A stretch of DNA of 62,436 nucleotides, the filler included, from Sanchytrium tribonematis (taxonomy: Eukaryota): NCBI GenBank assembly GCA_018985235.1. It is 6 parts of 6 records of this genome, joined end to end, with 100 filler letters (N's around TTAATTAATTAA, not from the genome) between each part and the next. Parts side by side here need not be neighbours in the genome. Positions count along the whole stretch, not along the records: positions 1 to 30,760 come from JADGIG010000052.1; positions 30,861 to 37,110 come from JADGIG010000539.1; positions 37,211 to 43,450 come from JADGIG010000540.1; 3 more parts are not named here. One strand, given 5' to 3'. Every line of letters begins with the position of its first letter. The first letter of the stretch is position 1. Of the stretch, positions 1 through 62,436 are shown piece by piece. The notes below the pieces were generated by a model. It was not told the DNA's origin and did no database searches. It worked only from the letters and a program-made list of their open reading frames with translations. The translations under genes and the position numbers were made by a program.

Positions 1-13
1 CCAATCAAAGATT

Positions 14-1472
14 TTATTTTCTAGCATAGTATTGGTCCAAGTATTTTGGAGATATACGATTTAGCATTTCTTTTGGGAAAATTCTTAGTAATGACCAAGC
101 CAAATCCAAACTTTCTACGATGGTTCTACTTTCATATGGACCTTGTGCAATAAATGTTTTCTCGAATTTCTCCAAGAATTCAAGCGATAATTTGTCTTCT
201 TGATTCAAAGCTTCTTCACCTACCACAGCCTTCATAGCTGCTGCGTCTCTACCGATGGCATATTTGGCATACAATTGATTTGAAACATCGCCATGGTCTG
301 CCCGAGTCATTCCTGAATTAAAAATAAAAACCTTCTCCAATAGCAGATTTCATTAATCGACTAAGACTAGGAAGCACATTGATAGGCGGGTAAATTTGTC
401 TGTTGTGTAGCTGCCTATCGACGTAAACTTGTCCTTCAGTAATATAACCCGTTAAATCTGGAATAGGATGTGTAATATCGTCATTAGGCATAGTCAGAAT
501 TGGAATTTGAGTAATAGATCCATTTCTCCCTTCAACACGACCTGCTCTCTCATAAATAGTAGCCAAATCAGTGTACATGTAACCTGGATATCCTCGACGA
601 CCCGGTACTTCTTCACGGGCAGCACTAACCTCTCTCAAGGCATCTGCATAAGAAGACATGTCAGTCAAGATAACAAGCACGTGCTTTTCCAATTGATATG
701 CATAATATTCTGCAGTTGTTAAAGCTAGTCTCGGAGTAATAATACGTTCGATAGTAGGATCATTTGCCAAATTAAGAAATAAAGTAACTCGCTCCAAAGA
801 ACCATTTTCTTCGAAATCTTGCTTAAAAAATCTTGCAGTTTCCATATTGACACCCATAGCAGCAAAAACAATTGCAAAATTATCCTCGTGTCCATCTAAC
901 ACATCTTTCTTCTGCACCAAACCAGCTTGTCTACAAATTTGAGCAGCAATCTCGTTATGAGGTAGACCAGCAGCTGAAAAGATTGGAATTTTTTGCCCAC
1001 GAGCAATACTGTTCATTGTATCAATAGCACTAATACCAGTTTGGATCATTTCTTCTGGGTAAATTCTAGAATATGGATTAATAGGTTGCCCCATAATATC
1101 TAAATGGTCATCAGCAAATATTTGTGGCCCATTATCCAAAGGTTTACCACTGCCATTAAGAACACGCCCCAACATGTCTTCACTGACGGGCATTTTCAGA
1201 ACATCTCCTGTAAATGTAGAATTACAATGTCTGGAATCAATTCCAGTGGTGCCTTCAAAAACTTGAACAATCGCTTTTTTACCTTGAACATCCAAAACTT
1301 GTCCTGTTCTTTTGCTTCCATCTGCCAAAGTCAGCTCAACAATTTCGCTAAACTTGGCAAACCGAACGTTGTCCATAATTACTAAAGGACCATTGACGCC
1401 GCTAATGGTTATATAATTAAGCCTTGGGTTTTTAATGTAATCTCTTGTAACAGCTGCAATTCGTGGATCCAT
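14..1472 (-). CDS. VMA2: V-type ATPase subunit B; join(1472..332,312..14), 479 aa
   Basis: Motifs [32 protein letters not shown] and [17 protein letters not shown]; removing 313-331 restores the conserved KSAIGEGMTRxDH. Confidence 0.98.
313..331 (-). other. 19-nt GT-AG intron (gtttttatttttaattcag), phase 1
   Basis: Excision gives GAA G|GA ATG ACT, joining two ORFs into the conserved V-ATPase B sequence. Confidence 0.95.
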
Positions 1473-1938
1473 TTCTTAAAGTCAGAAGGAGTGTTTGAAA
1501 TTTTATATTTTTCATCGATTTATTCTAGGATCTTTGAATAATTAAAGCTCTCGAATTTTATAATTCACCTAGCGCAATATGTGGCTCTAATACCAATTGT
1601 CCCTCTTTTTCTAGAAAACAAGCTCATAAGGTAAATTTAACTATTGCCAAATTAAGAAGAAATTAAATGAGCATTATTTTTATTTTCAACGACTTAATGT
1701 TTTTGTTTCTATTGAATATAATTAATAAATTACCGCTATTAGATAATTAATATTGGTGAGACTCCACAAATAAATTTTTTAATAGGAATTTATTGATTCA
1801 CAAATTTTCCGCGTGCTTCGGAAGAACAATTATTAATGCTAATGAAATAAATTTATCAGCATATCAATTAACGCCTCAAATTCAATTTACCTAACTCGGG
1901 CTAAAGCGACGTCGTTTACAGTTTTGGAATTTTTTTAA

Positions 1939-4900
1939 ATGTTATCATTGAAAATCAACTTGACTACTCAAGGTAAGATAAAAACGATGCAATTTCCTGG
2001 AAACATAGCTATACATACTATCGTCCAGAAGATTAAGGAAGAGACTCAAATGGGAGAGTCGGCCGATCACGCCTTATATGATCCAGAGCACAAAAGGTGG
2101 TTGAAAATGGAAAAGACTTTATTTTATTATGATATACCTAGTAACCATGTTCTAGAATTTAAAAAGAAACATCGTCCTTTAAAATTAAAAATGTTGGATG
2201 GAACCCTGAAAACTGTCTTAATTGATGAAAGTTTATCAGTGCAGCAATTGGTGGATTTCTGTTGTGACAAGCTACAAATCAATAATCCTGAAGAATTTTC
2301 TCTAGGTATGGAAGTCGAAGTCGATGAGAAAGAGAAACAGAAGAAGGAAAAAGATAAGGAGCTCTCAAGTTTGACCGACCAGGCATTCAGATGGCTTAAT
2401 CCTGATCAAGCATTATGTGAGCAAAATATTACTAATGAGGATGTATTAGTTTTGAAAAAGAAGTTTTATTTTAGTGATCAAAATGTAGATCGTAATGACC
2501 CTGTTCAATTGAATTTAGTCTACACACAAGCCAGGAATCAAATTTTGTCAGAGAAACATCCTTGCACATTTGAGGAGGCCATCCAATTTGCTGCGATTCA
2601 ATGCCAAGTTCAATTTGGTAATAATGATCCAACAAAACATAAACCAGGTTTCTTGGAAGTGAAAGATTTTCTTCCACCTGAGTATCAAAGATCCAAAGAT
2701 GTAGAAAAAAGAGTTTTTGCTGAACATTCTAAACTTGGTGGTATGAATGATTTAAATGCAAAATATCGATACGTGCAACTCAGTAGATCTTTAAGAACTT
2801 ATGGTGTTACTTTTTATTTGGTAAAGGAAAAGACAAAGAAAAAAGGTGTTTTAGAACCAGTTTTGCTTGGTATCACGAAAGAAAAGATTATGAGGTTTGA
2901 CGTGAAGACTAAAGAAGTTGTTCATAGTTGGGCGTTAACCACATTAAGACGATGGGCCGCTACTCCAAATTCTTTGACTCTTGATTTTGGAGACCACAGC
3001 GATGCTTATTATACAGTTCAGACTGCTGAAGGAGATGTCATTTCTCAATTAATTGGTGGATACATCGACATCATTTTAAAGAAGAGAAGAGACGGAGAGC
3101 GAAAAGTAGAAGATGGCGCTGAAGAAATGGCAATGACTGAATCTATCCAGAGAGCACCTAAAATGGAAACTGCTAGTTTGATGGCTTTTAAGGAACAGAA
3201 GGCTCAAATGAAATCATTTGGAAATGGTCAACAATCTATGAAACCGAGCCAGACAGTTGCTCAGGTTGTAAAGATTGGTTTTGCGACTCATCAGGTGAGC
3301 GGTAATGTCATGAAGAAAAATGAAACACAAAAAATCGAAATGTCAAGTTTCGATGCCGTTCAACAACATCTACAATCTGGATTTGCAGCTATAAATTCTG
3401 CTTGTGTTGAACTACAGTATCCAAGTGCGATTCAACCTTTAGATACTGAGACACATCCAGAGGCATCTGTGTGGAAGAAAGAGGCTTGGTTTAAACATGC
3501 TGCTAATATAAATTCTAGGATGGTAAAACATGTGGAGAGCACCTCAATTTTGTTAAACCAGGCCATTTTGAATAAGGAAAGTCTAGATCTGGATCTTGTA
3601 GGTGGATCTATTTACACATTATCAAGTAATCTATCACAATTGGCAGCCGAAGCGAAAATGATCGGATGTTTTGCTGAAGATCAAGATCAGGCAGATAGAA
3701 TCTTAGATTCAACTCGAAGAATTGGTGCATCCACCGCTGAATGGCTTTTGGCTTGTCAAAACGCGCTAGAGGCTGGTCTGACCCCTCCTGAATTGTACAA
3801 AGCATCTCAATCCCTTGTAGATACAGTAGATGAGCTAATTAACTTATTAGGTACTAAAAACAGTAGTGATGAAGATAGACAATACGTTCTAAGTGCAGCT
3901 CAGAATATCACTGTTGAATTTTCTCATTTAATCGAGGAAAGCAGTCAATTTAAGGGTGAGCTCAGCTCTGTGAACAAAACAAAGTTTGAGAATGCGCTTC
4001 TTGATTTAAAAACAGCGTGTGCTCATGTTTTGGCTGTAGCAAAGTCTGTTTTGCCTATGTTGGACGTTACAGAATGTACCACACAAGCAATATATGCTGC
4101 TAAAAATGCATTAGAGTCCTCTCAAGCTATGTCTGGATTTCTGGACGACAATGAAAATGAGGGATTTGCGTACGCTTGTCAACAGCTCAACGGGAATATT
4201 GAAAGATTAGTGTCATTGTTGGATGGATCTCAGGAAAAGAACGTCGGAAATTTGAGTGAAAAAGTACAAAAAGTTCTGTCGTTGACAACTGAAGCAAATC
4301 AAGTTTCCTATGACGCTGATGCACTATTGGCCAAAATTAAGGAGATAACAGTAGCCTCAGCTGAATTATCGGCAGTCATTACAGCTTCAATTAACCAAAG
4401 TAATGATCCAAAAGAGATTGAAAGATTAAAGGCCGCTGCTAAAGATGCTGCAAAGAAGACTAATGATCTAGTTCAAGAAACAAGAAAGTGGACTAAAGAC
4501 CCTGATAATGATGATCTAAGAATGGGAGTCTTAAAGAGTGTTGGAAAACTGCAACTTGCGATGAAAAGTGTAAGTGGTGATACTAGAGAAAACGCTATCG
4601 AAAATTTACTTGAAATGGCTCAGAAGTCAATCTTAAATGTTTCCGGTTTGCTCAACGCCTGCTCTGGAGCTGCTTTGTCAAATAACAATCCAGCAGGCCA
4701 AAAACAATTGATGCAGGCAGCTAGAAAAACATTTATTCAAAATACTGATCTAGCAGGTTCAGTCGTGGAACTAAAAGAAGACATTAAGAATGTTCAAGCC
4801 CAATTGAAATTAATCAATGCTGCTACAGATTCCGTAAAAACCAATGAAAATTTACTTAAAGCAGTCAAATTTGCCAAAGATTTTATTGCAGATCCAAGTA

Positions 4901-7900
4901 TTAAAAAACAAGTGTCGGATGGTAATGACAGAGTTATTGAGAGTATGGAGAAAGTGAAAAGTGCTCTTGCAACAATCAGTTGCTTTGGTGATATTGGAGG
5001 GCCAGAATATGTACTTGATAGTATCTTGGACGGCTTAAAGAAGGGACAGAAGGAGATTAATGAAGTTAATTCAGATTTAACACTTCTTGACAAAGAAAAT
5101 GTTTTGGGAGATATTCGACAACTCCAAGATGATCTGAAACAAAATGCGAAAGCCGCATTTCAAGAACTTTTGAAAATCAAAAACTTTTCTCAAGAAGGCA
5201 ATGATCAAGGGGTCGGAGGAAGCGCACAAGATATGACATCTTATTTAAGCCGAGTAACCAATGCAGGTAAGCAAGTTGCTGCTATTTTAGGACTTGAGAA
5301 ATGGAACGAAGATACCGATGAACAGCAAGCCCAGTTGATTTCAAATCTTGCTAAATCTTACCTGCCATTGATCGCTATTGTTGAAAAAGCTAGAAATGCT
5401 TTAGGTAAAAAGGGAGACAGGAAAGAAATGGAAGATGATATCGCTAAATTCCAAAATGCTTTGACCGCATTAATGGCATCTCTGCCTGAACAAAAAGAAT
5501 TAGAAAAAGTTATCAATCAGGTGTCTGAAGTTTTGTCTAGACCGGTAGCTAATAATTCGCAAGAGCCAGAAGAAGCTAAAAACAAATTGTTCCAAAGTTC
5601 TTCTCAAATGTCGAATGCTTATAATCAATTGGTCAACGCCCACAAACTTCCACATAATGAGTTGCTCAAAATTATGAATGATATGACGAAACATCATTCC
5701 GAAATTGTCTCATCCGCATTAGCCATAAGTAATCAGCTTGATAATGAGGAAGATCGCCAAAGAATTCGCGCCTTATTATCCGAAATATCGGAGTCCAGCT
5801 CCTCTGTATTAGGATTTTCAAAGAGAGCTTCATCTGTCGTTTTAGACGATGTACAGCTCAAAGATACGATGTTAGGAACCTCTCAAAAATTGGGAACCGC
5901 GATTCAAGAGTTACTTCAAATTGTTTCTCAAGTTGGAAACGAGGACGAACAAATGGCTAAAATCAATATTAAGAAAGCTGTTGAGAAGGGTCAAGATATA
6001 ATTAAAAATTGCAATGTTCCTCCAAAGATTATTGACTCATATGACAAAATTTCCGATGATGTCGCTGGTGCACTTGATAAGGTACTTGCTGCATTAGACA
6101 AGCTAAGAGGCGACTTAAATAAGAATACTTTGGAAGCAGTCAGTACCGAAGCTGAGAAGGCCACTATTGAATTTGCATCAGCTTTGGCCAAGGCCCTTTA
6201 TGTTGTTGCATTGAACGACTTTGATACGGTTCAAGGAACTCCTGGATTTGTAGACTGTGCAGTTCAAGAAGCTGGGTATGAAAGATTAAAAGAAAGAGTT
6301 GAACAACTTAAGAAGTCCAAAACGCCTCAAGAAGTTGCGCAAGTTACTGCTGACATTGCAAAAATAACAAACAGCGTAATGTTGCTTTGTAAAGAGCTAG
6401 CTGCAGATAAAACAGGTAAAGTAAGTCCAACAGATCAGCAGTATTTTATGCAATATGCCCAATACATTGGACAAAGTGTTCAGGGCTTTGTTGGTGCAGT
6501 AAAACTATTTAGCACCGCCATGAATGATGAAAATAGACAACAAACTATGGCTCATGCAAATGGAATTGCCGAGGGAATCAAGGGCATTGTACAGTATCTC
6601 AAAGAGCCTCAATTTAATGGTACTCCCACTCAATTTGGTTCAAAAGCCTTGGTCATGCAAAAACCTATTCAAGACTCTGCCAAGAAGTTTTTCAGAGCTT
6701 TGGATGGTAGTGGGAACGCCTTGACAATTTTAAGTCTTAACCCTCAAAACACGTCTATTTTGGGTCAAATTGCAACCAATGCTAAAGTAATGAATGATTC
6801 CAAAAACGGTATTCTCAAATCATTAGAAGAACAAAGTCCAGGGAAAAAGAAATTGGAACAGATTGCTGATAAGTTGCAAAACACTCTGATTGATTTGGAC
6901 GCAGCTTTATTAAAATGTGCAACAGAAGGTTTAACCAAGTCTCCTGACGCTCAGGTAAATCAAACAATGGATGCCGCAGACATGGTTGCGACCGCATTAA
7001 ACGATTTAGATCACTTGAATTTAGAACCTGCGTACATATCCAAACAGGCACTTCAACTCAACGATTTACACGATATGATTATGAAACAAATGCTCGCAGA
7101 AGCAAGTATTCGAGACAACAAGGCTACCCAATGTGATATTGTTGGTTTGCTAAAAGATTTAACTGAAGCATTTTTGGACTTGCAATTGGCTTTGAAAGAT
7201 ATGAATTCATCAGAAATTGCTGAGAAGAGAGAAAAAGTGTACGATAAATTAGATGACATAAAAGGGTATTGGGTTCAATCCGAATCTCTGGATAAACTTG
7301 TGGAAAGTGCTAAATCTCAAATCTCTGCAATTCATGGAAATATTTTAAAGACATATCCTACCTCATCTGGTGCAATTGTTCCATTGGCCGCATTTTTAAA
7401 TGACTGTAGAGAACTTATTTTAAGTATCGGGTCATTTGCTGGTGTTATCGGTAAAGAAAATCCTGATTTTGAAAGCAAGATTCCTGCTATACCCAGCAAG
7501 CTACAAAGCATGCAGCCTAGTCTTTGCATTGCATTAAAAGTTGCTGAAGTTTCTACTAAAAACGAGATCGACTCAAATTTGAAAGCACTTGTCTTGGGGC
7601 TTTGCACATATTTAGATATGATGAGAAATGCTTTTATGAGACCAGCTGATGGTAGTGCTAAATCTTCATTGAGTAGCGCTAGTAGAGATGTGTCAACAAG
7701 AGTAGGGGCATTGATAAACAGTGTCAAAAATGCCAACCCTGGGCTTTCTCAAACTGAGAATGCAGTTTCAAAGATTAATGATGACGTTATGGCTGGAATT
7801 GAAAGTACAATGGTATTCGCTGAAGCAGGCCAATTAGAACCTTCTTCTGGTGACAAACCATTCAAAGAATATCATGGAGATATTCAGGTTGGTGTTAAGA

Positions 7901-9562
7901 GGTTGATTGAAGATGTGAAAGGTATTGTTTCAGCCACTGCACAGTCCATGAATAATCTTGGAGATTTCAGTGGAAAGAGTGCGAAGCATTTGGAAGAAGT
8001 GTGGGCTTTGTCAAAAAGTGCAATCGCAAGTGTGACTTCTGCTGATAAGCTTACCCAAATTGAATTATTAAAATCTGCAGCGGCCATGTCTCAGAGTATG
8101 AATGAATTGATCAGCACTGCAATGCAAGTGTGTGGCAAACCACAAAATGATCCTGAATTCGCAACTGTTCTGCCTCAAGCTGCAAAGAAAGCCGCACAAC
8201 AAATTGCAGTATTTTACAAAGCTGTTGAGAGTGTGAGCGATGAAAAAACTAGAGCTTTGAAAGCTATTACAGCTGTAATGGGAGATTTGAAATTCCAGGA
8301 AGATGCGTTCTTAAGTGACCAAAAAGCTGAAGGGTATATTTTATTTATATAGTACTGCGTTACCAGATGATGTTCTTAAATGCTCCAGAGATGTTGCTGC
8401 TAGTGTAGCCGCAATGATGTCCACATTTGGAAAGAAAGATGAGTTAGTCTTCAAACTAAACGACTCTAAGAAATTGGTAGATGAAATGATCAGAACAACT
8501 AGAGCTTCCATTGAAAATGCTCCTGATGCTCAGAAAAACAAAATGAAAGTTAACATTCAGTCATTCTTTGAAAATTTTGGAGTATTGCTAACTACTCTCA
8601 ACGATCCAAATGCAGATAAATCTAAAATGGAAGAAGCCGCCCGAAGAGTTGGCGCTTCTATTAGTGGTATTTCTGATGTTGCTAAGCAATTAACACCTGA
8701 TGGCTATGTCGACCAGGATGATCCAAACTATATTGCTGAGCAAGAATTAATATCAGCTGCCAATGCAATTGACATTGCGTCAAAGAAATTAGCTAAGATG
8801 ACATTTGCTCCACGAAAAGAAGGTGAAGATATGACATTTGAAGAGGCATGTGCAGAAATTGCAAGAGCTGTTATTGGCGCTTCATCTGCCTTGATTAAAG
8901 CTGCTACCAGTGTTCAAAGAGAAATTGGTTCAAAAGGTCACAAACTTAAGAAAGAAAATGAAATGTTCTTCAGTGATGGTACTTGGAGTGATGGACTGGT
9001 GAGTGCTGCTAAAGTTGTTGTAGCAGCTGTAGGTGATCTCGTAACTCTTGTCAATGAGGCATCAAAAGGTAAAATTCAACCTGAAAAGATTGTAGTTGTT
9101 GCAAGAAGTATCGCAAGTAGCTGTGCACATTTGATTGCATCCGCAAGTGTCAAAGTGGACTTGGAAAGTCAGGCTCAATTGAGATTGAAAGCTGCTGGTA
9201 AACAAGTTACTGCTGCGGTCGAAAACTTGGTGAATACTGTTGAAGAAAAAGTCCAACCTGACGACAATGCTGTATTCAATGATGCAAAGGCCAGCGGTGT
9301 CAAGGGCAGAATCGGAGAAATGGATGCCCAAACTGAAATTTTGAGAATGGAGAAAGAATTAGAAAAAGCCAGAAATAGGTTGGCTGGAATGAGAAAAGAT
9401 AAATATACAAAGCCAGAAGATATTAAAACAGGAACTATCAAATCTGCTTCAAAGGAGACCCCACCATCTTCTAGTAGCACTTTTGCAATGAACCGTGATT
9501 CTGCCACCAGGCTCAGTCAAATTGGAAGTAAGAGCACTATGATGAAACCACAAAAGCCATAA
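1939..9562 (+). CDS. TLN: Talin (FERM head, helical rod, I/LWEQ actin-binding domain, dimerisation helix); join(1939..8333,8353..9562), 2534 aa
   Basis: KKFYFSDQNVDRNDPVQLNLVY, RSLRTYGVTFYLVKEK, WAATPNSLTLDFGD, ISQLIGGYIDIILKK; C-terminal DGTWSDGLVSAAKVV and EMDAQTEILRMEKELEKARNRL. Confidence 0.96.
8334..8352 (+). other. 19-nt GT-AG intron (gtatattttatttatatag), phase 2
   Basis: Excision gives GAA GG|T ACT GCG, fusing the 2137-aa and 415-aa ORFs into one full-length talin. Confidence 0.93.
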
Positions 9563-9822
9563 TAAAATTTATTTTGTTTCCATTTCCTCGCAGAAAATAA
9601 ATCACTGACTTTGTTGGATGACTACTTGGTATATTTGTCAAATTTTTTAAGGGTGATCTGTTTTCATCTAAACTTATCCATCCCCTCTAAACTGCCCTTT
9701 TACCATCTAAAATGACGCAAACCCACGTCTAAATTGGAGAATTACGACAACTATATTGCTAATGACGCATCAAAATGTTACATGTGGCAGTATTTAATGA
9801 TTGACCTCCCCAAAAATAAATC

Positions 9823-11029
9823 ATGAAGGGGCATTATATGAAATCGATATCTCCTAAATTAATGTCAATAGAATCACCTGACTCGTTTTGGGAGCGAGTA
9901 CTCAACTCCGAGCCCATATCTAATAAGAAACTAAAAGAATCAGCACGAAAAGGCATTCCTCAAGAATATAGAAGAAAAATATGGATAAAATTGGGAAGTA
10001 ATTTTTCAATTCCATTGAAACCAAACGAGAATATATTAAAATGCTTGGGAACAAAATTTCCTCATATCGAGTATGCACCATATCTTAAAAATCTGATTTA
10101 TGTTATGAGAACAATTTTAGACCCTGGTGAGACTGCGAGTCTCATCGGGTCCATGATTATGGATGACAAACTTTTAGTGAATTCCAATTATACTCAAATG
10201 ATTAATCTTGCTGAAAGCATGAACAAAAATGGCGGAAATTGTGAAAGAATGATGGACTCATTTTTTAACGATCTTTCAATAGAATTAAGATGTAGACTGA
10301 TAGACTGCTTAATAGTGGAGGGGTTTAAAATATCAGTTAAATTCTGCCTGTCGGCGTTGTCATTCCCTGAACTGCCTGATGACCTTATATTTATGAAAAA
10401 AGTATTCTCATTTTCTTTTTCTAGAAAGAAATTAGACTCTGCAAAAACGTCTCCATATTCCCCAGAAATTATCGGTCATGATTTTCCAAATGATGCCGAT
10501 CTTACAGAAGAAGACTGGTTGTTTATCTGGAAACACATTCCTCAAAGAGATATCCAGAGTCATTTAAATTTATGTTTTTCTTCAAATGAACACGGATATA
10601 ACATTTCATCTCTTTACAGATTGTTGGACGATAATTCTCCATTCATATTATTTATTACAACACTAGATCACGAAGTCTTTGGAGTTTTTGTTTCTAGCCC
10701 TGTAGATTTTGGCCAAGATTGTGGAAATGGTGATACACTTTTATTTCAAATACAACCAAGTCACCATTGCTATAAAGTTAACAAGGATAAAAGTGAAATT
10801 GACAAATGTTTTATTGCCAATAAGAAGGAAATAATTGTTGGTTCTTCAAAGTACATTTTATTAATTTAGACATGGTCAAGCCCTATGGATACACGAATCT
10901 TTGACATTTGGATATACTGCATCTTCCAATACATTTATGAGTCCGCCTTTGGTCTCCTCGAAGCAACACGCCAACCACGTTGGTCACAAATTTGAAATTG
11001 CGAATTTAAAAATTTATGTTCTAGAATAA
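9823..11029 (+). CDS. Degenerate TBC (RabGAP-like) + TLDc domain protein (TBC1D24-like); join(9823..10850,10870..11029), 395 aa
   Basis: LKESARKGIPQEYRRKIW (TBC start); FSSNEHGYNISSLY, EVFGVF, GNGDTLLF (TLDc); spliced exon supplies ALWIHESLTFGYTASSNTFMSPPL...FEIANLKIY. Confidence 0.85.
10851..10869 (+). other. 19-nt GT-AG intron (gtacattttattaatttag), phase 2
   Basis: Excision gives TCA AA|A CAT GGT and opens the missing TLDc C-terminus to TAA at 11027-11029. Confidence 0.92.
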
Positions 11030-11180
11030 ATACTCTTTTATAATTAATCGCCTCTCATTAGCACTAAGGGCCTTTCTATTCCGTCGATTAGGTCATTTAT
11101 CTCATCAAATTTACCATTCATGCTAATTGAATTTTTTACAATATTACTGATCAAATTTGTCTAAAGGGATTCAATCCCAA
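11022..11180 (-). pseudogene. Decayed duplicate of the 3' end of the SLC12 gene (copy of ~13371-13580)
   Basis: Shared blocks tagaataaatactct, cctctcattagcactaagggcctttctattccgtc, ttaccattcatgctaat, caaatttgtctaa; deletions of 18, 21 and ~14 nt. Confidence 0.9.
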
Positions 11181-11446
11181 AGCACGTCGGAAGTTCAAAT
11201 GTTTTGAATTAATGCAAGACGATTTTGATGCTGAATTTATGGGAATTTGAAAAGCAGTCAATGGCTCTGAAACTCTGAAAGTGATGAGGATTGGTAAATA
11301 AACACTAGATAAATGCAAAGAAATTAAATGCCATCTATTGTTGTATTAATACTTGAATAAAACTTTTGAGACTTAAGATTCAGCTAGTGGGCAATTTGCC
11401 TGAACAAATAGAAAGACAATAAGTTTGAGTTTTAGCATACCACTAT

Positions 11447-13138
11447 TTATTTCAAACCAGAAGCTGAGCATAAAATCCTAAGAGAATTGTTCAATTTACA
11501 AGCCTCGTCGACCCATTCAGGTTCCAATTCCCAAACTTTATCCTTCTTATGACATTCTGGGCTGCAATAAACATATCGTATATTCGAAACCTTCTTCAAA
11601 CCAGTAGCTCTTAGTAAAAATTGATTCACGTTGTCTCCTATACTCAAGTAAATATCCGAAGAAATCGCGGAACTATTGCTTGTTGCTGGATCTTTTACTT
11701 TTTTAGCAGGAATTTTTTTGCTTAAGTCTTCTCTTTTCGATGCATGCGCTGTGTAAGAGCTGCAACTGATTTGAAAAGCATAAACAAAATCATCAACAAC
11801 CAAAAATGCGTCTATAGCTCGGAATCTTGGAGGTAGAAAGTAAAAGGTATTTTTCGATGCAATATTTTGAGAAGCACTGTTCGTATCGCACCAATTTTGA
11901 AAAGTACCTTCAAGATCGCGATTATTGTAAAGGCATTTTGAGTCTATAATCTGAAGGTTCACACTAGCATCTTCCACAATAGCGTATTTAGTCTTTTTCT
12001 GGGGTGGGCCCTCTTTTTCTTGTGATTGTCTTTTAACAAAATAAATAAGTTTAAGGTCAAGTGAATTAGATATGAGATCCTTGATATACAATGGCACAAA
12101 CGATGCCTCAAACAAATGAGTTGATACTGTACCTAAGACACCTTGTAAAACGTCAAGAATAGTAGTATCTTGGAGCAATTGAAGTAAACCACGTTCGTAC
12201 GATGCCAATAAAGTGCCATTTTCATCTACCAAATTGAGATCCCACAATGCGACTGACGAAATTGAAGCAGTAACCCCGGTGTAGAGCATATTCAATATCA
12301 AACCAATCGTGCTTCTCTTATTTTCCTTAAGATTGTATAACTTTCTACATGCAAAAAGTCCTGCTTTTTTCGAAAATGCTTTATCGATATCAGGGACTTC
12401 ATCTTGAAGCAGATTTGCATAAATATCGACGAAATAAAAGATTCCACCAGTAAGTTTTAACAAATGAGAGATATCGACTGTTGTGGCTGGCAGACGATGG
12501 CTAACATAGGTGGTTACAGTCTCAATATCTAATGGCTTGATATCTACTATTTTCCATATTCCGGATGAAACTATATTATCAGCAATAAGATATCTGATAA
12601 CTAACCTCTCGTCCATACTATTAAATTTCCAACTACCAGACCCTGCTACAATCTGAGTGACACGGTTATCTCTAAATTGCTCTAAATTTTGAATGGGTCT
12701 TGTAAACCTATAATACGCGTCAATCTCATCATTGCCTTCCTTACCGGGCCACATGTCAATTAATAGGATTTTTTTATAATCTTTCTTTTTCAAAAGCAAA
12801 TGCATCATACGACTTGGTTCTGGATATGGCTCAGAGAGATGACTTTGTAAGGTATCTATCAGCTCATCTGTGAATCTAACAGTTGCATCTTGTACATACA
12901 AAACTATCAAATCTCTAATGTTATATTTTTTAATATAAATTTCGATAAGACCTTTTAAAATTATCAAGTCGGTACTCTTTCCCACTCCCCAGCTACCTTG
13001 TAAAATATAATATGGAAATTTTGGGGAATCTAAAGCCGATAGCAATTCTGGAGGAAAATTTAATAAACATTCTTTGTCTTTGTATTTAAAGAAAGGAATT
13101 TGGGATATAAAATCCTTGATGGTAGGCGGTTGACTCAT
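11447..13138 (-). CDS. P-loop NTPase + C-terminal restriction-endonuclease-fold protein (Crinkler/RHS-type NTPase-REase architecture)
   Basis: Walker A ILQGSWGVGKST, Walker B ILLID, LTGGI motif; C-terminal FRAIDAFLVVDDFVYAFQISCSSYTAH resembles the D...QxS/T..H REase variant. Confidence 0.7.
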   Translation of the reverse strand: MSQPPTIKDFISQIPFFKYKDKECLLNFPPELLSALDSPKFPYYILQGSWGVGKSTDLIILKGLIEIYIKKYNIRDLIVLYVQDATVRFTDELIDTLQSHLSEPYPEPSRMMHLLLKKKDYKKILLIDMWPGKEGNDEIDAYYRFTRPIQNLEQFRDNRVTQIVAGSGSWKFNSMDERLVIRYLIADNIVSSGIWKIVDIKPLDIETVTTYVSHRLPATTVDISHLLKLTGGIFYFVDIYANLLQDEVPDIDKAFSKKAGLFACRKLYNLKENKRSTIGLILNMLYTGVTASISSVALWDLNLVDENGTLLASYERGLLQLLQDTTILDVLQGVLGTVSTHLFEASFVPLYIKDLISNSLDLKLIYFVKRQSQEKEGPPQKKTKYAIVEDASVNLQIIDSKCLYNNRDLEGTFQNWCDTNSASQNIASKNTFYFLPPRFRAIDAFLVVDDFVYAFQISCSSYTAHASKREDLSKKIPAKKVKDPATSNSSAISSDIYLSIGDNVNQFLLRATGLKKVSNIRYVYCSPECHKKDKVWELEPEWVDEACKLNNSLRILCSASGLK

Positions 13139-13395
13139 AAATTAAAGATGTGTTTCCCCCTTACCCCTTCAAGGTAAAGTTGTGTATGAATAATGAGGAA
13201 AGCCAGTAAAATATAATCCGGTACTTGCTTCCATTTAGCCAGCTCGCACTTTCTTTAGTGAATTCTATGTCAGCAGACTAGATGCATTTCCGCCAGTGTC
13301 AGTATTTGTGTCATATTGTGTTATCTTTTCAGCAAAAAAAATTATTTGTCCAACTTTTGGAAACCATTGTTAGAATAAATACTCTCATTTTAAAA

Positions 13396-15690
13396 TTAAT
13401 CGCTAATTACTTTGCTAGCACCTCTCATTAGCACTAAGGGCCTTTCTATTCCGTCTATTAGATCATCCATTTCTTCAAAATTACCATTCATGCTAATCAT
13501 CATGATATCCACTGGTTTTGAATTTTTTATAATATTATTGATATGTTTGTTCTGACCAAATTTGTCTAACTGATTCCAATTCTCACAAAATATTTGATGA
13601 ATGATCACTTGTCCTTCAATCCTCAATTGTACTAATTTGTCCTTCATTTTATTTCTTTCCTCTTCTGGTTTATCAAACACAAGCACATGGATTCTTATTT
13701 GAGCATATTTCCACCCATGGCTATATCCCAAAATACATCCCATTTGATAAATAAATGTGTCGACTTCAAATAATGGCCAAATGGAAATAACTCTTTGCTG
13801 TTTTGGTTGCAATAAATGCATGTGTTTCACAAACATCAAATGAACATGCAAATGGTACAACGTATAAATAATGTCTGTCATTTCTTCGTATTGGTCGCTT
13901 TGAGGGTATTCTATCATGACTGTGTTTGGAGACATTCCTCCTAATCCACTCGTTGTTGTGACTGGTACAATTGATTTTAAATAGTCCATTTTTACAAGTT
14001 TGGTGAATACTTTTACTTGCAACACTTCCATCCAAGATTCTATGTCTTTTAATTGTTGCTCATAATTTTCTAAATTGTCTACCGCAACACATAAAATAAA
14101 TAAACCACTCTTTTTTAAATCATTTGCAAATTGAATCAAAGAGTGGTGGGTGTGTACCTCTTTAAAAACTGAATCTGGAGTATTATTTAAATGTAAATTG
14201 CTTAACACCATTAATATTTGTGGTCTCCAATATTGAACAGTAGCCGGTTTCAAACGTAATAAATATTTTCGAATTTGGTGATACAGCAAGGCATCATTAA
14301 CAGTAGAATCAGCTACAGCTTGGACTTTGTTGCTTTTCAATACGACTATACAGCCTATAAATGTACAAATCAAAATGGCACTAAATAAAGGGTGGATGTA
14401 AATCATACTGCACAAACTGAATAATAATCCTATACTCGCTGTGTATTTGTTGTAAAATTTAAACAATGGTCTAAAATTAGGCGAACTGCTTAATGTACAT
14501 AATAAACAAGATAAATTTACACTCACATCCGCTAAAAGATAAAAAAGACTCACAAAAGTACTAGAAGTATTCAAGTCTAAAGGGGTTAGTAGCAACACTT
14601 GACAAATAAACCATGTGATTAAAATAGAATGTATTGGATTAAAGTAATGATTTAACATGTTACTAGCACCCTGCATAGTACTGACAATGCTTGAAAAAGT
14701 ACTGCTTAACATTCCAAAAAATACAATTCGGGGTAGAATGCTAATATCAAGCAAGAAGTAATAATTATTTACCAAAGTCGTTCTTTTAAAGGTAGCTCCA
14801 ATAAACAATGTGAAAAATGTATAAATGATGCAAATAAATAAAGTACTACTCAAAGCACCAGTCGGTATATTTCTATGTGGATATTTCAGATTGTCATTAA
14901 TTGACTCCACGCACTGAAAACCAGTCACTGCGGGATATAAAATCGAGAAGATTGATTGAAATGTAACAACATTGTTATTTTGATCATTGGTGTAATCTGA
15001 AAACATGTTTTGTTTTAATGTATGAAGAGAAAATCCAGTGAAATCAATTTTCATGTTCTGTTTCTGAACCAAAAAAGAAACTAAAATAATAAATATAGTG
15101 GTACACTGTGTGAAAAAGATGAAAATTAATGATTTATCATAATATTTGTTCCCAATAATGGCAGTTATACAGGTCAATGCCAAGATAATGGTGGAATATA
15201 TGTAGTCAAATATAGGAGAAACAGGAAGGATCGCGGGAAATGTGGAAGAATGCTTTCTTCCCAAGACAAACACAAAAGTTTCAGTTAGACCTGTAACATA
15301 AAAGGCTAGCCCAAAAATATTAGCCAAATAAAAGGATATACCCAGCGCACTTCCAAATTCTCTACCCAAGGTATTTGTAACAATCGTGTAGATATTTTTC
15401 GAGTCTGATGATGAATTTGTCAAAATGGCAGAAGTACTCAGAACAGTCATGGAAATAGAAGTACAAGCTAAAATTGTCAGAACCAACGTATTAAATACAC
15501 CAGTCTCTCCAATAACGTATCCAAATCGAGTAAACAAAATAAAACCAATTATCGAACAAATACATGGCAAAAAAACACCGCGAAAAGTTCCAACTTTCGG
15601 TAAGTTTTGGATTTGAAAGCCTGTATCAATTGGCGGTACGATAGGTGGAGAAAGCAAAGGAATTTGCTCTTCCAAATGATCTTGTTTCAT
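13396..15690 (-). CDS. Cation-chloride cotransporter family protein (SLC12A9/Vhc1-like)
   Basis: KVGTFRGVFLPC, GREFGSALG, FSILYPAVTG, SSPNFRPLFKFYN, QYWRPQIL, NDLKKSGL, SGLGGMSPNTV; many TM segments. Confidence 0.92.
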   Translation of the reverse strand: MKQDHLEEQIPLLSPPIVPPIDTGFQIQNLPKVGTFRGVFLPCICSIIGFILFTRFGYVIGETGVFNTLVLTILACTSISMTVLSTSAILTNSSSDSKNIYTIVTNTLGREFGSALGISFYLANIFGLAFYVTGLTETFVFVLGRKHSSTFPAILPVSPIFDYIYSTIILALTCITAIIGNKYYDKSLIFIFFTQCTTIFIILVSFLVQKQNMKIDFTGFSLHTLKQNMFSDYTNDQNNNVVTFQSIFSILYPAVTGFQCVESINDNLKYPHRNIPTGALSSTLFICIIYTFFTLFIGATFKRTTLVNNYYFLLDISILPRIVFFGMLSSTFSSIVSTMQGASNMLNHYFNPIHSILITWFICQVLLLTPLDLNTSSTFVSLFYLLADVSVNLSCLLCTLSSSPNFRPLFKFYNKYTASIGLLFSLCSMIYIHPLFSAILICTFIGCIVVLKSNKVQAVADSTVNDALLYHQIRKYLLRLKPATVQYWRPQILMVLSNLHLNNTPDSVFKEVHTHHSLIQFANDLKKSGLFILCVAVDNLENYEQQLKDIESWMEVLQVKVFTKLVKMDYLKSIVPVTTTSGLGGMSPNTVMIEYPQSDQYEEMTDIIYTLYHLHVHLMFVKHMHLLQPKQQRVISIWPLFEVDTFIYQMGCILGYSHGWKYAQIRIHVLVFDKPEEERNKMKDKLVQLRIEGQVIIHQIFCENWNQLDKFGQNKHINNIIKNSKPVDIMMISMNGNFEEMDDLIDGIERPLVLMRGASKVISD

Positions 15691-15845
15691 ATGACGATTA
15701 TGATTATGAAAAATTCAAGCTACCAAATTATAATCTTTTAAAAATGAAAAGTTTTTGCTTTAATTATCAATTCTCGGATCTCAGTGCCTGGTGAATTTAT
15801 ATACTCAGAGGAGAACTTTTTTGAAAAGGAGTAAACAACTTGACA

Positions 15846-18611
15846 ATGGAAGATCAAAAAAATAAAGCACATCGTCGTCAACAGCCAAAGGCGAACGCAA
15901 ACAATGTTAAAGGATTCACTAACAAAATTAACATCAATTATCAACGAAAACAAGACCTATTAGAGAAAAAATTACATGTTCCAACTATTGATAAAATCAA
16001 TGGTCATCCGCCCTACGTTGTCGCAATACATGGTCCACCAGGCGTTGGGAAAACAACGCTTATACGCGGTCTTATCAAAAAATATTCTAGCCAAAATATT
16101 ACAAACCCTAAAGGACCAATTACCCTGGCATGTAATAAAACTAGAAGAATTACATTACTTCAGGTAGAAAACACGATTGAATCTTGTATTGATACCAGCA
16201 AAATTGCAGACATCGTCATATTGATGATAAATGCAAAAGATGGATTAACGATGAACACTATGGAATATATACATTGTCTGCAGGCTCATGGTTGTCCTAA
16301 AATAATCTCGGTCTTGACTCATTTAGACCATTACAAAGAAAACAAACAGCAAAGAAACATTAAAAAGCTCATCAAAGATCGGCTGTGGAAAGAGCTTTAC
16401 GGAGGATTGAAAGTATTTTTTATGAGTGGAGTAAAATACAATGATTATTTAAAAAGAGATTTACTAAATCTTACCAGATTCATTAATACACAAAAAGTAA
16501 GACCATTACAGTATAGAACTACCCACTCATATATGTTGGTCGATAGAATGGAGGATGTGACTCCACCCACTGAAATCGAAGCTGATCCGAACGCCGATAG
16601 GCAAGTCGCATTGTATGGATATACTAGAGGTCTTCCATTCACCGACACATCCGTTCATCTTGTCGGAGTTGGCGATTTACAAATGAAAGAAATTTCTAAA
16701 TGCCCGGATCCATGTAAATTGATGGCACAGCAGCAAAGATTAAATAACATGCATAAATCAATATACGCACCTCAATGTGATTTAAATGGGATTCAATATG
16801 ACAAAGACGCAATATACATTCATATGCCAGCTACCAAGGAAAATCCCTTAAAGGAAGATTTGAAAAAGACGACATTTGAGGAATATGGGGAAATGAATAT
16901 GATTCTAGGGCAAGAAAATGTAGAAAGTGATTCCGAATCAAGTAGAGAAAGTCAAAAGAGTCATGATACTTTGCTGGAGGATAATGTCAGTGAAATCGAT
17001 GAAGCGAGTGAAGCGTCATTTGAACCAGAAGATGTTGCACCGAAAATTGAACTGTTTGGGGACGACAATGGTGAATTGTTACAGCAGCATCATGTTTCTA
17101 GTGACGAGGATGTCTTTGAATATGATTCGGATAGTGAAGAAGATGTAGGTCAATTATTTGTCACTGGAATGAACAAAGATGTGGAAAATATATTGCAAAG
17201 CGACGAAGATTTTTCAGATGGTTTTGAAGATGTGAGCAGTGAAAATGAAAGTAATGACGAGGTGGATGCTTCTGATGTTGTCAAGAAAACAACATTACTG
17301 CAATCATTTGAGCAGCAACAAAAGGATAAGGAAGAAGAGGGTACTTTTTTTGAAAAAGAGAAACAAAAGCTGCAAGAGCAATTTGATCAGGATATGTCAC
17401 AAGTTGAAAAATTGAATCCTGAAGATATTCAAAACACTAAAGGAATTTTACCAGGGACTTATATTAAAATTATTGTCTCTTTAAGTCCGGAGTTTGTTGA
17501 TTATTGGGATGCTAATAGAGTCTGTATTGTGGGTGGTGTACATTCAAACGAGTCTCAATTGGGATTTGTTGAATGTCAAATTAAAAAGCACAAGTGGTAT
17601 CCACAAGTGCTTAAAAGCAATGACCCAGTTATTGTAAGTATGGGATGGCGGCGAATGGAAGTAATGCCAAACTATTTTATGCACACTCCGAATGGTAACA
17701 ATTATTTAAAATACACACCTGAGTGGGACAGCTGCAATATGGGAATTTATGCTTATAATATTGCGCCAAATACAGGAGTTATTGGATTCACAAAATTATC
17801 TGCCGGAAAGCATTTCAGCATTTCATTTCTTGGTCATTCTTTGGGTAATAAAACACACATCGATATACGAAAAAAATTAAAATTGGTAGGATCTCCGTAT
17901 GAAATAAAAAAGAATACAGCATTTATCAAAGACATGTTTGCTAGTGAAATGGAGGTGGGCAAATTTGAAAATGCGATGATCAGGACTGTTAGTGGTATTA
18001 GAGGCCAAATTAAAAAATCACTAGGATCAGGCAAGTTTAGAGCAACTTTTGAAGATAAGATTTTGAAAAGTGATATTGTATTTTTAAAGACGTGGATTCA
18101 ACTTCCAGTGGAGCCATATTGTATTGCTGTAACAAATATGCTGCTGCCAAGTCATAAGATATGGAAAGGAATGAGAAATATGAGAGAATTGAGAGATGAG
18201 TTAGGAATTAAGCCAACATTAAATCAAGACTCGTTGTACAAGCCAATAGAAAGGGTAGAGAAAAAGTTTCATCCACTGAGAATACCTCAAAAATTAGAAA
18301 TGAAATTGCCTTTCAGTACTAGACCCAAATTGCAACTTAAACTAAGCAAGAATAGTTGGTTAAAAAAGAGGGCCGTAGTTTTAAATAAGACTGAAAAAGA
18401 AAGGCTCACAATGCTTCAGCAATTGAGGACCGTCAAAAATGATCAAGAGAGTAAGCGAGAGAAACAAAAGAAAATACAACATGAAAAGTACTCTATGGAG
18501 GAAAAGAAAAAAGAAGAGAAAAAAGCTGCTACAATTAAAGAGCGTCAAATTAAGAGGGGAATAAAGAGAAATTTACAAGAAGCAAGGGATAAAAAGCAGA
18601 AAAGAAATTAA
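15846..18611 (+). CDS. BMS1: Ribosome biogenesis GTPase Bms1
   Basis: PPYVVAIHGPPGVGKTTLI, LTHLD, IKKHKWYPQVLKSNDP, IRTVSGIRGQIKK, FRATFEDKILKSDIVF; first ATG at 15846. Confidence 0.96.
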   Translation: MEDQKNKAHRRQQPKANANNVKGFTNKININYQRKQDLLEKKLHVPTIDKINGHPPYVVAIHGPPGVGKTTLIRGLIKKYSSQNITNPKGPITLACNKTRRITLLQVENTIESCIDTSKIADIVILMINAKDGLTMNTMEYIHCLQAHGCPKIISVLTHLDHYKENKQQRNIKKLIKDRLWKELYGGLKVFFMSGVKYNDYLKRDLLNLTRFINTQKVRPLQYRTTHSYMLVDRMEDVTPPTEIEADPNADRQVALYGYTRGLPFTDTSVHLVGVGDLQMKEISKCPDPCKLMAQQQRLNNMHKSIYAPQCDLNGIQYDKDAIYIHMPATKENPLKEDLKKTTFEEYGEMNMILGQENVESDSESSRESQKSHDTLLEDNVSEIDEASEASFEPEDVAPKIELFGDDNGELLQQHHVSSDEDVFEYDSDSEEDVGQLFVTGMNKDVENILQSDEDFSDGFEDVSSENESNDEVDASDVVKKTTLLQSFEQQQKDKEEEGTFFEKEKQKLQEQFDQDMSQVEKLNPEDIQNTKGILPGTYIKIIVSLSPEFVDYWDANRVCIVGGVHSNESQLGFVECQIKKHKWYPQVLKSNDPVIVSMGWRRMEVMPNYFMHTPNGNNYLKYTPEWDSCNMGIYAYNIAPNTGVIGFTKLSAGKHFSISFLGHSLGNKTHIDIRKKLKLVGSPYEIKKNTAFIKDMFASEMEVGKFENAMIRTVSGIRGQIKKSLGSGKFRATFEDKILKSDIVFLKTWIQLPVEPYCIAVTNMLLPSHKIWKGMRNMRELRDELGIKPTLNQDSLYKPIERVEKKFHPLRIPQKLEMKLPFSTRPKLQLKLSKNSWLKKRAVVLNKTEKERLTMLQQLRTVKNDQESKREKQKKIQHEKYSMEEKKKEEKKAATIKERQIKRGIKRNLQEARDKKQKRN

Positions 18612-18633
18612 TTATAAAAATAAATTATTTAAT

Positions 18634-21600
18634 TCAAGAAATGTGAACGATTGAGGCTTTTCTCTGACCAGTTACTTGTTGTTTCTCATTTTTATAGGTT
18701 TTGACAATGGCATTTATCAGATTGGCTTGACCGTATTTCGTTATACCGGCTTTCATTATTTCTAGTAGATGAGTGTATTGGTCAAAATTCTTATTATTTA
18801 CAAACGCTTTAACCCATTCATTTGCCCCACTCTTCCATGATCCTTGAACAATATGAATAAGACCTTTGCAAAAAATATGAATCAATTTTGCAAGAGTGTT
18901 TTCTCCTTGCTTGGTGCACAAATTCATAACATGCCTTAAAAATATTTCATAAACTCTATCGCTTTCAGGATTTTCATTTATATATTCCAACATGTAGAGG
19001 ATCCCAAGCCAATAACCCCATTTTATCATTGGTAATTCTTCAATATACGAGCAACAATGTTCCATCCTTTTCTTGACAGTTTTTGGATCTTCTGGATTGG
19101 CCATAATTGTATGAAATGGAACAGCAACCTCTGCGAATTTTTGATCTATACGCTGATAAGCTTCATCCAAACTTTTCCTCGCCAAATTTTCCGCAATAAT
19201 AGTAGCTGCTTCTTTGGCAGTTGTTCTTCCAACACTACTCAAGTATAAGCAAGAGAATTGTGCCCAAAAGACGGTCTCTGGATCTGAATCTGGCCTTATA
19301 AAATTTTGGAGGCTATTTGCGAGAAGAAGAAACTTTTCCTTTTCATCTTTGAGGTATTTCATCAGCATACTAAACATATAAGCATCACATATCCACTTTA
19401 AGGTTCCGGCACTAGTACAAGCCTTAATATAACGGGTTGCATACAGGTCCGCGTTATCGATTTCACCAGCGTACGCGCACAAATGACAATGATTTTTCCA
19501 AATGCTCATACTAGCAGTTGTTCTTGTAGCATCCCTATTATTGGTTATACTCTCAACTGCTACTCTAGATCCATCAATTGCTTTAATGCTACCAGTATTA
19601 ACAAAAACGTTAAAGGCCATATTGCTGAGATAAAGGGAATGATCTTCATCGTCGCTGCAATATTCGCTACTAATTACATAAGCCTTCAAGTGACAAAATT
19701 CGCTTATTTCAAAATTTCGCAACTCCTCACTGATTAGCGCATACAAGTGTAAACTTCGCCTAATGAGGGCCTGTTTTTCATACGAGTACTTAGACTTATC
19801 CGAATGAGTTTCTTTCTCTTCTTTTGTGACAAATTTCAAGCATTTTTGTCTTAAAAATTTCATTTTTAAATTCATAACTGCACTTCCAATTGGTATTTCA
19901 ACCTCTAATGCTCCAAGTGCTCTTTTTATGAGAGGCTCAGCTAATAAGACCTTGTCTTGCCCTAAATATGCTTCGGATGTATTTGCAAGCCATTTGCATT
20001 TCTTTTCATTTGGCGCTTGAACTCCAGTTTTTTGTTCCACTAGTACCACCATATCCAAAAGAAGTTGATAATATTTGACAGCCTCATTCATCAATTTATG
20101 TTGAAAAAAGTAATCACTTACTTTTTCCAAATATAACTTCTTTTTTTCAATATGAGAATCGTCCGTGACTGCATAATGCTCATAAATCATCAGTAGCAGT
20201 CTGTCCAGATTTTTATCATCCATTTTTTCTTCCAGGTATTTAGCAATACTCAAATGCATTTGCTGTCGGTGACTAACAAGCATAGTAGAGTAAATACTTT
20301 CTTTAATAACGCTATTTTTGAATGCGAATAAATAATTACTATCTTCTGTTACATCTTGGGGATTTGAATGTAGCATTATAAAGTTATATTTATCCCATTG
20401 AGCAATCATTTGAACAATTTCTTTTTGAGGTTTCTTAAATGGAGAGGTATCATCTTGTTGTCCTATAATTTTACCATCTGTGATAAACAAAAGTACATCG
20501 ATTAGAAAAAATTGTTGTCCCAAAAGGGAAGCAATTTTTAAAAACACTTGAAAGACTGGTTCTAGCCTGTCAAACTGACTCACTATTAAAGAGTGCATGT
20601 CAGAGCCTGGCATAATTCCTTTGATGTCAAGTGATCCTGTTAAATTCAGCCTTTGTTTTTCAACAAAATAGGCATTTTTGGATTTAATAGTGATAAGGAT
20701 CGATTTAGCAAAAAGAGGATTACCTCCGCTGGTCTCTCGTACCCGGTCTAGCAATTCGTTATCTACTTCTTTGATGACATCGTTAGTCATGGAGGACCAA
20801 GCGTGCATTATAAAGTCTTTCATATCTTCGCGGTCAAATCCTTTTAAATTGATTTGAAACCCTTGCTGTTTCGCCAATGCCCAAAAGCGAACACGTTCTT
20901 GCATATACATTTTCTCTGGTCGACTAAGAAGCACTATGATCAAACGAGGACAAGTTTTCATTAGATGCAACACTACATTCCAAGCACTGGGATCCATCCA
21001 CTGGCATTCATGTACTAAAAACATAATTCTGTTAACATTAGTAAGTGTGTTCAATAAGACACCTAGAAACAATGGCAAATCTCGCTGGACTTTCTGTCTA
21101 TGAAGATCATCAACAGGAAATTCTCCTGGAAAAATTGTTCCCATAATTGAACTCATATAAGGATCTATTGGTTTCTTTTTGGGAGAATTAAATGATTTTG
21201 CAAATTGCTCGAATTCAATAAGCCACATGGTACTATTTTCAATCATCGAACTCCGATTCGCTTTACTCAGTCTCTCTTTCGAAAAGCTTGGTAAATCTTT
21301 TTGCAATTCCTGATGTAAAGGGGATTTTGGAATAGTTGTTTCTTTTCGTAGATCATGGATAGATGATGTCAAATTTGGCTTAGAAAAGATCGTGTTTCGA
21401 TTTAACATGCTAAGACTTTGACTATTAAGTTGAGAGGAATCATTGGAGTCAGTAACATCGAGATTGCTCAGACTATCTTCGCTTGTTTTAATCAAGTCGT
21501 CCTCCAAAATTTGTTGCACGCCACCATTGCCTACTTTCAAAGCACCATCTATACCCCATTGCGCGCTTTCAAATATCTTAATTAAATCGCGCACAATATC

Positions 21601-23590
21601 AGCTAATATGTAGTATGGCTTATTTCTTTGAGTTTCAAGTGCGGTTGATTTGCTAAATAAGAATAGATTACCATATTAAATATTCATGCTGAACGGCTTC
21701 ATCCTCCACAATACTACACATTGTTGAAACACCCGTTCCTGTATCGCCTTCTATGGTTAAAGCAATGTGGGAATGACCTAGAACAGAGTGTTTCCGGATA
21801 GCATCTCTAATTATCTCAATTTCATTTTTTCTACCAACAAAGGAAAAATTTGAAGTCGATTCTACAAGTGTTTCTTTAATTCTAATGGGTCTATAAACAT
21901 TAATTGGGTAGCTTTTTCCCTTTACCTTCTGGGGCTCCATACCTTCAAACTCAATGTTGTCACACAACTCTTTTGTTCTGTCGTCACAAAGCATTGATCT
22001 GTGAGCACTCTTCAAAAACATCAGTCTTGCTGCCATATTTATGGAATCTCCCATTAAAGCATATTCTGTACGTAAAGAATTTCCTACTCCACCAATACTG
22101 ATGACTCCAGTTGTAATTCCCATCGAGTAATTCTCAAATATATCTGCAAATGCAGTATTAATTTCAAGAGCAGCACGAATTGCCTGGCTTGCATCGTTTT
22201 TGTGAGCTAAAGGTGGCAATCCGAAGAAAACTAAAATTATCGCACCTTTATCATCCACATGAAATTGCCTCAAAATTCCTTCGTGTTTGCTTATACTGAC
22301 TTGAACTACAGTCAATGCCTTTTGCAAAAGTGCAACAATAGAAGTAATAATATTTTGTTTGTCTTGCTCTAAAGGTTGTGCGTCTGCTAATGAGCTCTCT
22401 ATTGTATGCTCACATTCTTTCATTTTCAATGATATCCGTTCTTTTTCTTCGGTGTTGGAGCTTTCGTCATATCTAGCTTTCAAATTTAGTAGATTCGTTC
22501 TTGCATTTTTCTCATCTTCGCTTAATTTAGCAACTTGCTTTTCTATATCTTCTAAAGCATCTAGAGGAATAGAACTAATTTTTATGAATATTGTGGTGAC
22601 TTGACGCAATTCGTTAATGGACATCAAATGTTGTACACCTTGATGTAGTTGAATTGGACTAGAGTGTTGCAAATCAGATTCTAATTTGTACAAAGCACTC
22701 TGATTGACATATAGTTTGATTCTATCGTGAAAATCTTTGCTGTAAGTTGACTGATTAATCTCCCACATGTTGTAGAACTCATTCTCGTCTTCCATTACTT
22801 TCTTAGTTTTTGGAACTATTGTCATTCTAGAAAGACCATTCAAAATAACACAAGTCTTATCAAAGGACTCCATTTTCAAGCCATTGATTTCAACCACTTC
22901 TCCGAAATATCGAAAAGCTTTTTGACTTAAAGCCAATTGTCCAGCCTTCGCAAGATCGAGTACTTGGGAAATTTGCTCTATTGCATCACCGATGCAAACA
23001 TGTTCCCATCTCCCAGGGCTTCCACCCACGTGAACATCAAATATTTGGCCCGCTCCGATCCCCAGATGAATACGCAAAGCTCTTTGTTCCGTCCCTGATC
23101 CCTCCTCATTTGGAATTTCAACATTATAAGGATTAAGTAGATCCAAAAGCTCCAAACAGCAGAGACAAGCTTTGAGAACCAATTCGCCATATCTCTTAAG
23201 CTTGTCCTTTTTACTCTCATTTTCTTTATTAGGGGGCGATTTCCAATAAAATATCACAGCGTCCCCCACAAATTTTACAATATCACCTCCATGTATACAA
23301 ATCGTGTGTATAATTTTATCTAAATATTCTTTCATAACTCTGGCCAAAATTTCAACGCCCTCAGGCCCTCTTTCACCAAGAGTTGAAGCCAATGCAGAGT
23401 AACCACTAACATCACACATGACAATTACTGCAAATCCTTCCAATGCTTTAGGTTGAAGTTCTGACTTGTCTTGACAATGTTCAAGAACATGTTTAGAGAC
23501 AAAATTAGGAAGGAGTTGTTCAAAAGGAGTAATATCATCATATTCTATTGGAGTTAATTGAAGATCAAATCCGTACTCATTATTTTCCAT
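18634..23590 (-). CDS. Soluble adenylyl cyclase (ADCY10-like: two class III cyclase domains, STAND/AAA-like domain, TPR-like tail); join(23590..21672,21652..18634), 1645 aa
   Basis: CDVSGYSAL, GGDIVKFVGDA, RIHLGIGAG (C1); ELRQVTTIF, VDDKG, FGLPPLAH, EYALMGDSINMAARLM, KVKGK (C2); FVGRKNE, ECQWMD, SGGNPLF, FDRL. Confidence 0.9.
21653..21671 (-). other. 19-nt GT-AG intron (gtaatctattcttatttag), phase 2
   Basis: Excision gives ATA TG|C AAA TCA and an open frame (CKSTALETQRNKPYYILADIVRDL) into the 986-aa ORF. Confidence 0.93.
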
Positions 23591-23875
23591 TATATTTGGT
23601 TCTGGAAAAATGTGTTTCAAATATAAATACGTTTAAGTGAAAACACGGCATTCAAACGGTGGTTACTCAAAAAGGAGACTCGGAACCGAATATATCATTA
23701 CTTTAAGTTTAAAACAATACACAGGGTTATGGTCTGTGAAAAACTGATTAAAATAAATTATACAATCTATGGAATGAACGACTTCAGTAAAAAAAATCTA
23801 TGGAATGAATTAAAATGAATTAATTTACAGAATAGCCTTTTGAGTTCTTAGAAAATTGCTCCGAATCGATGTAAT

Positions 23876-24289
23876 TTATTTAAAGCAATCTGCGATACAA
23901 ATTGATTTTATGTCCATTTTATACGCAGCAAATATTGGACATTTCGTAAGAAGATGTCGCTTTTGAAGATCCCTACGATTTGCTACCTTTAATGATTTTG
24001 AACAATAAATACATCGAACTTTCGCAGAATGAACTGTAAGCTCATGGCGAATTGCTTCATATATCCTAGAAAATTCCCTTAAGCAAATTTTACATCGAAA
24101 GTTTTGTCTCTCGCAATATTTACCTGTGCTTTTGCTCAATATTGCACCACCTGAATGCTTGTACATTCTCTTCATCTGGTCCCAGTTTGTTGTCTCCCCC
24201 GATCTAAGCGATAAAGTGTTTAGCTTTTTAGTTGTTACTATAGTATCAGAGATTCGCTTTGGAATGATTTCGCTCAAGTGTACAAACAT
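23876..24289 (-). CDS. Small C2H2 zinc-finger protein
   Basis: FRCKICLREFSRIYEAIRHELTVH followed by CIYC...HLLTKC. Confidence 0.75.
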   Translation of the reverse strand: MFVHLSEIIPKRISDTIVTTKKLNTLSLRSGETTNWDQMKRMYKHSGGAILSKSTGKYCERQNFRCKICLREFSRIYEAIRHELTVHSAKVRCIYCSKSLKVANRRDLQKRHLLTKCPIFAAYKMDIKSICIADCFK

Positions 24290-24964
24290 GGAAGCGTGAT
24301 TTGCGTAAATTGATTTTTAAGCAATTGCAAATGGACGTCTTCAACGGTATTCGTGACCGCGTTTGAGAAATACAAGATTATTTCATCTGAATTGATAAAT
24401 GGAGCATAAGTTATTTAATGAATATTGATATTACGAAAAGGTTGTTTCCAAGATTTTGAAAACCCACAACCACAATTACTTGAAGACTCGTTTTCATAGA
24501 CTAGCTCCCATTTTATATTTTAATTGCTATGAAACATACGGGATACAAAATGTGAAACTAGCTCAAGTATTGATATCCAACCATAAAGCGTTATATAGTC
24601 ATTCCACAATAAAGGAAATCATTAGAAAATTCTCAATCTTGCAAAACAATTGACTTCATTTAAATTTCTCATAGTTTTGAAGTTGCGGAAAGTTTTCTGA
24701 GTGAGAGAAAGAACTTTTATAACCATAGACGATTTCAAATTTGAAGAACATGATAGTGTCATATACTAGCCAAATACAAGCCGCTTTACTTGTAAACATT
24801 TAAAAAATAGATAATTCGGGAAAAGATATTAGATTCTCGCAGAAATTCCTAGATTTAGTGCTGAAATGCAACAAACAAGCAACTCTCAACATATTATTCT
24901 TTAAGACTCGATTTTCTTCCGGTCTAGTTTTTACAGAGCATGTTCCATATATTTGAATTATAAT

Positions 24965-26137
24965 TTATAGCAATTTAAAAGTTTTTTTGGAATACTGGAA
25001 ATGATAGAAAATTGGGTTTGCCATAGTCGCATTTTTTTCAATCTCATTCAATGGATATATAACAGCTACCTTGTTTTGAATAATAGCATATCCAAAATTA
25101 AAGTTATCAAGACATGTTCGATATTCTGTATGGACCCAAGTAGTGCAATTTTTTCCATTTTCGAGTGATAAGGCCCGTGTCTCAATTCTATTTTTAGCAT
25201 TCAGATCTATGATGGGTAATTTGTTCTCCGAATAATAGTCAGCACATTTTAGTAAGTTTTCAGATAAGCTAATTTTATCGCAAAACCAATCCGCACTTTG
25301 GAAGGGTAGCATTAAGACAGAATATCTACTATTAAACATAAATAAAGAATAAAGACCTTCTTCGGCATAGAATGTATCTGATTGATACATTGCAATAAAG
25401 TAATCCTTAGGTATGGCGTATCGAAATGACGTGACAACATCAAAAGAATTTTTGAAAATTGTAAATTGACCCCGTAAATAAAGGGAATCAGAGTCAATCC
25501 CGCTCAGAGTTATAACATCATAATTGAAATCCAAAAAATTATCAAGCATTCGCGAACTACTCCAGACAGTATCAAAATCTGCCCAACCCACGTATTTATA
25601 ATCTCTTAGGTAATCTTCAAAAGCAAATGAAAAAAATGGGCGAAATTCACATAAGCGTATAGGTTCCAGTAATCTCTTTCTCAAAATGGCAGTGATTAAA
25701 GAATTTTCTTCATCGTTGCAATTATAAACTGAACAAAGTTTTTCAGCCATTAGATTCTCAAAATCAACGTTTAATTTTAGCTGTATTATATTTGAATAAG
25801 ATTCATTAAACAAAGATCTATTATCTAAAGATATAAAAATTGCATCAAAATTTGTATTGTTAAATGTTTTAAAAAATGCTTCCGAATATTTTGGAAGATC
25901 CTTTCCCACGGGAAAAATCAAAGCAACCTTGTTGTTGCTCTCCGGAAATAATCCGCTTCGACCTTCATAATTGTTTCTATAGTTGATTGAAATGTAAAAC
26001 AAAATGAAGACTATGACTATGAGTATGTTCATTAAACGAAACGAGGACTTTATCTTAATCAAAAAGCTTTTTGGCTTTTTCGACTTTCTGCTCTTTCGGG
26101 TTATAAATTCACTATCGTTCAAATCTTCATAATACAT
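24965..26137 (-). CDS. Type II membrane putative glycosyltransferase (DUF6625-like)
   Basis: One N-terminal TM helix; LCEFRPFFSFAFEDYLRDYKYVGWADFDTVW with DxD; LRGQFTIFKN; C-terminal YHFQ. Confidence 0.65.
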   Translation of the reverse strand: MYYEDLNDSEFITRKSRKSKKPKSFLIKIKSSFRLMNILIVIVFILFYISINYRNNYEGRSGLFPESNNKVALIFPVGKDLPKYSEAFFKTFNNTNFDAIFISLDNRSLFNESYSNIIQLKLNVDFENLMAEKLCSVYNCNDEENSLITAILRKRLLEPIRLCEFRPFFSFAFEDYLRDYKYVGWADFDTVWSSSRMLDNFLDFNYDVITLSGIDSDSLYLRGQFTIFKNSFDVVTSFRYAIPKDYFIAMYQSDTFYAEEGLYSLFMFNSRYSVLMLPFQSADWFCDKISLSENLLKCADYYSENKLPIIDLNAKNRIETRALSLENGKNCTTWVHTEYRTCLDNFNFGYAIIQNKVAVIYPLNEIEKNATMANPIFYHFQYSKKTFKLL

Positions 26138-26199
26138 TGTACAACGTTGTTTTAGACTCCCCTAGTATAATATTGATAATACCTTAAATTTTAAAATAT

Positions 26200-27225
26200 T
26201 TATTGGACATGTGGGTGGGAGGGCGTAGTAGGGCTAGCTCTATCTTTTGGTGCTTTAGACCGTTGATAGACGTACAGTCCAAGAAATGTCAACAGAAATC
26301 CAAACCCTTGAATCATTTGAAATTTTTGATTAAACCAGATAAAAGAACCACCTATTACCACTATTCTTTTAAAAAGCGATGCTATGGAATAAGATACAGG
26401 CGAAACTTGATCTATTATGGTGAAAGCAACTAAAGATTGCAAAGTGTGCATGGTTCCAACCATAAATGATAAAAATATAAATTTTGTAAGAACAATATCA
26501 GCTTTAATTGCTTGTACATATTCCAATGTATATAGCCAGTAAGGAATCAGGGCGATGCAAGAAACAAAACAAGAGTAATACATCACATTGAGCTTGTCTA
26601 ATTTCATGGCAGTGTGGTCAATAATATCATGTACTGTATGTATTAGCTCCAGAAATATGGTTATCAGATTGTGTTTGAATGATACATAATTGGTCAATAA
26701 TATTTTCCTTGGATGTCTTTTTGAATCAAATAAATGCTTGTAAAATATATTTTGCAAAACAAATATAACAGTTGAAGTTAATGCAGTTATAAGGCCAAAA
26801 ATTTTAAAATCTAGTTCTGTGGCACAAACCAGCATCACTCCACCCATTAGCGGGATCAATGATAAATATAGTTGTTTTGAAAATGATTCACCCAACATTC
26901 TACAGAGAATGACGGTGAATAAAGGCGTAGTTGCTTTGATAGTATGAACAAATGAGACTGTTGCGTATTCTAATGCCAAATTTGTAGTAATATGCCCCAG
27001 TACTTGTAAAGTAGATATCGGTAGCATGCATATAATGATATGCCACGATATACTTTTTATGATTTTCTTTTTGCTATTAATGAGTTGCATTATGATCAGT
27101 AGAGTCAAAAATTTTACAAGTACCACAGAAACTGGAAATGGAAAGACTGTCATCAACTGCTTGTTGAAATTATTTGTTAAGGATGATGAAGTATACCATA
27201 ACAAGCATAATATAATAAAGTGCAT
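26200..27225 (-). CDS. TPT/nucleotide-sugar transporter family (SLC35E1-like)
   Basis: LCLLWYTSS, VSFVHTIKATTPLFTV, LSLIPLMGGV, VSPVSYSIASLFKRIVVI; ~10 TM segments. Confidence 0.9.
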   Translation of the reverse strand: MHFIILCLLWYTSSSLTNNFNKQLMTVFPFPVSVVLVKFLTLLIIMQLINSKKKIIKSISWHIIICMLPISTLQVLGHITTNLALEYATVSFVHTIKATTPLFTVILCRMLGESFSKQLYLSLIPLMGGVMLVCATELDFKIFGLITALTSTVIFVLQNIFYKHLFDSKRHPRKILLTNYVSFKHNLITIFLELIHTVHDIIDHTAMKLDKLNVMYYSCFVSCIALIPYWLYTLEYVQAIKADIVLTKFIFLSFMVGTMHTLQSLVAFTIIDQVSPVSYSIASLFKRIVVIGGSFIWFNQKFQMIQGFGFLLTFLGLYVYQRSKAPKDRASPTTPSHPHVQ

Positions 27226-27300
27226 GAAATTGACAAATCAAGCCAGAAGTTGTTTCACTGAAAATAATTTTCAGGGAATATTTCAAACTTGGAGCTTGTT

Positions 27301-27993
27301 ATGGTGTGGTATCTTGCTTACGGCTCAAATATGAATAAGGATATTTTAATAGGTCGAAGAAAAATTAACCCGACTGATTCCAGGAATGTAATAATTCACG
27401 ATTACCAATTGTCTTTTAATGTGCCAGGCATTCCATTTATCGAGCCAAGTTTTGCAAGCATTCTACCTCGAAAAGGATGCTTGTTGCATGGTGTCGCATT
27501 TGAAATTTCTGAGAAAGACTTTCTTAAGATTCAACATAGTGAAGGTGGTCAAGGAATCCGTGGTATCAGCTATCAGCCTATAGAAATTGAGGCTGAATCA
27601 TATGATGGCAAGAAATTTGTTGTTAGAACTTTGTATTACTCCTGCAGTATCTTTCCGAATATCAAAGAATTTCATCCATCAAAGAGATACTTAAATCTGA
27701 TAATCGAAGGCGCCAAACAAAACAAATTGGATAGCCATTATTTACAGATGCTTGAGAATTTAGAATACTACGAAACTAATGATTTATACGGCAATATGGC
27801 GAAATATTTATTCGCGATTCCATCACTTTCCTTGGCTCCATTCTTGCTAAGCTATTTTATTTTAGCGAAGTACTTTCATTATCGCGTGAATACTCTCATA
27901 TTTGTTGCACATTACATCCAATACTTCTTATATCTGTTTCATGACTTGATCTTTAGCAAGATATTCCCGTCTGGTCTAGTTGTCCACAAATAA
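27301..27993 (+). CDS. Gamma-glutamylcyclotransferase-like protein with C-terminal TM helices (GliK-like)
   Basis: WYLAYGSNM, LHGVAFEI, SEGG, PSKRYLNLIIEGAKQNKLDSHY. Confidence 0.85.
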   Translation: MVWYLAYGSNMNKDILIGRRKINPTDSRNVIIHDYQLSFNVPGIPFIEPSFASILPRKGCLLHGVAFEISEKDFLKIQHSEGGQGIRGISYQPIEIEAESYDGKKFVVRTLYYSCSIFPNIKEFHPSKRYLNLIIEGAKQNKLDSHYLQMLENLEYYETNDLYGNMAKYLFAIPSLSLAPFLLSYFILAKYFHYRVNTLIFVAHYIQYFLYLFHDLIFSKIFPSGLVVHK

Positions 27994-28095
27994 ATTCCGT
28001 AAAATATACATTGTATCAGTAATCAATTTTGCCCAATCAAATTGCGAAAATCCTATATTTTATAGAAATTATTCAGTTCTCCACCGTCTTTAAAA

Positions 28096-29001
28096 ATGAC
28101 ATTTGTCCCGCTATTTGAAATTAAGCCAATGGTGCAAGCAGAAAAAAATATATTTACGCAGTCAATTTCTTGGCTAGAAGCTATTTCGAATGGTATAATA
28201 ACCCGCAAAGTAGCTCAAAGGCCATCTCAGAATAGGAATTTTGCTGACTCTAAAAATGCCCTGAGTAGCCCTCAAACTCTATTTGAAGCTCATTGTTTAC
28301 AAGAAGAGGAATTTGACAGCAGCTTCAGAATTCAATTTACTGATTTAAGGGAGATGGATCGATGGTTCATGCAATTAAATAGATACAAAATAGCCAAGCT
28401 ATCTGGATATGTTGGAGATGGGGTAACTTTAAATGGCGATGCATTGAAATTCGAACAACGACGATCCAAGCAAGTTGACAGACACTTTAGAATCCACCAA
28501 TTAGTTCAAGAGAGAGAAAACAATCAAGGCAAATTGAGTGCAACATTTTTTATCCCAGAAGAGGAAACCAAATATGATTACCAAAGAATTTTCACTACTG
28601 TGGCATACTCAAACATTTGCAATAACAACAAATTATCAATTAAAATCAAGAAAATTGATATGACATTAAGCCGAGCAATGAAAGAGGTTGGATTTACGGA
28701 TGAGAATATCCCGGTCTCTAAATCACTATCAAGAAGTCAGAGTGAATGCTTTAATACAGGTGAAATGGCATTGTTCAAAAAAACGAAAAGCTTGTCCAAT
28801 TTGAAAAGCACGGATAATGACCGATTTATTGCGTTGAGCAGATCTGACTTATGCCCTAAGACAATGGCAGAATTTCTCTTAAATACGTGCCTATCCGTTA
28901 GACCAGCTCGCTTGAACATCAAACTTACAAAATGGCAAAAGTTCAAATCATTATTCAAATTCTTTTCGCAAGGAAAGTTCACCAGAAAACACCATAAGTG
29001 A
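28096..29001 (+). CDS. Hypothetical protein, 301 aa
   Basis: Long ATG-initiated ORF in AT-rich DNA, AATAAA right after the stop; no recognised motif. Confidence 0.6.
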   Translation: MTFVPLFEIKPMVQAEKNIFTQSISWLEAISNGIITRKVAQRPSQNRNFADSKNALSSPQTLFEAHCLQEEEFDSSFRIQFTDLREMDRWFMQLNRYKIAKLSGYVGDGVTLNGDALKFEQRRSKQVDRHFRIHQLVQERENNQGKLSATFFIPEEETKYDYQRIFTTVAYSNICNNNKLSIKIKKIDMTLSRAMKEVGFTDENIPVSKSLSRSQSECFNTGEMALFKKTKSLSNLKSTDNDRFIALSRSDLCPKTMAEFLLNTCLSVRPARLNIKLTKWQKFKSLFKFFSQGKFTRKHHK

Positions 29002-29537
29002 AATAAATAAAGATTAATTTTAAGGACTCGCATTTCTCCAATATATTAACTGATCCAGTCATTTCTTGTAGGTTAGAAACATGAATTAAATTTGCAATGA
29101 ACCATCGTTGCGAATCTAAATTAATTATGGCCAGTTTTTAAATTTCGTTTTCAAGAGTGTAATTGTAATCGTCTGACTAATTAGTTTGTGCCAATGAAAG
29201 CACCGTAAAATTTAAATTTGTTCCAATCAGATAACGCAAATGTGACTAAAGGGAATAAAAAGAAGCTTTGATCCAGACTACCCCACATGAGTTCTACAGA
29301 ATCAAAAAGTAAGATAAATGATAAATCAATGGACAGGAACCAAAAGATCGTTTATGAAAATTATTTTATACTGACTAATTAATAAATCTATTTCTAGGAT
29401 TTTTTAATCCTTCATGTGGCGCGTGTCTGGATTCGCTGCCGTAACTTCTATATTGGATGACTAAAATCACTGCTTTGCTCCATTATCAAAATAAGTAGTT
29501 CAATTTCATCAACTTGAGATGAGAGTTGTCTTTGTGA

Positions 29538-30760
29538 ATGTATCTCACTTTTATGAGTAATTCAATACGCTATTGCTTGATAATAAGTCAATTGGGAATA
29601 TTTACTGGTAGATGTATTCCACCTGTGGCTACAAATATCACTATTGGAATTGGATTTGTCAAAATTAGCAATGCTAATGTTTGCATGACAAATATAAACT
29701 CGGTACTTAATGGTACATTGTGCGACTTTAGCCAAAATCAGTGGGATGTAACTTTTATCTCCAATTCATATAAGATATTCCAATCTGGGTGCTGCCTAAC
29801 CACTCAACTTTTAATGAATTGCGTAGATTCAACTCAGTGTACTTGGATAAGCTCAAATTCTTTAGATTCCATTGCCCTCAAGAGTACACCACTAGATGTT
29901 AAATATACGGAGTTTTCTATTAGAGGAATGGCCTCTTTAAGTTATTCTGGTTACGCGTGGCCAGTTTATTTTCAAAATACATACATCTTGTTTGTATGCT
30001 TTTACACGACAACTTCGCTGTGCTCTTCTATTCCGAATTACCTTGCTCCCTATCCAGTTGCCATGACTCCGGGATCTTTCAATTCACAGTTAATTACAAT
30101 TTTTCAAACAGGTACAACATTTCAGATTGAAGATGTGAGAAGTGGCACCTGTGTTGTATCAAGTCCTGACTGCTCAGCGAAGTTTACTGACTTTACTCAA
30201 TATACACCTACAGGCACTGAAAATCTCGTGATGTTTGCGACTGGTGTGTCCGCTATTCCATATTTATGTCTGGGCTACAAACTTCATAATATGTCTATAA
30301 CAGTAACGAATTGCCTAAGTAAGAATATGAATACTGTGAGATCCAGTTTTGTAAGTAGTTCGAGTTATAACATGTATTTAGGAAACACAACTTACAAATT
30401 TGGATTAGACAGTAATGCTAAGCCCTATATTACTACGGCTGGTCTTATAAGTAGTCAATTTGGAATTAGAATTCCTAGTGGGCAAACCAAATTTTTTATT
30501 AAAGCTAGCACTGGATGTTTGAAGCTCTCCACCACTACTTTAATTTGGGGATTTACTTATACCTGTTCTAGCAGCTTAAACACGGCGACTTTAATATCAA
30601 TTTCATTTGTAATTTCTGAAATTTCCGCAAGTTTAATTAACGTTCCAGTTTCGATTCAAAATATCAATTGTTTGGGTCAATTGAATTTGTCAATTGTTAG
30701 CGGTGCTTGTAGCAATTCAAAATTATGGGAAATCATTCCATCAATGGGAGAAGATGTTAG
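29538..30760 (+). CDS. Cys/Ser/Thr-rich, probably extracellular protein, truncated by contig end
   Basis: >400 open codons; recurring xCL/GCL...W spacing loosely like beta-trefoil repeats; start uncertain. Confidence 0.5.
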
Positions 30761-30860
30761 NNNNNNNNNNNNNNNNNNNNNNNNNNNNNNNNNNNNNNNN
30801 NNNNTTAATTAATTAANNNNNNNNNNNNNNNNNNNNNNNNNNNNNNNNNNNNNNNNNNNN
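30761..30860. other. Artificial contig spacer (44 N + TTAATTAATTAA + 44 N)
   Basis: The same 100-nt six-frame-stop linker recurs at 37111-37210, 43451-43550, 49782-49881 and 56113-56212. Confidence 0.99.
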
Positions 30861-30873
30861 TGGATTAAAGAGA

Positions 30874-31203
30874 ATGAATTTTTTTATTAACGCATTTACT
30901 AAAACTAGTGAGCCAAGATACAGAATGCTGGAATTACGAACAATGACACGAAACCCAGCTGAACTTTGGCGTAGAATTATAGGAGCAGTCTTGTTAATTG
31001 GAGGGATGTGCATGCTTATATACAAGAATATATTTGGCATTATGGTAATGATTGCTGGAACAGTATTCTGGTTGCGAGACTTAACGCCCAATCAAGCACA
31101 ACCTCCAGCAATAGAGGCAATTCCACCGGAAAATCGAATTGGTCCTGCTGATAATAGTATAATACGAGCCAGAAGTCCAGGATCGGAATTAATTTGGGAT
31201 TAA
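30874..31203 (+). CDS. Small two-TM orphan protein, tandem paralog 1
   Basis: KTSEPRYRMLE, ELWRRIIG, GTVFWL, ENRIGP, RARSPGSEL shared with 31321-31644. Confidence 0.75.
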   Translation: MNFFINAFTKTSEPRYRMLELRTMTRNPAELWRRIIGAVLLIGGMCMLIYKNIFGIMVMIAGTVFWLRDLTPNQAQPPAIEAIPPENRIGPADNSIIRARSPGSELIWD

Positions 31204-31320
31204 AATAAATCAAATAATTTATAGCATTCTTATTGCAAAACCTCATCAAACTGACGACACACATTTGATTGGTCACTTATTAATCATTGTTCAATAAAAG
31301 GCTATATCGGATTAAAGAGA

Positions 31321-31644
31321 ATGGATTTTTTCAGTGACGTACTTTCTAAAACAAGTGAGCCAAGGTACAGAATGCTGGAAATACGAGCAATAAGACAAAA
31401 TCCAATTGAACTTTGGCGCAGAATTATAGGGGTGGTCTTGTTAATGGGAGGCCTTCGCATGGTTTTTTATATGAATATATCTGGAGGTGGCCTACTATTA
31501 ATTTTTGGAACGGTATTCTGGTTGCAAGACATACTGCCCAATCGAGCACAACCTCCAATAGAGGCTATTCCACTGGAAAATCGGATTGGTCCTACTGGTA
31601 ATTTGCGAGCCAGAAGTCCAGGATCGGAATTAGATTTGGATTAA
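31321..31644 (+). CDS. Small two-TM orphan protein, tandem paralog 2
   Basis: As above; upstream ggattaaagagaATG shared; indels between copies preserve frame. Confidence 0.75.
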   Translation: MDFFSDVLSKTSEPRYRMLEIRAIRQNPIELWRRIIGVVLLMGGLRMVFYMNISGGGLLLIFGTVFWLQDILPNRAQPPIEAIPLENRIGPTGNLRARSPGSELDLD

Positions 31645-31709
31645 AGTAAATAATGTAATAAATTTCAATTGCATATTGTTCATTTTGGGTCCAAATTATT
31701 TATTGAAAA

Positions 31710-33542
31710 TCAATTCTTGACAGTTGAGTCTTTCTGTTGTTCCCCATACTGCTGCAATCTTTGTTCCCAAGTTGCCACATTCAAATTCAAATCAACACTC
31801 ATCTCATAAATTAATTCTAACAATTCGAGAGATTCTTCATTTTCCACCCCACTTATCGCAACATGATATGCATCCAGATAATGTCCGCACAATTTCATGC
31901 TATTTGCATATAAATAATAATATCTAGCACTTGGCTGCAAATCAACTAAAATGGAATAAAAATGTTTTGATTTTTCAAACAAGGCTTGTTCCTGGTAATA
32001 TTCTCCCAAATAATTTAATACCCCAATATGACAAGGATCATACCGATATGCCTCAAGCACCATCTGGACATTGTTTAATTTCACACCCAAGTCAAATAAA
32101 ATCGAGGCATCTGTTGGACACAAAGAGAGTAAAATATTGCCGTATTCTTTCAATTTTGTGGGATCACAGTGCTTCACTAAATGATACATGGCCTCATGGT
32201 TCAAATGATGAATCTGGAATAACTTTTCAAACCATTTAAATCCTTCAGATTGTTTTGTGAATGCCAAATTATGCAATGCGGGTATACAAAGTGCATCACT
32301 GTTAAGCGCACGTTGAAAATAGTCCATCGCTTTTAATAATTCTCCTTTTTCGTAGCAAATACAGCCCATATTTACCAGAGCCTTGGAATTGTATTTATCT
32401 TTAGAAAGAACCATTGAGCAGTATTTCTCAGCATTCTGTAAATCTTTTTGCATTAAATATATAAATGAAAGATTAATAGAAGCAGCGCTCTTTAGCCTTT
32501 GTTCTTTCAGCTCAAATGATTTGTATAATTCAATAGCATCTTGCGATTTCTTTAAAATGAGCAATTGCCAGCATTTTAAAAGTTCCAAAGCATTTGTTAA
32601 ATAATTGTGGGGACTATTTTTAACAATATCTATGCAACCATCGAGACATTCTAACAATAAATAGTCCAAGTTGGGAATTAAACTCAACTGTAATTTCACT
32701 GCAAATAATACTAATTTCTCAAATTGGTTGCATTTGGATTGACAATAATCACTTAAATCATCGTTTTTGTTTATAAGCAACCGATTAAATTCCAAATCAG
32801 GATCTGTTTGAACTAATATTTCCTTGAAAAGTGATTTGATTTTAGCATGAGCATTGGTTTTGGAATAACAAATAAATAGCTCATATGCAGCTTGTATATC
32901 AAATTTAAGAGATAAAACAGACTGGTAATCTTCAATAGCTTTGTCTAATTGGTTTAAATGAATTCGATTTTGAGCAATACTTTTCAAGCAACAAATTTTA
33001 TATTCAGTTATTTGTAATTTGTCATGAGCCATTTGATAATACTTGACACTTTTTAAGTAGTCTTGCATTTTATAAAAATTGTGACCAATGTTCATTAGAA
33101 ATCGATCTGGAAGCGGCCCGTATTTGTTTTGAACAATATCTTGATAAACACTGTTTGATTCTGAGTACTCATGTACATATTCGTATTGAATAGCCAATTG
33201 TAAGAGCACTTGTAATATCAACTCATTTGTAGGTGCTTTGAGTTTCCCCATTTCTTGAATCAAATCATACGCAGTCTTCGCTTTCTTTAAATCTTGTGAT
33301 ATATACAACTCATTTAAAATCATTTGAATGTCTGATTCTAGCTTTGAATATGGGTCTATTTCTTTTATAGGGCTAGATACTCTGGATTGTCTCTGAGATT
33401 GAAATCCTGCTCCTTTCAAGGCTGTAGTGGGCCTACCAGTTGTTATTTTGCCTGATCTTCTAGATGATACTCCAAAGTCACTACTTGTAGCACTGGCTTG
33501 TTTATTGGCAGTTTTAATTCTTCCAAATTGAGAATAGTCCAT
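31710..33542 (-). CDS. IFT88: Intraflagellar transport protein 88 (divergent, shortened TPR protein)
   Basis: GRPTTALKGAGF, SAASINLSFIY, DKYNSKALVNMGC...ALNSDALCIPALHNL, EAYRYDPCHIGVLNYLG match IFT88 motifs. Confidence 0.8.
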   Translation of the reverse strand: MDYSQFGRIKTANKQASATSSDFGVSSRRSGKITTGRPTTALKGAGFQSQRQSRVSSPIKEIDPYSKLESDIQMILNELYISQDLKKAKTAYDLIQEMGKLKAPTNELILQVLLQLAIQYEYVHEYSESNSVYQDIVQNKYGPLPDRFLMNIGHNFYKMQDYLKSVKYYQMAHDKLQITEYKICCLKSIAQNRIHLNQLDKAIEDYQSVLSLKFDIQAAYELFICYSKTNAHAKIKSLFKEILVQTDPDLEFNRLLINKNDDLSDYCQSKCNQFEKLVLFAVKLQLSLIPNLDYLLLECLDGCIDIVKNSPHNYLTNALELLKCWQLLILKKSQDAIELYKSFELKEQRLKSAASINLSFIYLMQKDLQNAEKYCSMVLSKDKYNSKALVNMGCICYEKGELLKAMDYFQRALNSDALCIPALHNLAFTKQSEGFKWFEKLFQIHHLNHEAMYHLVKHCDPTKLKEYGNILLSLCPTDASILFDLGVKLNNVQMVLEAYRYDPCHIGVLNYLGEYYQEQALFEKSKHFYSILVDLQPSARYYYLYANSMKLCGHYLDAYHVAISGVENEESLELLELIYEMSVDLNLNVATWEQRLQQYGEQQKDSTVKN

Positions 33543-34569
33543 TTATACGTTTCAGGGGAGCTCGTTTTACGAGAGGCATTATGTGGGACAGGCTCTGTGG
33601 TAACGAGTGTGGTCAAACCTTTTGAAAAGCAAGACAAGATTTTAAAGACCGCTCCTCCAAGTTTACTCCTGTCAAGGAAATTTTCAACCGTACCGTTTAT
33701 ACACTTGAAAGACCTTTACACTGTAAAAGCTAGATCAGGGTAATTTCATGTCATTCACTTCATGTAAGCTAGATTTTGTAATTCTTTTTAATTAATTTAT
33801 TTTTTCAACTCTATGAAAGTTTTAGTTTACGGCATATCAACACAAATAAATGTCGTCTTATCCATGTTTATAAAGCAAATTTAATTATTTTAACTCTAAA
33901 GATTTAAATTCATAAAATAAAACTTGTGGAGCAGTCTTATCAACCAAAACTACACCAATTTATGACGGAAATCACGCCATTCATGCATACGACTCCAGTC
34001 ATTATGCCAGTTCAGCACTGGGTATTAAAGTGTTTACCCATCCGGGAAATTGAATATTTCGACCAAATAACCTGTGCAATTCCCCGGGGGGAATTGAATA
34101 GATTTTAGATAATATTTTTTGTAACAAACATATGGCAAACAAAAAGCAGACACCGGCAAAGATTAAAACATCTTGTAACTGGGTACAGAAATCCATTAAG
34201 CCAATAAAAAGTTGGATGAGAGTTACGAGAAGACACTAGAAGCTTCTATTAGTTATATAAGGAAATTTTTCCCCAAATAAATACGTTCTTTACAAATATG
34301 ATCTATTTATGGATTTAATTGAATACGATGATAGTGGTAGAAGTCAAGTAAGTGACTTGGATCAACTCAACAGTGTAATTAAATGAGACATCTGAAACCA
34401 AGTCAGGATGGTCCGAGGAAGCTGATGAAGCATTTTATGAGAGTTATAATTGTTTAGTAGGATTGCTGGTAGAGTTCTTACAGCTACAACACTAAAAAAA
34501 GTGAAAATAAATTTTTCATAAGCTGTACAATTATGTAAACCCTCTTTTTTTAATTTCAAAATCACTTTC

Positions 34570-35800
34570 ACATTCAAATTCTATCTCTTGATCCACTCAT
34601 TCCAAAAAGTCAAGTTTTTTTATCAAATTATTGAGGAAGATCGATCATCTAAAGAGATGTCCATACCACTATAGATTCGTCCAATTCAAGTCGGATACTA
34701 GCTCAATTACATTGCTTATTTGAATTTGATTTTTTTGTTTTTTCTTGAATTTGAATTATTGTAGGGATACTTAATGACTTTTGGGTCATTACAACAAAAT
34801 CCTCCCATCGGTCAAATTCACATCTTTTGATTGCAAGTGCTTTAAAACGCAAAAAAGATCTTTTAATTTTGGAATCAAACTTTCTAGCTCCAATTCTTCA
34901 ATCGGAGTTAATAGTAATGTACAATTGACTCATGCGGGCTTAAAAAAATGGTTTAAATTTATGCAATAAATAAATCTTGATCCTAACGTGTTTCACTCCG
35001 ACATATTGGCTTTAAACAGCCCCCTTGATTACCCAACCAACCAAAACAATTGGGCGTTCTTAGTTTTTTCATTAAAATATGAACCTTTATGAAATTCTAA
35101 TACGTTTTCTAACAAATTTCTATTATTTTTCATATTTTCTCGCACGGCTAAGCTCGTTCTATGGGAATAGCAACCTAGCATGGGTGTTTTAACCATCTTA
35201 CTAAAGCACCGGTTAGTATTGCAATTATCAAGAACATTCAATTTGACATTTGCCAAAGACTTGCCATATAAAGACAGTGTATTGAAAACATGATTATTTG
35301 CATTTTGGGTTTAAGGATCCTCAAAAACAGATATTGCAAGAAGATCAGGATCCCTTCCATCAAAATAAAGCACAAACATTCCAACATAATGATTATGGTA
35401 AGATTTTAAGCCATCAAAACAAATGCCAAATGCATCAGGTAAGCCATCTGCAATTTTTTTCTCTACGTGGGGTACCACCAACTCTATGTATTTCTTCAAT
35501 TTTTTTTAATGACGGGGTTTAAATTAGTACAACCACGTGCAAATTCAGATTCAACGAAAGTAAATGGCAAATTTTCAATGATTACCCATTTCATCCATTT
35601 GCATACATTTATTCCCTGCATGGGCGTCCAGATTTGTTCCATTAGAGGCCTGGAGTCAGAAAATGTTCGTTCCCAGCAACTTGGTTGCCCTAAACGGAGT
35701 CTCTAAGTAATATGAATCTAATTTAGATGCATGCCAATTGTTTAAGAGGTAGAATAAGTCCCCTTTCTCGAATTTATGACATATTTTGTTGTTTAATTGG
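34570..35800 (-). mobile_element. Degenerate hAT-like DNA transposase remnant
   Basis: Frame-broken pieces WMKWVIIENLPFTFVESE, KKYIELVVPHVEKKIADGLPDAFGICFDG...HYVGMF, DNCNTN...PMLGCYSHR (CxxH); boundaries approximate, no TIRs found. Confidence 0.7.
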
Positions 35801-36301
35801 TGAAACTGCTTATTTCAAGTGGCGTATGCTGATTCATTTGCCCTTTGCCTGAATTTTTCTAAGACTAAACTTATTGTTTCTCTCTTGAGTTACTGGATTA
35901 AAAGTCATTGCTAGAAGTGTTGTAGAGTTAATTCTATTGTTAGTACTTAGGATTGTCCAATGCAGGGACTCCATTTTTCTCCTATTGCCCTCTTGATGGG
36001 GAACCAAAAATTCCGTATATTCACATTGTTTGTTTGGTTCCTGGATCTACTGCTACCAGATTATCATGAGATAGTGTGACGATGGTGTCAACCATGTGAT
36101 TTAGAACGTAGATGAGAGCTTTCCCATTTGGTTTCCTCCTGTAAATGATGCTGTCTGTTTTCTCAATGTGTGGATTACGTAATTGGATCTTCTGGTGAAG
36201 TTCGAGATCTTTGTTTGTTCCAACTGACAGTCGATGCTTCGGCGACCTTTTAATTGAACGGATTTCATTTGGGACTCTTCTTTATCTGCGTGCTGTAAAG
36301 G

Positions 36302-37010
36302 TTATTTGGTTTTACTTTGCTCTTCGGCTTGCATTGCTTCAGTTTGGGACCTGGTGATGTAGTTCAAATCCAATGTGGCCTCATAGCCATATCTGCTCAA
36401 CGCATCAGCTGCTCCATTTTGATGACCTATTACGTATGCAATTGTCAGATCGTGTTGCTGAAGTTTACACACCCAGCTTGCCAATTTCCCTGTTTTCTGG
36501 CTGTCGTTGGGGTTTTGGACACTTTTTCTTGTGAAGGAGAAACCCATCCGAGCTAAATGCAAACCCTAAGAAATTGACTTTTATCATACCAAATTTGCAT
36601 TTCTTTGCACAAAGCGTTAGCCCGAATTCTTTCAATTTCTTGAGCACCTTTCCCAGGCTCTTCATCAGAGACTCGAGTGTGTGACCAAATATTAGGAAGG
36701 CGTCCAAGTAAACCAGAATTTCAGTTCCAATCATTTCTTTAAATATTTCATCCATTAGACGCTGAAATGATGCTGGTGCTGTTGACAATCCAAAGGGTAT
36801 ACCTATAAACTCAAACAGCCCAAAAGGTGTCACAAAAGCTGTCTTTTCTCTGTCCTTATCAGCCAAAGGTCTCTGCCAGTATCCAGATTTTAGATCCAGT
36901 GATATGAAGAATTTTGCTCCATCAAGGCTATTTATGAGGCTTTGGAGGTTTGAGATTGGTGGTTTGTAGTTAAAGCAAAACCGTACAGATCCATCATGCT
37001 TTGATAGCAT
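36302..37010 (-). mobile_element. Degenerate Ty3/gypsy pol fragment (RT + end of RNase H)
   Basis: DGSVRFC, LDLKSGYWQ, KTAFVTPFGLFEF, PFGL, YLDA (dead YxDD), then frameshifted GKLASW...NGAADALSR; internal deletions. Confidence 0.88.
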
Positions 37011-37210
37011 AACACGGAGTATTACTGTAAAATATGTCCTCCAGTAAAAATGTTATAAAGAAACCCCCAGGCCCTCTGCAGCCCGCAAACCTAGCAGAAA
37101 TGGTTGACCCNNNNNNNNNNNNNNNNNNNNNNNNNNNNNNNNNNNNNNNNNNNNTTAATTAATTAANNNNNNNNNNNNNNNNNNNNNNNNNNNNNNNNNN
37201 NNNNNNNNNN

Positions 37211-39954
37211 CAATCTTATCCTGAATAATGGGCTCGGCATCAAAAAAGAGCTGCAAGACATCAGAAATTATGGTCATTAATCCAGGAGAGTCTTTTTCTC
37301 GCACTTCATAAACACTTTGTTATAGTAAACTACCTTTTTTTTAAATGTATTTTAGCAAATATATATTCTTGAGTCAAATATGCTATTATAAACATAGCAT
37401 CAGTTATAAATGCAAATAGTCCGAAAGACCCCCCGACAGTTCCGTAATAAACAGGTCTACCATTAAAGATTGGGTGTGACAAATTCTCCGGTCTCCTAAA
37501 TAACGTATTCATAGTATCGCCACCACAATGTCCTTGAAAAATTTTCAAGTATGCATTGTTTGACATTTCTAGCATGTAAACATTATTTCTGTCATCACAA
37601 ACAAGCTGGTGATTCTCATCTATCATTTGAGCTGTAGTCAACCATTTTGGTTTTCTATCCCTATACATTTGTTCTGCATTACCATTTTTTAAATCTAATC
37701 GATAAATAAAAATACTTCGGATCATGTCACCAATAAGAATGTAATTTTGAAAGGTATCCATAGCGACAATATGCGTGAAGAAATCAGATTCGAATATTAT
37801 TTTCTTGTTTAGTATTATCAAAAATTTTGTTTGTAACGCCACGACATAAAAAGAATCAATTTTGCGAATGATGATGGCTTCACTAGGTATTTCCATCTCT
37901 GAAATATCCAATTTTTTTTCAATTTCTTCAAATTTTATAAATTGCAAAATATGCTGATCGTTGTGTGTAGAGCCAATTGTGATAATACCATCGTATATTT
38001 TAAAGCAGCTGATAGTCGAATAAAAATTGTGCTCGTATATCACTTCGAAATTAGCCTTATCCATAAAAACTAGAATATAATTTGACTTGAAGTCGAGATT
38101 TTGCAAATCTCCATTTTTGCTAAATACCCCGACAATCATTTGCCCAAGTTCTTGACAGTACAAGCAATTTTTATAGACGTAATGTTTGTGAAGGTGTCGT
38201 TTTTTGATTTTCCCTAGATCCCCAAAAGCAATCTCTCTCCTAGTAGTGAAAAATAACATGTCATCTATTGCTGTACAATTGGTAATGTTTTTAGATAATT
38301 TAATTAAGGATTTATCATAAATATAAGAGGAATCGCTTAAAACAAACAAATGGTTCTTGACAAACGATACTTGAACAGGAGTGTTTCCCACTGGCAAACG
38401 CTCTAAAATATCATCTTTTAATATCCCCAAGGTACCATTTATAAACCCGACATACAATTCACCATTATCGAAATATAGTGAGTGAGCGTCTGGTATTGAT
38501 AATTTCATGATTTCTTGAAAATTTAAGTCTGTCTTATAAAGATCATCTGTACTAAAAATCAAGTTGTTTTCGTCGCTGGTGCAACAGCTAAATGGTACGT
38601 TAGTGGTATATACAAGATTAAAAGTGGTGTCAAGTTTAAAAACAACATAATCGTTACCAATACCACCAAAAACATACAAATACTTATTCCTTGTACAGCA
38701 TTGAACATTTATCTGCAATATTTTAGTTCTCTTAGCATGTAATACCTCATAAACACCTGTCGGAACAACTTGAATAACTCGTTCCCCAATCTTAGCACAA
38801 AAAATAGTAGGCTCATTAAATTCCAAATCATGTGAGATTTGATTTAATTCTTCGTTCTTCAATTGTAACACTTTGGTCGCGTTGTTATAGCTTAAAAGCA
38901 AAAGATCATCGAGACTGCTTATTCGAGTTGGAATGTATGTAGAGGACAGTTGGCCGTATAGATTAATTGGAATTCCTTTCTGAATAACTCCCATACAACT
39001 TGGCTGTACATTGCTTGTACATAAGATCAATTCTCCAACTATCAAATTATTCAACGGTGCTAATGATGGGATTTCATCAACAATCTCAAAATGACTAGCT
39101 GCAATACCTGGCAAGTCGACTTGTGCAGCCAAATCTTGTAATTTACATAGAAAAGAATCATGAAAATGACTTCCAACGAATATTAAGTCCTGAAATAAAG
39201 TTAATTTTGTGCATATAGTGAATTTTGTCAAATATTCAACTGTAAAATCATTTTCATACATTTTTAGCGTAAAGTACTCACCCTCGAATGTGCAAAATAT
39301 AGCCTTTTGTATTATGTCATTAGATCGTTTTTTAAGCGGTAAGAATAATAAATCTTGCACATAATGTTTAAATGGTTTTGAAACTTTAATATCGGGTCCA
39401 AGTAGACTAACATTGCCGTCGAACAATATCACGGATTTCGAATTCGGGACGGCATAGATCTTCAGATCCTCTTGGCCCTTTAAATCCATAAGTAATGACT
39501 TGTAGGGTTTTAAGTCTTTATCACATTTATAATATTCAATTCCATTTCTACTAAGGAGGCAGATGTCATTATTTCCACACCAAACGCCATCGATCATTTC
39601 GCTCACAATGTTTCTGCTAAATTTAATTTCGTATTCGTTCATGACAATAATTCGCGTTTTGCTAATAAATACAAGAGAGTCTTTGATCACCACGACTCTA
39701 TCGTAAATTTGATCAAGTTCGATAGTTTCAGTGTCTAATATGCTGCAATAATGTCTGTTAAGTAATCCAAAAACTTGATTTTTATATACTACAAGCTGAC
39801 GATACGCTAGGTAAATTGTTTTGATGACATTAAATTGAGTATCTCTTATTTGTAAATGCGTTGAAAATGCAATGTACAAATTCCCGTCAAATGATATGCT
39901 ATCTCTCACACTTGTGCCATATTCTAATGTTTTTTGAAGCAAAAACGGTTTCAT
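37211..39954 (-). CDS. DDB1: DDB1-like triple beta-propeller protein; join(39954..37334,37314..<37211), 3' truncated
   Basis: IFVGSHFHDS, EIPSLAPL, VIQVVPTGV, PVGNTPV, ILIGDMIRSI, RDRKPKWLT, YGTVGGSFG; spliced tail IISDVLQLFFD resembles IDGDLIESFLD. RSE1/CPSF1 paralogs not formally excluded. Confidence 0.72.
37315..37333 (-). other. 19-nt GT-AG intron (gtagtttactataacaaag), phase 2, AAG acceptor
   Basis: Excision gives AG|T GTT TAT and a frame open to the contig end encoding a DDB1-like C-terminal helix. Confidence 0.8.
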
Positions 39955-40118
39955 CCCCCTAATGTATAAATTATCATTAAAAATTCCTTCTTATACAACC
40001 GTCTGATTAATGGTTGCGAGAGTTTAAGAATCAGAATTTCAAATCTGGTTTTGCTTCAAATTTAAATTTTTTTACATAATGTTTTTGGAATTTCAAGCCA
40101 CATCCCGAAGTTTTTAAG

Positions 40119-43100
40119 ATGGAATCTGTTGCTGATAGATTATACGTGTTGAGTGAGTTTGGAGGCAAGAACTTACGCGTACTGTATTCTCACATCAAAT
40201 TATACAATTTCTTATCTAATCCAACGGAACAAGATACTTTATTTGGAGATTCTAGCATACCATTAAAGTCTGGACTGCAATTACTTATAGAACCAAATTA
40301 TCAACCGCTTTATAAAGCACTTTTAAAAAAGTTTCCAGATATCAGAGACATCCCTAAGAATACCACCTCTCTTTTAGAACAAAACCAAAAAATATTTGTA
40401 GACAGCTTACAAGGAATGTATAATAGCATGTCTTCGTTTTTGCAATTCCAAAATGATACACTAGAAGTTCTGAAAATTGCTGATAAAATCCAGTACTTAA
40501 ATTATGATGTTTCTCCGGACATATGTATGATGATTCTTGATGTGGTGAGACAAATTCACCACGGGCTTCACCTCATAAGTCTTTTGGGCGAACGGAAAAA
40601 GGTGATTGTGAGTGTATATGCAAAAGCTTATTTCCTCGAAAATGGAATTAATGAGCCACTGTTTAGAACCCTTGCCGACTTGTGCCTCAATAGTGATAAA
40701 ATTCAGCAATACATTGTGGAACTTTTTGCCCCATATAGTGGGGTAGTTCAAATGGCAATTGCTTCATTACAACAAGATTTCCCAAGTGGTGCCGTCATTG
40801 CTGCTGATACTCTTCGAAAAACAAAATCCCTCAGATTTAGTGGAAGTTTTAAAATGGGTAATACCAATGAACCATCTTACGATGACAAATTATTTAGGAT
40901 GTTGTATTATATTAATCGCAACGCTAGTAATGTGGTCGCTGCCACTTTATCATGCCCGAATGATATTTTGAAGGATGATAAGATAACACACGTCTCCACT
41001 TATTCAATCAATATGAATGACAAAATATATCTAGGAGGAGATACTTATCTTGAAGGCCTTAATGAGGTGGAACAAATAGGTCGCATTTCTAATAAGAGCA
41101 ATAAGATAGTCAAGCAATTGATTGAGGCTGTTCAAAATACTGCTACTCGCCAATCTCTTCATCTGGATCGAAGAGAATCAGTCTCGAAATTGATAGAAGA
41201 ATGTATATCAACTGTCGAAAGTCAAGGAGGATTTGTTGCTACCAAACTTCCAACGATATTATCGTTGCTCAGTCTAGGTTATTATGAATTAATACATTAT
41301 TTTCGAGTTGTAGAGAGATCGAGTCCAAGAAGAACCAAAACTGCAAACAACACTTCCACGAGTTGGTCTGGTGTATTTCTTTTAAAAAATGTCATAAAAT
41401 TGAGAGAAATTGTTTTGGAAAATAAGTCTCTTATTACAAAGTATTACATTAATTTATTGAAAATAACTTATGCAAATGGGTTAGATGAATACCTCAATAT
41501 ACTAGCAGGTAGTCCCGAACCAGATGGTATCAAAAACATGTGGAATGAAATTCACTTGATGCTCAAGTCTGCTTCTGAAACCCAGCTATCAAAATTTACG
41601 GATTTAAGGCAAACTTGGAGAAGATTGCAATTATATTTCGCTACTCAAAGTCCTCCGTCTCAGAACTCAACACCTTATTACATGTCCAAACTTATGAACG
41701 AAGTTTTTTTCAGATCCTTTTTTATTGACAACCTAGAAACTGAAATGGATAAAATTTGTCCGATCCAGGAACTCTACTTCTTCAGATACGCATTAATGGA
41801 TCATGTAACATCATTTACAAGTATTATTGGTCACGAGGACCAGTTTGTTCGTTTATCTGAATCTATAAGTTCTTGTATTGATATTGGCAGATATTTCCTC
41901 AAGGTTGTAAAGTATGAAAACAAGGTGAGTGGTCAAAATGAAAGAATTATTCAATTTGTCAAACAGTATGTTGAGGTGGGCACTCATCAACTGACAGACT
42001 ACACAGCGTTCTTAATCCATGGACTTAATCTAGAATTTGCACGACTATTTTTGTTAAGCCACAGTTTCGGTCAACAAACAATGTTGACGGAAGAAGACAA
42101 AAAGGCGATGGTCATGCCAGGATTTGAGTCTATGCTGCAGCATAAAAATGCTACACTTCTTAAATGGGCAGCACAACAATCTATGATAAAAGGGCTCTTA
42201 AATGGCTTTGTTGACATTAAAATTGGAAAAACAAGATTCTCACCGATTAATGAATTCATTAAGAGTTATAACAAGATTGTAAGTGGAGTTTTGAAGACAA
42301 GCATCATTGATTACGGGGCCAATTCAAAAGAAAATTCAAGCCCATATAGTGTATATTCTAAAGATTCTCCAATAATGCAACAAAGTGGATTTATGATTAA
42401 AAGACCCACTTTATTCTTGATTGGTTTGTATGGATATTTTGAGAATTTAAAAAGACTGTTTGTTTACGTAAAATACGACTATCTTTATCACGAAGTCACG
42501 AAGTTACTAAAAGACCAAAGCAATCTACAAGCAGCGACCGTAGAATTGTCCCAAGCACAGGCCGACACAAAGAAAAAAGTGGGTAAAAAAGCTCCTGTTG
42601 ACAATGACAAGTTGCTCGTAACCATTGTAATCAATTGGCTTATGGAAATTATTGGATCAAAGTCTGTTGCACAGAACTTTGGAATTTCTCCAATTAGAAA
42701 GTCCTTAGAAAGTTATGGTCAAGACCCATTTCCTTTGCATCATTTTATTTGCTACAAGGAATTCTATGCATTGGCTGAGTGCATTGGCCCGAATGCTAGA
42801 GTCTTATTAAGAGAAAAAATCTATTCTGTTGCTAAAATGATATTTGATGACATTTTCATTGCATGCAAACCTATTTATGAGAATGTAGATGCTGAAAAAT
42901 CGGATAAATCAGATCAAAAAATTATGGATTTCATTAGTAAGACTAGAAGCGCACAAGAGTTTAATGATTGGATGCTAAATTTTGGAACATTAGGGATGCT
43001 GTTTGAACTTGAGGATCTTTTAAGCGAAGCATTTAGTGACGCAATGCATGCCAATTCCTCATACTTAAGATCGGTGGTTGAACATGGCGATGCAACCTTA

Positions 43101-43450
43101 AATACGAAAATTCCTGATTTGGTAGAAATGATTACGAGCAGTGGTATCAAAAGCAAAAATGCCAAATCCAAATTCCAGATTTCTGCTCAAATTGATATTA
43201 AAAAATTCACAAACACTTTGGTGATCTTCATGGTTAGTCTCGCCCTGGACGAGACAATTATGTATTATCCATTTCACGGAAGTAATTTGATTTTATTTAG
43301 CTTTTACCAGAAATATTCAGTCAATACCATATGCCATTGCTATTATTTTGAGAGATTTGAGCATTTCGGTCGATCCTACAAAGTGGGAAAAAACCTTTGA
43401 AGTTGTGTGCCAGCAATTTCTAGAGCAATCTTGTCTTTACCTAATGAAAT
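40119..43450 (+). CDS. NCKAP1: NCKAP1/Nap1 (HEM family) SCAR/WAVE complex subunit; join(40119..43281,43301..>43450), 3' truncated
   Basis: VADRLYVLSEFG, LYKALLKKFP, MPGFES, IKRPT, EFYALAECIGP; spliced tail YYPFHGTFTRNIQSIPYAI...QFLEQS parallels NCKAP1 NNIHC...EFLAL. Confidence 0.82.
43282..43300 (+). other. 19-nt GT-AG intron (gtaatttgattttatttag), phase 1
   Basis: Excision gives GGA A|CT TTT and a frame open to the contig end with NCKAP1-like sequence. Confidence 0.88.
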
Positions 43451-43550
43451 NNNNNNNNNNNNNNNNNNNNNNNNNNNNNNNNNNNNNNNNNNNNTTAATT
43501 AATTAANNNNNNNNNNNNNNNNNNNNNNNNNNNNNNNNNNNNNNNNNNNN

Positions 43551-44363
43551 AGATGCATAATGTAAAGCATTAATCATCCAAACAGGATCTCCAAGTTCGA
43601 TAATATCTGCTGGTTTTAATTTGTATTTAACCAGTTTATCTAGAATTTTTTCGTACATGGCTTTAAGATCTGTGGGTGGCTTCATATGCGGCGTCTTTGC
43701 AGCCATCATTTCCAAAAAATGATTTGTATTATCAATCTTATTCTGTTTCATTTCTCTGGCTGTTTTATCTAATTGTTCCTGTCTCTCTCTTTTTTGTCTT
43801 ATCCACATATTCCAACGATTCTTTTGTTCTTTGGTTGCAACTTCCACATAGATTTTCATATCCTTATCAAACAGCGAATGGGAACGGGTTTCAATTAGAT
43901 CAAGCGTTTTCTCGTTGTATACCTTTTTTAAATCATTCAGAATCATAACTCGTTGTTGAGCACTGCATAATTGAAATTGTTGTCTTATAGTTTGAAAAGC
44001 CATTTCAAGATGGTGTGGGCCACCCTCACTCTCATAAAACTGCTCTTTTAAAGTTTTAAAAATCATTTTCAAATGCTTCTTTCTATTTAAATCTTTCGGC
44101 ATGTGCTCTGCTTTCTCTACTCGCTCGATTTCACCATCTATTTCATTTGGTTGATGAATCATCACCGGCTCATTTTTCTGCAATTCCAAATCTGTAATGA
44201 ATTGTCCCAAATGATCTATATGAATCAAGGAATCATGCTCGTAATTTGATTGACGAGTTCTTCTTTGATAATCATCATTAGGATTTGGAATGCTGGTTTT
44301 AATTTTTGGTTTGGTTCTACCGAAAGCATTTCCACCAAATACACATAAAAATGCAAACAACAT
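43551..44363 (-). CDS. Orphan secreted protein (short signal MLFAFLCVFG), 3' truncated
   Basis: Hydrophobic 10-aa N-terminus and upstream DNA shared with 45401-46123. Confidence 0.7.
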
Positions 44364-44582
44364 GGGGGATAAACAGATCGCTGTTTAAATACAATTGAAA
44401 TGAACACGTGGTCGTGCAAATTGACCCCTTGGGATATTTATTTTGCAGTGCAAAACTGGAGAATCTTAAACACAAATGACTCGCGAGTGACTCACAAACA
44501 GTCAATCTACTCCCAAATGTCAAAAATCCATTTATTTTGCCCATTAATTTACCCTGCACTTCCAAAAGCAAATCAAAATTAG

Positions 44583-45071
44583 TTAATCAAGATCCATACT
44601 CGCAAAAGATTCAATTATACGATCTGGATTTCCTGTTAATTCGGGTGGTAATTCTATCGATTCGTCAAATTCACTAAATGAATCAGAATAATCAGAGGGA
44701 AGCCACTTTATAATTGAATCTACATCTCCCTGATATTTTTTACAAATATTAGTGATGGCCTCTATCTGTTTTGCTTTTGTTCTAGGTCTCTTTATATAAA
44801 ATATTTGTGCAAAATCGTTGAAACACCTTGGAATTCGAATTTTCAACTGTTCTTTATATTGTGCCTCATTTAGTTTCGGTTCAGCTGTTTTCAAATCACT
44901 TAATATCTGATGATATATTGCATACATTGTACGGTAATACGCATTTCCTTGTTCAGACAATTGATCTAAAGATCGAAGGGTTGTAATCACCGCATACCAA
45001 ATAGAATTTATCTGCTGTTCAGAAAAGTCATTACTTGAAATATATTTTGCTGCGTAAAATAGAATATTCAC
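44583..45071 (-). pseudogene. 5'-disrupted paralog of 45401-46123
   Basis: IFYIKRPRTK...WLPSDY resembles YFVMNRPKSK...YLPDVPEY; no ATG or signal in frame, in-frame TAA about 15 codons upstream. Confidence 0.5.
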
Positions 45072-45400
45072 TGGTTTTGCAGGATCTTTAATTTTGGGAG
45101 AAGTGCATAAATATTAGAATCACCAAATGCTTTGAAATATTTTGATTTCAAAATAAGTTTTTTTAAATTCATCTTTTCTCTTTTCTTCCAATTTTTGATT
45201 TGCTCCCTTTTTAGCAACTCTCTCATTTGATTTATAAGAAAGAGATGACGAATTGAATAAATGACAAATGATGCCCCTTGGAGAGATGTAGTCCAATCAA
45301 ATAACGAGATGATAAATGCGTGATTTTGAACAATTGAGTAAATTTATTTGAATGACCAGGGAGACATATTACTTAGTTGCCTCAATTTTCAATCATTTAT

Positions 45401-46123
45401 TTAGTTGTTTGTGAATTTCAATGAATCAAACTTGCTAACCCATTCTCGGGGCAAGTAAGGCAATACATCTTCCTTTTCAGGAGAATAAATTGAATTGCCT
45501 GAATAGTATTCGGGGACGTCAGGCAAATATCTAGCATAGATCTCATCAAAACGATTTAAAGTGTTTCGTTGCCCAATATCATTGAGAAATGATGTCGCTT
45601 CTTCTTTTGATTTAGGTCTGTTCATGACAAAGTATACCACAAGATCTCCTATTAATGGTTTCAAATCTATTTTGTCTTTGTAATGGTGAATCACATTCTC
45701 AATCAAATTGACAAAAATCTTGTCACCTATTTTTTTAAACAACGCCATTCTCATACAGAACCAGACATCATTTTGCTCAATAGAAGGAATCCAGGGGTCG
45801 TAAGGGGTTTTACGATAGAACTCCCAGAAGTAGTACAATTTGTTGATAATCCATGCTTTATCCTTGTCATTATCATTCAATGTTGTATCGTAGTGACATG
45901 CTTTGTGACTTTTGCGAAACTGGCGATGGTGCAATTCTTTTATTTGTACTCGCAAATCTAAATGTGCTCTATTTTCATATATATTCTCTGAACGATCGTC
46001 AAGAAGTAATCGCTGACTCAAAGAATCATTTGGATCATTTGGATCATCCACAGTTGTTGGTTGTCGAATCAGACCACTGAGCGATTCCCATATCCCAAAT
46101 ACACACAACAATGCAAAAAACAT
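45401..46123 (-). CDS. Orphan secreted protein (short signal MFFALLCVFG)
   Basis: 240-aa ORF, hydrophobic N-terminus, AATAAA overlapping the stop. Confidence 0.72.
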   Translation of the reverse strand: MFFALLCVFGIWESLSGLIRQPTTVDDPNDPNDSLSQRLLLDDRSENIYENRAHLDLRVQIKELHHRQFRKSHKACHYDTTLNDNDKDKAWIINKLYYFWEFYRKTPYDPWIPSIEQNDVWFCMRMALFKKIGDKIFVNLIENVIHHYKDKIDLKPLIGDLVVYFVMNRPKSKEEATSFLNDIGQRNTLNRFDEIYARYLPDVPEYYSGNSIYSPEKEDVLPYLPREWVSKFDSLKFTNN

Positions 46124-46164
46124 GGGGAAGTGGATTGCAATTCTTTTTATAACAAATGGGGCAA

Positions 46165-46235
46165 CACGTGGTTGTACAATTGGAGCACGTGGTTGTACGA
46201 ATATACCCCGCTGCTAAATAGTCAAGTCGCACGTG
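46165..46235. promoter_or_regulatory. Cluster of three CACGTG E-boxes (13-nt direct repeat CACGTGGTTGTAC twice)
   Basis: CACGTG at 46165, 46186, 46230, 40-110 nt upstream of ATG 46123; counterpart at 44405 upstream of ATG 44363. Confidence 0.55.
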
Positions 46236-46339
46236 TGAGTACAATAAATTTGCAAATGGATGCCCCCAAACAGTATCACCAATGACTCACAAACAATCAA
46301 TCTACTCCAAAATGTCAAAAATCCATTTATTTTGCCCAT

Positions 46340-47758
46340 TTATTTGCCCAATTGACTCATTTGTACTTCCAATTGTCTAATCTTGACATCTTTTTGAGCC
46401 ACTTCATTCTTCAATTTCTCCACTTCTTTTCTCAATTGATGATATGCATCTTGATATTCCTTTTCATTACTAGGTAATTTCTCTTCAACGACTTCTTCTT
46501 GCACAGCATTAAAACTCTTTTCAGTGGGTTTAAATCCTTTTTCCAATGAAATTAATTTTGGATTACCGCATTTACCACCTAAATACTCTGTAATAGACTG
46601 GGATGGCTCATCTCCAATTGTATTTGGATATAAATCACTTTGGAATCCATCTGATTTACGTGGCACTGTAAATGAAATCACTTCAATTTTATCTGTTTGC
46701 AATTTATAGCCCCTCATGATTTCATTATTTTGTAAATCCACGCCTCGTTTGGGTCCAAATGCAAATCCACGTTGCGGATCTCCACTGCTAAATTGACTCA
46801 AATAAAATGGACTGCCAGCATCTTCTGTATCCCATTCGTAATATCGGATATTGCCATCTCCTTTACCCACCAAATAAATCAATTTGGTGTCTTGGTCATA
46901 AAATGGCATCATGACACCCGCACTAGAATCTAATTGGATCTCCTTGACAGGTGCAGCCATGTTTTTGGTATTGTAAATAAATAATTGTCGATCTGATTGT
47001 TTAGAGAATCCAGTAGTCAATAAATAGTCAGAATCACCCATCCAGCACACACGGGATGATTTAGCACCTTGATGGCCATCGATACTTGCAACGACTTGTG
47101 CACCATTAGCCTGGTTGGCACGTGGGTCCAATAATCTCAATTTCTTGTCTTTTGAAGTGGTTGCGAATTGGGATCCATTGTAATTCCATGATGCGCTGTT
47201 CAACAAATCAGCGTGTCCAATCACATCCACGACAGATTTACCATGTTCCACATCCCATAATTTACACACCAAGTCAGCTGCACAACTCAAAAGCAACGCA
47301 TTCGTGGTAGGATGGAAATAGACATATTGCACTTTACGTGAATGTCCATTTAAAGTCAATAAAGGCGTATTGAAATGAGAGACACCTCCAGATGGACTCG
47401 TTGCAGATTCTGTATTCTTAGATTCTGCAACATTCCAAATCTTGACAGTGCAGTCTTCAGAAGCACTCGCAACGACAGATTCGACAAATGGGTTAAAATC
47501 TGTATCCAAAACAGGTGCAGAATGTCCATTGTAAAGTGGCAATGCATCTGGTTGTTTTCCAACTTGACTCAATGGAATAATCGCAAATGAGCCACCACCT
47601 TGAGATTGCCAGTTGACACTCAAATATTCCGTATTCGCTTTAATCAAATTACAGTCATGTGCATTGGTACTTGGCTTAATGTTTTCATAGTTTAATTCTC
47701 TCTTTAAAGGTTGGCCATAAACATGTCTGTATTTAGAATTACGCACAAATCTAGACAT
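46340..47758 (-). CDS. CRN1: Coronin
   Basis: MSRFVRNSKYRHVYG, WD40 repeats, GKGDGNIRYYE, VPRKSDGFQSDLYP, C-terminal coiled coil. Confidence 0.97.
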   Translation of the reverse strand: MSRFVRNSKYRHVYGQPLKRELNYENIKPSTNAHDCNLIKANTEYLSVNWQSQGGGSFAIIPLSQVGKQPDALPLYNGHSAPVLDTDFNPFVESVVASASEDCTVKIWNVAESKNTESATSPSGGVSHFNTPLLTLNGHSRKVQYVYFHPTTNALLLSCAADLVCKLWDVEHGKSVVDVIGHADLLNSASWNYNGSQFATTSKDKKLRLLDPRANQANGAQVVASIDGHQGAKSSRVCWMGDSDYLLTTGFSKQSDRQLFIYNTKNMAAPVKEIQLDSSAGVMMPFYDQDTKLIYLVGKGDGNIRYYEWDTEDAGSPFYLSQFSSGDPQRGFAFGPKRGVDLQNNEIMRGYKLQTDKIEVISFTVPRKSDGFQSDLYPNTIGDEPSQSITEYLGGKCGNPKLISLEKGFKPTEKSFNAVQEEVVEEKLPSNEKEYQDAYHQLRKEVEKLKNEVAQKDVKIRQLEVQMSQLGK

Positions 47759-48009
47759 TTTCAATAGGTTTCACTTGAAATGGGAGAGGGGTTGTTTTGA
47801 TGATGCACGTGTTGGGCGTCGATTTGTTTTTATTGGATGGTATAGATGACGTGTGTTTGAAAAAAGAAGAGAATGTAGATTATTTTTTGGAAAAAATATT
47901 CAAGAACACGTGATTTACAATGATTGGTAATAACTGAATACAAACATCACATGGGCTTATTTGATGACATCATTGATACTATTTGAACAAAGGGGGCACG
48001 AAGAGGGAG

Positions 48010-48330
48010 ATGATGTTGATTTTGATGACTTTGTTGATAGCACAGCTGACAGCAACATTTCGCATTCCCAATATGCATGAAAAATATTCCGTAGCTTACG
48101 TGTACCAGGGCAATCTTTGGTACAAAATCGGCTCTACAGAATCTTTCTCTACAGAGGAAATGGCAAATCAAATTGTCCAATATGTAATATATGGGGCTAT
48201 TGGCACTATTGAAAAAAATAAAGAAACAGTCAAAGTATTTAGTCATCCACATCCGGAGATTAATTGGACCGAAAAAGACAAATGTTATTATTTCAAAGAG
48301 TATCACGATCAGTTAAACAATATTATATGA
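48010..48330 (+). CDS. Orphan secreted family member, short or truncated
   Basis: Signal MMLILMTLLIAQLTA; YVYQGNLWYK...STEEMANQI resembles YTLQNDQWHYK...SLGMVDKM of 48691. Confidence 0.5.
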   Translation: MMLILMTLLIAQLTATFRIPNMHEKYSVAYVYQGNLWYKIGSTESFSTEEMANQIVQYVIYGAIGTIEKNKETVKVFSHPHPEINWTEKDKCYYFKEYHDQLNNII

Positions 48331-48652
48331 GGAAATAATTGAGTTAATAAATATGCTGCATTAAAAAAGATGTTTATTTATGAAACATTAATAGAATTAA
48401 TGGAATATCAAGTCCAAGTCATTCAAGAAATAAAAAATTTCTGAATTTAATACCATTAACCCACAGGAAGTCTATGATAAAATTAAAGAAGTCTATAATG
48501 ATTTAGAGGCTTCAAAGTGATGCATAAATCTATTTTAAATAAATGATGTATAGATTCTTTAAGAATTGATTCAAAAGTAATGTTACACATCCTTGAGTTT
48601 GCACAATTCTGTCCTACTTGTGCATTTTTGTATTCCCACGTGCATTGAATTC

Positions 48653-48683
48653 ATTGGTCAATCAGTCAAAGGGGTACTATTTG
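48653..48683 (+). promoter_or_regulatory. Shared promoter module ATTGGTCAATCA..AAGGGGTACTATTTG (inverted CCAAT + G run)
   Basis: Second copy at 49419-49449; both lie directly upstream of paralogous ATGs. Confidence 0.6.
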
Positions 48684-48690
48684 AAGTCAA

Positions 48691-49356
48691 ATGCACTTTC
48701 ATCTCATGTTATGGACTACATTTGTATTTGCAACAGTAGAAATAGTTTTTTCAAGTAAAAACAATCATGGTGGTAAACCCGTTTATACATTGCAAAATGA
48801 TCAATGGCATTATAAAGAACCGATAGGCCGAGATAAAGTAAAAATCCATAAGATTGACTCATTGGGTATGGTAGATAAGATGCAATCACATTTTGAAATC
48901 CCCTCAAGCTATATTGATCCAAAAGTACAGATTGTGGTAAATGGTAAAGTGAAAAAGACGTATTCTGCATGGAAACAGGTGCCCATTTATGATACATTGG
49001 TGGCATTATTAAAAATCATCAAATTTCCAGTGTATCAAGTGGAAGTCGTACGAAAACAAAAAGTAAGTATTATTAATGTCACAACTAAGAAGTCTATGAA
49101 TAAGTGTGTCAATTTTATGCCATACATGCAGCCTAGTGACAGTATCAAGTCTTGGTATTGTCTCGATAAGGGAGGAGTCACCGTTTCTGAGATGATGAAC
49201 ATGTTGAATCAAATTCAAATGGGAGATAATCAAAAATTAAAGGTGATCATGACTTCAAATGAGAATATTGAATTTAATGTTCAACAAAATGATCAAGAAA
49301 AGCAGCATATTATGAACCAATTAACTAAAATGAATGCTGCTCCAGTAACACAATAA
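48691..49356 (+). CDS. Orphan secreted protein, 221 aa
   Basis: Signal-like N-terminus; VFATVEIVFSSKN, YTL, FPVYQVEV shared with 49468. Confidence 0.72.
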   Translation: MHFHLMLWTTFVFATVEIVFSSKNNHGGKPVYTLQNDQWHYKEPIGRDKVKIHKIDSLGMVDKMQSHFEIPSSYIDPKVQIVVNGKVKKTYSAWKQVPIYDTLVALLKIIKFPVYQVEVVRKQKVSIINVTTKKSMNKCVNFMPYMQPSDSIKSWYCLDKGGVTVSEMMNMLNQIQMGDNQKLKVIMTSNENIEFNVQQNDQEKQHIMNQLTKMNAAPVTQ

Positions 49357-49467
49357 ATCATTTCTGTATGTCACGGTACTACATTGTATTCCATTGTACA
49401 ATCACGCATCATCATTTGATTGGTCAATCATGACAAGGGGTACTATTTGTAGCAGCATGTCCCCCAA

Positions 49468-49781
49468 ATGCACATGTTGATTGCAGTCGTATTTGCAGCA
49501 GTAGAAGTGATATTTTCAGGCAAGAATCGAGCATCTAGCACCTATACATTGGATGGACAATATTGGGTAAAAGATACGGAGACGATTCACTCATTAGAAA
49601 TGATGAAAAAGATGATTCATCATCTTGTAAGGGTGGGCGCAGGTCCTTTTGAAAAAACTGTAACAATCAAGAATGGAGATGAGGAAAATCGTTTTGGAGA
49701 ATCAAATCTTCACCGTGAATTTGAAACATTAAAACAATTGTTGCTATATAGTGGGTTGCCAGTTTTTAAAGTGACAGTTGA
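49468..49781 (+). CDS. Orphan secreted protein, paralog of 48691, 3' truncated
   Basis: VFAAVEVIFSGKN, YTLDGQYW, IHSLEM, LPVFKVTV. Confidence 0.7.
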
Positions 49782-50858
49782 NNNNNNNNNNNNNNNNNNN
49801 NNNNNNNNNNNNNNNNNNNNNNNNNTTAATTAATTAANNNNNNNNNNNNNNNNNNNNNNNNNNNNNNNNNNNNNNNNNNNNAATGCAATATTTCGCCCAT
49901 TTATCTTAAAAATATAACAATTGTCAAAAAATTTAATTTTTTTCACACTTGTTACAGAATTATGAATGAACAAGTGCTGCTTATGGTGTTAATTTGAGTT
50001 TTGAAGATCCTATTGAGTATAATTATTGATATGTGGCAGATATTTATTGTTTTTAGACTCTTGTAACAGTAGATTGTGTGGCTCAAGTTCCAATAAATTG
50101 TTTAATTCTTGTTGATTCAGAACTCTTTTGTATCCACGATTCTCAATTTGTTAGTGAATGTGCATGTGTAGTTGGACTCTTCATCTAAAGATTCAGGGAT
50201 ATTATAATTTATTTCTGATGGTGGATCGAAAATTTGTGTAAATAAAGTTAAAGAAAGTGTATTTCGAGCCACTTAGTAGTGCTAATTGCTTGTCTTTTCA
50301 ATAGAACCATGTCATTTGGTTCAGACTTCAAAATCTTTGTGGGCATCGAATTATTTTCAAAGTCATTTTTACGTTTATGGTTTTGTATTTGACTGCCACC
50401 AAGCATCTGAATGATACGTATTTCCAATTTAATTTTTCTGAAGACGATATAATCTGAGTCGTTGAGATAAAATCGATTTGAATTTTCGAAAATTGAAATT
50501 TGGAAATTGATCTCTGATTATTTGAAAAAGATGCATTTTGTTATATGGACATGCAAACTCATAGTGTTGTAAGTCATTGTGGTTATTTAGAATGGATAAA
50601 TGGGCTGTGGTCCTGTTATGGAGCTCATGATATCTTGAGATGGACAGATTTAAAAATTGGCTGTTTATTGAATGAATCATAGAATAGGTATTGAGTTTAA
50701 AAGGAAATGATGCAGATCTTAGTAATAGTTGAGTATTAGGTAAAAGACATTGGCGGAATGTGTGGCAGAGTATTGGCAAATCTAGCGTATTTGGATATTT
50801 CAATGAAAAAGAGTTCGAATACATTTGAGTCACCATTTGGGTATCATGGTAAGCAGCA

Positions 50859-51260
50859 TTAGCGCATGAATGTGTTAAGATCTGCTTCTTCAACTCCCAC
50901 CAATGATTGGGCCAAATCCCTCGACACTCCGTATCTGACTAGAAAGTCAGATTCTAATTTATATTTATTTATTTCTCGGTTTACTCGTTCTAATTCCTCT
51001 TCATTTTTAGTTAATCTCCAGCTCATCTGAGATTTCAACATTCCCAGATCTTCATCGATCTTTCTAGCTCTTAAATCTCTTTCTCTCAACATCGTGACCT
51101 CATCTGTCATTCCTGCTTGTGTTATTGCTTGTTCTTCATACTCTGATTGAATTTTATTCAATTCTTCTTCTCTTTTCGAGCCTAAACCCGCTAAAACAGC
51201 CTTTATTTGCTCCTTTAAGTCATTCAACTCTTTCTGACGCGCTTCAAGACGGTTGATCAT
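50859..51260 (-). CDS. LTR-encoded coiled-coil ORF (probable Gag N-terminus when in the 5' LTR)
   Basis: 129 codons inside the LTR ending EADLN, the same residues that precede MVENQ at 56096. Confidence 0.65.
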   Translation of the reverse strand: MINRLEARQKELNDLKEQIKAVLAGLGSKREEELNKIQSEYEEQAITQAGMTDEVTMLRERDLRARKIDEDLGMLKSQMSWRLTKNEEELERVNREINKYKLESDFLVRYGVSRDLAQSLVGVEEADLNTFMR

Positions 51261-51406
51261 AATAACTATTTATTTACCAGTGTTCTTGGTCCCCGCGGAC
51301 CCTTTATATCCCATTTCTGAGGTCTGCTGACCTCCCATGTGCTCATTTGCACGTGATAACAACGTGCTGCTGTTGTGATGGACAATTTTCATGTCATTCC
51401 GCAACA
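50873..51406 (-). repeat. 3' LTR, 534 bp, TGTT...AACA
   Basis: Starts TGTTGCGG after purine run GGAGGGA; its last 16 nt (GAAGCAGATCTTAACA) equal 56111-56096, directly before the PBS. Left boundary inferred from PPT/TG only. Confidence 0.8.
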
Positions 51407-54400
51407 TCCCTCCAACATTCAATTTGTCTATCACTAGTCGCTTTACCATGCTAGGTGTTGTCCAAAATTCAATACTTTTATTATCAATCATTTGCAGTTT
51501 TATTTTGCCATTTTCCATTGCAACAATCGAATAAGGTCCACTGGCTGGACAATCAAGTTTACCACGTTTGATTCCATCAAAATATAGCACAGTGTCTCCA
51601 ATATTTACAATGTGGAGATGGCTGCCATTTGCATTGGCAGTTGCTTTAATTCTTCGTGCATATTTTAAAACTCGCAAAGTTTGAACTACCCGCACTCGGT
51701 CCTCAACAATACCATTAATGTACTCCAGCTCAACATCCGACACATATTTATCCTTTATGGAATCTGTATTGGTCACATTTATTAAATCCACAGGTGATAA
51801 TCGAGAAGAATCCATTGCTGAGTGATTTATGCAATATTCCACTGCATGTAATGTGTCCAGCCATGATGACATCCTCCAATCTCCAGTATAATTTGATGTG
51901 ACTCTAATCATATCCAATATTGTGCGATTTAGCCTCTCAACAGGATTTGACCTGTGGAGATATGGCGTTGTATAATGAATATTCACCAACTTGTGTGCTT
52001 TAGCTGCCATGTCATGAATAAATACTTCACAGGCTTTAAATACGCCGGCATTATCTGCAATGATAGTCATTGGGATAGGAAATGTGCTGAAACACTTCAC
52101 GAGCGCATTTTTCATATTTTCTGCACTTTCATCAATTAACTCTGCAATTCGGACATATGAACTAAAAGTATCTGCTACAACTAGCACTTTACCAATCAAA
52201 TCGCCATGTTCTGATTCTTCTGGAGTCAGATGCAAGACATCAATGGCAACAATTTCAAATGGGAATCTGGCAGGAGTTCTTGTCATTACAAATTTGTTCC
52301 TCTTTGGGTGCTTATAGGCAATGCACCATTCACAAGACATACAATACTCACGGATATCTAGTGCCATTTTTGGCCAATAAAAATTTGCCAATTCTGCCAT
52401 CATTTTCGAGGATCCTTGGTGTCCTGATATGGCATCTTTATGCGTTCTGTGCAGCAACATACTTCTAAAGAATTCTGGTACAAAAATACGATTTTCAAAC
52501 ATGATCACATCCATATTGATTAATTTCAAATTTGTGATTGCCTGATCGTCATTTGCAATGTTCAGGTCATTCTGAAGGAAATTCACACACTCGAAGTCTT
52601 TCAGCTGCCATCTGAGTAGTTCACCTGGCTGTATTTCATTTAGTACACTCTCTCCCACTCGAGTATCTGGTAAATTTTGGACACTTATTTCATTATCTAC
52701 TTGATTGAGTGATTTGTCCGCATTCTCTTTAAGATCTACATCCATTACATCTGCGTTATCATTCTGTTTTGCCATATTTCTGGTAATTACCATTACTCTT
52801 GGATTCTTAGATTTTGCTTGCTCAACAGCTTCTTTGATCAGTGGATTACGTGACAAGAAATCAGCATCGAAATTCAAACTACCTTTCACATACACTATGG
52901 ATAGATTGAATGATGATAGGAAAATGCTCCATCGGTACAACTTGCCATTTAACAAATTTCTACTTGTTAAGAGCCAGGCTAATGATCCATGATCTGTGAA
53001 GACTGTGACCTTGTGACCGTAGATATATCTTTGGAATTTCTTGAGTGCCGACACAATGGAGATACACTCCAACTCTGTTATGTGCCAATTGGCTTCATTT
53101 GCGTGTAATGATCTGGACCAATAATAAAGAGGCCTACCATCCTGTAATAGCACAGCACCCAAACCTCTCATACTAGAGGCATCACATCTAATCTGGAAAT
53201 CTTTTGTTGGATCAGGATAATGCAACATGGTGTTATTTGCCAGTAGCTTTAGAAATGATTTGTAGGCGATTATTTGCTCTTCCTCCCAACACCATGGCTC
53301 ATTTTTCCGCAACAGTTTTAAGAGTGGCTGTGCTATAATGCTGTAGTCGGGTACATAGCGAGCATTTCATTGCATCATCCCATTAAAACTCATTAGTTGC
53401 TTTTTATTAGTTGGTTCAGCAGCATTAATAATTGCGTCTATTTTGCGTGGATCGGCTTGAATTCCATTTTGACCAACAACATGGCCTAACAAATCTATTT
53501 TATTAAATCCTAAACTGCATTTTTCTGGTTTCAATTTCAAATTTGCTTTTCTGAGTCTTTCGAAGATTTCACGAGTATTTGCCAAGAACTCATCGAATGT
53601 AGCTGCTCCCATGGATATGTCATCTTGAAATGCCTGTGTTGATGTTATGCCAGCCAGCAAATCATTCATAATTCTTTGAAACCACGCAGGTGCATTTACA
53701 ATACCGAATGGGACACGAGTAAACTGGTAGATCTTTCCCCCGATATAGAATGCTGTATATTTTCGTGATTCGCGGTCCAGTAATATTTGCCAATACCCAA
53801 AGGCAAGGTCAATGTGCAGGAAGTAAACCATTCCAATAAATCTCAAAATCTGCTCCTCTGCATCTGCCTGTGGATAAACATCGAGAATCATAATTTCATT
53901 TAATGGTCGCAGATCAACACAGAATCTTTTTTCATCCGTGTCTTTTTTTGCAACTAATACGGTTTCATGAACAAAATCTGATCCATCAGGACCACACTCT
54001 TCAACAACTTCCAGCTTCAGCATCTTCTCCAAATTTTTATCTAAGATTTGTAATTCTTTGACACTTCGTGGTCGTCTTTTGACTTTGTAAGGTTTATATT
54101 CTTTCAATCGAATTTTAATTGGAGGTAACTTTGCTCCAATGTCTCCTTGAAATATGTCAACAAACTCACGAACCAGAGCCTTTAGAGCCAGCAGATGATT
54201 CTTAGGAAGCCTAGGATTGATTTTGAGTTTAGCACACACTTCTTCAAATGTCAATTTAGGGTGCTGTTCGTCAAAGTGAATAATATCTACCTCTCCTGGT
54301 AATGGTTCATCTTTCATTTGAGTGTATGTTTCTTTAATATATGCCGTCCCCTCTACAACTTGCTCGTCTATGTCCACATTGACATCCGATTCTGGCACAA

Positions 54401-56096
54401 TTTCATCATCACCCATGAGATTGGCAAGATTTCCGAAATCTTCCGGCTGCACGGGATCTGACGAGTCCATGGTAATAGTGGTGTCGTTGACTCGTTTACC
54501 ATGTTCAATAGATACAAAACACACATTCTTCTTCTGGATTGGAGATTGGGACAAACTGATCACTTTAGATCCCAATTCTACTACACCATTCTTTCCATTA
54601 ATAACAATGTTCAGTGGGATTAATCCATTGATCCCCAATAATAATGGACTCGTGCAATCACGAATGATCTCGAATGGCAAAATTGCCATAGAATCAACGC
54701 TCAACTCACAAAAGAGATTTACCCGTCCCAAAACCTTTTCAGTACTTCCATTCACACTGGTAATGCCTGTGAATGGTGATTTGAGCACTAAATGACCACG
54801 GGTATGTTTCAAGAGCCATGCTACAGTCACCAAATTGACTTGCGATCCCGGATCAATAAAAAGCTTTGTCTCTTGTTTTTCAACAAAAACACCAACTTCA
54901 ATACTTGATAATTGTTGATGAGAATGGCTAGAAACTACTTTTACTCCAATAACACAGTTACTTAGCCCAAATAGCTCTCCAACCGTCGCATTTGACTCGC
55001 GAGTGCTAGTTTGTCTACCACTACTTCCTTGTTTTTTTAAATTTGGGCAAGAGGCTACTCTATGACCACTGAGTTTGCAGTTAAAACAGAGATCGTTATC
55101 TCTGCAGAGTGAAATTTCTTCACGAGTCAATTTATTTGCAATGGCGTTAATCTGTCCAGGTGATGCTGTATTATGGTTATTACTGTTATAACCAACAGAC
55201 TTTGACTGATCATTAGAGGGATTTGGCTTTGAATATCTCTCATAATATGATCTTCCCAACATCATTTTCGTAGATTTTTCAACTGAAATCAATAGACTCT
55301 CCGCGCCTTCAATACTTTCTGGATAATTGACTGCTGTCTTATTTTGAATTGCCTGTCTTAGTTTTGGATTGCAACAATGCAAGATGCGATAAATCAAGTT
55401 GTTTTCTGACATCGCGAATTTGGCTTGCTGTAATGATGACTCAGAATCAGTTGCTAAAGGGTGATCCACAACAAATTGTAGCTTCTTTCTGATCAACTTC
55501 AATTTCTGGCAATATTCACGTGCGTCTAAAGCCCCTTGTTGCAATGTTGTTAAAGTTGCAGTCGTGTTGATCAATTTTTGTCTAGATCTGTATGAGACTA
55601 TCAAAGCGTGAACCAGCTTATCATAACTAGAATATCTCTCACTTGCATAGATTTGGGAAATCTTGTCTGGCAGCAAACTATTTACCAAATTTGACCAATC
55701 CCCAGGATGCACATTGTATCTTCTAGCCATTATCTGGAAATCGCTTAAGAACACGTCAATATCCTTATGAGGACTATCCTCACTTGGATCAAAGTAAACT
55801 TTTTGTTTTATTCTATCAAACACATCTTTAACATTGTTTTGCCGGACTAACAACTCAAATACACTGCTCGTACTCACATTCTGTTCTGATTTAATGGAAT
55901 CAATATCCATCATATCGTCGTATTTATTGATTTTACCAAAACCCATCTGTTCTCTAATTTTTAATTTTTCTAATTTTTCCAATTTTGATGCTTCCAGCAA
56001 TTTTCTTTCTAATTCATTGATTTGGTTCCTAATTCTATCAACTTTTCCAATGACTTTAGGCACTTGAACTTGGTGAGAGCCCTGATTCTCCACCAT
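51270..56096 (-). CDS. Gag-Pol polyprotein interrupted by TGA at 53367-53369
   Basis: CFNCKLSGHRVASC; LFIDPGS protease; IDLAFGYWQ, PFG, FQDD RT; CDAS, ELEC, TDH, DADFLSR RNase H; HHCC, AID/ADN/VERLN integrase, GPY motif. Confidence 0.9.
56078..56095 (-). other. Primer-binding site TGGTGGAGAATCAGGGCT (tRNA-Ala-like)
   Basis: Immediately follows the LTR-terminal CA; TGGTGGAGAAT is complementary to the eukaryotic tRNA-Ala 3' end ...AUUCUCCACCA. Confidence 0.8.
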
Positions 56097-56212
56097 GTTA
56101 AGATCTGCTTCGNNNNNNNNNNNNNNNNNNNNNNNNNNNNNNNNNNNNNNNNNNNNTTAATTAATTAANNNNNNNNNNNNNNNNNNNNNNNNNNNNNNNN
56201 NNNNNNNNNNNN

Positions 56213-58215
56213 GTTTCAGTGGTTTCAGTTGATTCTGTAGTTTTTGCCGTAGTTGTTTTTATATTTGATGATTCAGTTGATACACTAATAGGCTCTGTAA
56301 TTGATTGTGTGTCGTAAACAATAGAAGAATCACTAGTTTGTCTGCTAGTAATTGCACTTATTAATTCACTTGAAATTGAGGATTGTTTTGTAGTTTGACT
56401 TACACTCGTTACTGCATTTGTAGATGTACTAGTAGCATAAATAAACTGTGGCGTACTCTTACATAAAGAATATCCAATCAAATTAGTTGTATTCAACTCA
56501 TTAAATGATAAATCACAAGTCGTCAATCCACTTGAATTCAATATCTGCACAGAATCAAAGTAATTATGCTGTATTTCCACATAATAAGGTGCATTTAATG
56601 ATATAGTACCATTTAATTGATTATCATTGACTTTTAAATATGTTAATTGGGATATATTGCCAATTAATGATCCATTTAAATTTGCAGCATTTAATCGTAA
56701 ATATTTCATTGAAGATGGAACAGTGGGAATTGTACCACTTAATGCATTTAAATCTGCATGATATTCAATGAGTTGATCATTAAATGGAGGGATTTGACCC
56801 GTAAATAAATTGGTACCCAAATTACAAAATGACATGGAATCTGGTAAAGTGGGTAATTTACCACTTAATTTGTTTAATGGGACATCAAATACAGTCATTG
56901 GAGATTGTAATTGAACTGTGCCACTAATGAAATTATTAAATAGATCAATAAATACAAATGATTTGGGGAAAACAGGGAGTCCACCCGTCAATTTATTCCC
57001 ATTTGCCATTAAATACAACATATTGGAGGGTAATCTAGGAATAATCCCATTTAAATTATTATTACTTGCTTCAAAATACATGACAGAATTTGGTAAAGTT
57101 GGAAATTTACCAAATAAATGAGATCTGTGTTCTGTAATCACCATATGTCTTAATTTAGATGGCAATACCGTGGAATCAATAGTGCCATGTAATGATGGGA
57201 CATTTGATCGTGGCCAATAAATGGAAACCACATTAATATTTGAGCAAAGAATGCCTGGGAAATCACAACAATTCGTTGGAATTGTTAAATTTAGTGATTT
57301 ACCGAGTAAAAACATGTTATTACAATCATTTACAATTTCAGAGGGTGCTGTGACTGGACATTGGGATGGGAGATAGCCACTGACGGAATTTGTGATATTG
57401 CATGTGAAATTACTAGATCCCACATTTATCAGCATAATACCAGTATCTTGAATAAATAACTCATTTGGACTTTTAATAGATAATTGACCAGTGAATAAAT
57501 TATTATTCAGTCTCAAATTGATTACATTTGATAAATCAGGGATATTCCCACCTAAAGCATTATTTTGTAAATAAAGCGTGGTCAAATTACTTGGAACAGA
57601 AGCCAATACACCTAATAATAAATTATTATTCAATTTGAGTGACTTGAGGGTATTTGGGAGAGATGGAATACCACTTCCAATATTAAATTGATTACTCGAT
57701 AAATAATTATACGAGAGGTCTAATTCAATCAATTGGGATGGTAAATTAGGGATTAGATTGACAAATGAATTATTGGATGCATAGAAATACTTGATATTGC
57801 TTGGGAAGGGTGGTAAACTACTGATAAATTGATTATGAGAAATATCTATTGATGAGATATTGGGGAAGTTGAAGATTCTACCAGTCAATTGGTTGCAAGA
57901 AACATTGAATAGACTCAATTGGGATGGCCATGTTGGATTGATGGGCATGGATCCATTTAAATTCATAAATGAGAAATCAATGGAGATGACTTGTTGCTGC
58001 CCGCTGACTACAAAACAAGATATGCGCGTGGATGAACAACAATTATTGGATAATAAAGTGTACTCGTCTGGGTTAACTAGGTTCATATTCATTTGACGGG
58101 CTAGATTGATGACGGATGGACAGTCTTGGGATATCTGAGTAATTTCGGAGTATATTGGACTTATTAAGATCATCAGCAGTACCAAGGATAAGTAGTGATG
58201 AGTGATTTCAATCAT
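56213..58215 (-). CDS. Secreted/surface LRR protein with Ser/Thr stalk, 3' truncated
   Basis: Signal peptide; two DC...CC...C N-caps; LxxLxLxxNxLxGxIP repeats; S/T-rich tail. Confidence 0.88.
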
Positions 58216-58414
58216 AAAATCTGAAATGTTTCAAATAGCTAAGCATCTTTTATGATGATAGCTCTACGTCGCAGTACGTCAGAAGCAAGTCAGATACTCA
58301 AAATTGATTTTTGAGATCTTATGGAGATTCAAGTAGCTGAAGATGGATACTGGCTCATGAATTTGTCTCTCGAAATCACTTTTTTTTAAAAAATAGTATA
58401 ATCTTTAATTTATT

Positions 58415-61054
58415 TTAAGCATCCTTACTACTGCCTAAATCAAAGTTTAAATCTCTCTTTGTCTTCTTCTTTCGTTCAAATTTCATAAACGATGGTAATA
58501 TCACAATGATCATTGAATTAATCACCAATTTCACAATAGAAAGCAAACTCAAATTTACAAATTCATTCAATTTATAACTCGGTTTAAATGTTAAATTAGC
58601 ATATTTCGTTTGCAATCCTCTTGTTGAGTTTACAGATAAATAGGTGCTTCCTACATCAAGAGAAGTATTTGCTGTAGTTTTGAAAAACAACCTTCTGGTC
58701 AAAATGATTTCTAAATGAATAAAAAATACCTGGTATTTCAATTCCGTATTCAAATATTCAGTTGTTTCAGTGGTAAATGCCACTGACGAGACCTTATTTT
58801 CATTCGCGAATGGCTGAGTCGTGGCAGAAGATGGAGAATTTGTTAATACTAATGATGAGCTAGTAATTGTTGCTTCTGCTGTAGATGTACTTGAAATGAT
58901 CGTTGAGAATGGTGTAGAAGTACTTGCAATAGTCGCAATCTCAGAACTCATCACATTTAGTTTCAAAAAAGAATCTGAATTATTTACACAATTCCCCAAA
59001 TTAGTATAATTTAAAATGGGATTCTTGGTAATATCACAATATTGAAGCGTATTTGGTGCTGCAATATAGATATTAGAAATGGAATTGTTGTAAAGAAACA
59101 AATATTTCGTATAAGTCGATTGTAACATTGCAATTTCACCACTAATTTGATTAGAATTGACTTGATTTGGCATTCCTATAGCCAACAACCACATATTTAG
59201 TGGAAGTGTTGGTAATTCCGCAATAATTTTATTTGATTGCAAGTATAAATTGCTTAAACTAGCTGGAAATGGACCCGTTAGATTTGTAAATAAGTTGAAT
59301 GACAAATCTAAACCACTTACACCATTAGGAATTACTGGTATGGTACCACTTAATAAATTATTGCGAAAAACACCCGAATAAATTTGCTGAAAATCAGTGA
59401 TTGGTCCACTTAAAAGATTATTTTGTACTTCGAAATATAAAAAGGAAGAACTTGGAATGTTCACAGATCCACTAAATTGATTGTCATTTGCAGAATACTG
59501 AAAAGCATTAGGGGCTTGTGGCAATGTACCATTAAAATTGTTGTTATTTAATAAAAATTTTGTTGCAATTGGGAAGTTTTGAGGGACTGGACCACTAAAT
59601 TGATTAAAAGAGACTACGATTCCCTTTAATTGAGAAAAATCTGGTAACGTACCATTAATCTTGTTCATGGAAATATCTAAATATTTTAAATATTGAGGCA
59701 CTTGGCCAATTAATTTCACAAAATTGCAGCTGCTTAGTGCGACAATGGTGATTCCTGATGGCAATAAATCCATATCTAAAATGACATCAGGTCCATTTGT
59801 GCTGTAACCATACCAATCAATTTGATCTATAATCCCCTGCTTACAAATAATATCAATCATCGAGCAACAATCTTGTAACAAAGATTCGTAATAATCTGGT
59901 TTAGTGACATCCAATTTCATTGATTTTGCGAATATTGCAAGTTGTTCGCAGCCATATCCAGTCTTTAGAGGTAAATTTAATTGGCAATTGACTGGAAAAT
60001 TGGAAGAATTGGAAATTGGATTATTTTGAATCACGCAAGGATTCTCAGTACCACCAGCTGAACAACTACCGTCAATTAAATTGGCACTTGTAATATCATT
60101 ATTAGTGATATTCAAGTTGCAATTATTCTTCAAAATGCTTATTTCTCCATAAAAATGATTATTAGAAATATCCAAATTTTGAACTGTTTCTGCAGATATC
60201 CAATGAGACAAGTTACCCGTCAAATTGTTGTTTTTGACTGATAAGTAGTTTAATTTGATGACATTTGGTTCAAAAATACCACTTAATTGATTAATTCCCA
60301 GTACTAAAGTTGCCAAATTAACAAGATTTGGAATATTTCCAGTCAACAAGTTATTATGCGTTGCAAAGTAGGTCAAAGAGGTAGAAAATCCTGTAAGATT
60401 TCCACTTAATAGATTATCATGTAGAATAATGGTGTCCGCATTTGGTGGAAGCACACCAATTTCCCCCGAGAATTGATTGTGATTCAATCTGACATGACTC
60501 AAACTTGCTGGAAGTTTGTTGATCAAAGTCCCATTCAACTGATTCATTTCAGCATAAATGCGACTAGTAGAATACAAGCGTGGTAAATTACCCACAAATT
60601 TGTTTCTTGAAACCCCCAACACGCTCCCATGAAAATCAAAATCCAAATACCCTTCTAAATCGTTATTGTCAATAAACAGTGTATCCATTGTAGATGGAAT
60701 TGTCGCATTGAAGGTGCCACTCAGTTTGTTATTGGACATGTCAACATTCAAAGATGGTAATTTAAAATTCAAATTTCCCGTCAAAGCATTGATATGTAAA
60801 TATAACTCGGGTAATTCTGATGGATACTTTAAATCCGTCACATCCCCATCCAATTCTAATCCACTCCAATCGATATGATCTACATATCCATTAAAACACG
60901 ACATTCTCGTCAATTGATAAGGTAAACAGCAATCCAATTGGATATATGCGTACATCTTTGGTTGCTTACGATCTAAACCTAGTTTTTGTGCCATTTTGAT
61001 GACTATGTCGCAGTCTGGAATAACTCCAAAAACAAACAAATAGAGTAAAATCAT
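58415..61054 (-). CDS. LRR receptor-like protein (signal, two capped LRR blocks, S/T stalk, TM, short basic tail)
   Basis: MILLYLFVFG signal; repeated C...DCC...C..G.(V/I)D.IDW.G caps; NxLSG repeats; TM LSLLSIVKLVINSMIIVILPSF then KFERKKK. Confidence 0.88.
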   Translation of the reverse strand: MILLYLFVFGVIPDCDIVIKMAQKLGLDRKQPKMYAYIQLDCCLPYQLTRMSCFNGYVDHIDWSGLELDGDVTDLKYPSELPELYLHINALTGNLNFKLPSLNVDMSNNKLSGTFNATIPSTMDTLFIDNNDLEGYLDFDFHGSVLGVSRNKFVGNLPRLYSTSRIYAEMNQLNGTLINKLPASLSHVRLNHNQFSGEIGVLPPNADTIILHDNLLSGNLTGFSTSLTYFATHNNLLTGNIPNLVNLATLVLGINQLSGIFEPNVIKLNYLSVKNNNLTGNLSHWISAETVQNLDISNNHFYGEISILKNNCNLNITNNDITSANLIDGSCSAGGTENPCVIQNNPISNSSNFPVNCQLNLPLKTGYGCEQLAIFAKSMKLDVTKPDYYESLLQDCCSMIDIICKQGIIDQIDWYGYSTNGPDVILDMDLLPSGITIVALSSCNFVKLIGQVPQYLKYLDISMNKINGTLPDFSQLKGIVVSFNQFSGPVPQNFPIATKFLLNNNNFNGTLPQAPNAFQYSANDNQFSGSVNIPSSSFLYFEVQNNLLSGPITDFQQIYSGVFRNNLLSGTIPVIPNGVSGLDLSFNLFTNLTGPFPASLSNLYLQSNKIIAELPTLPLNMWLLAIGMPNQVNSNQISGEIAMLQSTYTKYLFLYNNSISNIYIAAPNTLQYCDITKNPILNYTNLGNCVNNSDSFLKLNVMSSEIATIASTSTPFSTIISSTSTAEATITSSSLVLTNSPSSATTQPFANENKVSSVAFTTETTEYLNTELKYQVFFIHLEIILTRRLFFKTTANTSLDVGSTYLSVNSTRGLQTKYANLTFKPSYKLNEFVNLSLLSIVKLVINSMIIVILPSFMKFERKKKTKRDLNFDLGSSKDA
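58711..58729 (-). other. Candidate 19-nt intron (gtattttttattcatttag) inside an open reading frame
   Basis: CAG|GTA donor, exact length, T12, A14, TTTAG acceptor; splicing would give YQ-KSF-stop. Confidence 0.55.
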
Positions 61055-61229
61055 GTTTGAGATCAAGCCACGTTTTGAGATGCGACACAAGTGGCAAGCT
61101 AACTCAACTCTAATTTTATTAAAAAGGAGAGCATTTCTTACTCCACTTCATTTGTTGAACAAGTCCCTTAACACGAATCAATGGGTAAATTAAAAACCAG
61201 ACATGATTGAAAAATAGATTGTCCTTTAT

Positions 61230-62054
61230 TTATTCCCCCAATGTGCTATTAAAATCCAAAATGCCATAACTCACTTGATTATCTGGTGAAATACGATAAA
61301 GTACATCTCCCACCAATTGCACATAAATGGCACCTACGCCACTAATTTGTGACCAATCTTTGGTATGTCGTGAATAACAATAAGCTGTATTATTATAAAC
61401 ACCACACATATTGGATCCAGAAGTTGAAACTTGTGAAATTGGCAAATTGCCATATTGAATCCATTTAGACTCATCTGTAGAATCTAATACATTCTCAGCA
61501 CAATAAACTTGATTACTTAATACCCCACAGATTCGTAATTGGTCCATGGAAGCTTGTTGTAATCTACCACCTCGAGGAGAAAACCAATCTCTTCCTTGAA
61601 ATTGACGATCTTTGCATAAAATACCATCTTTTTGAGAGACAACACAGACTATCCAGTATTTATCTGGTTGAGTAGTGGCACTGGTGACGATATCTGAGAA
61701 GCCTGTTAAATCTTGATCATCTTGTTGCCAATTTGGATATTGGATGTCATCTGTGCATTTCATTGTGTTATTTGTAGTCAAAATACAACCACCATTATGA
61801 TTTAATGTGATTGCTTTGACTTGTGTGGTCATATTAAACCATTCTGAGAGTTTTGCGACTGTGCTATTGGCATTATTGCAGAATAGAGATTGATCCACGT
61901 CACTTTTGAGGACACAAGTGCGTGAATCTGAGAATGCCATTTTGGATGCCATACTATAACCTCCATAAGCTGCTTTCCATTGGATGTCTATTTGGGAAAT
62001 CGAGTTGTAAATTGGTGCTGTTTGAGGGATTGCGTTTAAGATCTGATAAAGCAT
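61230..62054 (-). CDS. Tectonin-like beta-propeller (lectin-like) protein
   Basis: ~40-aa repeats W...G.L.Q.S....(I/M)CGV....vYC, e.g. GGRLQQASMDQLRICGVLSNQVYC, WSQISG; start uncertain. Confidence 0.65.
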   Translation of the reverse strand: MLYQILNAIPQTAPIYNSISQIDIQWKAAYGGYSMASKMAFSDSRTCVLKSDVDQSLFCNNANSTVAKLSEWFNMTTQVKAITLNHNGGCILTTNNTMKCTDDIQYPNWQQDDQDLTGFSDIVTSATTQPDKYWIVCVVSQKDGILCKDRQFQGRDWFSPRGGRLQQASMDQLRICGVLSNQVYCAENVLDSTDESKWIQYGNLPISQVSTSGSNMCGVYNNTAYCYSRHTKDWSQISGVGAIYVQLVGDVLYRISPDNQVSYGILDFNSTLGE

Positions 62055-62436
62055 TTTTATTGATTTGAAATATAGTGGGTATTTATGCACAATCGAAAGA
62101 TATCAGATACTTTAATTGGTTGGAAAAATGGTTCACAGGTGCTTGCCAATTTATTCGCAGACTTGGTATTAAAAAATTCACGTGCACTGCTAATGAAGGA
62201 CTTGGGATTGAGATGGGTGTGAATTTGTGGATATGAGATGGAATAGTTAAATTATACTATGGCTAATTTAATCAGAATTGAGAATCCAATGGTATTTTGA
62301 AAAATGGCAGAAATTCTCCTGATTTCATCCCATTTTAATAACAGAATGTCAAAATATCAGGGACTCGTGGTGGCTATAGCAGTCGGTATTGCATCATCTA
62401 TTTACATATATGCACCAATTATACGAGAATTGGAAA

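What the first reader, a model, noticed from the sequence alone, without database searches (positions are those of the whole stretch)
313..43300. Fixed-length 19-nt spliceosomal introns with a position-locked branch A in a fungal-type genome
Seen: six of six split conserved genes on two contigs are repaired by a GT-AG intron of exactly 19 nt (313-331, 8334-8352, 10851-10869, 21653-21671, 37315-37333, 43282-43300). All have T at position 12 and A at position 14 (6 nt from the 3' end), with no extended donor consensus and no room for a separate pyrimidine tract. Known: similar sizes occur in chlorarachniophyte nucleomorphs (~18-21 nt) and heterotrich ciliates (15-16 nt, also with an A at -6); microsporidian introns are somewhat longer. 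Inference: a ruler-type, probably reduced spliceosome evolved independently in an opisthokont nuclear genome. Standard gene finders would miss these introns.
Basis: partly seen in the sequence, partly recalled or inferred. Interest (0 to 1): 0.95.

Follow-up and report, generated by a model that had tools for sequence, protein, structure and literature searches.

The report
19-base introns in a sanchytrid fungus
Six conserved genes of a sanchytrid (an early-branching parasitic fungus) are each interrupted by a 19-base piece that is likely spliced out as an intron; these would be shorter than the fungal introns I found described, and public gene models cut the proteins short at them.

Summary
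Observation confirmed. Six 19-nt GT-AG segments with T12/A14 lie at the stated coordinates. Removing them restores V-ATPase B, talin and NCKAP1 in register with homologs, and restores the TLDc frame; the cyclase and DDB1 cases rest on frame continuity alone. An unbiased scan gives 6 of 8 AT-rich frame-repairing segments at 19 nt. The genome groups with Amoeboradix gromovi (Sanchytriomycota). Six related records break at the same V-ATPase site, and one with DNA has a different 19-mer with the same T12/A14. Two corrections. (1) Length is not fixed across the clade: orthologous introns are inferred at 20, 23 and 24 nt, and the A stays 6 nt from the 3' end. The putative branch point is therefore 3'-anchored. 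(2) The relative's published annotation shows a largely complete spliceosome (18 of 24 terms found); Slu7 and Prp18 had no hit. No RNA was available, so splicing is inferred. Tiny introns are known in Stentor, mikrocytids, nucleomorphs and myxozoans. I found no report for sanchytrids in print, and the scan's earlier notes held none (only Rozella, 26-30 nt). Verdict: a new, independent member of a known kind; interest 0.68.

The parts
313..331 (-). 19-nt phase-1 intron in V-ATPase subunit B (gene 14-1472)
   Evidence: Best of all GT/GC-AG cuts against 8 homologs, no gap at the junction; same site broken in 6 related records; 19 nt in DNA of L001:1218-1236
8334..8352 (+). 19-nt phase-2 intron in talin (gene 1939-9562, 2534 aa spliced)
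   Evidence: Only GT option up to 40 nt; exon 1 residue 261 of 271 matches talin-1 2157 and exon 2 residue 1 matches 2169, so the junction is in register with no gap
10851..10869 (+). 19-nt phase-2 intron in a TLDc-domain gene (about 9826-11029)
   Evidence: Pfam TLD stops at profile position 123 of 170 at the break; exon 2 in the repaired frame matches Skywalker TLDc 143-172, E 0.001
21653..21671 (-). 19-nt phase-2 intron in a class III nucleotide cyclase gene (18634-23590, 1645 aa spliced)
   Evidence: Joins 639 and 1005 open codons; only GT option up to 40 nt; junction not tested against homologs
37315..37333 (-). 19-nt (alternatively 16-nt, 37315-37330) phase-2 intron in DDB1; gene runs off the contig piece
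   Evidence: DDB1 identity; repair opens the frame to the end of the piece; exon 2 not confirmed by homology; weakest of the six
43282..43300 (+). 19-nt phase-1 intron in NCKAP1 (gene from 40119, runs off the contig piece)
   Evidence: 33.5 bits against 20.4 for the next of 31 cuts with a profile of 65 homologs; A. gromovi ortholog P0249 breaks at the same codon
58711..58729 (-). Candidate seventh 19-mer inside an open frame of a repeat-rich membrane-protein gene; unresolved
   Evidence: Highest profile score of all 328 non-intron 19-mers, but removal gives a stop after 3 codons while the unspliced frame runs 104 more codons

Best explanation
These are likely ordinary major-class (U2-type) spliceosomal introns that have shrunk to 19 nt in a sanchytrid fungus, and they are likely cut out through a lariat whose branch A sits 6 nt before the 3' end. 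Shown: GT and AG ends, a T-n-A-Y motif at -8 to -5, about 90% A+T inside, frame repair in six genes, and the same breaks in related genomes. Inferred: U2 snRNA pairs with T-n-A-Y and bulges the A; the AG five bases further on docks by proximity, which in yeast needs no Slu7 or Prp18; the donor is reduced to GT(A). The 5' part sets a lariat loop of 14 nt here and 15-19 nt in some relatives, so 19 nt is likely the mode near this spliceosome's steric floor and not an exact ruler. The spliceosome is inferred to be largely complete but remodelled, since human extracts need about 50 nt between donor and branch. Retention would truncate all six proteins (5 of 6 carry an in-frame stop, all shift the frame).
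For: (sequence and unbiased length scan). Searches (junctions in register with homologs for V-ATPase B, NCKAP1, talin; TLDc); six related V-ATPase B records in a 100/100 clade with the window break at the same codon; L001 has a different 19-mer with T12/A14; in 5 of 5 protein-only cases where the -6 base is forced by the codons (P0249, P0246, P0248, P0008, P0009) it is A and -5 is a pyrimidine. (DNA contigs carry the inserts). (spliceosome and debranching enzyme annotated in A. gromovi). (Slu7/Prp18 dispensable at 7-9 nt), with no annotation hit for either.
Against: No transcript was seen. Two of six junctions lack a homology test, and DDB1 has a 16-nt alternative. T-n-A-Y 19-mers are not depleted from coding sequence (6 seen, 7.1 +/- 2.3 expected in 45 kb), so these signals alone do not define an intron. 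One top-scoring site (58711) seems better left unspliced. Lengths of 20 and 23 nt assume that the read-through stop is TAG; longer introns are not excluded there. P0243 and P0245 give no length. The sample is six introns in 45 kb, not a genome. The spliceosome inventory is for a relative, from an automatic annotation; its SF1 and U1-70K hits are weak (E 7e-10 and 9e-13).
Confidence: 0.87

Rival explanations
1. A strict ruler: a strongly reduced spliceosome cuts at exactly 19 nt from the donor, with the A fixed at position 14.
For: 6 of 6 window introns, L001, and the two coronin introns of relatives fit 19 nt. Within this one genome no other length is required.
Against: 19 nt is excluded for P0249 (A. 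gromovi NCKAP1), P0246 and P0248, and position 14 cannot be A in P0248. A. gromovi seems to hold both a 19-nt and a 20-nt intron. 18 of 24 spliceosome terms were found in its annotation.
Confidence: 0.2
2. The introns are real but poorly spliced, as in microsporidia, and retention is the main or a regulated outcome.
For: Short Encephalitozoon introns are spliced at under 20%. Site 58711 looks like an intron but the unspliced frame is the longer one.
Against: They interrupt conserved genes such as V-ATPase B, with no stop-free read-through; nucleomorph 18-21-nt introns are mostly spliced at 80-100%.
Confidence: 0.2
3. Assembly or amplification artefacts, or pseudogene frameshifts.
For: Only one DNA run holds the stretch and it may be the source sample.
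Against: An unrelated metagenome contig has a different 19-mer at the same codon; orthologs break at the same sites; both flanks stay open and conserved.
Confidence: 0.02
4. Non-spliceosomal removal (IRE1/HAC1-type endonuclease) or ribosomal bypass of 19 nt.
For: HAC1/XBP1-type introns of about 19-26 nt exist (recalled, no call).
Against: 0 of 6 have the CNG-CNG boundary motif (motif recalled) and folds are weak and dissimilar, -1.7 to -6.0 kcal/mol. GT, AG and T-n-A-Y are kept at 19-24 nt.
Confidence: 0.02

Closest known systems
Stentor coeruleus 15/16-nt introns (PMC9505925, passages read)
   Same: GU(A) donor, U-rich body, branch A at position 10 of 15 and 11 of 16, which is 6 from the 3' end; most spliceosomal proteins kept.
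   Different: Ciliate, 8806 introns; loop 10-11 nt. Here a fungus, about 0.13 introns per kb of coding sequence in this window, loop 14 nt, clade range 19-24 nt.
Chlorarachniophyte nucleomorph introns, 18-21 nt (PMC6009652, PMC10245619, passages read)
   Same: Same size class, GT-AG, AT-rich.
   Different: Relic endosymbiont nucleus, intron-dense, no discernible branch A; here a main nuclear genome with a fixed T-n-A-Y.
Mikrocytos and Paramikrocytos 16/17-nt introns (PMC10245619, passages read)
   Same: Parasite nuclear genome, few introns, very narrow length.
   Different: Rhizarian; conserved intron sequence; only 17-19 spliceosomal proteins. The sanchytrid relative keeps many more.
Myxobolid myxozoan (median 22-27 nt) and Dicyema introns (PMC13644364, main text read)
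   Same: Opisthokont parasites, donor reduced to GTa, U2AF kept.
   Different: Longer medians, and their putative branch A moves away from the AG as introns lengthen; here it stays at -6.
Microsporidian (about 25 nt) and Rozella (about 30 nt) introns (PMC6349667, passages read)
   Same: Short introns in parasites related to fungi.
   Different: Longer; microsporidian ones keep conserved motifs and can be 5'-biased. Sanchytrids are sister to Blastocladiomycota (PMC8371127), so the shortening is a separate event.

Membership tests
U2-type spliceosomal intron | GT donor and AG acceptor | tested here: met
   6 of 6 in the window and L001
U2-type spliceosomal intron | Branch-site-like motif with an A near the 3' end | tested here: met
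   T-8, A-6, Y-5 in 7 of 7 DNA-level introns; A-6 forced in 5 of 5 informative protein-only cases. Sequence level only.
U2-type spliceosomal intron | Removal restores a protein colinear with homologs | tested here: met
   Met for V-ATPase B, talin, NCKAP1 and TLDc; not shown for the cyclase or DDB1
U2-type spliceosomal intron | Absent from mature mRNA, removed as a lariat | not testable with these tools
   No RNA run was available to lay on the window
U2-type spliceosomal intron | Organism encodes a major spliceosome | tested here: inconclusive
   No genome held for the window, no snRNA in the window; the relative A. gromovi has core proteins annotated
Tiny fixed-length intron systems (Stentor, Mikrocytos type) | All introns within 1-2 nt of one length | tested here: inconclusive
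   Holds in this window (6 of 6); not across the clade (20, 23, 24 nt inferred); genome-wide untested
Tiny fixed-length intron systems (Stentor type) | Branch A 6 nt from the 3' end | tested here: met
   Stentor figures
Strongly reduced spliceosome (mikrocytid, microsporidian type) | Only about 17-19 proteins kept | tested here: not met
   18 of 24 searched terms found in the A. gromovi annotation, plus Brr2, Prp4, Snu13, Sub2, U2AF1, U5-40K and cactin; relative only
U12-type intron | Extended conserved donor (recalled consensus with CC at +5/+6) | tested here: not met
   +5 is T or A in 7 of 7
IRE1-cleaved HAC1/XBP1-type intron | CNG-CNG loops in hairpins at both boundaries (recalled) | tested here: not met
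   0 of 6

The most novel reading that the evidence does not exclude
Sanchytriomycota have the shortest modal introns of any fungus or animal. Nearly all introns in this genome are 19 nt, spliced by a spliceosome that keeps U1, U2AF and SF1 but has lost Slu7 and Prp18 because the 3' AG is hard-wired five bases behind the branch A, and whose U2/U6 geometry takes a 14-nt lariat loop. The genome would also break the rule that intron-poor genomes have strong splice signals, using length and AT content in their place.
Probability: 0.4. Interest if true: 0.85.

Novelty: new member of a known kind. Interest (0 to 1): 0.68.

Why it matters
How a spliceosome that needs about 50 nt between donor and branch in human extracts (PMC6692369) can work on a 14-nt loop is an open question, so far posed in ciliates, rhizarians and animal parasites. 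A fungal case whose sister phylum is well sequenced allows a direct comparison of U2, U6, SF3B1, Prp8, Cwc25 and Isy1, and swaps into yeast. In practice, sanchytrid proteins were predicted as plain ORFs on genomic contigs, so they are cut at these introns. Gene-loss and domain-loss claims for this phylum need rechecking with a minimum intron length of 10-15 nt.

Tried and rejected
No whole genome is held. No RNA holder listed. The V-ATPase B intron pattern found 1 locus in metagenome contigs, 0 in viral contigs and 0 in prokaryote genomes; coronin found no relative in viral contigs. Rfam gave 0 matches in the window. The DDB1 homolog search returned only itself. PDB searches with the short second exons of DDB1 and NCKAP1 gave no relevant hit. 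The Atlas did not answer for the cyclase. P0364, clustered with NCKAP1, is an unrelated 50-aa sequence. Longer introns (41-400 nt with fungal donors): 6 groups of candidates, five joining separate neighbouring ORFs and one in the retroelement remnant near 36,300; rejected. No 19-nt candidate extends the 5' end of a long ORF. Coronin insertions in the window are coding, not GT-AG. Cryptic-site avoidance was not seen (low power). Full-length coronin P0002 groups with two intron-broken relatives, but it may be a transcript or an intron loss, so it is not counted as splicing evidence.
Full report
What is in the window. It is six pieces joined by identical artificial spacers, 34.9% G+C. The six segments are at the stated places, 19 nt, GT...AG. 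They interrupt V-ATPase B, talin, a TLDc protein, a class III cyclase, DDB1 and NCKAP1. No genome is held and no RNA run was available, so all evidence is from DNA and protein comparison.

Is it more than chance? The motif alone is common: 334 GT..AG 19-mers, against 264-351 at lengths 12-40. I therefore scanned every GT-AG segment of 12-40 nt whose removal extends a frame of at least 100 codons by at least 10 codons. There are 32 such segments, 7 of them 19 nt; the next commonest length has 5. With at most 20% G+C inside there are 8: the six, a 16-nt alternative donor for DDB1, and a 12-mer at a retroelement end. For talin and the cyclase 19 nt is the only GT option up to 40 nt; the others have one or two alternatives. 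Candidates of 41-400 nt join separate neighbouring ORFs or lie in a retroelement remnant. Stop-free introns of 3n length cannot be seen this way.

Do the repairs fit homologs? V-ATPase B: the 19-nt cut scores best against 8 homologs and leaves no gap. Talin: exon 1 residue 261 of 271 matches talin-1 2157 and exon 2 residue 1 matches 2169, which leaves exactly one residue for the junction codon; the spliced length is 2534 aa. NCKAP1: 33.5 bits against 20.4 for the next of 31 cuts. TLDc: the Pfam match ends at position 123 of 170 at the break, and exon 2 matches Skywalker 143-172. The cyclase joins 639 and 1005 open codons but was not tested by homology. DDB1's second exon found no match. X1 may be the source sample.

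Which organism? Coronin is closest, among named records, to Amoeboradix gromovi (65%). V-ATPase B falls in a 90% cluster with it and NCKAP1 is 63% identical. Trees give a 100/100 clade of the window, A. gromovi and unnamed environmental records. It is a sanchytrid (Sanchytriomycota, sister to Blastocladiomycota; PMC8371127 section 6), distinct from A. gromovi.

Relatives. All 6 other V-ATPase B records of the clade depart from the conserved sequence at the same glycine codon; two of them, P0124 and P0247, are near-identical. For P0124 the DNA (L001:1218-1236) is a 19-nt GT-AG segment of different sequence with T12 and A14. For the others I asked which lengths the read-through residues allow. 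P0248 needs 24 nt in frame. P0246 allows 23 nt or more and excludes 19. P0243 and P0245 stop at positions 12-14, so T12 is forced and the length is open. A. gromovi NCKAP1 allows 20 nt or more and excludes 19. Coronin of A. gromovi and of P0009 breaks at a site where the window has no intron and fits 19 nt (24 also allowed). At the shortest allowed length, -6 is forced to A and -5 to a pyrimidine in 5 of 5 informative cases, and -8 is forced to T in both P0249 and P0246. Position 14 cannot be A in P0248. So the A is anchored to the 3' end and the 5' part varies. These lengths are inferred from proteins; 20 and 23 assume a TAG stop.

Signals. In the 7 DNA-level introns: T-8, A-6 and Y-5 in 7 of 7, A+3 in 6 of 7, G+5 in 0 of 7, inner G+C under 10%. 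The window has 6 introns in 45.2 kb of coding sequence, 0.13 per kb, against 1.3 for Allomyces (PMC8476143). Intron-poor genomes usually have strong motifs (PMC6009652); these are weak. Against a simple code: T-n-A-Y 19-mers are not depleted in coding sequence (6 seen, 7.1 +/- 2.3 expected), and the site at 58711-58729 outscores all 328 non-intron 19-mers yet would truncate its gene.

Machinery. In the published eggNOG sheet for A. gromovi (PMC8371127, supplementary file 4; cut when stored, but after the second sheet begins), 18 of 24 KEGG terms had hits: U1-70K, U1A/U2B'', U2AF65, SF1-like, SF3a1-3, SF3B1, Prp8, Prp5, Prp2, Prp16/22 (two terms), Prp17, DBR1, Bud13, Isy1 and Cef1. Brr2, Prp4, U2AF35, Sub2, Snu13, U5-40K and cactin were seen by word search. 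No hit came for the numbers I recall as U1C, SF3B14, Slu7, Prp18, Smu1 and U11/U12-35K, nor for the names SLU7 and PRP18. Only about half of that proteome is annotated and it was predicted without introns, so absence is a lead. It fits, though: yeast needs no Slu7/Prp18 when branch and AG are 7-9 nt apart (PMC3683925, PMC10158995).

Mechanism. Likely U2-type splicing: weak GT(A) donor, U2 pairing on T-n-A-Y, branch at -6, AG docking by proximity, 14-nt lariat loop. Human extracts fail below about 50 nt from donor to branch (PMC6692369), so U1, U2/SF3b and U6 cannot sit as in the model systems; what has changed is unknown. Shown: ends, motif, frame repair, conservation. Inferred: excision, branch use, factor loss. 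Confidence 0.87.

Known and new. Tiny introns are described in Stentor (15/16 nt, branch A also 6 from the end), mikrocytids (16/17) and nucleomorphs (18-21), myxobolids and Dicyema (medians 22-27), microsporidia (about 25) and Rozella (about 30). Six searches naming sanchytrids or shortest fungal introns listed no paper on sanchytrid introns. The genome paper's main text has 'intron' only in a reference title and no 'splic'; PMC10459994 likewise. Its main supplementary PDF and one spreadsheet were too large to read and one PDF was a scan, and most subscription journals are not searched, so a mention may exist. What I saw: PMC13644364 main text; PMC8371127 section 6, passages and supplement searches; all other papers as passages only. 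Five of six first exons are in the public protein collection as complete truncated proteins. The scan's earlier notes held none on sanchytrids or this genome.

Verdict. Real, likely spliceosomal, an independent origin of tiny introns in Fungi and apparently unreported. The same architecture is known from Stentor, so it is a new member of a known kind. Interest 0.68; it would rise to about 0.85 with genome-wide and RNA confirmation and a true loss of Slu7/Prp18.

Noticed in passing
window 58711-58729 (-): A 19-mer with the best intron-like score lies in the open frame of a repeat-rich membrane-protein gene; splicing would drop the predicted membrane anchor. It may be a decoy or a secreted/anchored switch.
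   Followed up: partly
all six introns: Five of six lie in the last quarter of the coding sequence (0.79-0.96; two genes are cut by contig ends), opposite to the 5' bias usual in intron-poor fungi (recalled). Small sample, noticed after the fact.
   Followed up: partly
window 46340-47758 (-): Coronin has no intron at the site where A. gromovi and P0009 are broken, so introns have been lost or gained within the clade.
   Followed up: partly
window 50862-56156 (-) and 36224-37052 (-): LTR-type retroelement sequence (RT, RNase H, integrase); its pol is split into two ORFs at 53367 by an in-frame stop; a second RT remnant lies near 36,500.
   Followed up: no
window 1-20000 and 38500-39400: Run X1 contigs differ from the window at clustered single bases, which suggests two haplotypes or pooled individuals.
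   Followed up: no
window 31710-33542 (-): TPR protein resembling IFT88 (recalled), 610 aa, shorter than usual; no intron repair found.
   Followed up: no
window 24965-26161 (-): DUF6625 protein, a family I recall mainly from bacteria; possible horizontal transfer.
   Followed up: no
window 30861-31644, 43551-46213, 47977-49779: Pairs of short lineage-specific paralogs with no Pfam match, several with hydrophobic N-termini.
   Followed up: no

Follow-up and report, generated by a model that had tools for sequence, protein, structure and literature searches.

The window analysed here, the whole stretch of 62,436 nucleotides (62 kb, filler included) from Sanchytrium tribonematis, contains two convergent host genes with a third gene lodged between their 3' ends. 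The first is a TLDc-domain gene on the plus strand (9823–11029), made up of exon 1 (9823–10850; Pfam TLD, 6.1e-22, profile positions 8–123), a 19-nt intron (10851–10869), exon 2 (10870–11026; Pfam TLD, 0.0045, profile positions 127–168 of 170), and a stop codon at 11027–11029. The intron was recognised by a pattern that occurs twice in the window against 0.13 occurrences expected. On the minus strand, positions 13396–15690 encode an SLC12-type cation-chloride cotransporter of 764 aa (Pfam AA_permease 3.7e-33, SLC12 3.9e-09). The gene between them (11447–13138, minus strand) is an intronless ORF of 563 aa whose product combines a P-loop NTPase, a helical middle, and a C-terminal domain resembling restriction endonucleases (REases). 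Nearly all genes in the window are intron-poor, and a literature search returned nothing on sanchytrid introns.

The junction of the TLDc and SLC12 genes is present twice, at 11022–11180 and at 13371–13580. Each copy holds the last bases of TLDc, a spacer of 14–17 nt, and then the last ~55 codons of SLC12; since TLDc coding ends at 11026 and its stop occupies 11027–29, the repeat begins 5 nt before the TLDc stop codon. A repeat search of the window recovered 77 nt at 91% identity (11051–11127 vs 13421–13497), blastn with the repeat segment as query found the pair in the window at E = 1.9e-25, and a gapped local alignment of 11017–11209 with 13368–13602 was identical at 159 of 172 aligned columns, so that the copies are set apart by thirteen columns plus four indels. 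When the 62-kb window was blasted against itself (E ≤ 1e-5), this repeat was one of only three non-self pairs (E = 4e-24). Judging from the weak similarity beyond its core, the repeat may extend to 11209/13602. The only candidate for microhomology at the insert junctions in the gapped alignment is a 'TGT' before the repeat, and none is clear.

The two copies have fared differently. The left one comprises the TLDc stop region, the spacer, and a pseudo 3' end of SLC12; it has four deletions of 3, 18, 21, and 14 nt (corresponding to 13385–87, 13403–20, 13497–517, and 13538–51 of the right copy), and its frame is broken. The right copy is intact and comprises a pseudo TLDc stop region (13371–13378), the spacer, and the true 3' coding end of SLC12, which reads LVLMRGASKVISD up to the stop at 13396–98. 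The corresponding minus-strand reading in the left copy, NSISMNGKFDEINDLIDGIERPLVLMRGD (ending in LVLMRGD), runs to a pseudo-stop at 11044–46 and loses frame upstream. The first-pass annotation had described a duplicated junction of host gene ends with a working 3' end left to each neighbour. Both observations hold, the first by all three kinds of comparison and the second from the true SLC12 end and the TLDc stop, and the coordinates that it gave for the copies are correct to within a few bases.

Only one public sequencing run, here called X1, contains this stretch, and it may be the window's own assembly data; no RNA data set containing the stretch is listed. This is the point in favour of an assembly artefact, with a misjoin at the repeat or the insert, but we consider such an error very improbable. 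The substitutions and indels between the repeat copies show two distinct sequences rather than one used twice; one contig without differences spans 11056–11472, from the left repeat into the insert and the end of the gene, and another spans 13469–15694. Moreover, X1 contains a second, diverged copy of the locus, which also has the insert and shows the same left repeat–insert junction.

The contigs of this variant cover only ~10443 to ~13470. One of them, with a depth of 86.8 compared with ~172 for the form in the window, passes from 11036 to 13478, continues to 13521, and after twenty other letters resumes at 11152 and runs on into the insert. Its left repeat thus still has the 21-nt piece and is followed by the insert, from which it follows that the duplication is older than the split between the two copies and that the left repeat decays in place. 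Thirteen of the fourteen listed differing sites in the variant TLDc fall at third codon positions, so the variant is a working gene copy; most simply, it would be an allele, though it may instead be a paralogous segment. Its NTPase ORF differs at 48/488 bases with no gaps, and the reading frame is therefore kept. Few stretches differ between the copies as much as the left flank of the insert, which has twelve substitutions and eight indels in 11185–11267; the variant contig also skips 102 nt (11318 to 11421). Because the diverged copy has the insert too, the insertion event is old, as the extent of divergence between the repeat copies (13/172 columns plus the four indels) also indicates.

The insert is 2.2 kb long and, as first annotated, carries a single gene: the NTPase ORF is the only one of at least 60 aa within 11181–13370. 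The 3' flank of the gene (11181–11446, minus strand) has no ORF of that length and is poorly conserved between the two X1 copies, while the 5' flank (13139–13370, minus strand) now also lies downstream of the SLC12 stop. No terminal inverted repeats (TIRs) were found in the insert, in agreement with the first-pass annotation; the end-to-end score of 17 compares with a shuffle mean of 16.3 (sd 2.8), and 42% of 500 shuffles scored as high. By blastn, no second copy of the insert, the gene, or its flanks is present in the 62-kb window. The hallmarks of a DNA transposon are thus missing within the window, where there is no TIR, no second copy, and a duplication of ~160–230 bp.

One alternative is that the gene was moved in trans, either as a LINE-type retrocopy with distant second-strand cleavage or by capture next to a transposon. 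Retroelements are present in the window, which contains a Ty3/gypsy element (51270–56096) with domains for RT, RNase H, and integrase, and the NTPase gene is intronless, though this says little because the genes of the window are almost all intron-poor. LTR integrases make target duplications of a few bp. Neither repeat copy has a poly(A) or poly(T) tract next to it, and the insert takes in 232 bp upstream of the NTPase ATG; a processed retrocopy would be expected to have poly(A) and to lack the promoter region. The ORF search and blastn found no transposon remains within the insert. Fish Crinkler-like genes have been reported to be amplified via adjacent hAT elements (PMC12957317). On this balance, mobilisation in trans seems quite unlikely.

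A second alternative calls for several steps, with the junction or a larger block duplicated first, in tandem or segmentally, and the sequence between the copies later replaced or filled by the NTPase gene, or with a circle bearing a copy of the junction integrated in the manner of Campbell. Tandem and near-tandem duplications do occur in the window (30862–31218/31309–31659 and 44488–44554/46283–46349), and a single Campbell-type crossover with a circle would give exactly a repeat–insert–repeat arrangement and restore both gene ends. However, the ORF search found no recombinase gene within the insert, and more events are needed than in one insertion. We rejected tandem duplication of a repeat-bearing unit, because it would require similarity of the insert to SLC12 or TLDc and blastn in the window finds none. 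The left copy decays after the event, and its defects may therefore be secondary. We regard a multi-step history as unlikely, if somewhat less so than movement in trans.

The N-terminal half of the protein is a P-loop NTPase of AAA+/STAND/KAP-like type; the first-pass annotation had it as an NTPase. Walker A (GSWGVGKS) occupies residues 48–55 and Walker B reads LLID; in the family alignment, G.WGVGK[ST] is found in 5/5 covering rows and hhLID/hhLVD in 6/6. Three of eight family members match the KAP_NTPase profile (best 3.4e-05), and residues 4–313 structurally match AAA+/STAND/ORC ATPases with Z of 5–6.3. PADLOC returned weak ATPase matches only (best 3.8e-4), and sequence profiles of the PDB gave nothing below E = 0.15 for this protein. 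The annotated start is supported by an in-frame stop eight codons upstream of the ATG and by the N-termini of three homologues, which line up with it.

Relatives are few. Among 1.84 billion proteins there are six other representatives of the family, at 29–60% identity, and its sole named member comes from S. tribonematis. Word-index protein searches with the whole protein, the eight-row alignment, and the C-terminal alignment found no further members, and a three-row alignment matched 265 stretches in JGI metagenome contigs and 171 in viral contigs, none of which was confirmed as a relative. Codon usage of the ORF is host-like (RSCU r = 0.90, GC3 = 0.307; r = 0.56–0.94 for nineteen other host ORFs), and recent horizontal transfer is therefore rejected. 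The gene is lineage-restricted and fast-evolving, and its most likely role is that of a retained host gene, a candidate of the conflict or defence type, rather than that of a transposase.

The C-terminal domain (~residues 400–563, 11450–11941) had been assigned an REase fold in the first-pass annotation. A structure model built from eight sequences (mean pLDDT 51, compared with 32 for a single-sequence model) predicts the order alpha-beta-beta-beta-alpha-beta, as in restriction-endonuclease folds, with helices at 406–420 and 462–472 and strands at 432–434, 444–448, 451–457, and 520–525. Its only structural match pairs residues 428–530 of the model with residues 976–1062 of 8ibw_C, the endonuclease domain of R2 (Z = 4.9, which is below the tool's reliable level; rmsd 3.5 over 76 residues, 16% identity). 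The fold search that had been proposed at the first pass, with Foldseek against the PDB, gave no match for the model at E ≤ 1e-3. At the position of the catalytic (D/E)xK motif, the five covering rows read Q-I-S, Q-I-S, Q-M-S, Q-M-S, and Q-T-I, so that Q is found in 5/5 and QxS in 4/5, which departs from the motif; a K in H.[ST]K, present in four rows of the alignment, might substitute for the catalytic lysine. The family has a C-terminal block, FY.LPPRF..ID.F...A.Q.S, which we take to resemble the RHS/CRN block, and the D of ..ID.F is conserved in the family alignment.

Profile and language-model comparisons give a similar picture. None of the eight members matches Pfam RHSP (PF07999) or any REase family, even at E = 10. 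One of the four homologues scanned (P0004, residues 354–497) is matched by TIGR01631, the trypanosome RHS family, at E = 0.009, scoring 14.2 bits where the cut-off is 89.75; a remote relationship to trypanosome RHS is possible. In language-model comparison, the C-terminal part has as neighbours unnamed eukaryotic clusters of Oomycota, Basidiomycota, and Euglenozoa (0.95, 0.94, and 0.92), and a further one is a cluster with RHSP on 14% of its members (similarity 0.86). Among named clusters, 0.86 is the best similarity, and no consistent family emerges. The predicted order of elements and the weak R2 and RHS matches suggest that the domain is probably of restriction-endonuclease fold and distantly RHS/Crinkler-like.

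The closest parallel in architecture is with the NTPase-(HTH)-REase modules of Crinkler/RHS type (Zhang et al. 2016, as given in the review PMC5289972). Like them, the protein runs from a P-loop NTPase through a helical middle to a C-terminal nuclease-like domain. Unlike Crinklers, it has no N-terminal header or translocation domain before the P-loop, which already begins at residue 48, and the gene is single-copy in the window rather than part of an expanded effector family. R2 provides, in its restriction-like endonuclease domain, the only structural match to the C-terminal domain, but the protein here has no reverse transcriptase and its (D/E)xK is not conserved. Pairing of a nuclease-like fold with an AAA+-like ATPase also recalls TnsA and TnsC of Tn7, and the N-terminal half does match TnsC structures (7mbw_A, Z = 5.5; 9g0f_A, Z = 5.2; 7rzy_1, Z = 4.8); however, these values are tied with those of dozens of unrelated AAA+/STAND/ORC ATPases, and the insert has neither a DDE transposase (TnsB) nor element ends. 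The target duplication of Tn7 is 5 bp, and we know of no DNA transposon with target duplications as long as ~200 bp.

These likenesses bear on the suggestion, made at the first pass, that the gene mobilised itself with an unusually long target duplication. As a minimal autonomous mobile element, it would have made its own staggered cuts ~200 bp apart at gene 3' ends, followed by fill-in. The layout of a single gene between repeats, the predicted endonuclease-like domain with its R2 match, and the weak TnsC-like matches all point this way, and a review describes prokaryotic NTPase+REase pairs as linked to transposable elements (PMC5289972). The short relatives, of 272, 205, 80, and 72 aa, could be decayed copies. 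On the other side, the insert has no TIRs or other terminal signals, its left end is highly variable between the X1 copies, both of which have it, and no other copy exists in the 62 kb; six relatives in so large a collection, none above 60% identity, are unlike an active repeat family. The Q at the (D/E)xK position in every covering row and the host-like codon usage also argue against mobility. In addition, another duplication of a gene end in the window, derived from the 3' end of a coronin gene, flanks unrelated ORFs, so such duplications are not tied to the NTPase protein. The duplication of ~160–230 bp is upheld, whereas the mobilisation is unsupported, there being neither conserved or inverted termini nor a second copy in the window. 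We judge an autonomous element improbable, and hold out still less hope for its strongest form, a one-gene selfish element that cut the overlapped convergent 3' ends ~200 bp apart, inserted itself, and rebuilt both ends.

The observations support an insertion with a target duplication of ~160–230 bp, and from the layout alone we infer its mechanism. The reading that we favour, to which we give about an even chance, is that the 2.2-kb NTPase segment was pasted passively, in one old event, into the 14–17 nt spacer between TLDc and SLC12. The likely agent is either template switching in replication or break repair by the host, and the same process would have left a copy of ~160–230 bp of target sequence on each side of the insert. 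By one candidate route, breaks on opposite strands ~200 bp apart would capture filler DNA and then be filled in; by another, a polymerase would leave the junction, copy the gene elsewhere, and re-enter upstream of its exit point. Staggered break ends, or synthesis re-entering upstream, are expected to duplicate flanking target sequence. The right copy serves as the coding end of SLC12, and the left, lying after the TLDc stop, is decaying by deletions. As the 3' ends of the neighbours overlap, only an insertion that duplicated the junction would have kept both genes intact, which would explain why this form survived.

Insertion by filler-DNA repair or template switching fits a single gene at a non-collinear place with no transposon ends. 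What differs here is the length of the duplication (~160–230 bp), and that it coincides exactly with the overlap between two gene 3' ends in a genome that is very compact. Against passive repair, ~200 bp is a long duplication by the standards of ordinary end joining, and the protein carries a predicted nuclease-like domain. In plants, gene movement by filler DNA during double-strand-break repair has been described (PMC3445842). Our literature search on long target site duplications returned nothing useful.

If the arrangement is a product of passive repair, it is a clean example of gene gain between overlapping gene ends in a compact eukaryotic genome, one with 19-nt introns and 14–17 nt between convergent stops. 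Neither neighbouring gene was damaged, since the junction was duplicated and it is one of the two copies that decays. With this protein, the RHS/Crinkler-like NTPase-nuclease proteins gain a small family that is lineage-restricted and has a stand-alone form with no header. If instead the gene mobilised itself, the proposed transposon origin of NTPase-REase modules would gain its first direct support from a eukaryote, and a mode of transposition with a target duplication of unheard-of length would come to light. Such a selfish element would connect, as a living intermediate, transposon-borne NTPase-REase pairs with the effector modules of Crinkler and RHS proteins.

The junction between two convergent host genes, encoding a TLDc-domain protein and an SLC12 cation-chloride cotransporter, now occurs in two copies (11022-11180 and 13371-13580). 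A repeat search, MAFFT, blastn, and gapped local alignment all recovered the same pair, confirming the first-pass annotation's claim that this junction is duplicated around a single gene. In the gapped local alignment, 159 of 172 aligned columns are identical, with deletions of 3, 18, 21, and 14 nt in the left copy relative to the right; weak similarity may extend the repeat to 11209/13602. It is one of just three non-self pairs in a whole-window self-blast (E ≤ 1e-5), with an E-value of 4e-24. Both copies open with TAGAATAAATACTC, i.e. the last TLDc codons, the stop, and AATAAA. The right copy encodes the true SLC12 C-terminus (...IERPLVLMRGASKVISD), and translation of the left copy ends in ...IERPLVLMRGD, with the frame broken farther upstream. 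Since both copies start with the TLDc end and carry the SLC12 end, the ancestral genes were convergent, with just 14-17 nt between their stops.

The surrounding genome is AT-rich (~35% GC) and very compact, with long, intron-poor ORFs. The minus-strand SLC12 gene (Pfam) begins at 15690 and has its stop at 13396-98. The TLDc gene (Pfam TLD) starts at 9823 on the plus strand, with exon 1 to 10850, exon 2 at 10870-11026, and the stop at 11027-29. Its first ORF has an apparent stop at 10869, and a 19-nt plus-strand intron (10851-10869; GTACATTTTATTAATTTAG) bridges to exon 2; the exons match positions 8-123 and 127-168, respectively, of the 170-position TLD profile. A 19-nt intron of the same pattern (8334-8352) links two talin ORFs. 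The pattern occurs twice in the window against 0.13 expected, and both introns are confirmed by continuity of reading frame and of domain (talin; TLD). Both read GTAYRTTT...TAG. Sites 43282-43300, 58711-58729, and 21653-21671 are further candidates, AT-rich, 19 nt long, and of the form GTA...TAG. To our knowledge, introns this short are rare in eukaryotes.

The insert between the repeat copies (11181-13370) has a single ORF of at least 60 aa, at 11447-13138 on the minus strand, encoding 563 aa and flanked within the insert by 266 bp on the 3′ side and 232 bp on the 5′ side. Its codon usage is host-like (RSCU r 0.90, GC3 0.307; host genes r 0.56-0.94). The arrangement is A-insert-A with A as the target, which argues for insertion with target duplication. 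Tandem duplication of a repeat-containing unit was rejected, as the insert and the genes beside it share no similarity. The insert does not end in inverted repeats: its ends score 17, shuffled sequences average 16.3 (sd 2.8), and 42% of 500 shuffles scored as high. On inspection of the sequence, neither repeat copy adjoins a poly(A) or poly(T) tract. Movement in trans by another element is an unlikely source of the insert.

The 563-aa protein has no Pfam match at E up to 10, and an exhaustive phmmer search of 1.84 billion representatives returned six relatives in total. Two cover the N-half only (P0002, 272 aa, 53% identity; P0003, 205 aa, 44%) and two are C-terminal fragments (P0006, 80 aa, 60%; P0007, 72 aa). 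P0004 (550 aa, 29%) is full length and labelled Sanchytrium tribonematis in EukProt, the sole species name attached to the family in any source; P0005 (459 aa, 30%) has a full-length cluster member, P0009 (534 aa), which is 44% identical to P0004. Conserved blocks in the family alignment include G.WGVGK[ST] (Walker A), hhLID (Walker B), and AGSGSW, and at the C-terminus FY.LPPRF..ID.F(8-9)A.Q.S...Y..H.[ST]K followed by I.Y.Y.SP. KAP_NTPase was matched by three of the eight members (best 3.4e-5). An AlphaFold model from the eight-row alignment is weak (pLDDT 51), and its N-half matches AAA+/STAND/ORC/TnsC-type ATPases at Z 5-6.3, a range the alignment tool itself rates unreliable. The predicted order of C-terminal elements (helix 406-420, strands 432-434, 444-448, and 451-457, helix 462-472, strand 520-525) is that expected of a restriction-endonuclease (REase) core. 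The sole structural match to this part is the endonuclease part of an R2 retrotransposon protein (8ibw_C 976-1062, Z 4.9, rmsd 3.5, 76 residues). Two further leads, both weak, agree with this. The trypanosome RHS model TIGR01631 matched residues 354-497 of P0004 at E 0.009, far below the model cut-off. Among language-model neighbours of the C-terminal part, unnamed clusters of eukaryotes (Oomycota, Basidiomycota, and Euglenozoa) score 0.95-0.92, and one cluster partly annotated as RHSP scores 0.86.

The protein originally described as an NTPase-REase thus retains the first half of that name, having P-loop NTPase motifs; from weak model and structural matches, it probably also has an REase-like domain and is distantly RHS/Crinkler-like. 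The canonical (D/E)xK, however, is missing: the position is Q in all five covering alignment rows (Q-x-S in four). The P-loop begins at residue 48, leaving no space for a Crinkler header, and on both counts a classical active nuclease or effector is disfavoured. The protein may work like Crinkler/RHS NTPase-REase modules and is probably a remote relative, but it falls short of them in family model cut-offs, header domain, and catalytic triad.

The stretch was found in one public sequencing run (X1), whose contigs reproduce the window; an assembly artefact is highly improbable. The contigs also reveal a second, diverged copy of region 10443-13470 at about half depth; it may represent a divergent haplotype (2:1 dosage), another strain, or a paralogous segment. 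Depths of this copy and the window form were, for example, 86.8 vs 172 and 69.7 vs 159. A variant contig of depth 86.8 links 11036 with 13478, continues to 13521 and, after 20 other letters, resumes at 11152 into the insert; it has a left repeat copy that keeps a 21-nt piece absent from the window's, then the insert. In the 3′ flank, this contig is missing 102 nt (11318>11421), and between 11185 and 11267 it has 12 substitutions along with 8 indels. In the variant TLDc, 13 of the 14 listed differing sites are at third codon positions and the gene is therefore working, most simply as an allele. Over 488 bases of the NTPase ORF, the variant shows 48 differences and no gap, so its reading frame has been kept despite fast change; of seven differences listed in 11864-12053, just three fall at third positions. 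Because the variant copy also holds the left repeat and the insert, the insertion is older than the split of the two copies. The left repeat decays in place through deletions, and the insert end is unconserved.

A second gene-end direct repeat (44488-44554/46283-46349; 67 bp, 94% identical), whose right copy comprises the stop and 3′ UTR of coronin, encloses 1.7 kb with unrelated ORFs of 240 aa (45401-46123, minus) and 114 aa. The first 30 residues of the 240-aa ORF are 40% identical to those of the gene at 43503-44363 (E 4e-4), and both have an upstream ACACGTGGTYGTRCAA motif; the arrangement suggests that a gene and its promoter were duplicated in tandem long ago. The NTPase protein is thus not special in having an extra gene enclosed by duplicated gene ends. 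A tandem pair (30862-31218/31309-31659, 79% identical) encodes two small plus-strand paralogs of 109 aa (30874-31203) and 107 aa (31321-31644), with a hydrophobic middle and no known family, and minus-strand Ty3/gypsy-type retroelement ORFs (51270-56096) have reverse transcriptase, RNase H, and integrase zinc-binding domains. Paired 44-N runs at the filler joins (30761-30860, 37111-37210, 43451-43550, 49782-49881, 56113-56212) are spaced ~6.3 kb apart (6331-6350 bases start to start), cut ORFs at 29538-30812 and 43503-44363, and look like masking rather than assembly gaps.

We favour a passive, host-repair origin of the insert, giving it about an even chance. Staggered breaks or template switching at the convergent-transcription junction would have captured a gene-sized filler, and survivorship would explain the long duplication, since both neighbours stay intact only if the event duplicated their overlapped 3′ ends. 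Gene movement of this kind is described for plants (PMC3445842). Multi-step duplication or Campbell-type integration would be an unlikely route to the same layout. The first-pass annotation suggested that the NTPase gene may have mobilised itself with an unusually long target duplication, a proposal that gained no support and that we consider improbable. The insert lacks termini and, within the window, any second copy of the protein or its DNA; the family is tiny and divergent, the catalytic motif non-canonical, the insert end unconserved, the codon usage host-like, and both copies in run X1 carry the insert. These points weigh against self-mobilisation, but none is a decisive refutation.

The insertion event resembles repair-mediated gene movement and, as it stands, both protein and event belong to known kinds, and the footprint is unusually tidy. 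It is very unlikely that the unit is a mobile element of one gene with a ~200 bp target duplication, a reading that would be of high interest if true.

What the first reader, a model, noticed from the sequence alone, without database searches (positions are those of the whole stretch)
50859..56112. Ty3/gypsy element whose Gag frame starts inside the LTR and reads through the PBS
Seen: the 3' LTR holds a 129-codon coiled-coil ORF (ATG 51260) running to the LTR end (GAA GCA GAT CTT AAC A). At the 5' end the same 16 nt are followed by the PBS, giving AAC A|TG GTG GAG AAT in frame with Gag-Pol. The integrase frame also runs through the PPT and ~136 nt into the 3' LTR, stopping 9 nt before that ATG, so almost the whole LTR is coding. 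Known: short gag starts inside the LTR occur (e.g. yeast Ty1), but most Ty3/gypsy gag ORFs begin after the PBS. Inference: a 129-aa LTR-borne domain means 3' and solo LTRs could express a Gag fragment or fuse it to flanking host sequence, possibly acting as a copy-number control factor.
Basis: partly seen in the sequence, partly recalled or inferred. Interest (0 to 1): 0.72.

Follow-up and report, generated by a model that had tools for sequence, protein, structure and literature searches.

The report
Retrotransposon Gag head encoded inside LTR
A broken gypsy-type jumping gene carries a 129-codon protein-coding frame inside its terminal repeat, in register with its coat gene, which likely forms the front end of the coat protein; this is a long version of a layout known from yeast Ty1 and seen in other gypsy elements.

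Summary
A Ty3/gypsy element on the minus strand has a 534-nt 3' LTR (51406-50873). Its last 387 nt are a 129-codon ORF, open in 0 of 20,000 shuffles, with coding-type base periodicity and a predicted all-helical fold, in the same frame as Gag-Pol across the PBS. Because reverse transcription copies U5 from the RNA just upstream of the PBS, this ORF is most likely Gag's coiled-coil N-terminus, made from a short-leader transcript (about 75%). The 44-codon integrase run-on into U3 is within chance (7% of shuffles) and is known from plant CRM elements. The layout is not unique: four unrelated gypsy loci fetched here also open Gag-Pol before the PBS (7, 21, 90 and about 230 codons). Nothing supports a copy-number-control role, and the one diverged LTR-like copy seen is frameshifted. 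Verdict: new variant of a known kind, moderate interest.

The parts
50873..51406 (-). 3' LTR, 534 nt, TGTTGCG...CTTAACA
   Evidence: Termini fit the published TGTTRNR...YNYAACA consensus (PMC3601003 passage). Right end fixed by the 16-nt repeat and by an empty-site contig that leaves the window at 50872. Left end inferred from the PPT and the inverted terminus.
51407..51413 (-). Polypurine tract GGAGGGA
   Evidence: Directly abuts the LTR's TG
51303..51308 (-). TATAAA, likely main promoter (LTR position 99)
   Evidence: A second family's contigs match the LTR only from 51392 to 51300 and part just after this box. Function inferred.
51269..51274 (-). AATAAA, likely poly(A) signal, containing the integrase stop TAA (51272-51270)
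   Evidence: 11 of 22 host ORFs have A[A/T]TAAA on or within 30 nt after the stop. Function inferred.
50874..51260 (-). 129-codon LTR ORF, likely the Gag N-terminal coiled-coil; in this 3' copy it runs 4 codons into the flank and stops at 50861-50859 (133 aa)
   Evidence: Shuffle and codon tests. Single-sequence AlphaFold2 model has helices 2-47, 51-109 and 114-121, mean pLDDT 82.6, pTM 0.40. No homologue found.
50958..50963 (-). Second TATAAA, possible alternative promoter for a short Gag starting at the junction ATG
   Evidence: no ATG in the LTR after 51004. Untested.
51273..51404 (-). 44-codon integrase run-on inside U3
   Evidence: Open frame, but also open in 1,364 of 20,000 shuffles; no Pfam domain
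51273..53366 (-). Pol downstream of the break: RNase H (about 53213-52908), integrase zinc finger (about 52481-52308), DDE core, GPY motif, no chromodomain
   Evidence: Pfam RT_RNaseH E=1e-30, Integrase_H2C2 E=6e-13, DDE_3 weak; GPY motif read from the translation
53367..53369 (-). In-frame TGA breaking Gag-Pol between RT and RNase H
   Evidence: TGA ends 5 of 24 long frames in the window. The relative P0001 is open here.
53370..56096 (-). Gag-PR-RT, 909 codons from the junction ATG: helical segment, capsid-like region, CCHC knuckle (about 55088-55041), protease (about 54896-54606), RT (about 53951-53478)
   Evidence: Pfam RVT_1 E=6e-23; Retrotrans_gag, Asp_protease and zf-CCHC below their cut-offs. 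Closest solved RT is Ty3, E=1e-26.
56078..56095 (-). Primer binding site, likely tRNA-Ala type, read as codons of Gag
   Evidence: TGG directly after the LTR's CA; fits a tRNA 3'-end rule. The Ala assignment rests on recalled identity elements (A73, U70). No tRNA gene in the window.
56096..56111 (-). Visible 16 nt of the 5' LTR end
56113..56212 (.). Assembly linker (N44 + 12 nt + N44) that hides the rest of the 5' LTR
   Evidence: The same linker occurs five times, separating contigs of about 6.2 kb

Best explanation
This is a single-frame Ty3/gypsy retrotransposon, broken by one stop codon, whose LTR carries a 129-codon frame in register with Gag-Pol that likely encodes the helical, coiled-coil-like front of Gag. 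Transcription likely starts about 25-40 nt after the TATAAA at 51308, so U3 would be about 125 nt, R a few dozen nt and U5 about 380 nt. The first AUG (51260) would then lie within about 20 nt of the cap, and ribosomes would read U5, the PBS and gag-pol as one polyprotein of about 1,740 codons. At the 3' end the RNA would be cut just after the AATAAA that holds the integrase stop, so the 3' copy of the ORF would not be in the genomic RNA; it is there because reverse transcription copies U5 to both ends. The integrase tail in U3 is likely a neutral run-on. Shown: frames, motifs, coding signature, domain order, the break. Inferred: start site, poly(A) site, identity of the hidden 5' LTR, translation.
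For: Register across the PBS. Coding signature in U5 only. Established mechanism: minus-strand strong-stop DNA copies R-U5 from the RNA just 5' of the PBS, so the 3' U5 reports what preceded the PBS in the parent. Motif order PPT, TG, TATAAA, AATAAA, ATG, CA with consensus termini (PMC3601003). The first ATG after the TATA box is 51260, with A at -3, the commonest host base there (10 of 22 ORFs). The helical, E/K/R/Q-rich character continues past the junction (38% in the LTR ORF, 43% in Gag 15-60). The run's LTR contig (50843-51341) has no other letters, compatible with identical LTRs. The same layout occurs in L063, L057, L066 and L003.
Against: No contig bridges the PBS and the LTR by 31 nt, and no 5' LTR-flank junction was seen. 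AATAAA occurs four times and TATAAA twice in this AT-rich LTR, so their roles are not fixed. The LTR end plus PBS itself makes an ATG in strong context (A at -3, G at +4), which could start Gag without the LTR ORF. No homologue exists to show conservation, and P0001 begins at our Gag residue 145. The diverged LTR-like contig is offset by 5 nt (a frameshift), and its visible edges give about 4 silent and 10 replacement changes, which is not a selection signal (hand reading).
Confidence: 0.74

Rival explanations
1. Gag starts at the ATG formed by the LTR end and the PBS, from a transcript driven by the second TATAAA (50963). The LTR ORF would then lie in U3, as an accessory frame reached by reinitiation after the integrase stop, or as a recent relic.
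For: No ATG lies between 51004 and the LTR end; the junction ATG has A at -3 and G at +4; the stop-to-ATG gap is only 9 nt.
Against: The ORF has no stop inside the LTR, so such an RNA would end without one; no AATAAA follows the second TATA; in-frame register with Gag would be a 1-in-3 coincidence; the coding signature runs to the LTR end.
Confidence: 0.14
2. Besides serving as the Gag head, the ORF is expressed from 3' and solo LTRs as a free coiled-coil of about 133 aa that poisons particle assembly and limits copy number.
For: Promoter and ATG are present in every LTR copy, and here the frame closes 4 codons into the flank. Ty1 has a Gag-derived restriction factor (PMC4551931 abstract).
Against: The ORF's presence in 3' LTRs follows from reverse transcription alone. 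The fragment lacks capsid and nucleocapsid parts. The one diverged copy is frameshifted. The stop depends on whatever flank follows.
Confidence: 0.07
3. The 129-codon frame is a separate third ORF before a much shorter LTR, or the 5' LTR differs, so the in-frame junction is an accident of a 16-nt match.
For: Only 16 nt are seen twice and the 17th mismatches; the run's long internal contig does not break at 51406.
Against: PPT plus consensus TGTT...AACA termini at 51406 and 50873; a second family joins this stretch at 51392 behind its own purine tract; the ORF has no stop before the LTR end; neighbouring low-depth contigs also meet with short overlaps of 12 and 19 nt, so a dropout at the PBS is expected.
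Confidence: 0.05

Closest known systems
Ty1 of Saccharomyces cerevisiae (Ty1/copia)
   Same: GAG's first AUG is handled on a fragment holding U5 and the start of GAG (PMC9283973 passages); that the AUG lies inside the LTR and the PBS is translated is recalled.
   Different: Ty1 puts only about a dozen codons in the LTR (recalled) and is copia-type; here 129 codons, about 72% of the LTR, in a gypsy-type element. Ty1's p22 comes from an internal start about 800 bp downstream, not from the LTR.
Plant CRM group A chromoviruses (also Beetle7, Bingo1-4 and 7)
   Same: The polyprotein frame extends through the PPT into the 3' LTR (PMC3059260 and PMC3605345, passages).
   Different: There the LTR-coded part is a conserved CR motif and the PBS is Met-type; here the tail has no Pfam domain, is open within chance, and no chromodomain was found.
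Unnamed gypsy loci L063, L057, L066, L003 (public metagenome and IMG/VR contigs)
   Same: Gag or Gag-Pol frame open through a PBS-like site with an in-frame ATG 7, 21, 90 and about 230 codons upstream; L003's upstream part is rich in Q, E and M.
   Different: L057 and L003 group apart from the window in the RT-RNase H tree (L063 and L066 were not in it). The LTR is seen at both ends only in L063; it is inferred in L003 and L057 and unanchored in L066.
P0001, a Sanchytrium tribonematis element in EukProt
   Same: Closest relative found: 34% over Gag-PR-RT, 50% over RNase H, sister in the tree with support 1.0.
   Different: The predicted protein starts at our Gag residue 145 and lacks integrase, so it says nothing about the LTR.
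Ty3 (Metaviridae type element)
   Same: Best solved-structure match for RT, E=1e-26; same PR-RT-RH-IN order.
   Different: Ty3 has two frames and starts gag after the PBS (recalled).

Membership tests
Ty3/gypsy (Metaviridae) | Domain order Gag-PR-RT-RNase H-integrase | tested here: met
   protease and gag hits are below Pfam cut-offs, RT, RNase H and the integrase zinc finger above
Ty3/gypsy (Metaviridae) | RT closest to Ty3-type RTs | tested here: met
   Top PDB hits are Ty3 RT and Ty3 Gag-Pol; homologues are gypsy polyproteins
Ty3/gypsy (Metaviridae) | LTR with TG...CA inverted termini, preceded by a PPT | tested here: met
   consensus from PMC3601003
Ty3/gypsy (Metaviridae) | Two full direct-repeat LTRs | tested here: inconclusive
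   Only 16 nt of the 5' LTR are assembled; run contigs do not bridge the junction
Ty3/gypsy (Metaviridae) | PBS complementary to a host tRNA | tested here: inconclusive
   Passes a tRNA 3'-end rule; no host tRNA available; Ala type recalled
Ty3/gypsy (Metaviridae) | Target-site duplication | not testable with these tools
   The 5' flank is hidden by the assembly linker; only the empty site is seen
Autonomous active element | Uninterrupted Gag-Pol | tested here: not met
   In-frame TGA at 53369-53367; the protease motif also departs from D-[ST]-G
CRM group A chromovirus | CR motif or chromodomain encoded in the 3' LTR, Met-type PBS | tested here: not met
   No chromodomain hit; tail open within chance; PBS does not begin like the recalled Met type
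Ty1-type copy-number restriction factor (p22) | Truncated Gag from an internal subgenomic RNA, keeping the RNA-binding region | tested here: not met
   The LTR ORF is N-terminal, with no capsid or zinc-knuckle match
Ty1-type copy-number restriction factor (p22) | Expressed and inhibits transposition in trans | not testable with these tools
   Needs RNA data and a bench assay

The most novel reading that the evidence does not exclude
The LTR is a two-product switch: one promoter gives long Gag with the coiled-coil head, a second gives headless Gag from the junction ATG, and every 3' or solo LTR can make the free head, which co-assembles with Gag and caps copy number or seeds host fusion genes. 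The genomic RNA would be about 99% coding, and the one-LTR unit (5,223 nt = 1,741 codons) is a single frame with stop and start 9 nt apart.
Probability: 0.07. Interest if true: 0.68.

Novelty: new variant of a known kind. Interest (0 to 1): 0.37.

Why it matters
If Gag routinely starts deep inside the LTR in some gypsy lineages, annotation that begins at the PBS truncates Gag, LTR-pair dating that assumes neutral LTR evolution is biased, and solo LTRs scatter promoter-plus-ORF cassettes through the host. The element also extends gypsy sampling to a poorly covered lineage whose closest named relative comes from an early-diverging fungus. For this single broken copy without RNA data the gain is modest.

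Tried and rejected
No whole genome is held, so copies and solo LTRs could not be counted. One DNA run was listed; no RNA holder listed. It is contigs only and may be the window's source, so depths (LTR 20, internal 10 and 5-6, flank 130-210) were not used as copy numbers. Gag residues 1-480 found no relative among proteins of 1,601-4,570 aa (weak test). The LTR ORF search gave 2 hits: itself, and a bacterial RTX-repeat protein rejected as a repeat artefact. Atlas hits were generic helical proteins with low recognition. Foldseek gave nothing at E<=0.001. The Gag model was too poor to use (pLDDT 39). No close relatives were found in viral or metagenome contigs. My first reading of the diverged copy as showing silent-site bias was withdrawn after counting both edges. 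U5 RNA folds no better than shuffles (z 0.37). TGA recoding was rejected because TGA ends 5 of 24 long frames in the window. An automatic PPT/LTR finder on comparators was too noisy. PBS-like hits in L054, L077 and L088 were judged chance, and L058's frame was not verified as Gag. No complex prediction was obtained (no verdict). Literature: ten searches returned no paper describing a long Gag head inside a gypsy LTR; phrase matching is narrow and older subscription papers (Ylt1, Woot, Ulysses originals) were not seen.
Full report
Setting. The window is one 30.8-kb contig plus five contigs of about 6.2 kb joined by identical N-linkers. The element lies on the minus strand of contig 49882-56112 and runs into the linker. 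The host is a gene-dense eukaryote of about 35% GC, whose long frames end in TAA, TGA or TAG (16, 5 and 3 of 24). The closest related element is from Sanchytrium tribonematis, which suggests an early-diverging fungus; this is an inference. No whole genome is held.

Anatomy. From the 5' end: 16 nt of LTR, a PBS starting TGG with no spacer, and one frame with Gag, CCHC knuckle, protease, RT, RNase H and integrase (gag, protease and knuckle hits are below Pfam cut-offs). Then come a PPT at 51413-51407 and a 534-nt LTR, 51406-50873, whose ends fit the published TGTTRNR...YNYAACA consensus (PMC3601003, passages). RT matches Ty3 best among solved structures. An empty-site contig leaves the window exactly at 50872, which fixes the LTR's right end. 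The frame is broken by TGA at 53369-53367, where P0001 is open, so this copy cannot make full Pol unless the stop is read through.

The LTR ORF is real coding sequence. It was open in 0 of 20,000 shuffles, while the other two sense frames hold 19 and 14 stops. Its G1-G2 bias was reached in 0 of 20,000 shuffles, and it fits gag-pol codon usage only in this frame. A single-sequence model is three helices with mean pLDDT 82.6 but pTM 0.40. No relative was found: 2 hits among 1.84 billion proteins, itself and a repeat artefact, and nothing by fold. The integrase tail in U3 does not pass the same test (open in 1,364 of 20,000 shuffles).

Why it is probably Gag's head. The 16-nt anchor puts the ORF in the Gag-Pol frame. 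By the established mechanism of reverse transcription, U5 of both LTRs is copied from the RNA just upstream of the PBS, so the 3' copy reports the parent's 5' arrangement even though the 5' LTR is unassembled. TATAAA (51308), AATAAA (51274) and ATG (51260) follow in order, and 51260 is the first ATG after that TATA box. The integrase stop sits inside the AATAAA, a pattern seen on or near the stop in 11 of 22 host ORFs. A second family's contigs share only 51392-51300 and part just after the TATA box, as a shared U3 module would. Start and poly(A) sites remain inferred.

What the run does and does not show. One DNA run holds the stretch, as contigs only, and may be the source of the assembly. 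Its LTR contig has no other letters, and the PBS contig runs 6 unseen letters past 56111 without matching base 56112. No contig bridges PBS and LTR, but two neighbouring low-depth contigs also meet with overlaps of only 12 and 19 nt, so a dropout is plausible. A diverged LTR-like contig (3,883 nt) matches 51100-51171 with 9 differences in 72. By hand reading of its two 30-letter loose ends it is offset by 5 nt on one side and shows about 4 silent and 10 replacement changes. These edges are biased toward divergence, so this is inconclusive on selection, but the copy is frameshifted, which counts against a conserved free product.

How unusual it is. I fetched 114 related loci; 104 had the RT motif and 23 of those a PBS-rule hit. 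Seven of the 23 had an in-frame ATG upstream and at least 300 open codons downstream. Four are Gag or Gag-Pol frames by Pfam: L063 (7 codons, LTR seen at both ends), L057 (21), L066 (90, LTR not anchored) and L003 (about 230, LTR inferred from a PPT at 6640). L077 and L088 were judged chance and L058 was not verified. The rule missed true-looking sites such as L002 and L038, whose Ala-type PBS is not in a long frame, so this is not a base rate. In a FastTree tree of 44 RT-RNase H sequences (L038 and P0023 dropped for short matches; L063 and L066 not included) the window pairs with P0001 at support 1.0 and lies apart from L003 and L057, which suggests repeated origins; deep nodes are poorly supported.

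Literature. Integrase entering the 3' LTR is described for CRM group A and some Beta chromoviruses (PMC3059260 and PMC3605345, passages). Ty1's first GAG AUG is mutated on a fragment with U5, and its restriction factor comes from an internal RNA (PMC9283973, passages; PMC4551931, abstract and outline). Passages of PMC7175516, PMC3286476, PMC3248453 and PMC5014426 gave nothing on the point. No supplements were read. Ten searches found no description of a long Gag head in a gypsy LTR, but the search is by exact phrase and misses older papers. Earlier AI notes of this scan report the same layout in other genomes, one with 187 codons; they are unchecked leads, and my own comparators point the same way.

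Verdict. The best reading is a gypsy element with a short U3 and R and a long protein-coding U5 that supplies Gag's helical head (0.74). Rivals are a junction-ATG start (0.14), an added solo-LTR restriction role (0.07) and a misjudged LTR (0.05). Novelty: new variant of a known kind; interest 0.37.

Noticed in passing
window 51392-51300: Three contigs of run X1 (875, 45 and 2,345 nt) share only this 93-nt part of U3; one has its own purine tract just upstream and another diverges just after the TATA box. This suggests a second element family sharing or donating the promoter; the window's first 15 LTR bases themselves run TG...CA.
   Followed up: partly
window 50873-56095: The one-LTR unit is 5,223 nt, a multiple of three, and the integrase stop and Gag ATG are in the same frame 9 nt apart; a 1-in-3 coincidence is possible.
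   Followed up: partly
window 55863-55966: A diverged Gag contig (314 nt, 14 differences in 104) exists in run X1; of 6 listed changes 3 are silent third-position and 3 are replacements.
   Followed up: partly
window 49882-50872: The insertion site has no long ORF, and run contigs differ from it by about 3% with small insertions at high depth; probably a decayed multicopy repeat. No Pfam match.
   Followed up: partly
window 36465-37052 (minus): A second gypsy-like RT remnant (RVT_1 E=9e-26) at the end of another short contig.
   Followed up: no
window 56218-58227, 58415-61147, 29538-30760: Proteins that look like secreted leucine-rich-repeat proteins, apparently an expanded family; only a weak LRR_4 hit for the first.
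   Followed up: no
L003 1-495 and 9652-9984: Gypsy element with a 23-nt tRNA-like PBS about 230 codons inside a 2,123-aa Gag-Pol frame, and a putative LTR of about 3.7 kb.
   Followed up: partly
L002 951-8108: A single 2,386-aa frame fusing Gag-Pol to a baculovirus-F-type envelope domain, with an Ala-type PBS.
   Followed up: no

Follow-up and report, generated by a model that had tools for sequence, protein, structure and literature searches.

A 19-nt element in the stalk of an LRR surface-protein gene of the sanchytrid fungus Sanchytrium tribonematis is best read as an ordinary, constitutively spliced intron lying beside a likely heterozygous −1 frameshift in the copy analysed here, a reading to which we assign a probability of about three in four. 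The gene was found in a stretch of 62,436 nt from the genome assembly GCA_018985235.1, referred to as the window, in which positions 56213–62436 come from record JADGIG010000543.1 (Table 1). A first-pass annotation of the same DNA had proposed a regulated micro-intron whose retention would switch the product between anchored and soluble forms. In the reading we prefer, the intron would be spliced by default, probably as a conserved phase-1 intron, and the ancestral gene would give rise to a membrane-anchored LRR protein. The window's allele would have lost one base 16 nt upstream of the donor, its spliced mRNA would yield a mostly unanchored ectodomain that is secreted or degraded, and the 3n+1 intron would fall in frame by chance after the −1 change. 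A minor anchored product from unspliced mRNA is plausible within this reading, as a leak and not as regulation.

Table 1. Positions of the LRR gene, its intron and associated features, and the reference introns, counted along the window.
Feature	Position	Strand	Remarks
LRR surface-protein gene (P0001)	58415..61054	-	879 aa when the element is read through
1-nt length variant	58745..58746	.	one base longer in the second X1 contig than in the window; 16 nt upstream of donor
19-nt GT..AG intron in stalk (very likely)	58711..58729	-	window's version: phase 0; second X1 version: phase 1
Premature stop	58699..58701	-	reached on splicing the window's version: 778 aa, no TM helix
TM helix, predicted	58496..58552	-	hydropathy scan; residues 835-853, peak Kyte-Doolittle 2.43
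AATAAA	58409..58414	-	from sequence; adjoins the TAA stop codon of the LRR ORF
Reference intron	313-331	-	
Reference intron	8334-8352	+	
Reference intron	10851-10869	+	
Reference intron	21653-21671	-	
Reference intron	37315-37333	-	
Reference intron	43282-43300	+	

The LRR gene and its two readings

The gene encodes a hydrophobic N-terminus, two Cys-capped LRR blocks, an S/T stalk, a TM helix and a basic tail, with 26 residues after the helix and no kinase. The N-terminal feature is a short hydrophobic stretch, a possible cleavable signal peptide, that is common to the homologues. Comparison of the A1 profile with plant LRR-receptor ectodomains such as FLS2 gave a match at E 1.8e-32, and the Pfam family LRR_1 is present in three of the five members of A1; the LRR ectodomain is recognised at this profile level, and a Pfam search with P0001 itself returned no match. 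Like the ectodomains of plant LRR-RLPs and LRR-RKs (FLS2, PEPR1, MIK2), the protein combines plant-type repeats with an S/T stalk, one TM segment and a short tail lacking a kinase. Unlike them, it belongs to a fungal family that has distinct Cys caps and a putative receptor role, and the similarity lies at the level of the repeats only (23–35% identity). Its closest relatives are four S. tribonematis proteins in EukProt (P0002–P0005; 54–57% identity over the alignment), two of which, P0002 and P0004, are located on one contig, making this a multi-copy family with tandem members.

Translation agrees with both products that the first-pass annotation had described. Reading through the element keeps the frame open from the ATG at 61054, past the TM helix and basic tail, to the TAA at 58415 and the AATAAA beyond it, whereas splicing leads to a C-terminal YQKSF and a stop (58701–58699) ahead of the helix. 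The residues contributed by the retained element, VFFIHLE, occupy positions 776–782, some 50 residues before the TM helix.

A 19-nt element with the properties of an intron

The element reads CAG/gtattttttattcatttag (58729..58711, minus strand; the slash marks the donor boundary). Reference introns for comparison were drawn from the window, where translation with the standard code yields long ORFs that match Pfam families. A frame-bridging screen of all GT..AG stretches of 14–40 nt that link a stopped long frame to a continuing one (34 candidates) found four AT-rich 19-nt introns, located in the V-ATPase B gene, the talin gene, a TLDc gene and a cyclase gene; two further 19-mers, in a DDB1/CPSF-like gene and in Nckap1, lie near contig gaps and were accepted by inspecting 15 candidates. 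The intron of V-ATPase B is fixed by homology, as GMTR follows KSAIGE in 67 of 113 proteins and likewise in the spliced window gene. All six reference introns are 19 nt long, which with the element makes seven of seven cases in the window, and T12 and A14 occur in every one of the six.

A matrix trained on these six sites, two of them chosen by eye, gives the element 17.9 bits, the highest score among the 328 sites outside the training set (334 GT..AG 19-mers occur in the window), with the next at 13.3 bits. The element also outscores every leave-one-out value of the six reference introns (1.6–15.6). The possibility of a chance match, raised in the first-pass annotation, was tested against 2000 Markov-1 samples, in which 0.001 sites per gene length are expected at the element's score; the bare T12/A14 pattern does not discriminate, with 0.54 expected per gene-length sample. 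Matrix score, rank and Markov expectation thus argue that the element is of intron quality and not a product of chance, and its resemblance to the six introns in length, T12, A14 and acceptor, as first noted, stands. We conclude that 58711..58729 is very likely a true intron.

The hydrophobic patch VFFIHLE had been regarded as out of place. The patch is present, but a phase-0 control removes its significance: five of the six reference introns are stop-free in that phase and give V-led, mostly hydrophobic heptapeptides of the same kind.

A second version of the gene with reversed polarity

Contigs from X1, a DNA sequencing run and the one public run found to contain this stretch, which may be the source of the window itself, were compared with 56213–62436. 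Among the contig pieces listed, one carries an extra base at the length variant, at a depth of 49.5 of 97.2, and this same contig differs from the window at 58717, 58725, 58764, 58788 and 58805 (among the differences listed). Because the figures cover 8 of the 48 contig pieces and 40 of the 79 letter differences, the arm of the X1 bubble that matches the window is deduced from the remaining depth at the site, 47.7, which is without such a difference; phasing is taken from equal depth and from one contig per row.

Translation of this second version reveals that the polarity of the two readings is reversed. Here splicing (+1 − 19 = −18) produces a protein of 873 aa with the TM helix and retention runs into a stop at 799 aa, whereas in the window's version the 879-aa product comes from retention and the 778-aa product from splicing. 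Removal of the element therefore restores the conserved frame in the second version and does not do so in the window's own. The two changes that fall within the 19-mer of the second version spare GT, AG, T12 and A14, and take the matrix score up to 20.4 bits.

The first-pass annotation had allowed for a nearby indel or assembly error. The first part of that alternative holds, since the second X1 contig has one nucleotide more behind 58745; the second fits less well with a difference at half depth. Were the missing base an error of assembly or amplification, the real gene would exist in the spliced, anchored version only, and it can be said for this account that the window's contig is short (56213–62436) and that X1, if it is the source of that contig, is no independent witness. 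However, roughly half of the X1 depth at this site (47.7 of 97.2) lacks the extra base, and on a single contig the indel is linked to five substitutions in the manner of a haplotype, leaving an error very improbable. The indel looks like a real variant present at about half depth.

The two versions might also be near-identical paralogues from a recent duplication, of which the window would have a copy that is decaying or that encodes only a secreted form, as the multi-copy family with its tandem members (P0002/P0004 and the neighbouring LRR gene) could suggest. Against this, both arms appear to merge again in a summed-depth contig extending across the intergenic region and the neighbour gene: the X1 contig at 58090–58585, running from the 3' end of the gene into its neighbour, has a depth of 94.2, approximately the sum of both arms. 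Half-depth pairs are moreover seen along the whole 6.2 kb (for example 45.9 and 38.3 at 62018–62169), and the known close homologues are just 54–57% identical. We consider paralogy highly unlikely, and infer that X1 shows two alleles at about 1:1, from a sample that is heterozygous or mixed. Some X1 differences look homozygous (for example at 59557, 59922 and 60877), as would be seen whether X1 came from a different strain or from this sample after bubble popping, and they were set aside.

Close homologues point to an ancestral phase-1 intron

The four close homologues P0002–P0005 are known as peptides, from ORFs in EukProt that were called by TransDecoder on genomic contigs, and such intron-blind calls continue into introns. 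Each of the four terminates with R-x5-R, then a short off-frame tail and a stop. The R-x5-R motif fits a phase-1 19-nt intron (N/GT + 15 + AG/N) exactly, and the Leu in the fourth codon permits T12 and A14. Alignment of the tails of P0002 to P0005 with the window's phase-1 reading from the donor gives 12/24, 6/19, 12/24 and 6/24 identities, as against 3/24, 2/19, 3/24 and 1/24 with the window's ORF frame; the phase-1 score was reached by 0, 9, 0 and 44 of 2000 shuffles, respectively. When back-translated to the spliced frame, the tails agree with the peptide of the window's second exon, in the sense of being compatible, at 11/14, 8/11, 10/14 and 9/14 positions. These comparisons, in which introns and second exons are read from peptides, lead us to infer that the four homologues hold the intron in phase 1, so that the element sought in related LRR genes appears to be present in all four. 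Five versions of the intron, one from X1 and four from the homologues, are thus in phase 1 and the window's alone is in phase 0. The phase-1 state would be ancestral, because read-through of this element in the homologues is in phase 1 and ends at a stop; as the alignment of the stalks is too poor to locate the indel, the polarity of the homologues is taken from phase alone.

A profile search returned 149 further proteins, of which 17 contain the N-terminal Cys motif of the family. In 13 of these 17 motif-selected distant members a hydrophobic helix is found at the C-terminal end, with a basic tail, indicating that anchoring is the family norm. Twelve metagenome loci from an A1 scan (23–31% identity) were discarded, since the six inspected were mostly of plant-type LRR/kinase character, with one unrelated repeat-protein locus; just one of the twelve showed a match to a 19-nt intron, a weak one.

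These phases bear directly on the proposal that the cell toggles between anchored and secreted forms by regulated retention of the micro-intron. In principle either product could be made, the intron lying behind the ectodomain and ahead of the TM helix, and the intron position is kept in the four homologues. However, the retain-to-anchor polarity is private to the window's version, being seen neither in the second X1 version nor in any of the four homologues; the splice site is strong by its overall score (17.9 bits), although its position 13, discussed below, is atypical; any intron upstream of a TM exon yields a truncated form on paper; and 19 nt would offer little room for regulatory elements. 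A regulated switch is accordingly very improbable. Immunoglobulin mu and soluble receptors are familiar cases in which alternative RNA processing produces membrane and secreted isoforms, and these cases are conserved, under regulation, and demonstrated at both the RNA and the protein level. The LRR gene is like them in that an intron separates the ectodomain from the TM exon, and unlike them in that its polarity is confined to one version and known from DNA alone.

Splicing or retention in the window's allele

The arithmetic of the intron accounts for the open retained frame. Since 19 − 1 = 18, retention restores the frame after an upstream −1 indel provided that no stop is encountered, and with five of six reference introns stop-free in phase 0 such a frame needs no selection.

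Position 13 of the intron, next to the presumed branch A, is C in the window's version, A or T in the six references, and T in the second version and the four homologues. This C is read as a derived change, and it could weaken splicing. In the V-ATPase B intron of a relative (P0192/P0315), the read-through is G-x5-R, 19 nt long, with Ser as the fourth residue, and position 13 must accordingly be C or G. The notion that C13 cripples splicing is weakened by this intron, which is presumably spliced.

It could nonetheless be supposed that after the −1 deletion the intron came to be largely retained, and so partly exonised, giving a full-length anchored protein with an altered stalk together with some soluble ectodomain. 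The retained frame is indeed open to the TM helix, and C13 is private to the window's version among the six references, the second version and the four homologues. Tiny introns are also leaky elsewhere, judging from excerpts of the literature: splicing is incomplete in Mikrocytos (63% for 16-nt introns; PMC10245619), and a figure of about 25% is cited in PMC13644364 for microsporidia, with incompletely spliced introns. In rice, frame-restoring isoforms after indels are described as common in the sections available of PMC8893660. On the other side, the window's element still scores above every leave-one-out reference value, the relative's V-ATPase B intron has C or G at position 13 and presumably must be spliced, and the two changes in the 19 nt, set amid nine listed substitutions in about 260 nt (58546–58805), are not clearly in excess. 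The same rice sections treat true rescue as a rare exception, and the equally short introns of the Bigelowiella nucleomorph show a high level of splicing according to excerpts of PMC6009652. Rescue by retention is therefore unlikely, although we rate it above a regulated switch. The LRR gene and the rice splice forms are alike in that an indel and a non-3n splice choice cancel out; they differ in that here a natural variant, known from DNA, would have its frame restored simply by retaining a 19-nt intron.

A bolder form of this idea is that one allele is anchored by splicing and the other by retention, with the ectodomain of the latter secreted when spliced, and that leaky 19-nt introns thereby become a selected source of variation; this, too, we judge unlikely. 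If it were true, a heterozygote would need no regulator to produce both the anchored and the soluble form, and pairs of an indel and a micro-intron could serve generally, and under selection, to diversify the LRR repertoire of the parasite. In the reading we favour, that of an ordinary intron beside a frameshift, the locus joins an intron with a polymorphic frameshift, a combination common in expanded surface-protein families. The two versions constitute a natural, allele-resolved test of the leakiness of 19-nt introns and of frameshift rescue by retention.

A possible ultra-short intron class in sanchytrids

The window suggests a uniform class of 19-nt introns in sanchytrid fungi. The six reference introns may possibly represent an ultra-short class undescribed in Fungi, and would then probably be of more interest than the LRR gene. 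The first exon of V-ATPase B in the window and its Amoeboradix gromovi counterpart share a 90% cluster, and the intron position is common to A. gromovi (P0311) and metagenome relatives; P0192/P0315 imply a length of 19 nt, and P0316 has an in-frame read-through of 24 nt. Because ORF calling in EukProt is blind to introns, its sanchytrid proteins (P0002–P0005, P0311) are cut at them. Such calling misses the 19-nt class and leaves truncated V-ATPase B and LRR proteins, and published sanchytrid proteomes may consequently lack second exons and TM anchors.

Ultra-short introns are recorded in excerpts of PMC6009652, PMC10245619 and PMC13644364 from the Bigelowiella nucleomorph (18–21 nt), Mikrocytos (16–17 nt), heterotrich ciliates (15–16 nt) and myxobolids (median 22–27 nt). 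Sanchytrids are algal parasites with genomes of 10–11 Mb and about 35% GC, according to part of PMC8371127, and the GC content of the window is 34.9%. The introns described here resemble those of reduced genomes in their GT..AG ends, narrow length class, AT-richness, conserved A shortly before the acceptor and occurrence in a small parasitic genome; they differ in that the host is a sanchytrid-like fungus and in being 19 nt long in 7/7 cases in the window. The main text of PMC8371127 holds no passage on nuclear introns, the word occurring in a reference title only, as it does in PMC10459994; in the excerpted text of PMC13644364 sanchytrids are unmentioned, and the lineage is absent from the exceptions listed in its introduction. 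Among open-access papers on Sanchytrium or Amoeboradix, judged by title apart from the main texts of PMC8371127 and PMC10459994, none deals with nuclear intron size, and a literature search returned no report of the LRR gene or of such an allele-level flip. The class is provisionally regarded as undescribed.

Other features of the window

Near the LRR gene, positions 56213–58221 (minus strand) hold a distant tandem LRR paralogue (~24% identity) that is truncated in its S/T stalk where the contig ends, and which shows a +1/−1 pair at 56826/56831 in a half-depth X1 contig. Just upstream of the LRR gene start, at 61112–61150, 37 nt are missing from an X1 contig.

The window as a whole is a chain of contigs, and adjacency across its 100-nt linkers (30761–30860, 37111–37210, 43451–43550, 49782–49881 and 56113–56212), each made of 44 N, a 12-nt PacI-type spacer and 44 N, is not real. 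An LTR-retrotransposon-like pol occupies 51270–56111 (minus strand), with an RT ORF and an RNase H/integrase ORF in one frame and a single TGA between them at 53367–53369, and a further RT fragment lies at 36465–37052. The window also includes a full-length talin gene, from FERM to I/LWEQ (1939–9562, plus strand), and a gene for the SCAR/WAVE component Nckap1 (40080–43450, plus strand), both of which fit an amoeboid zoospore.
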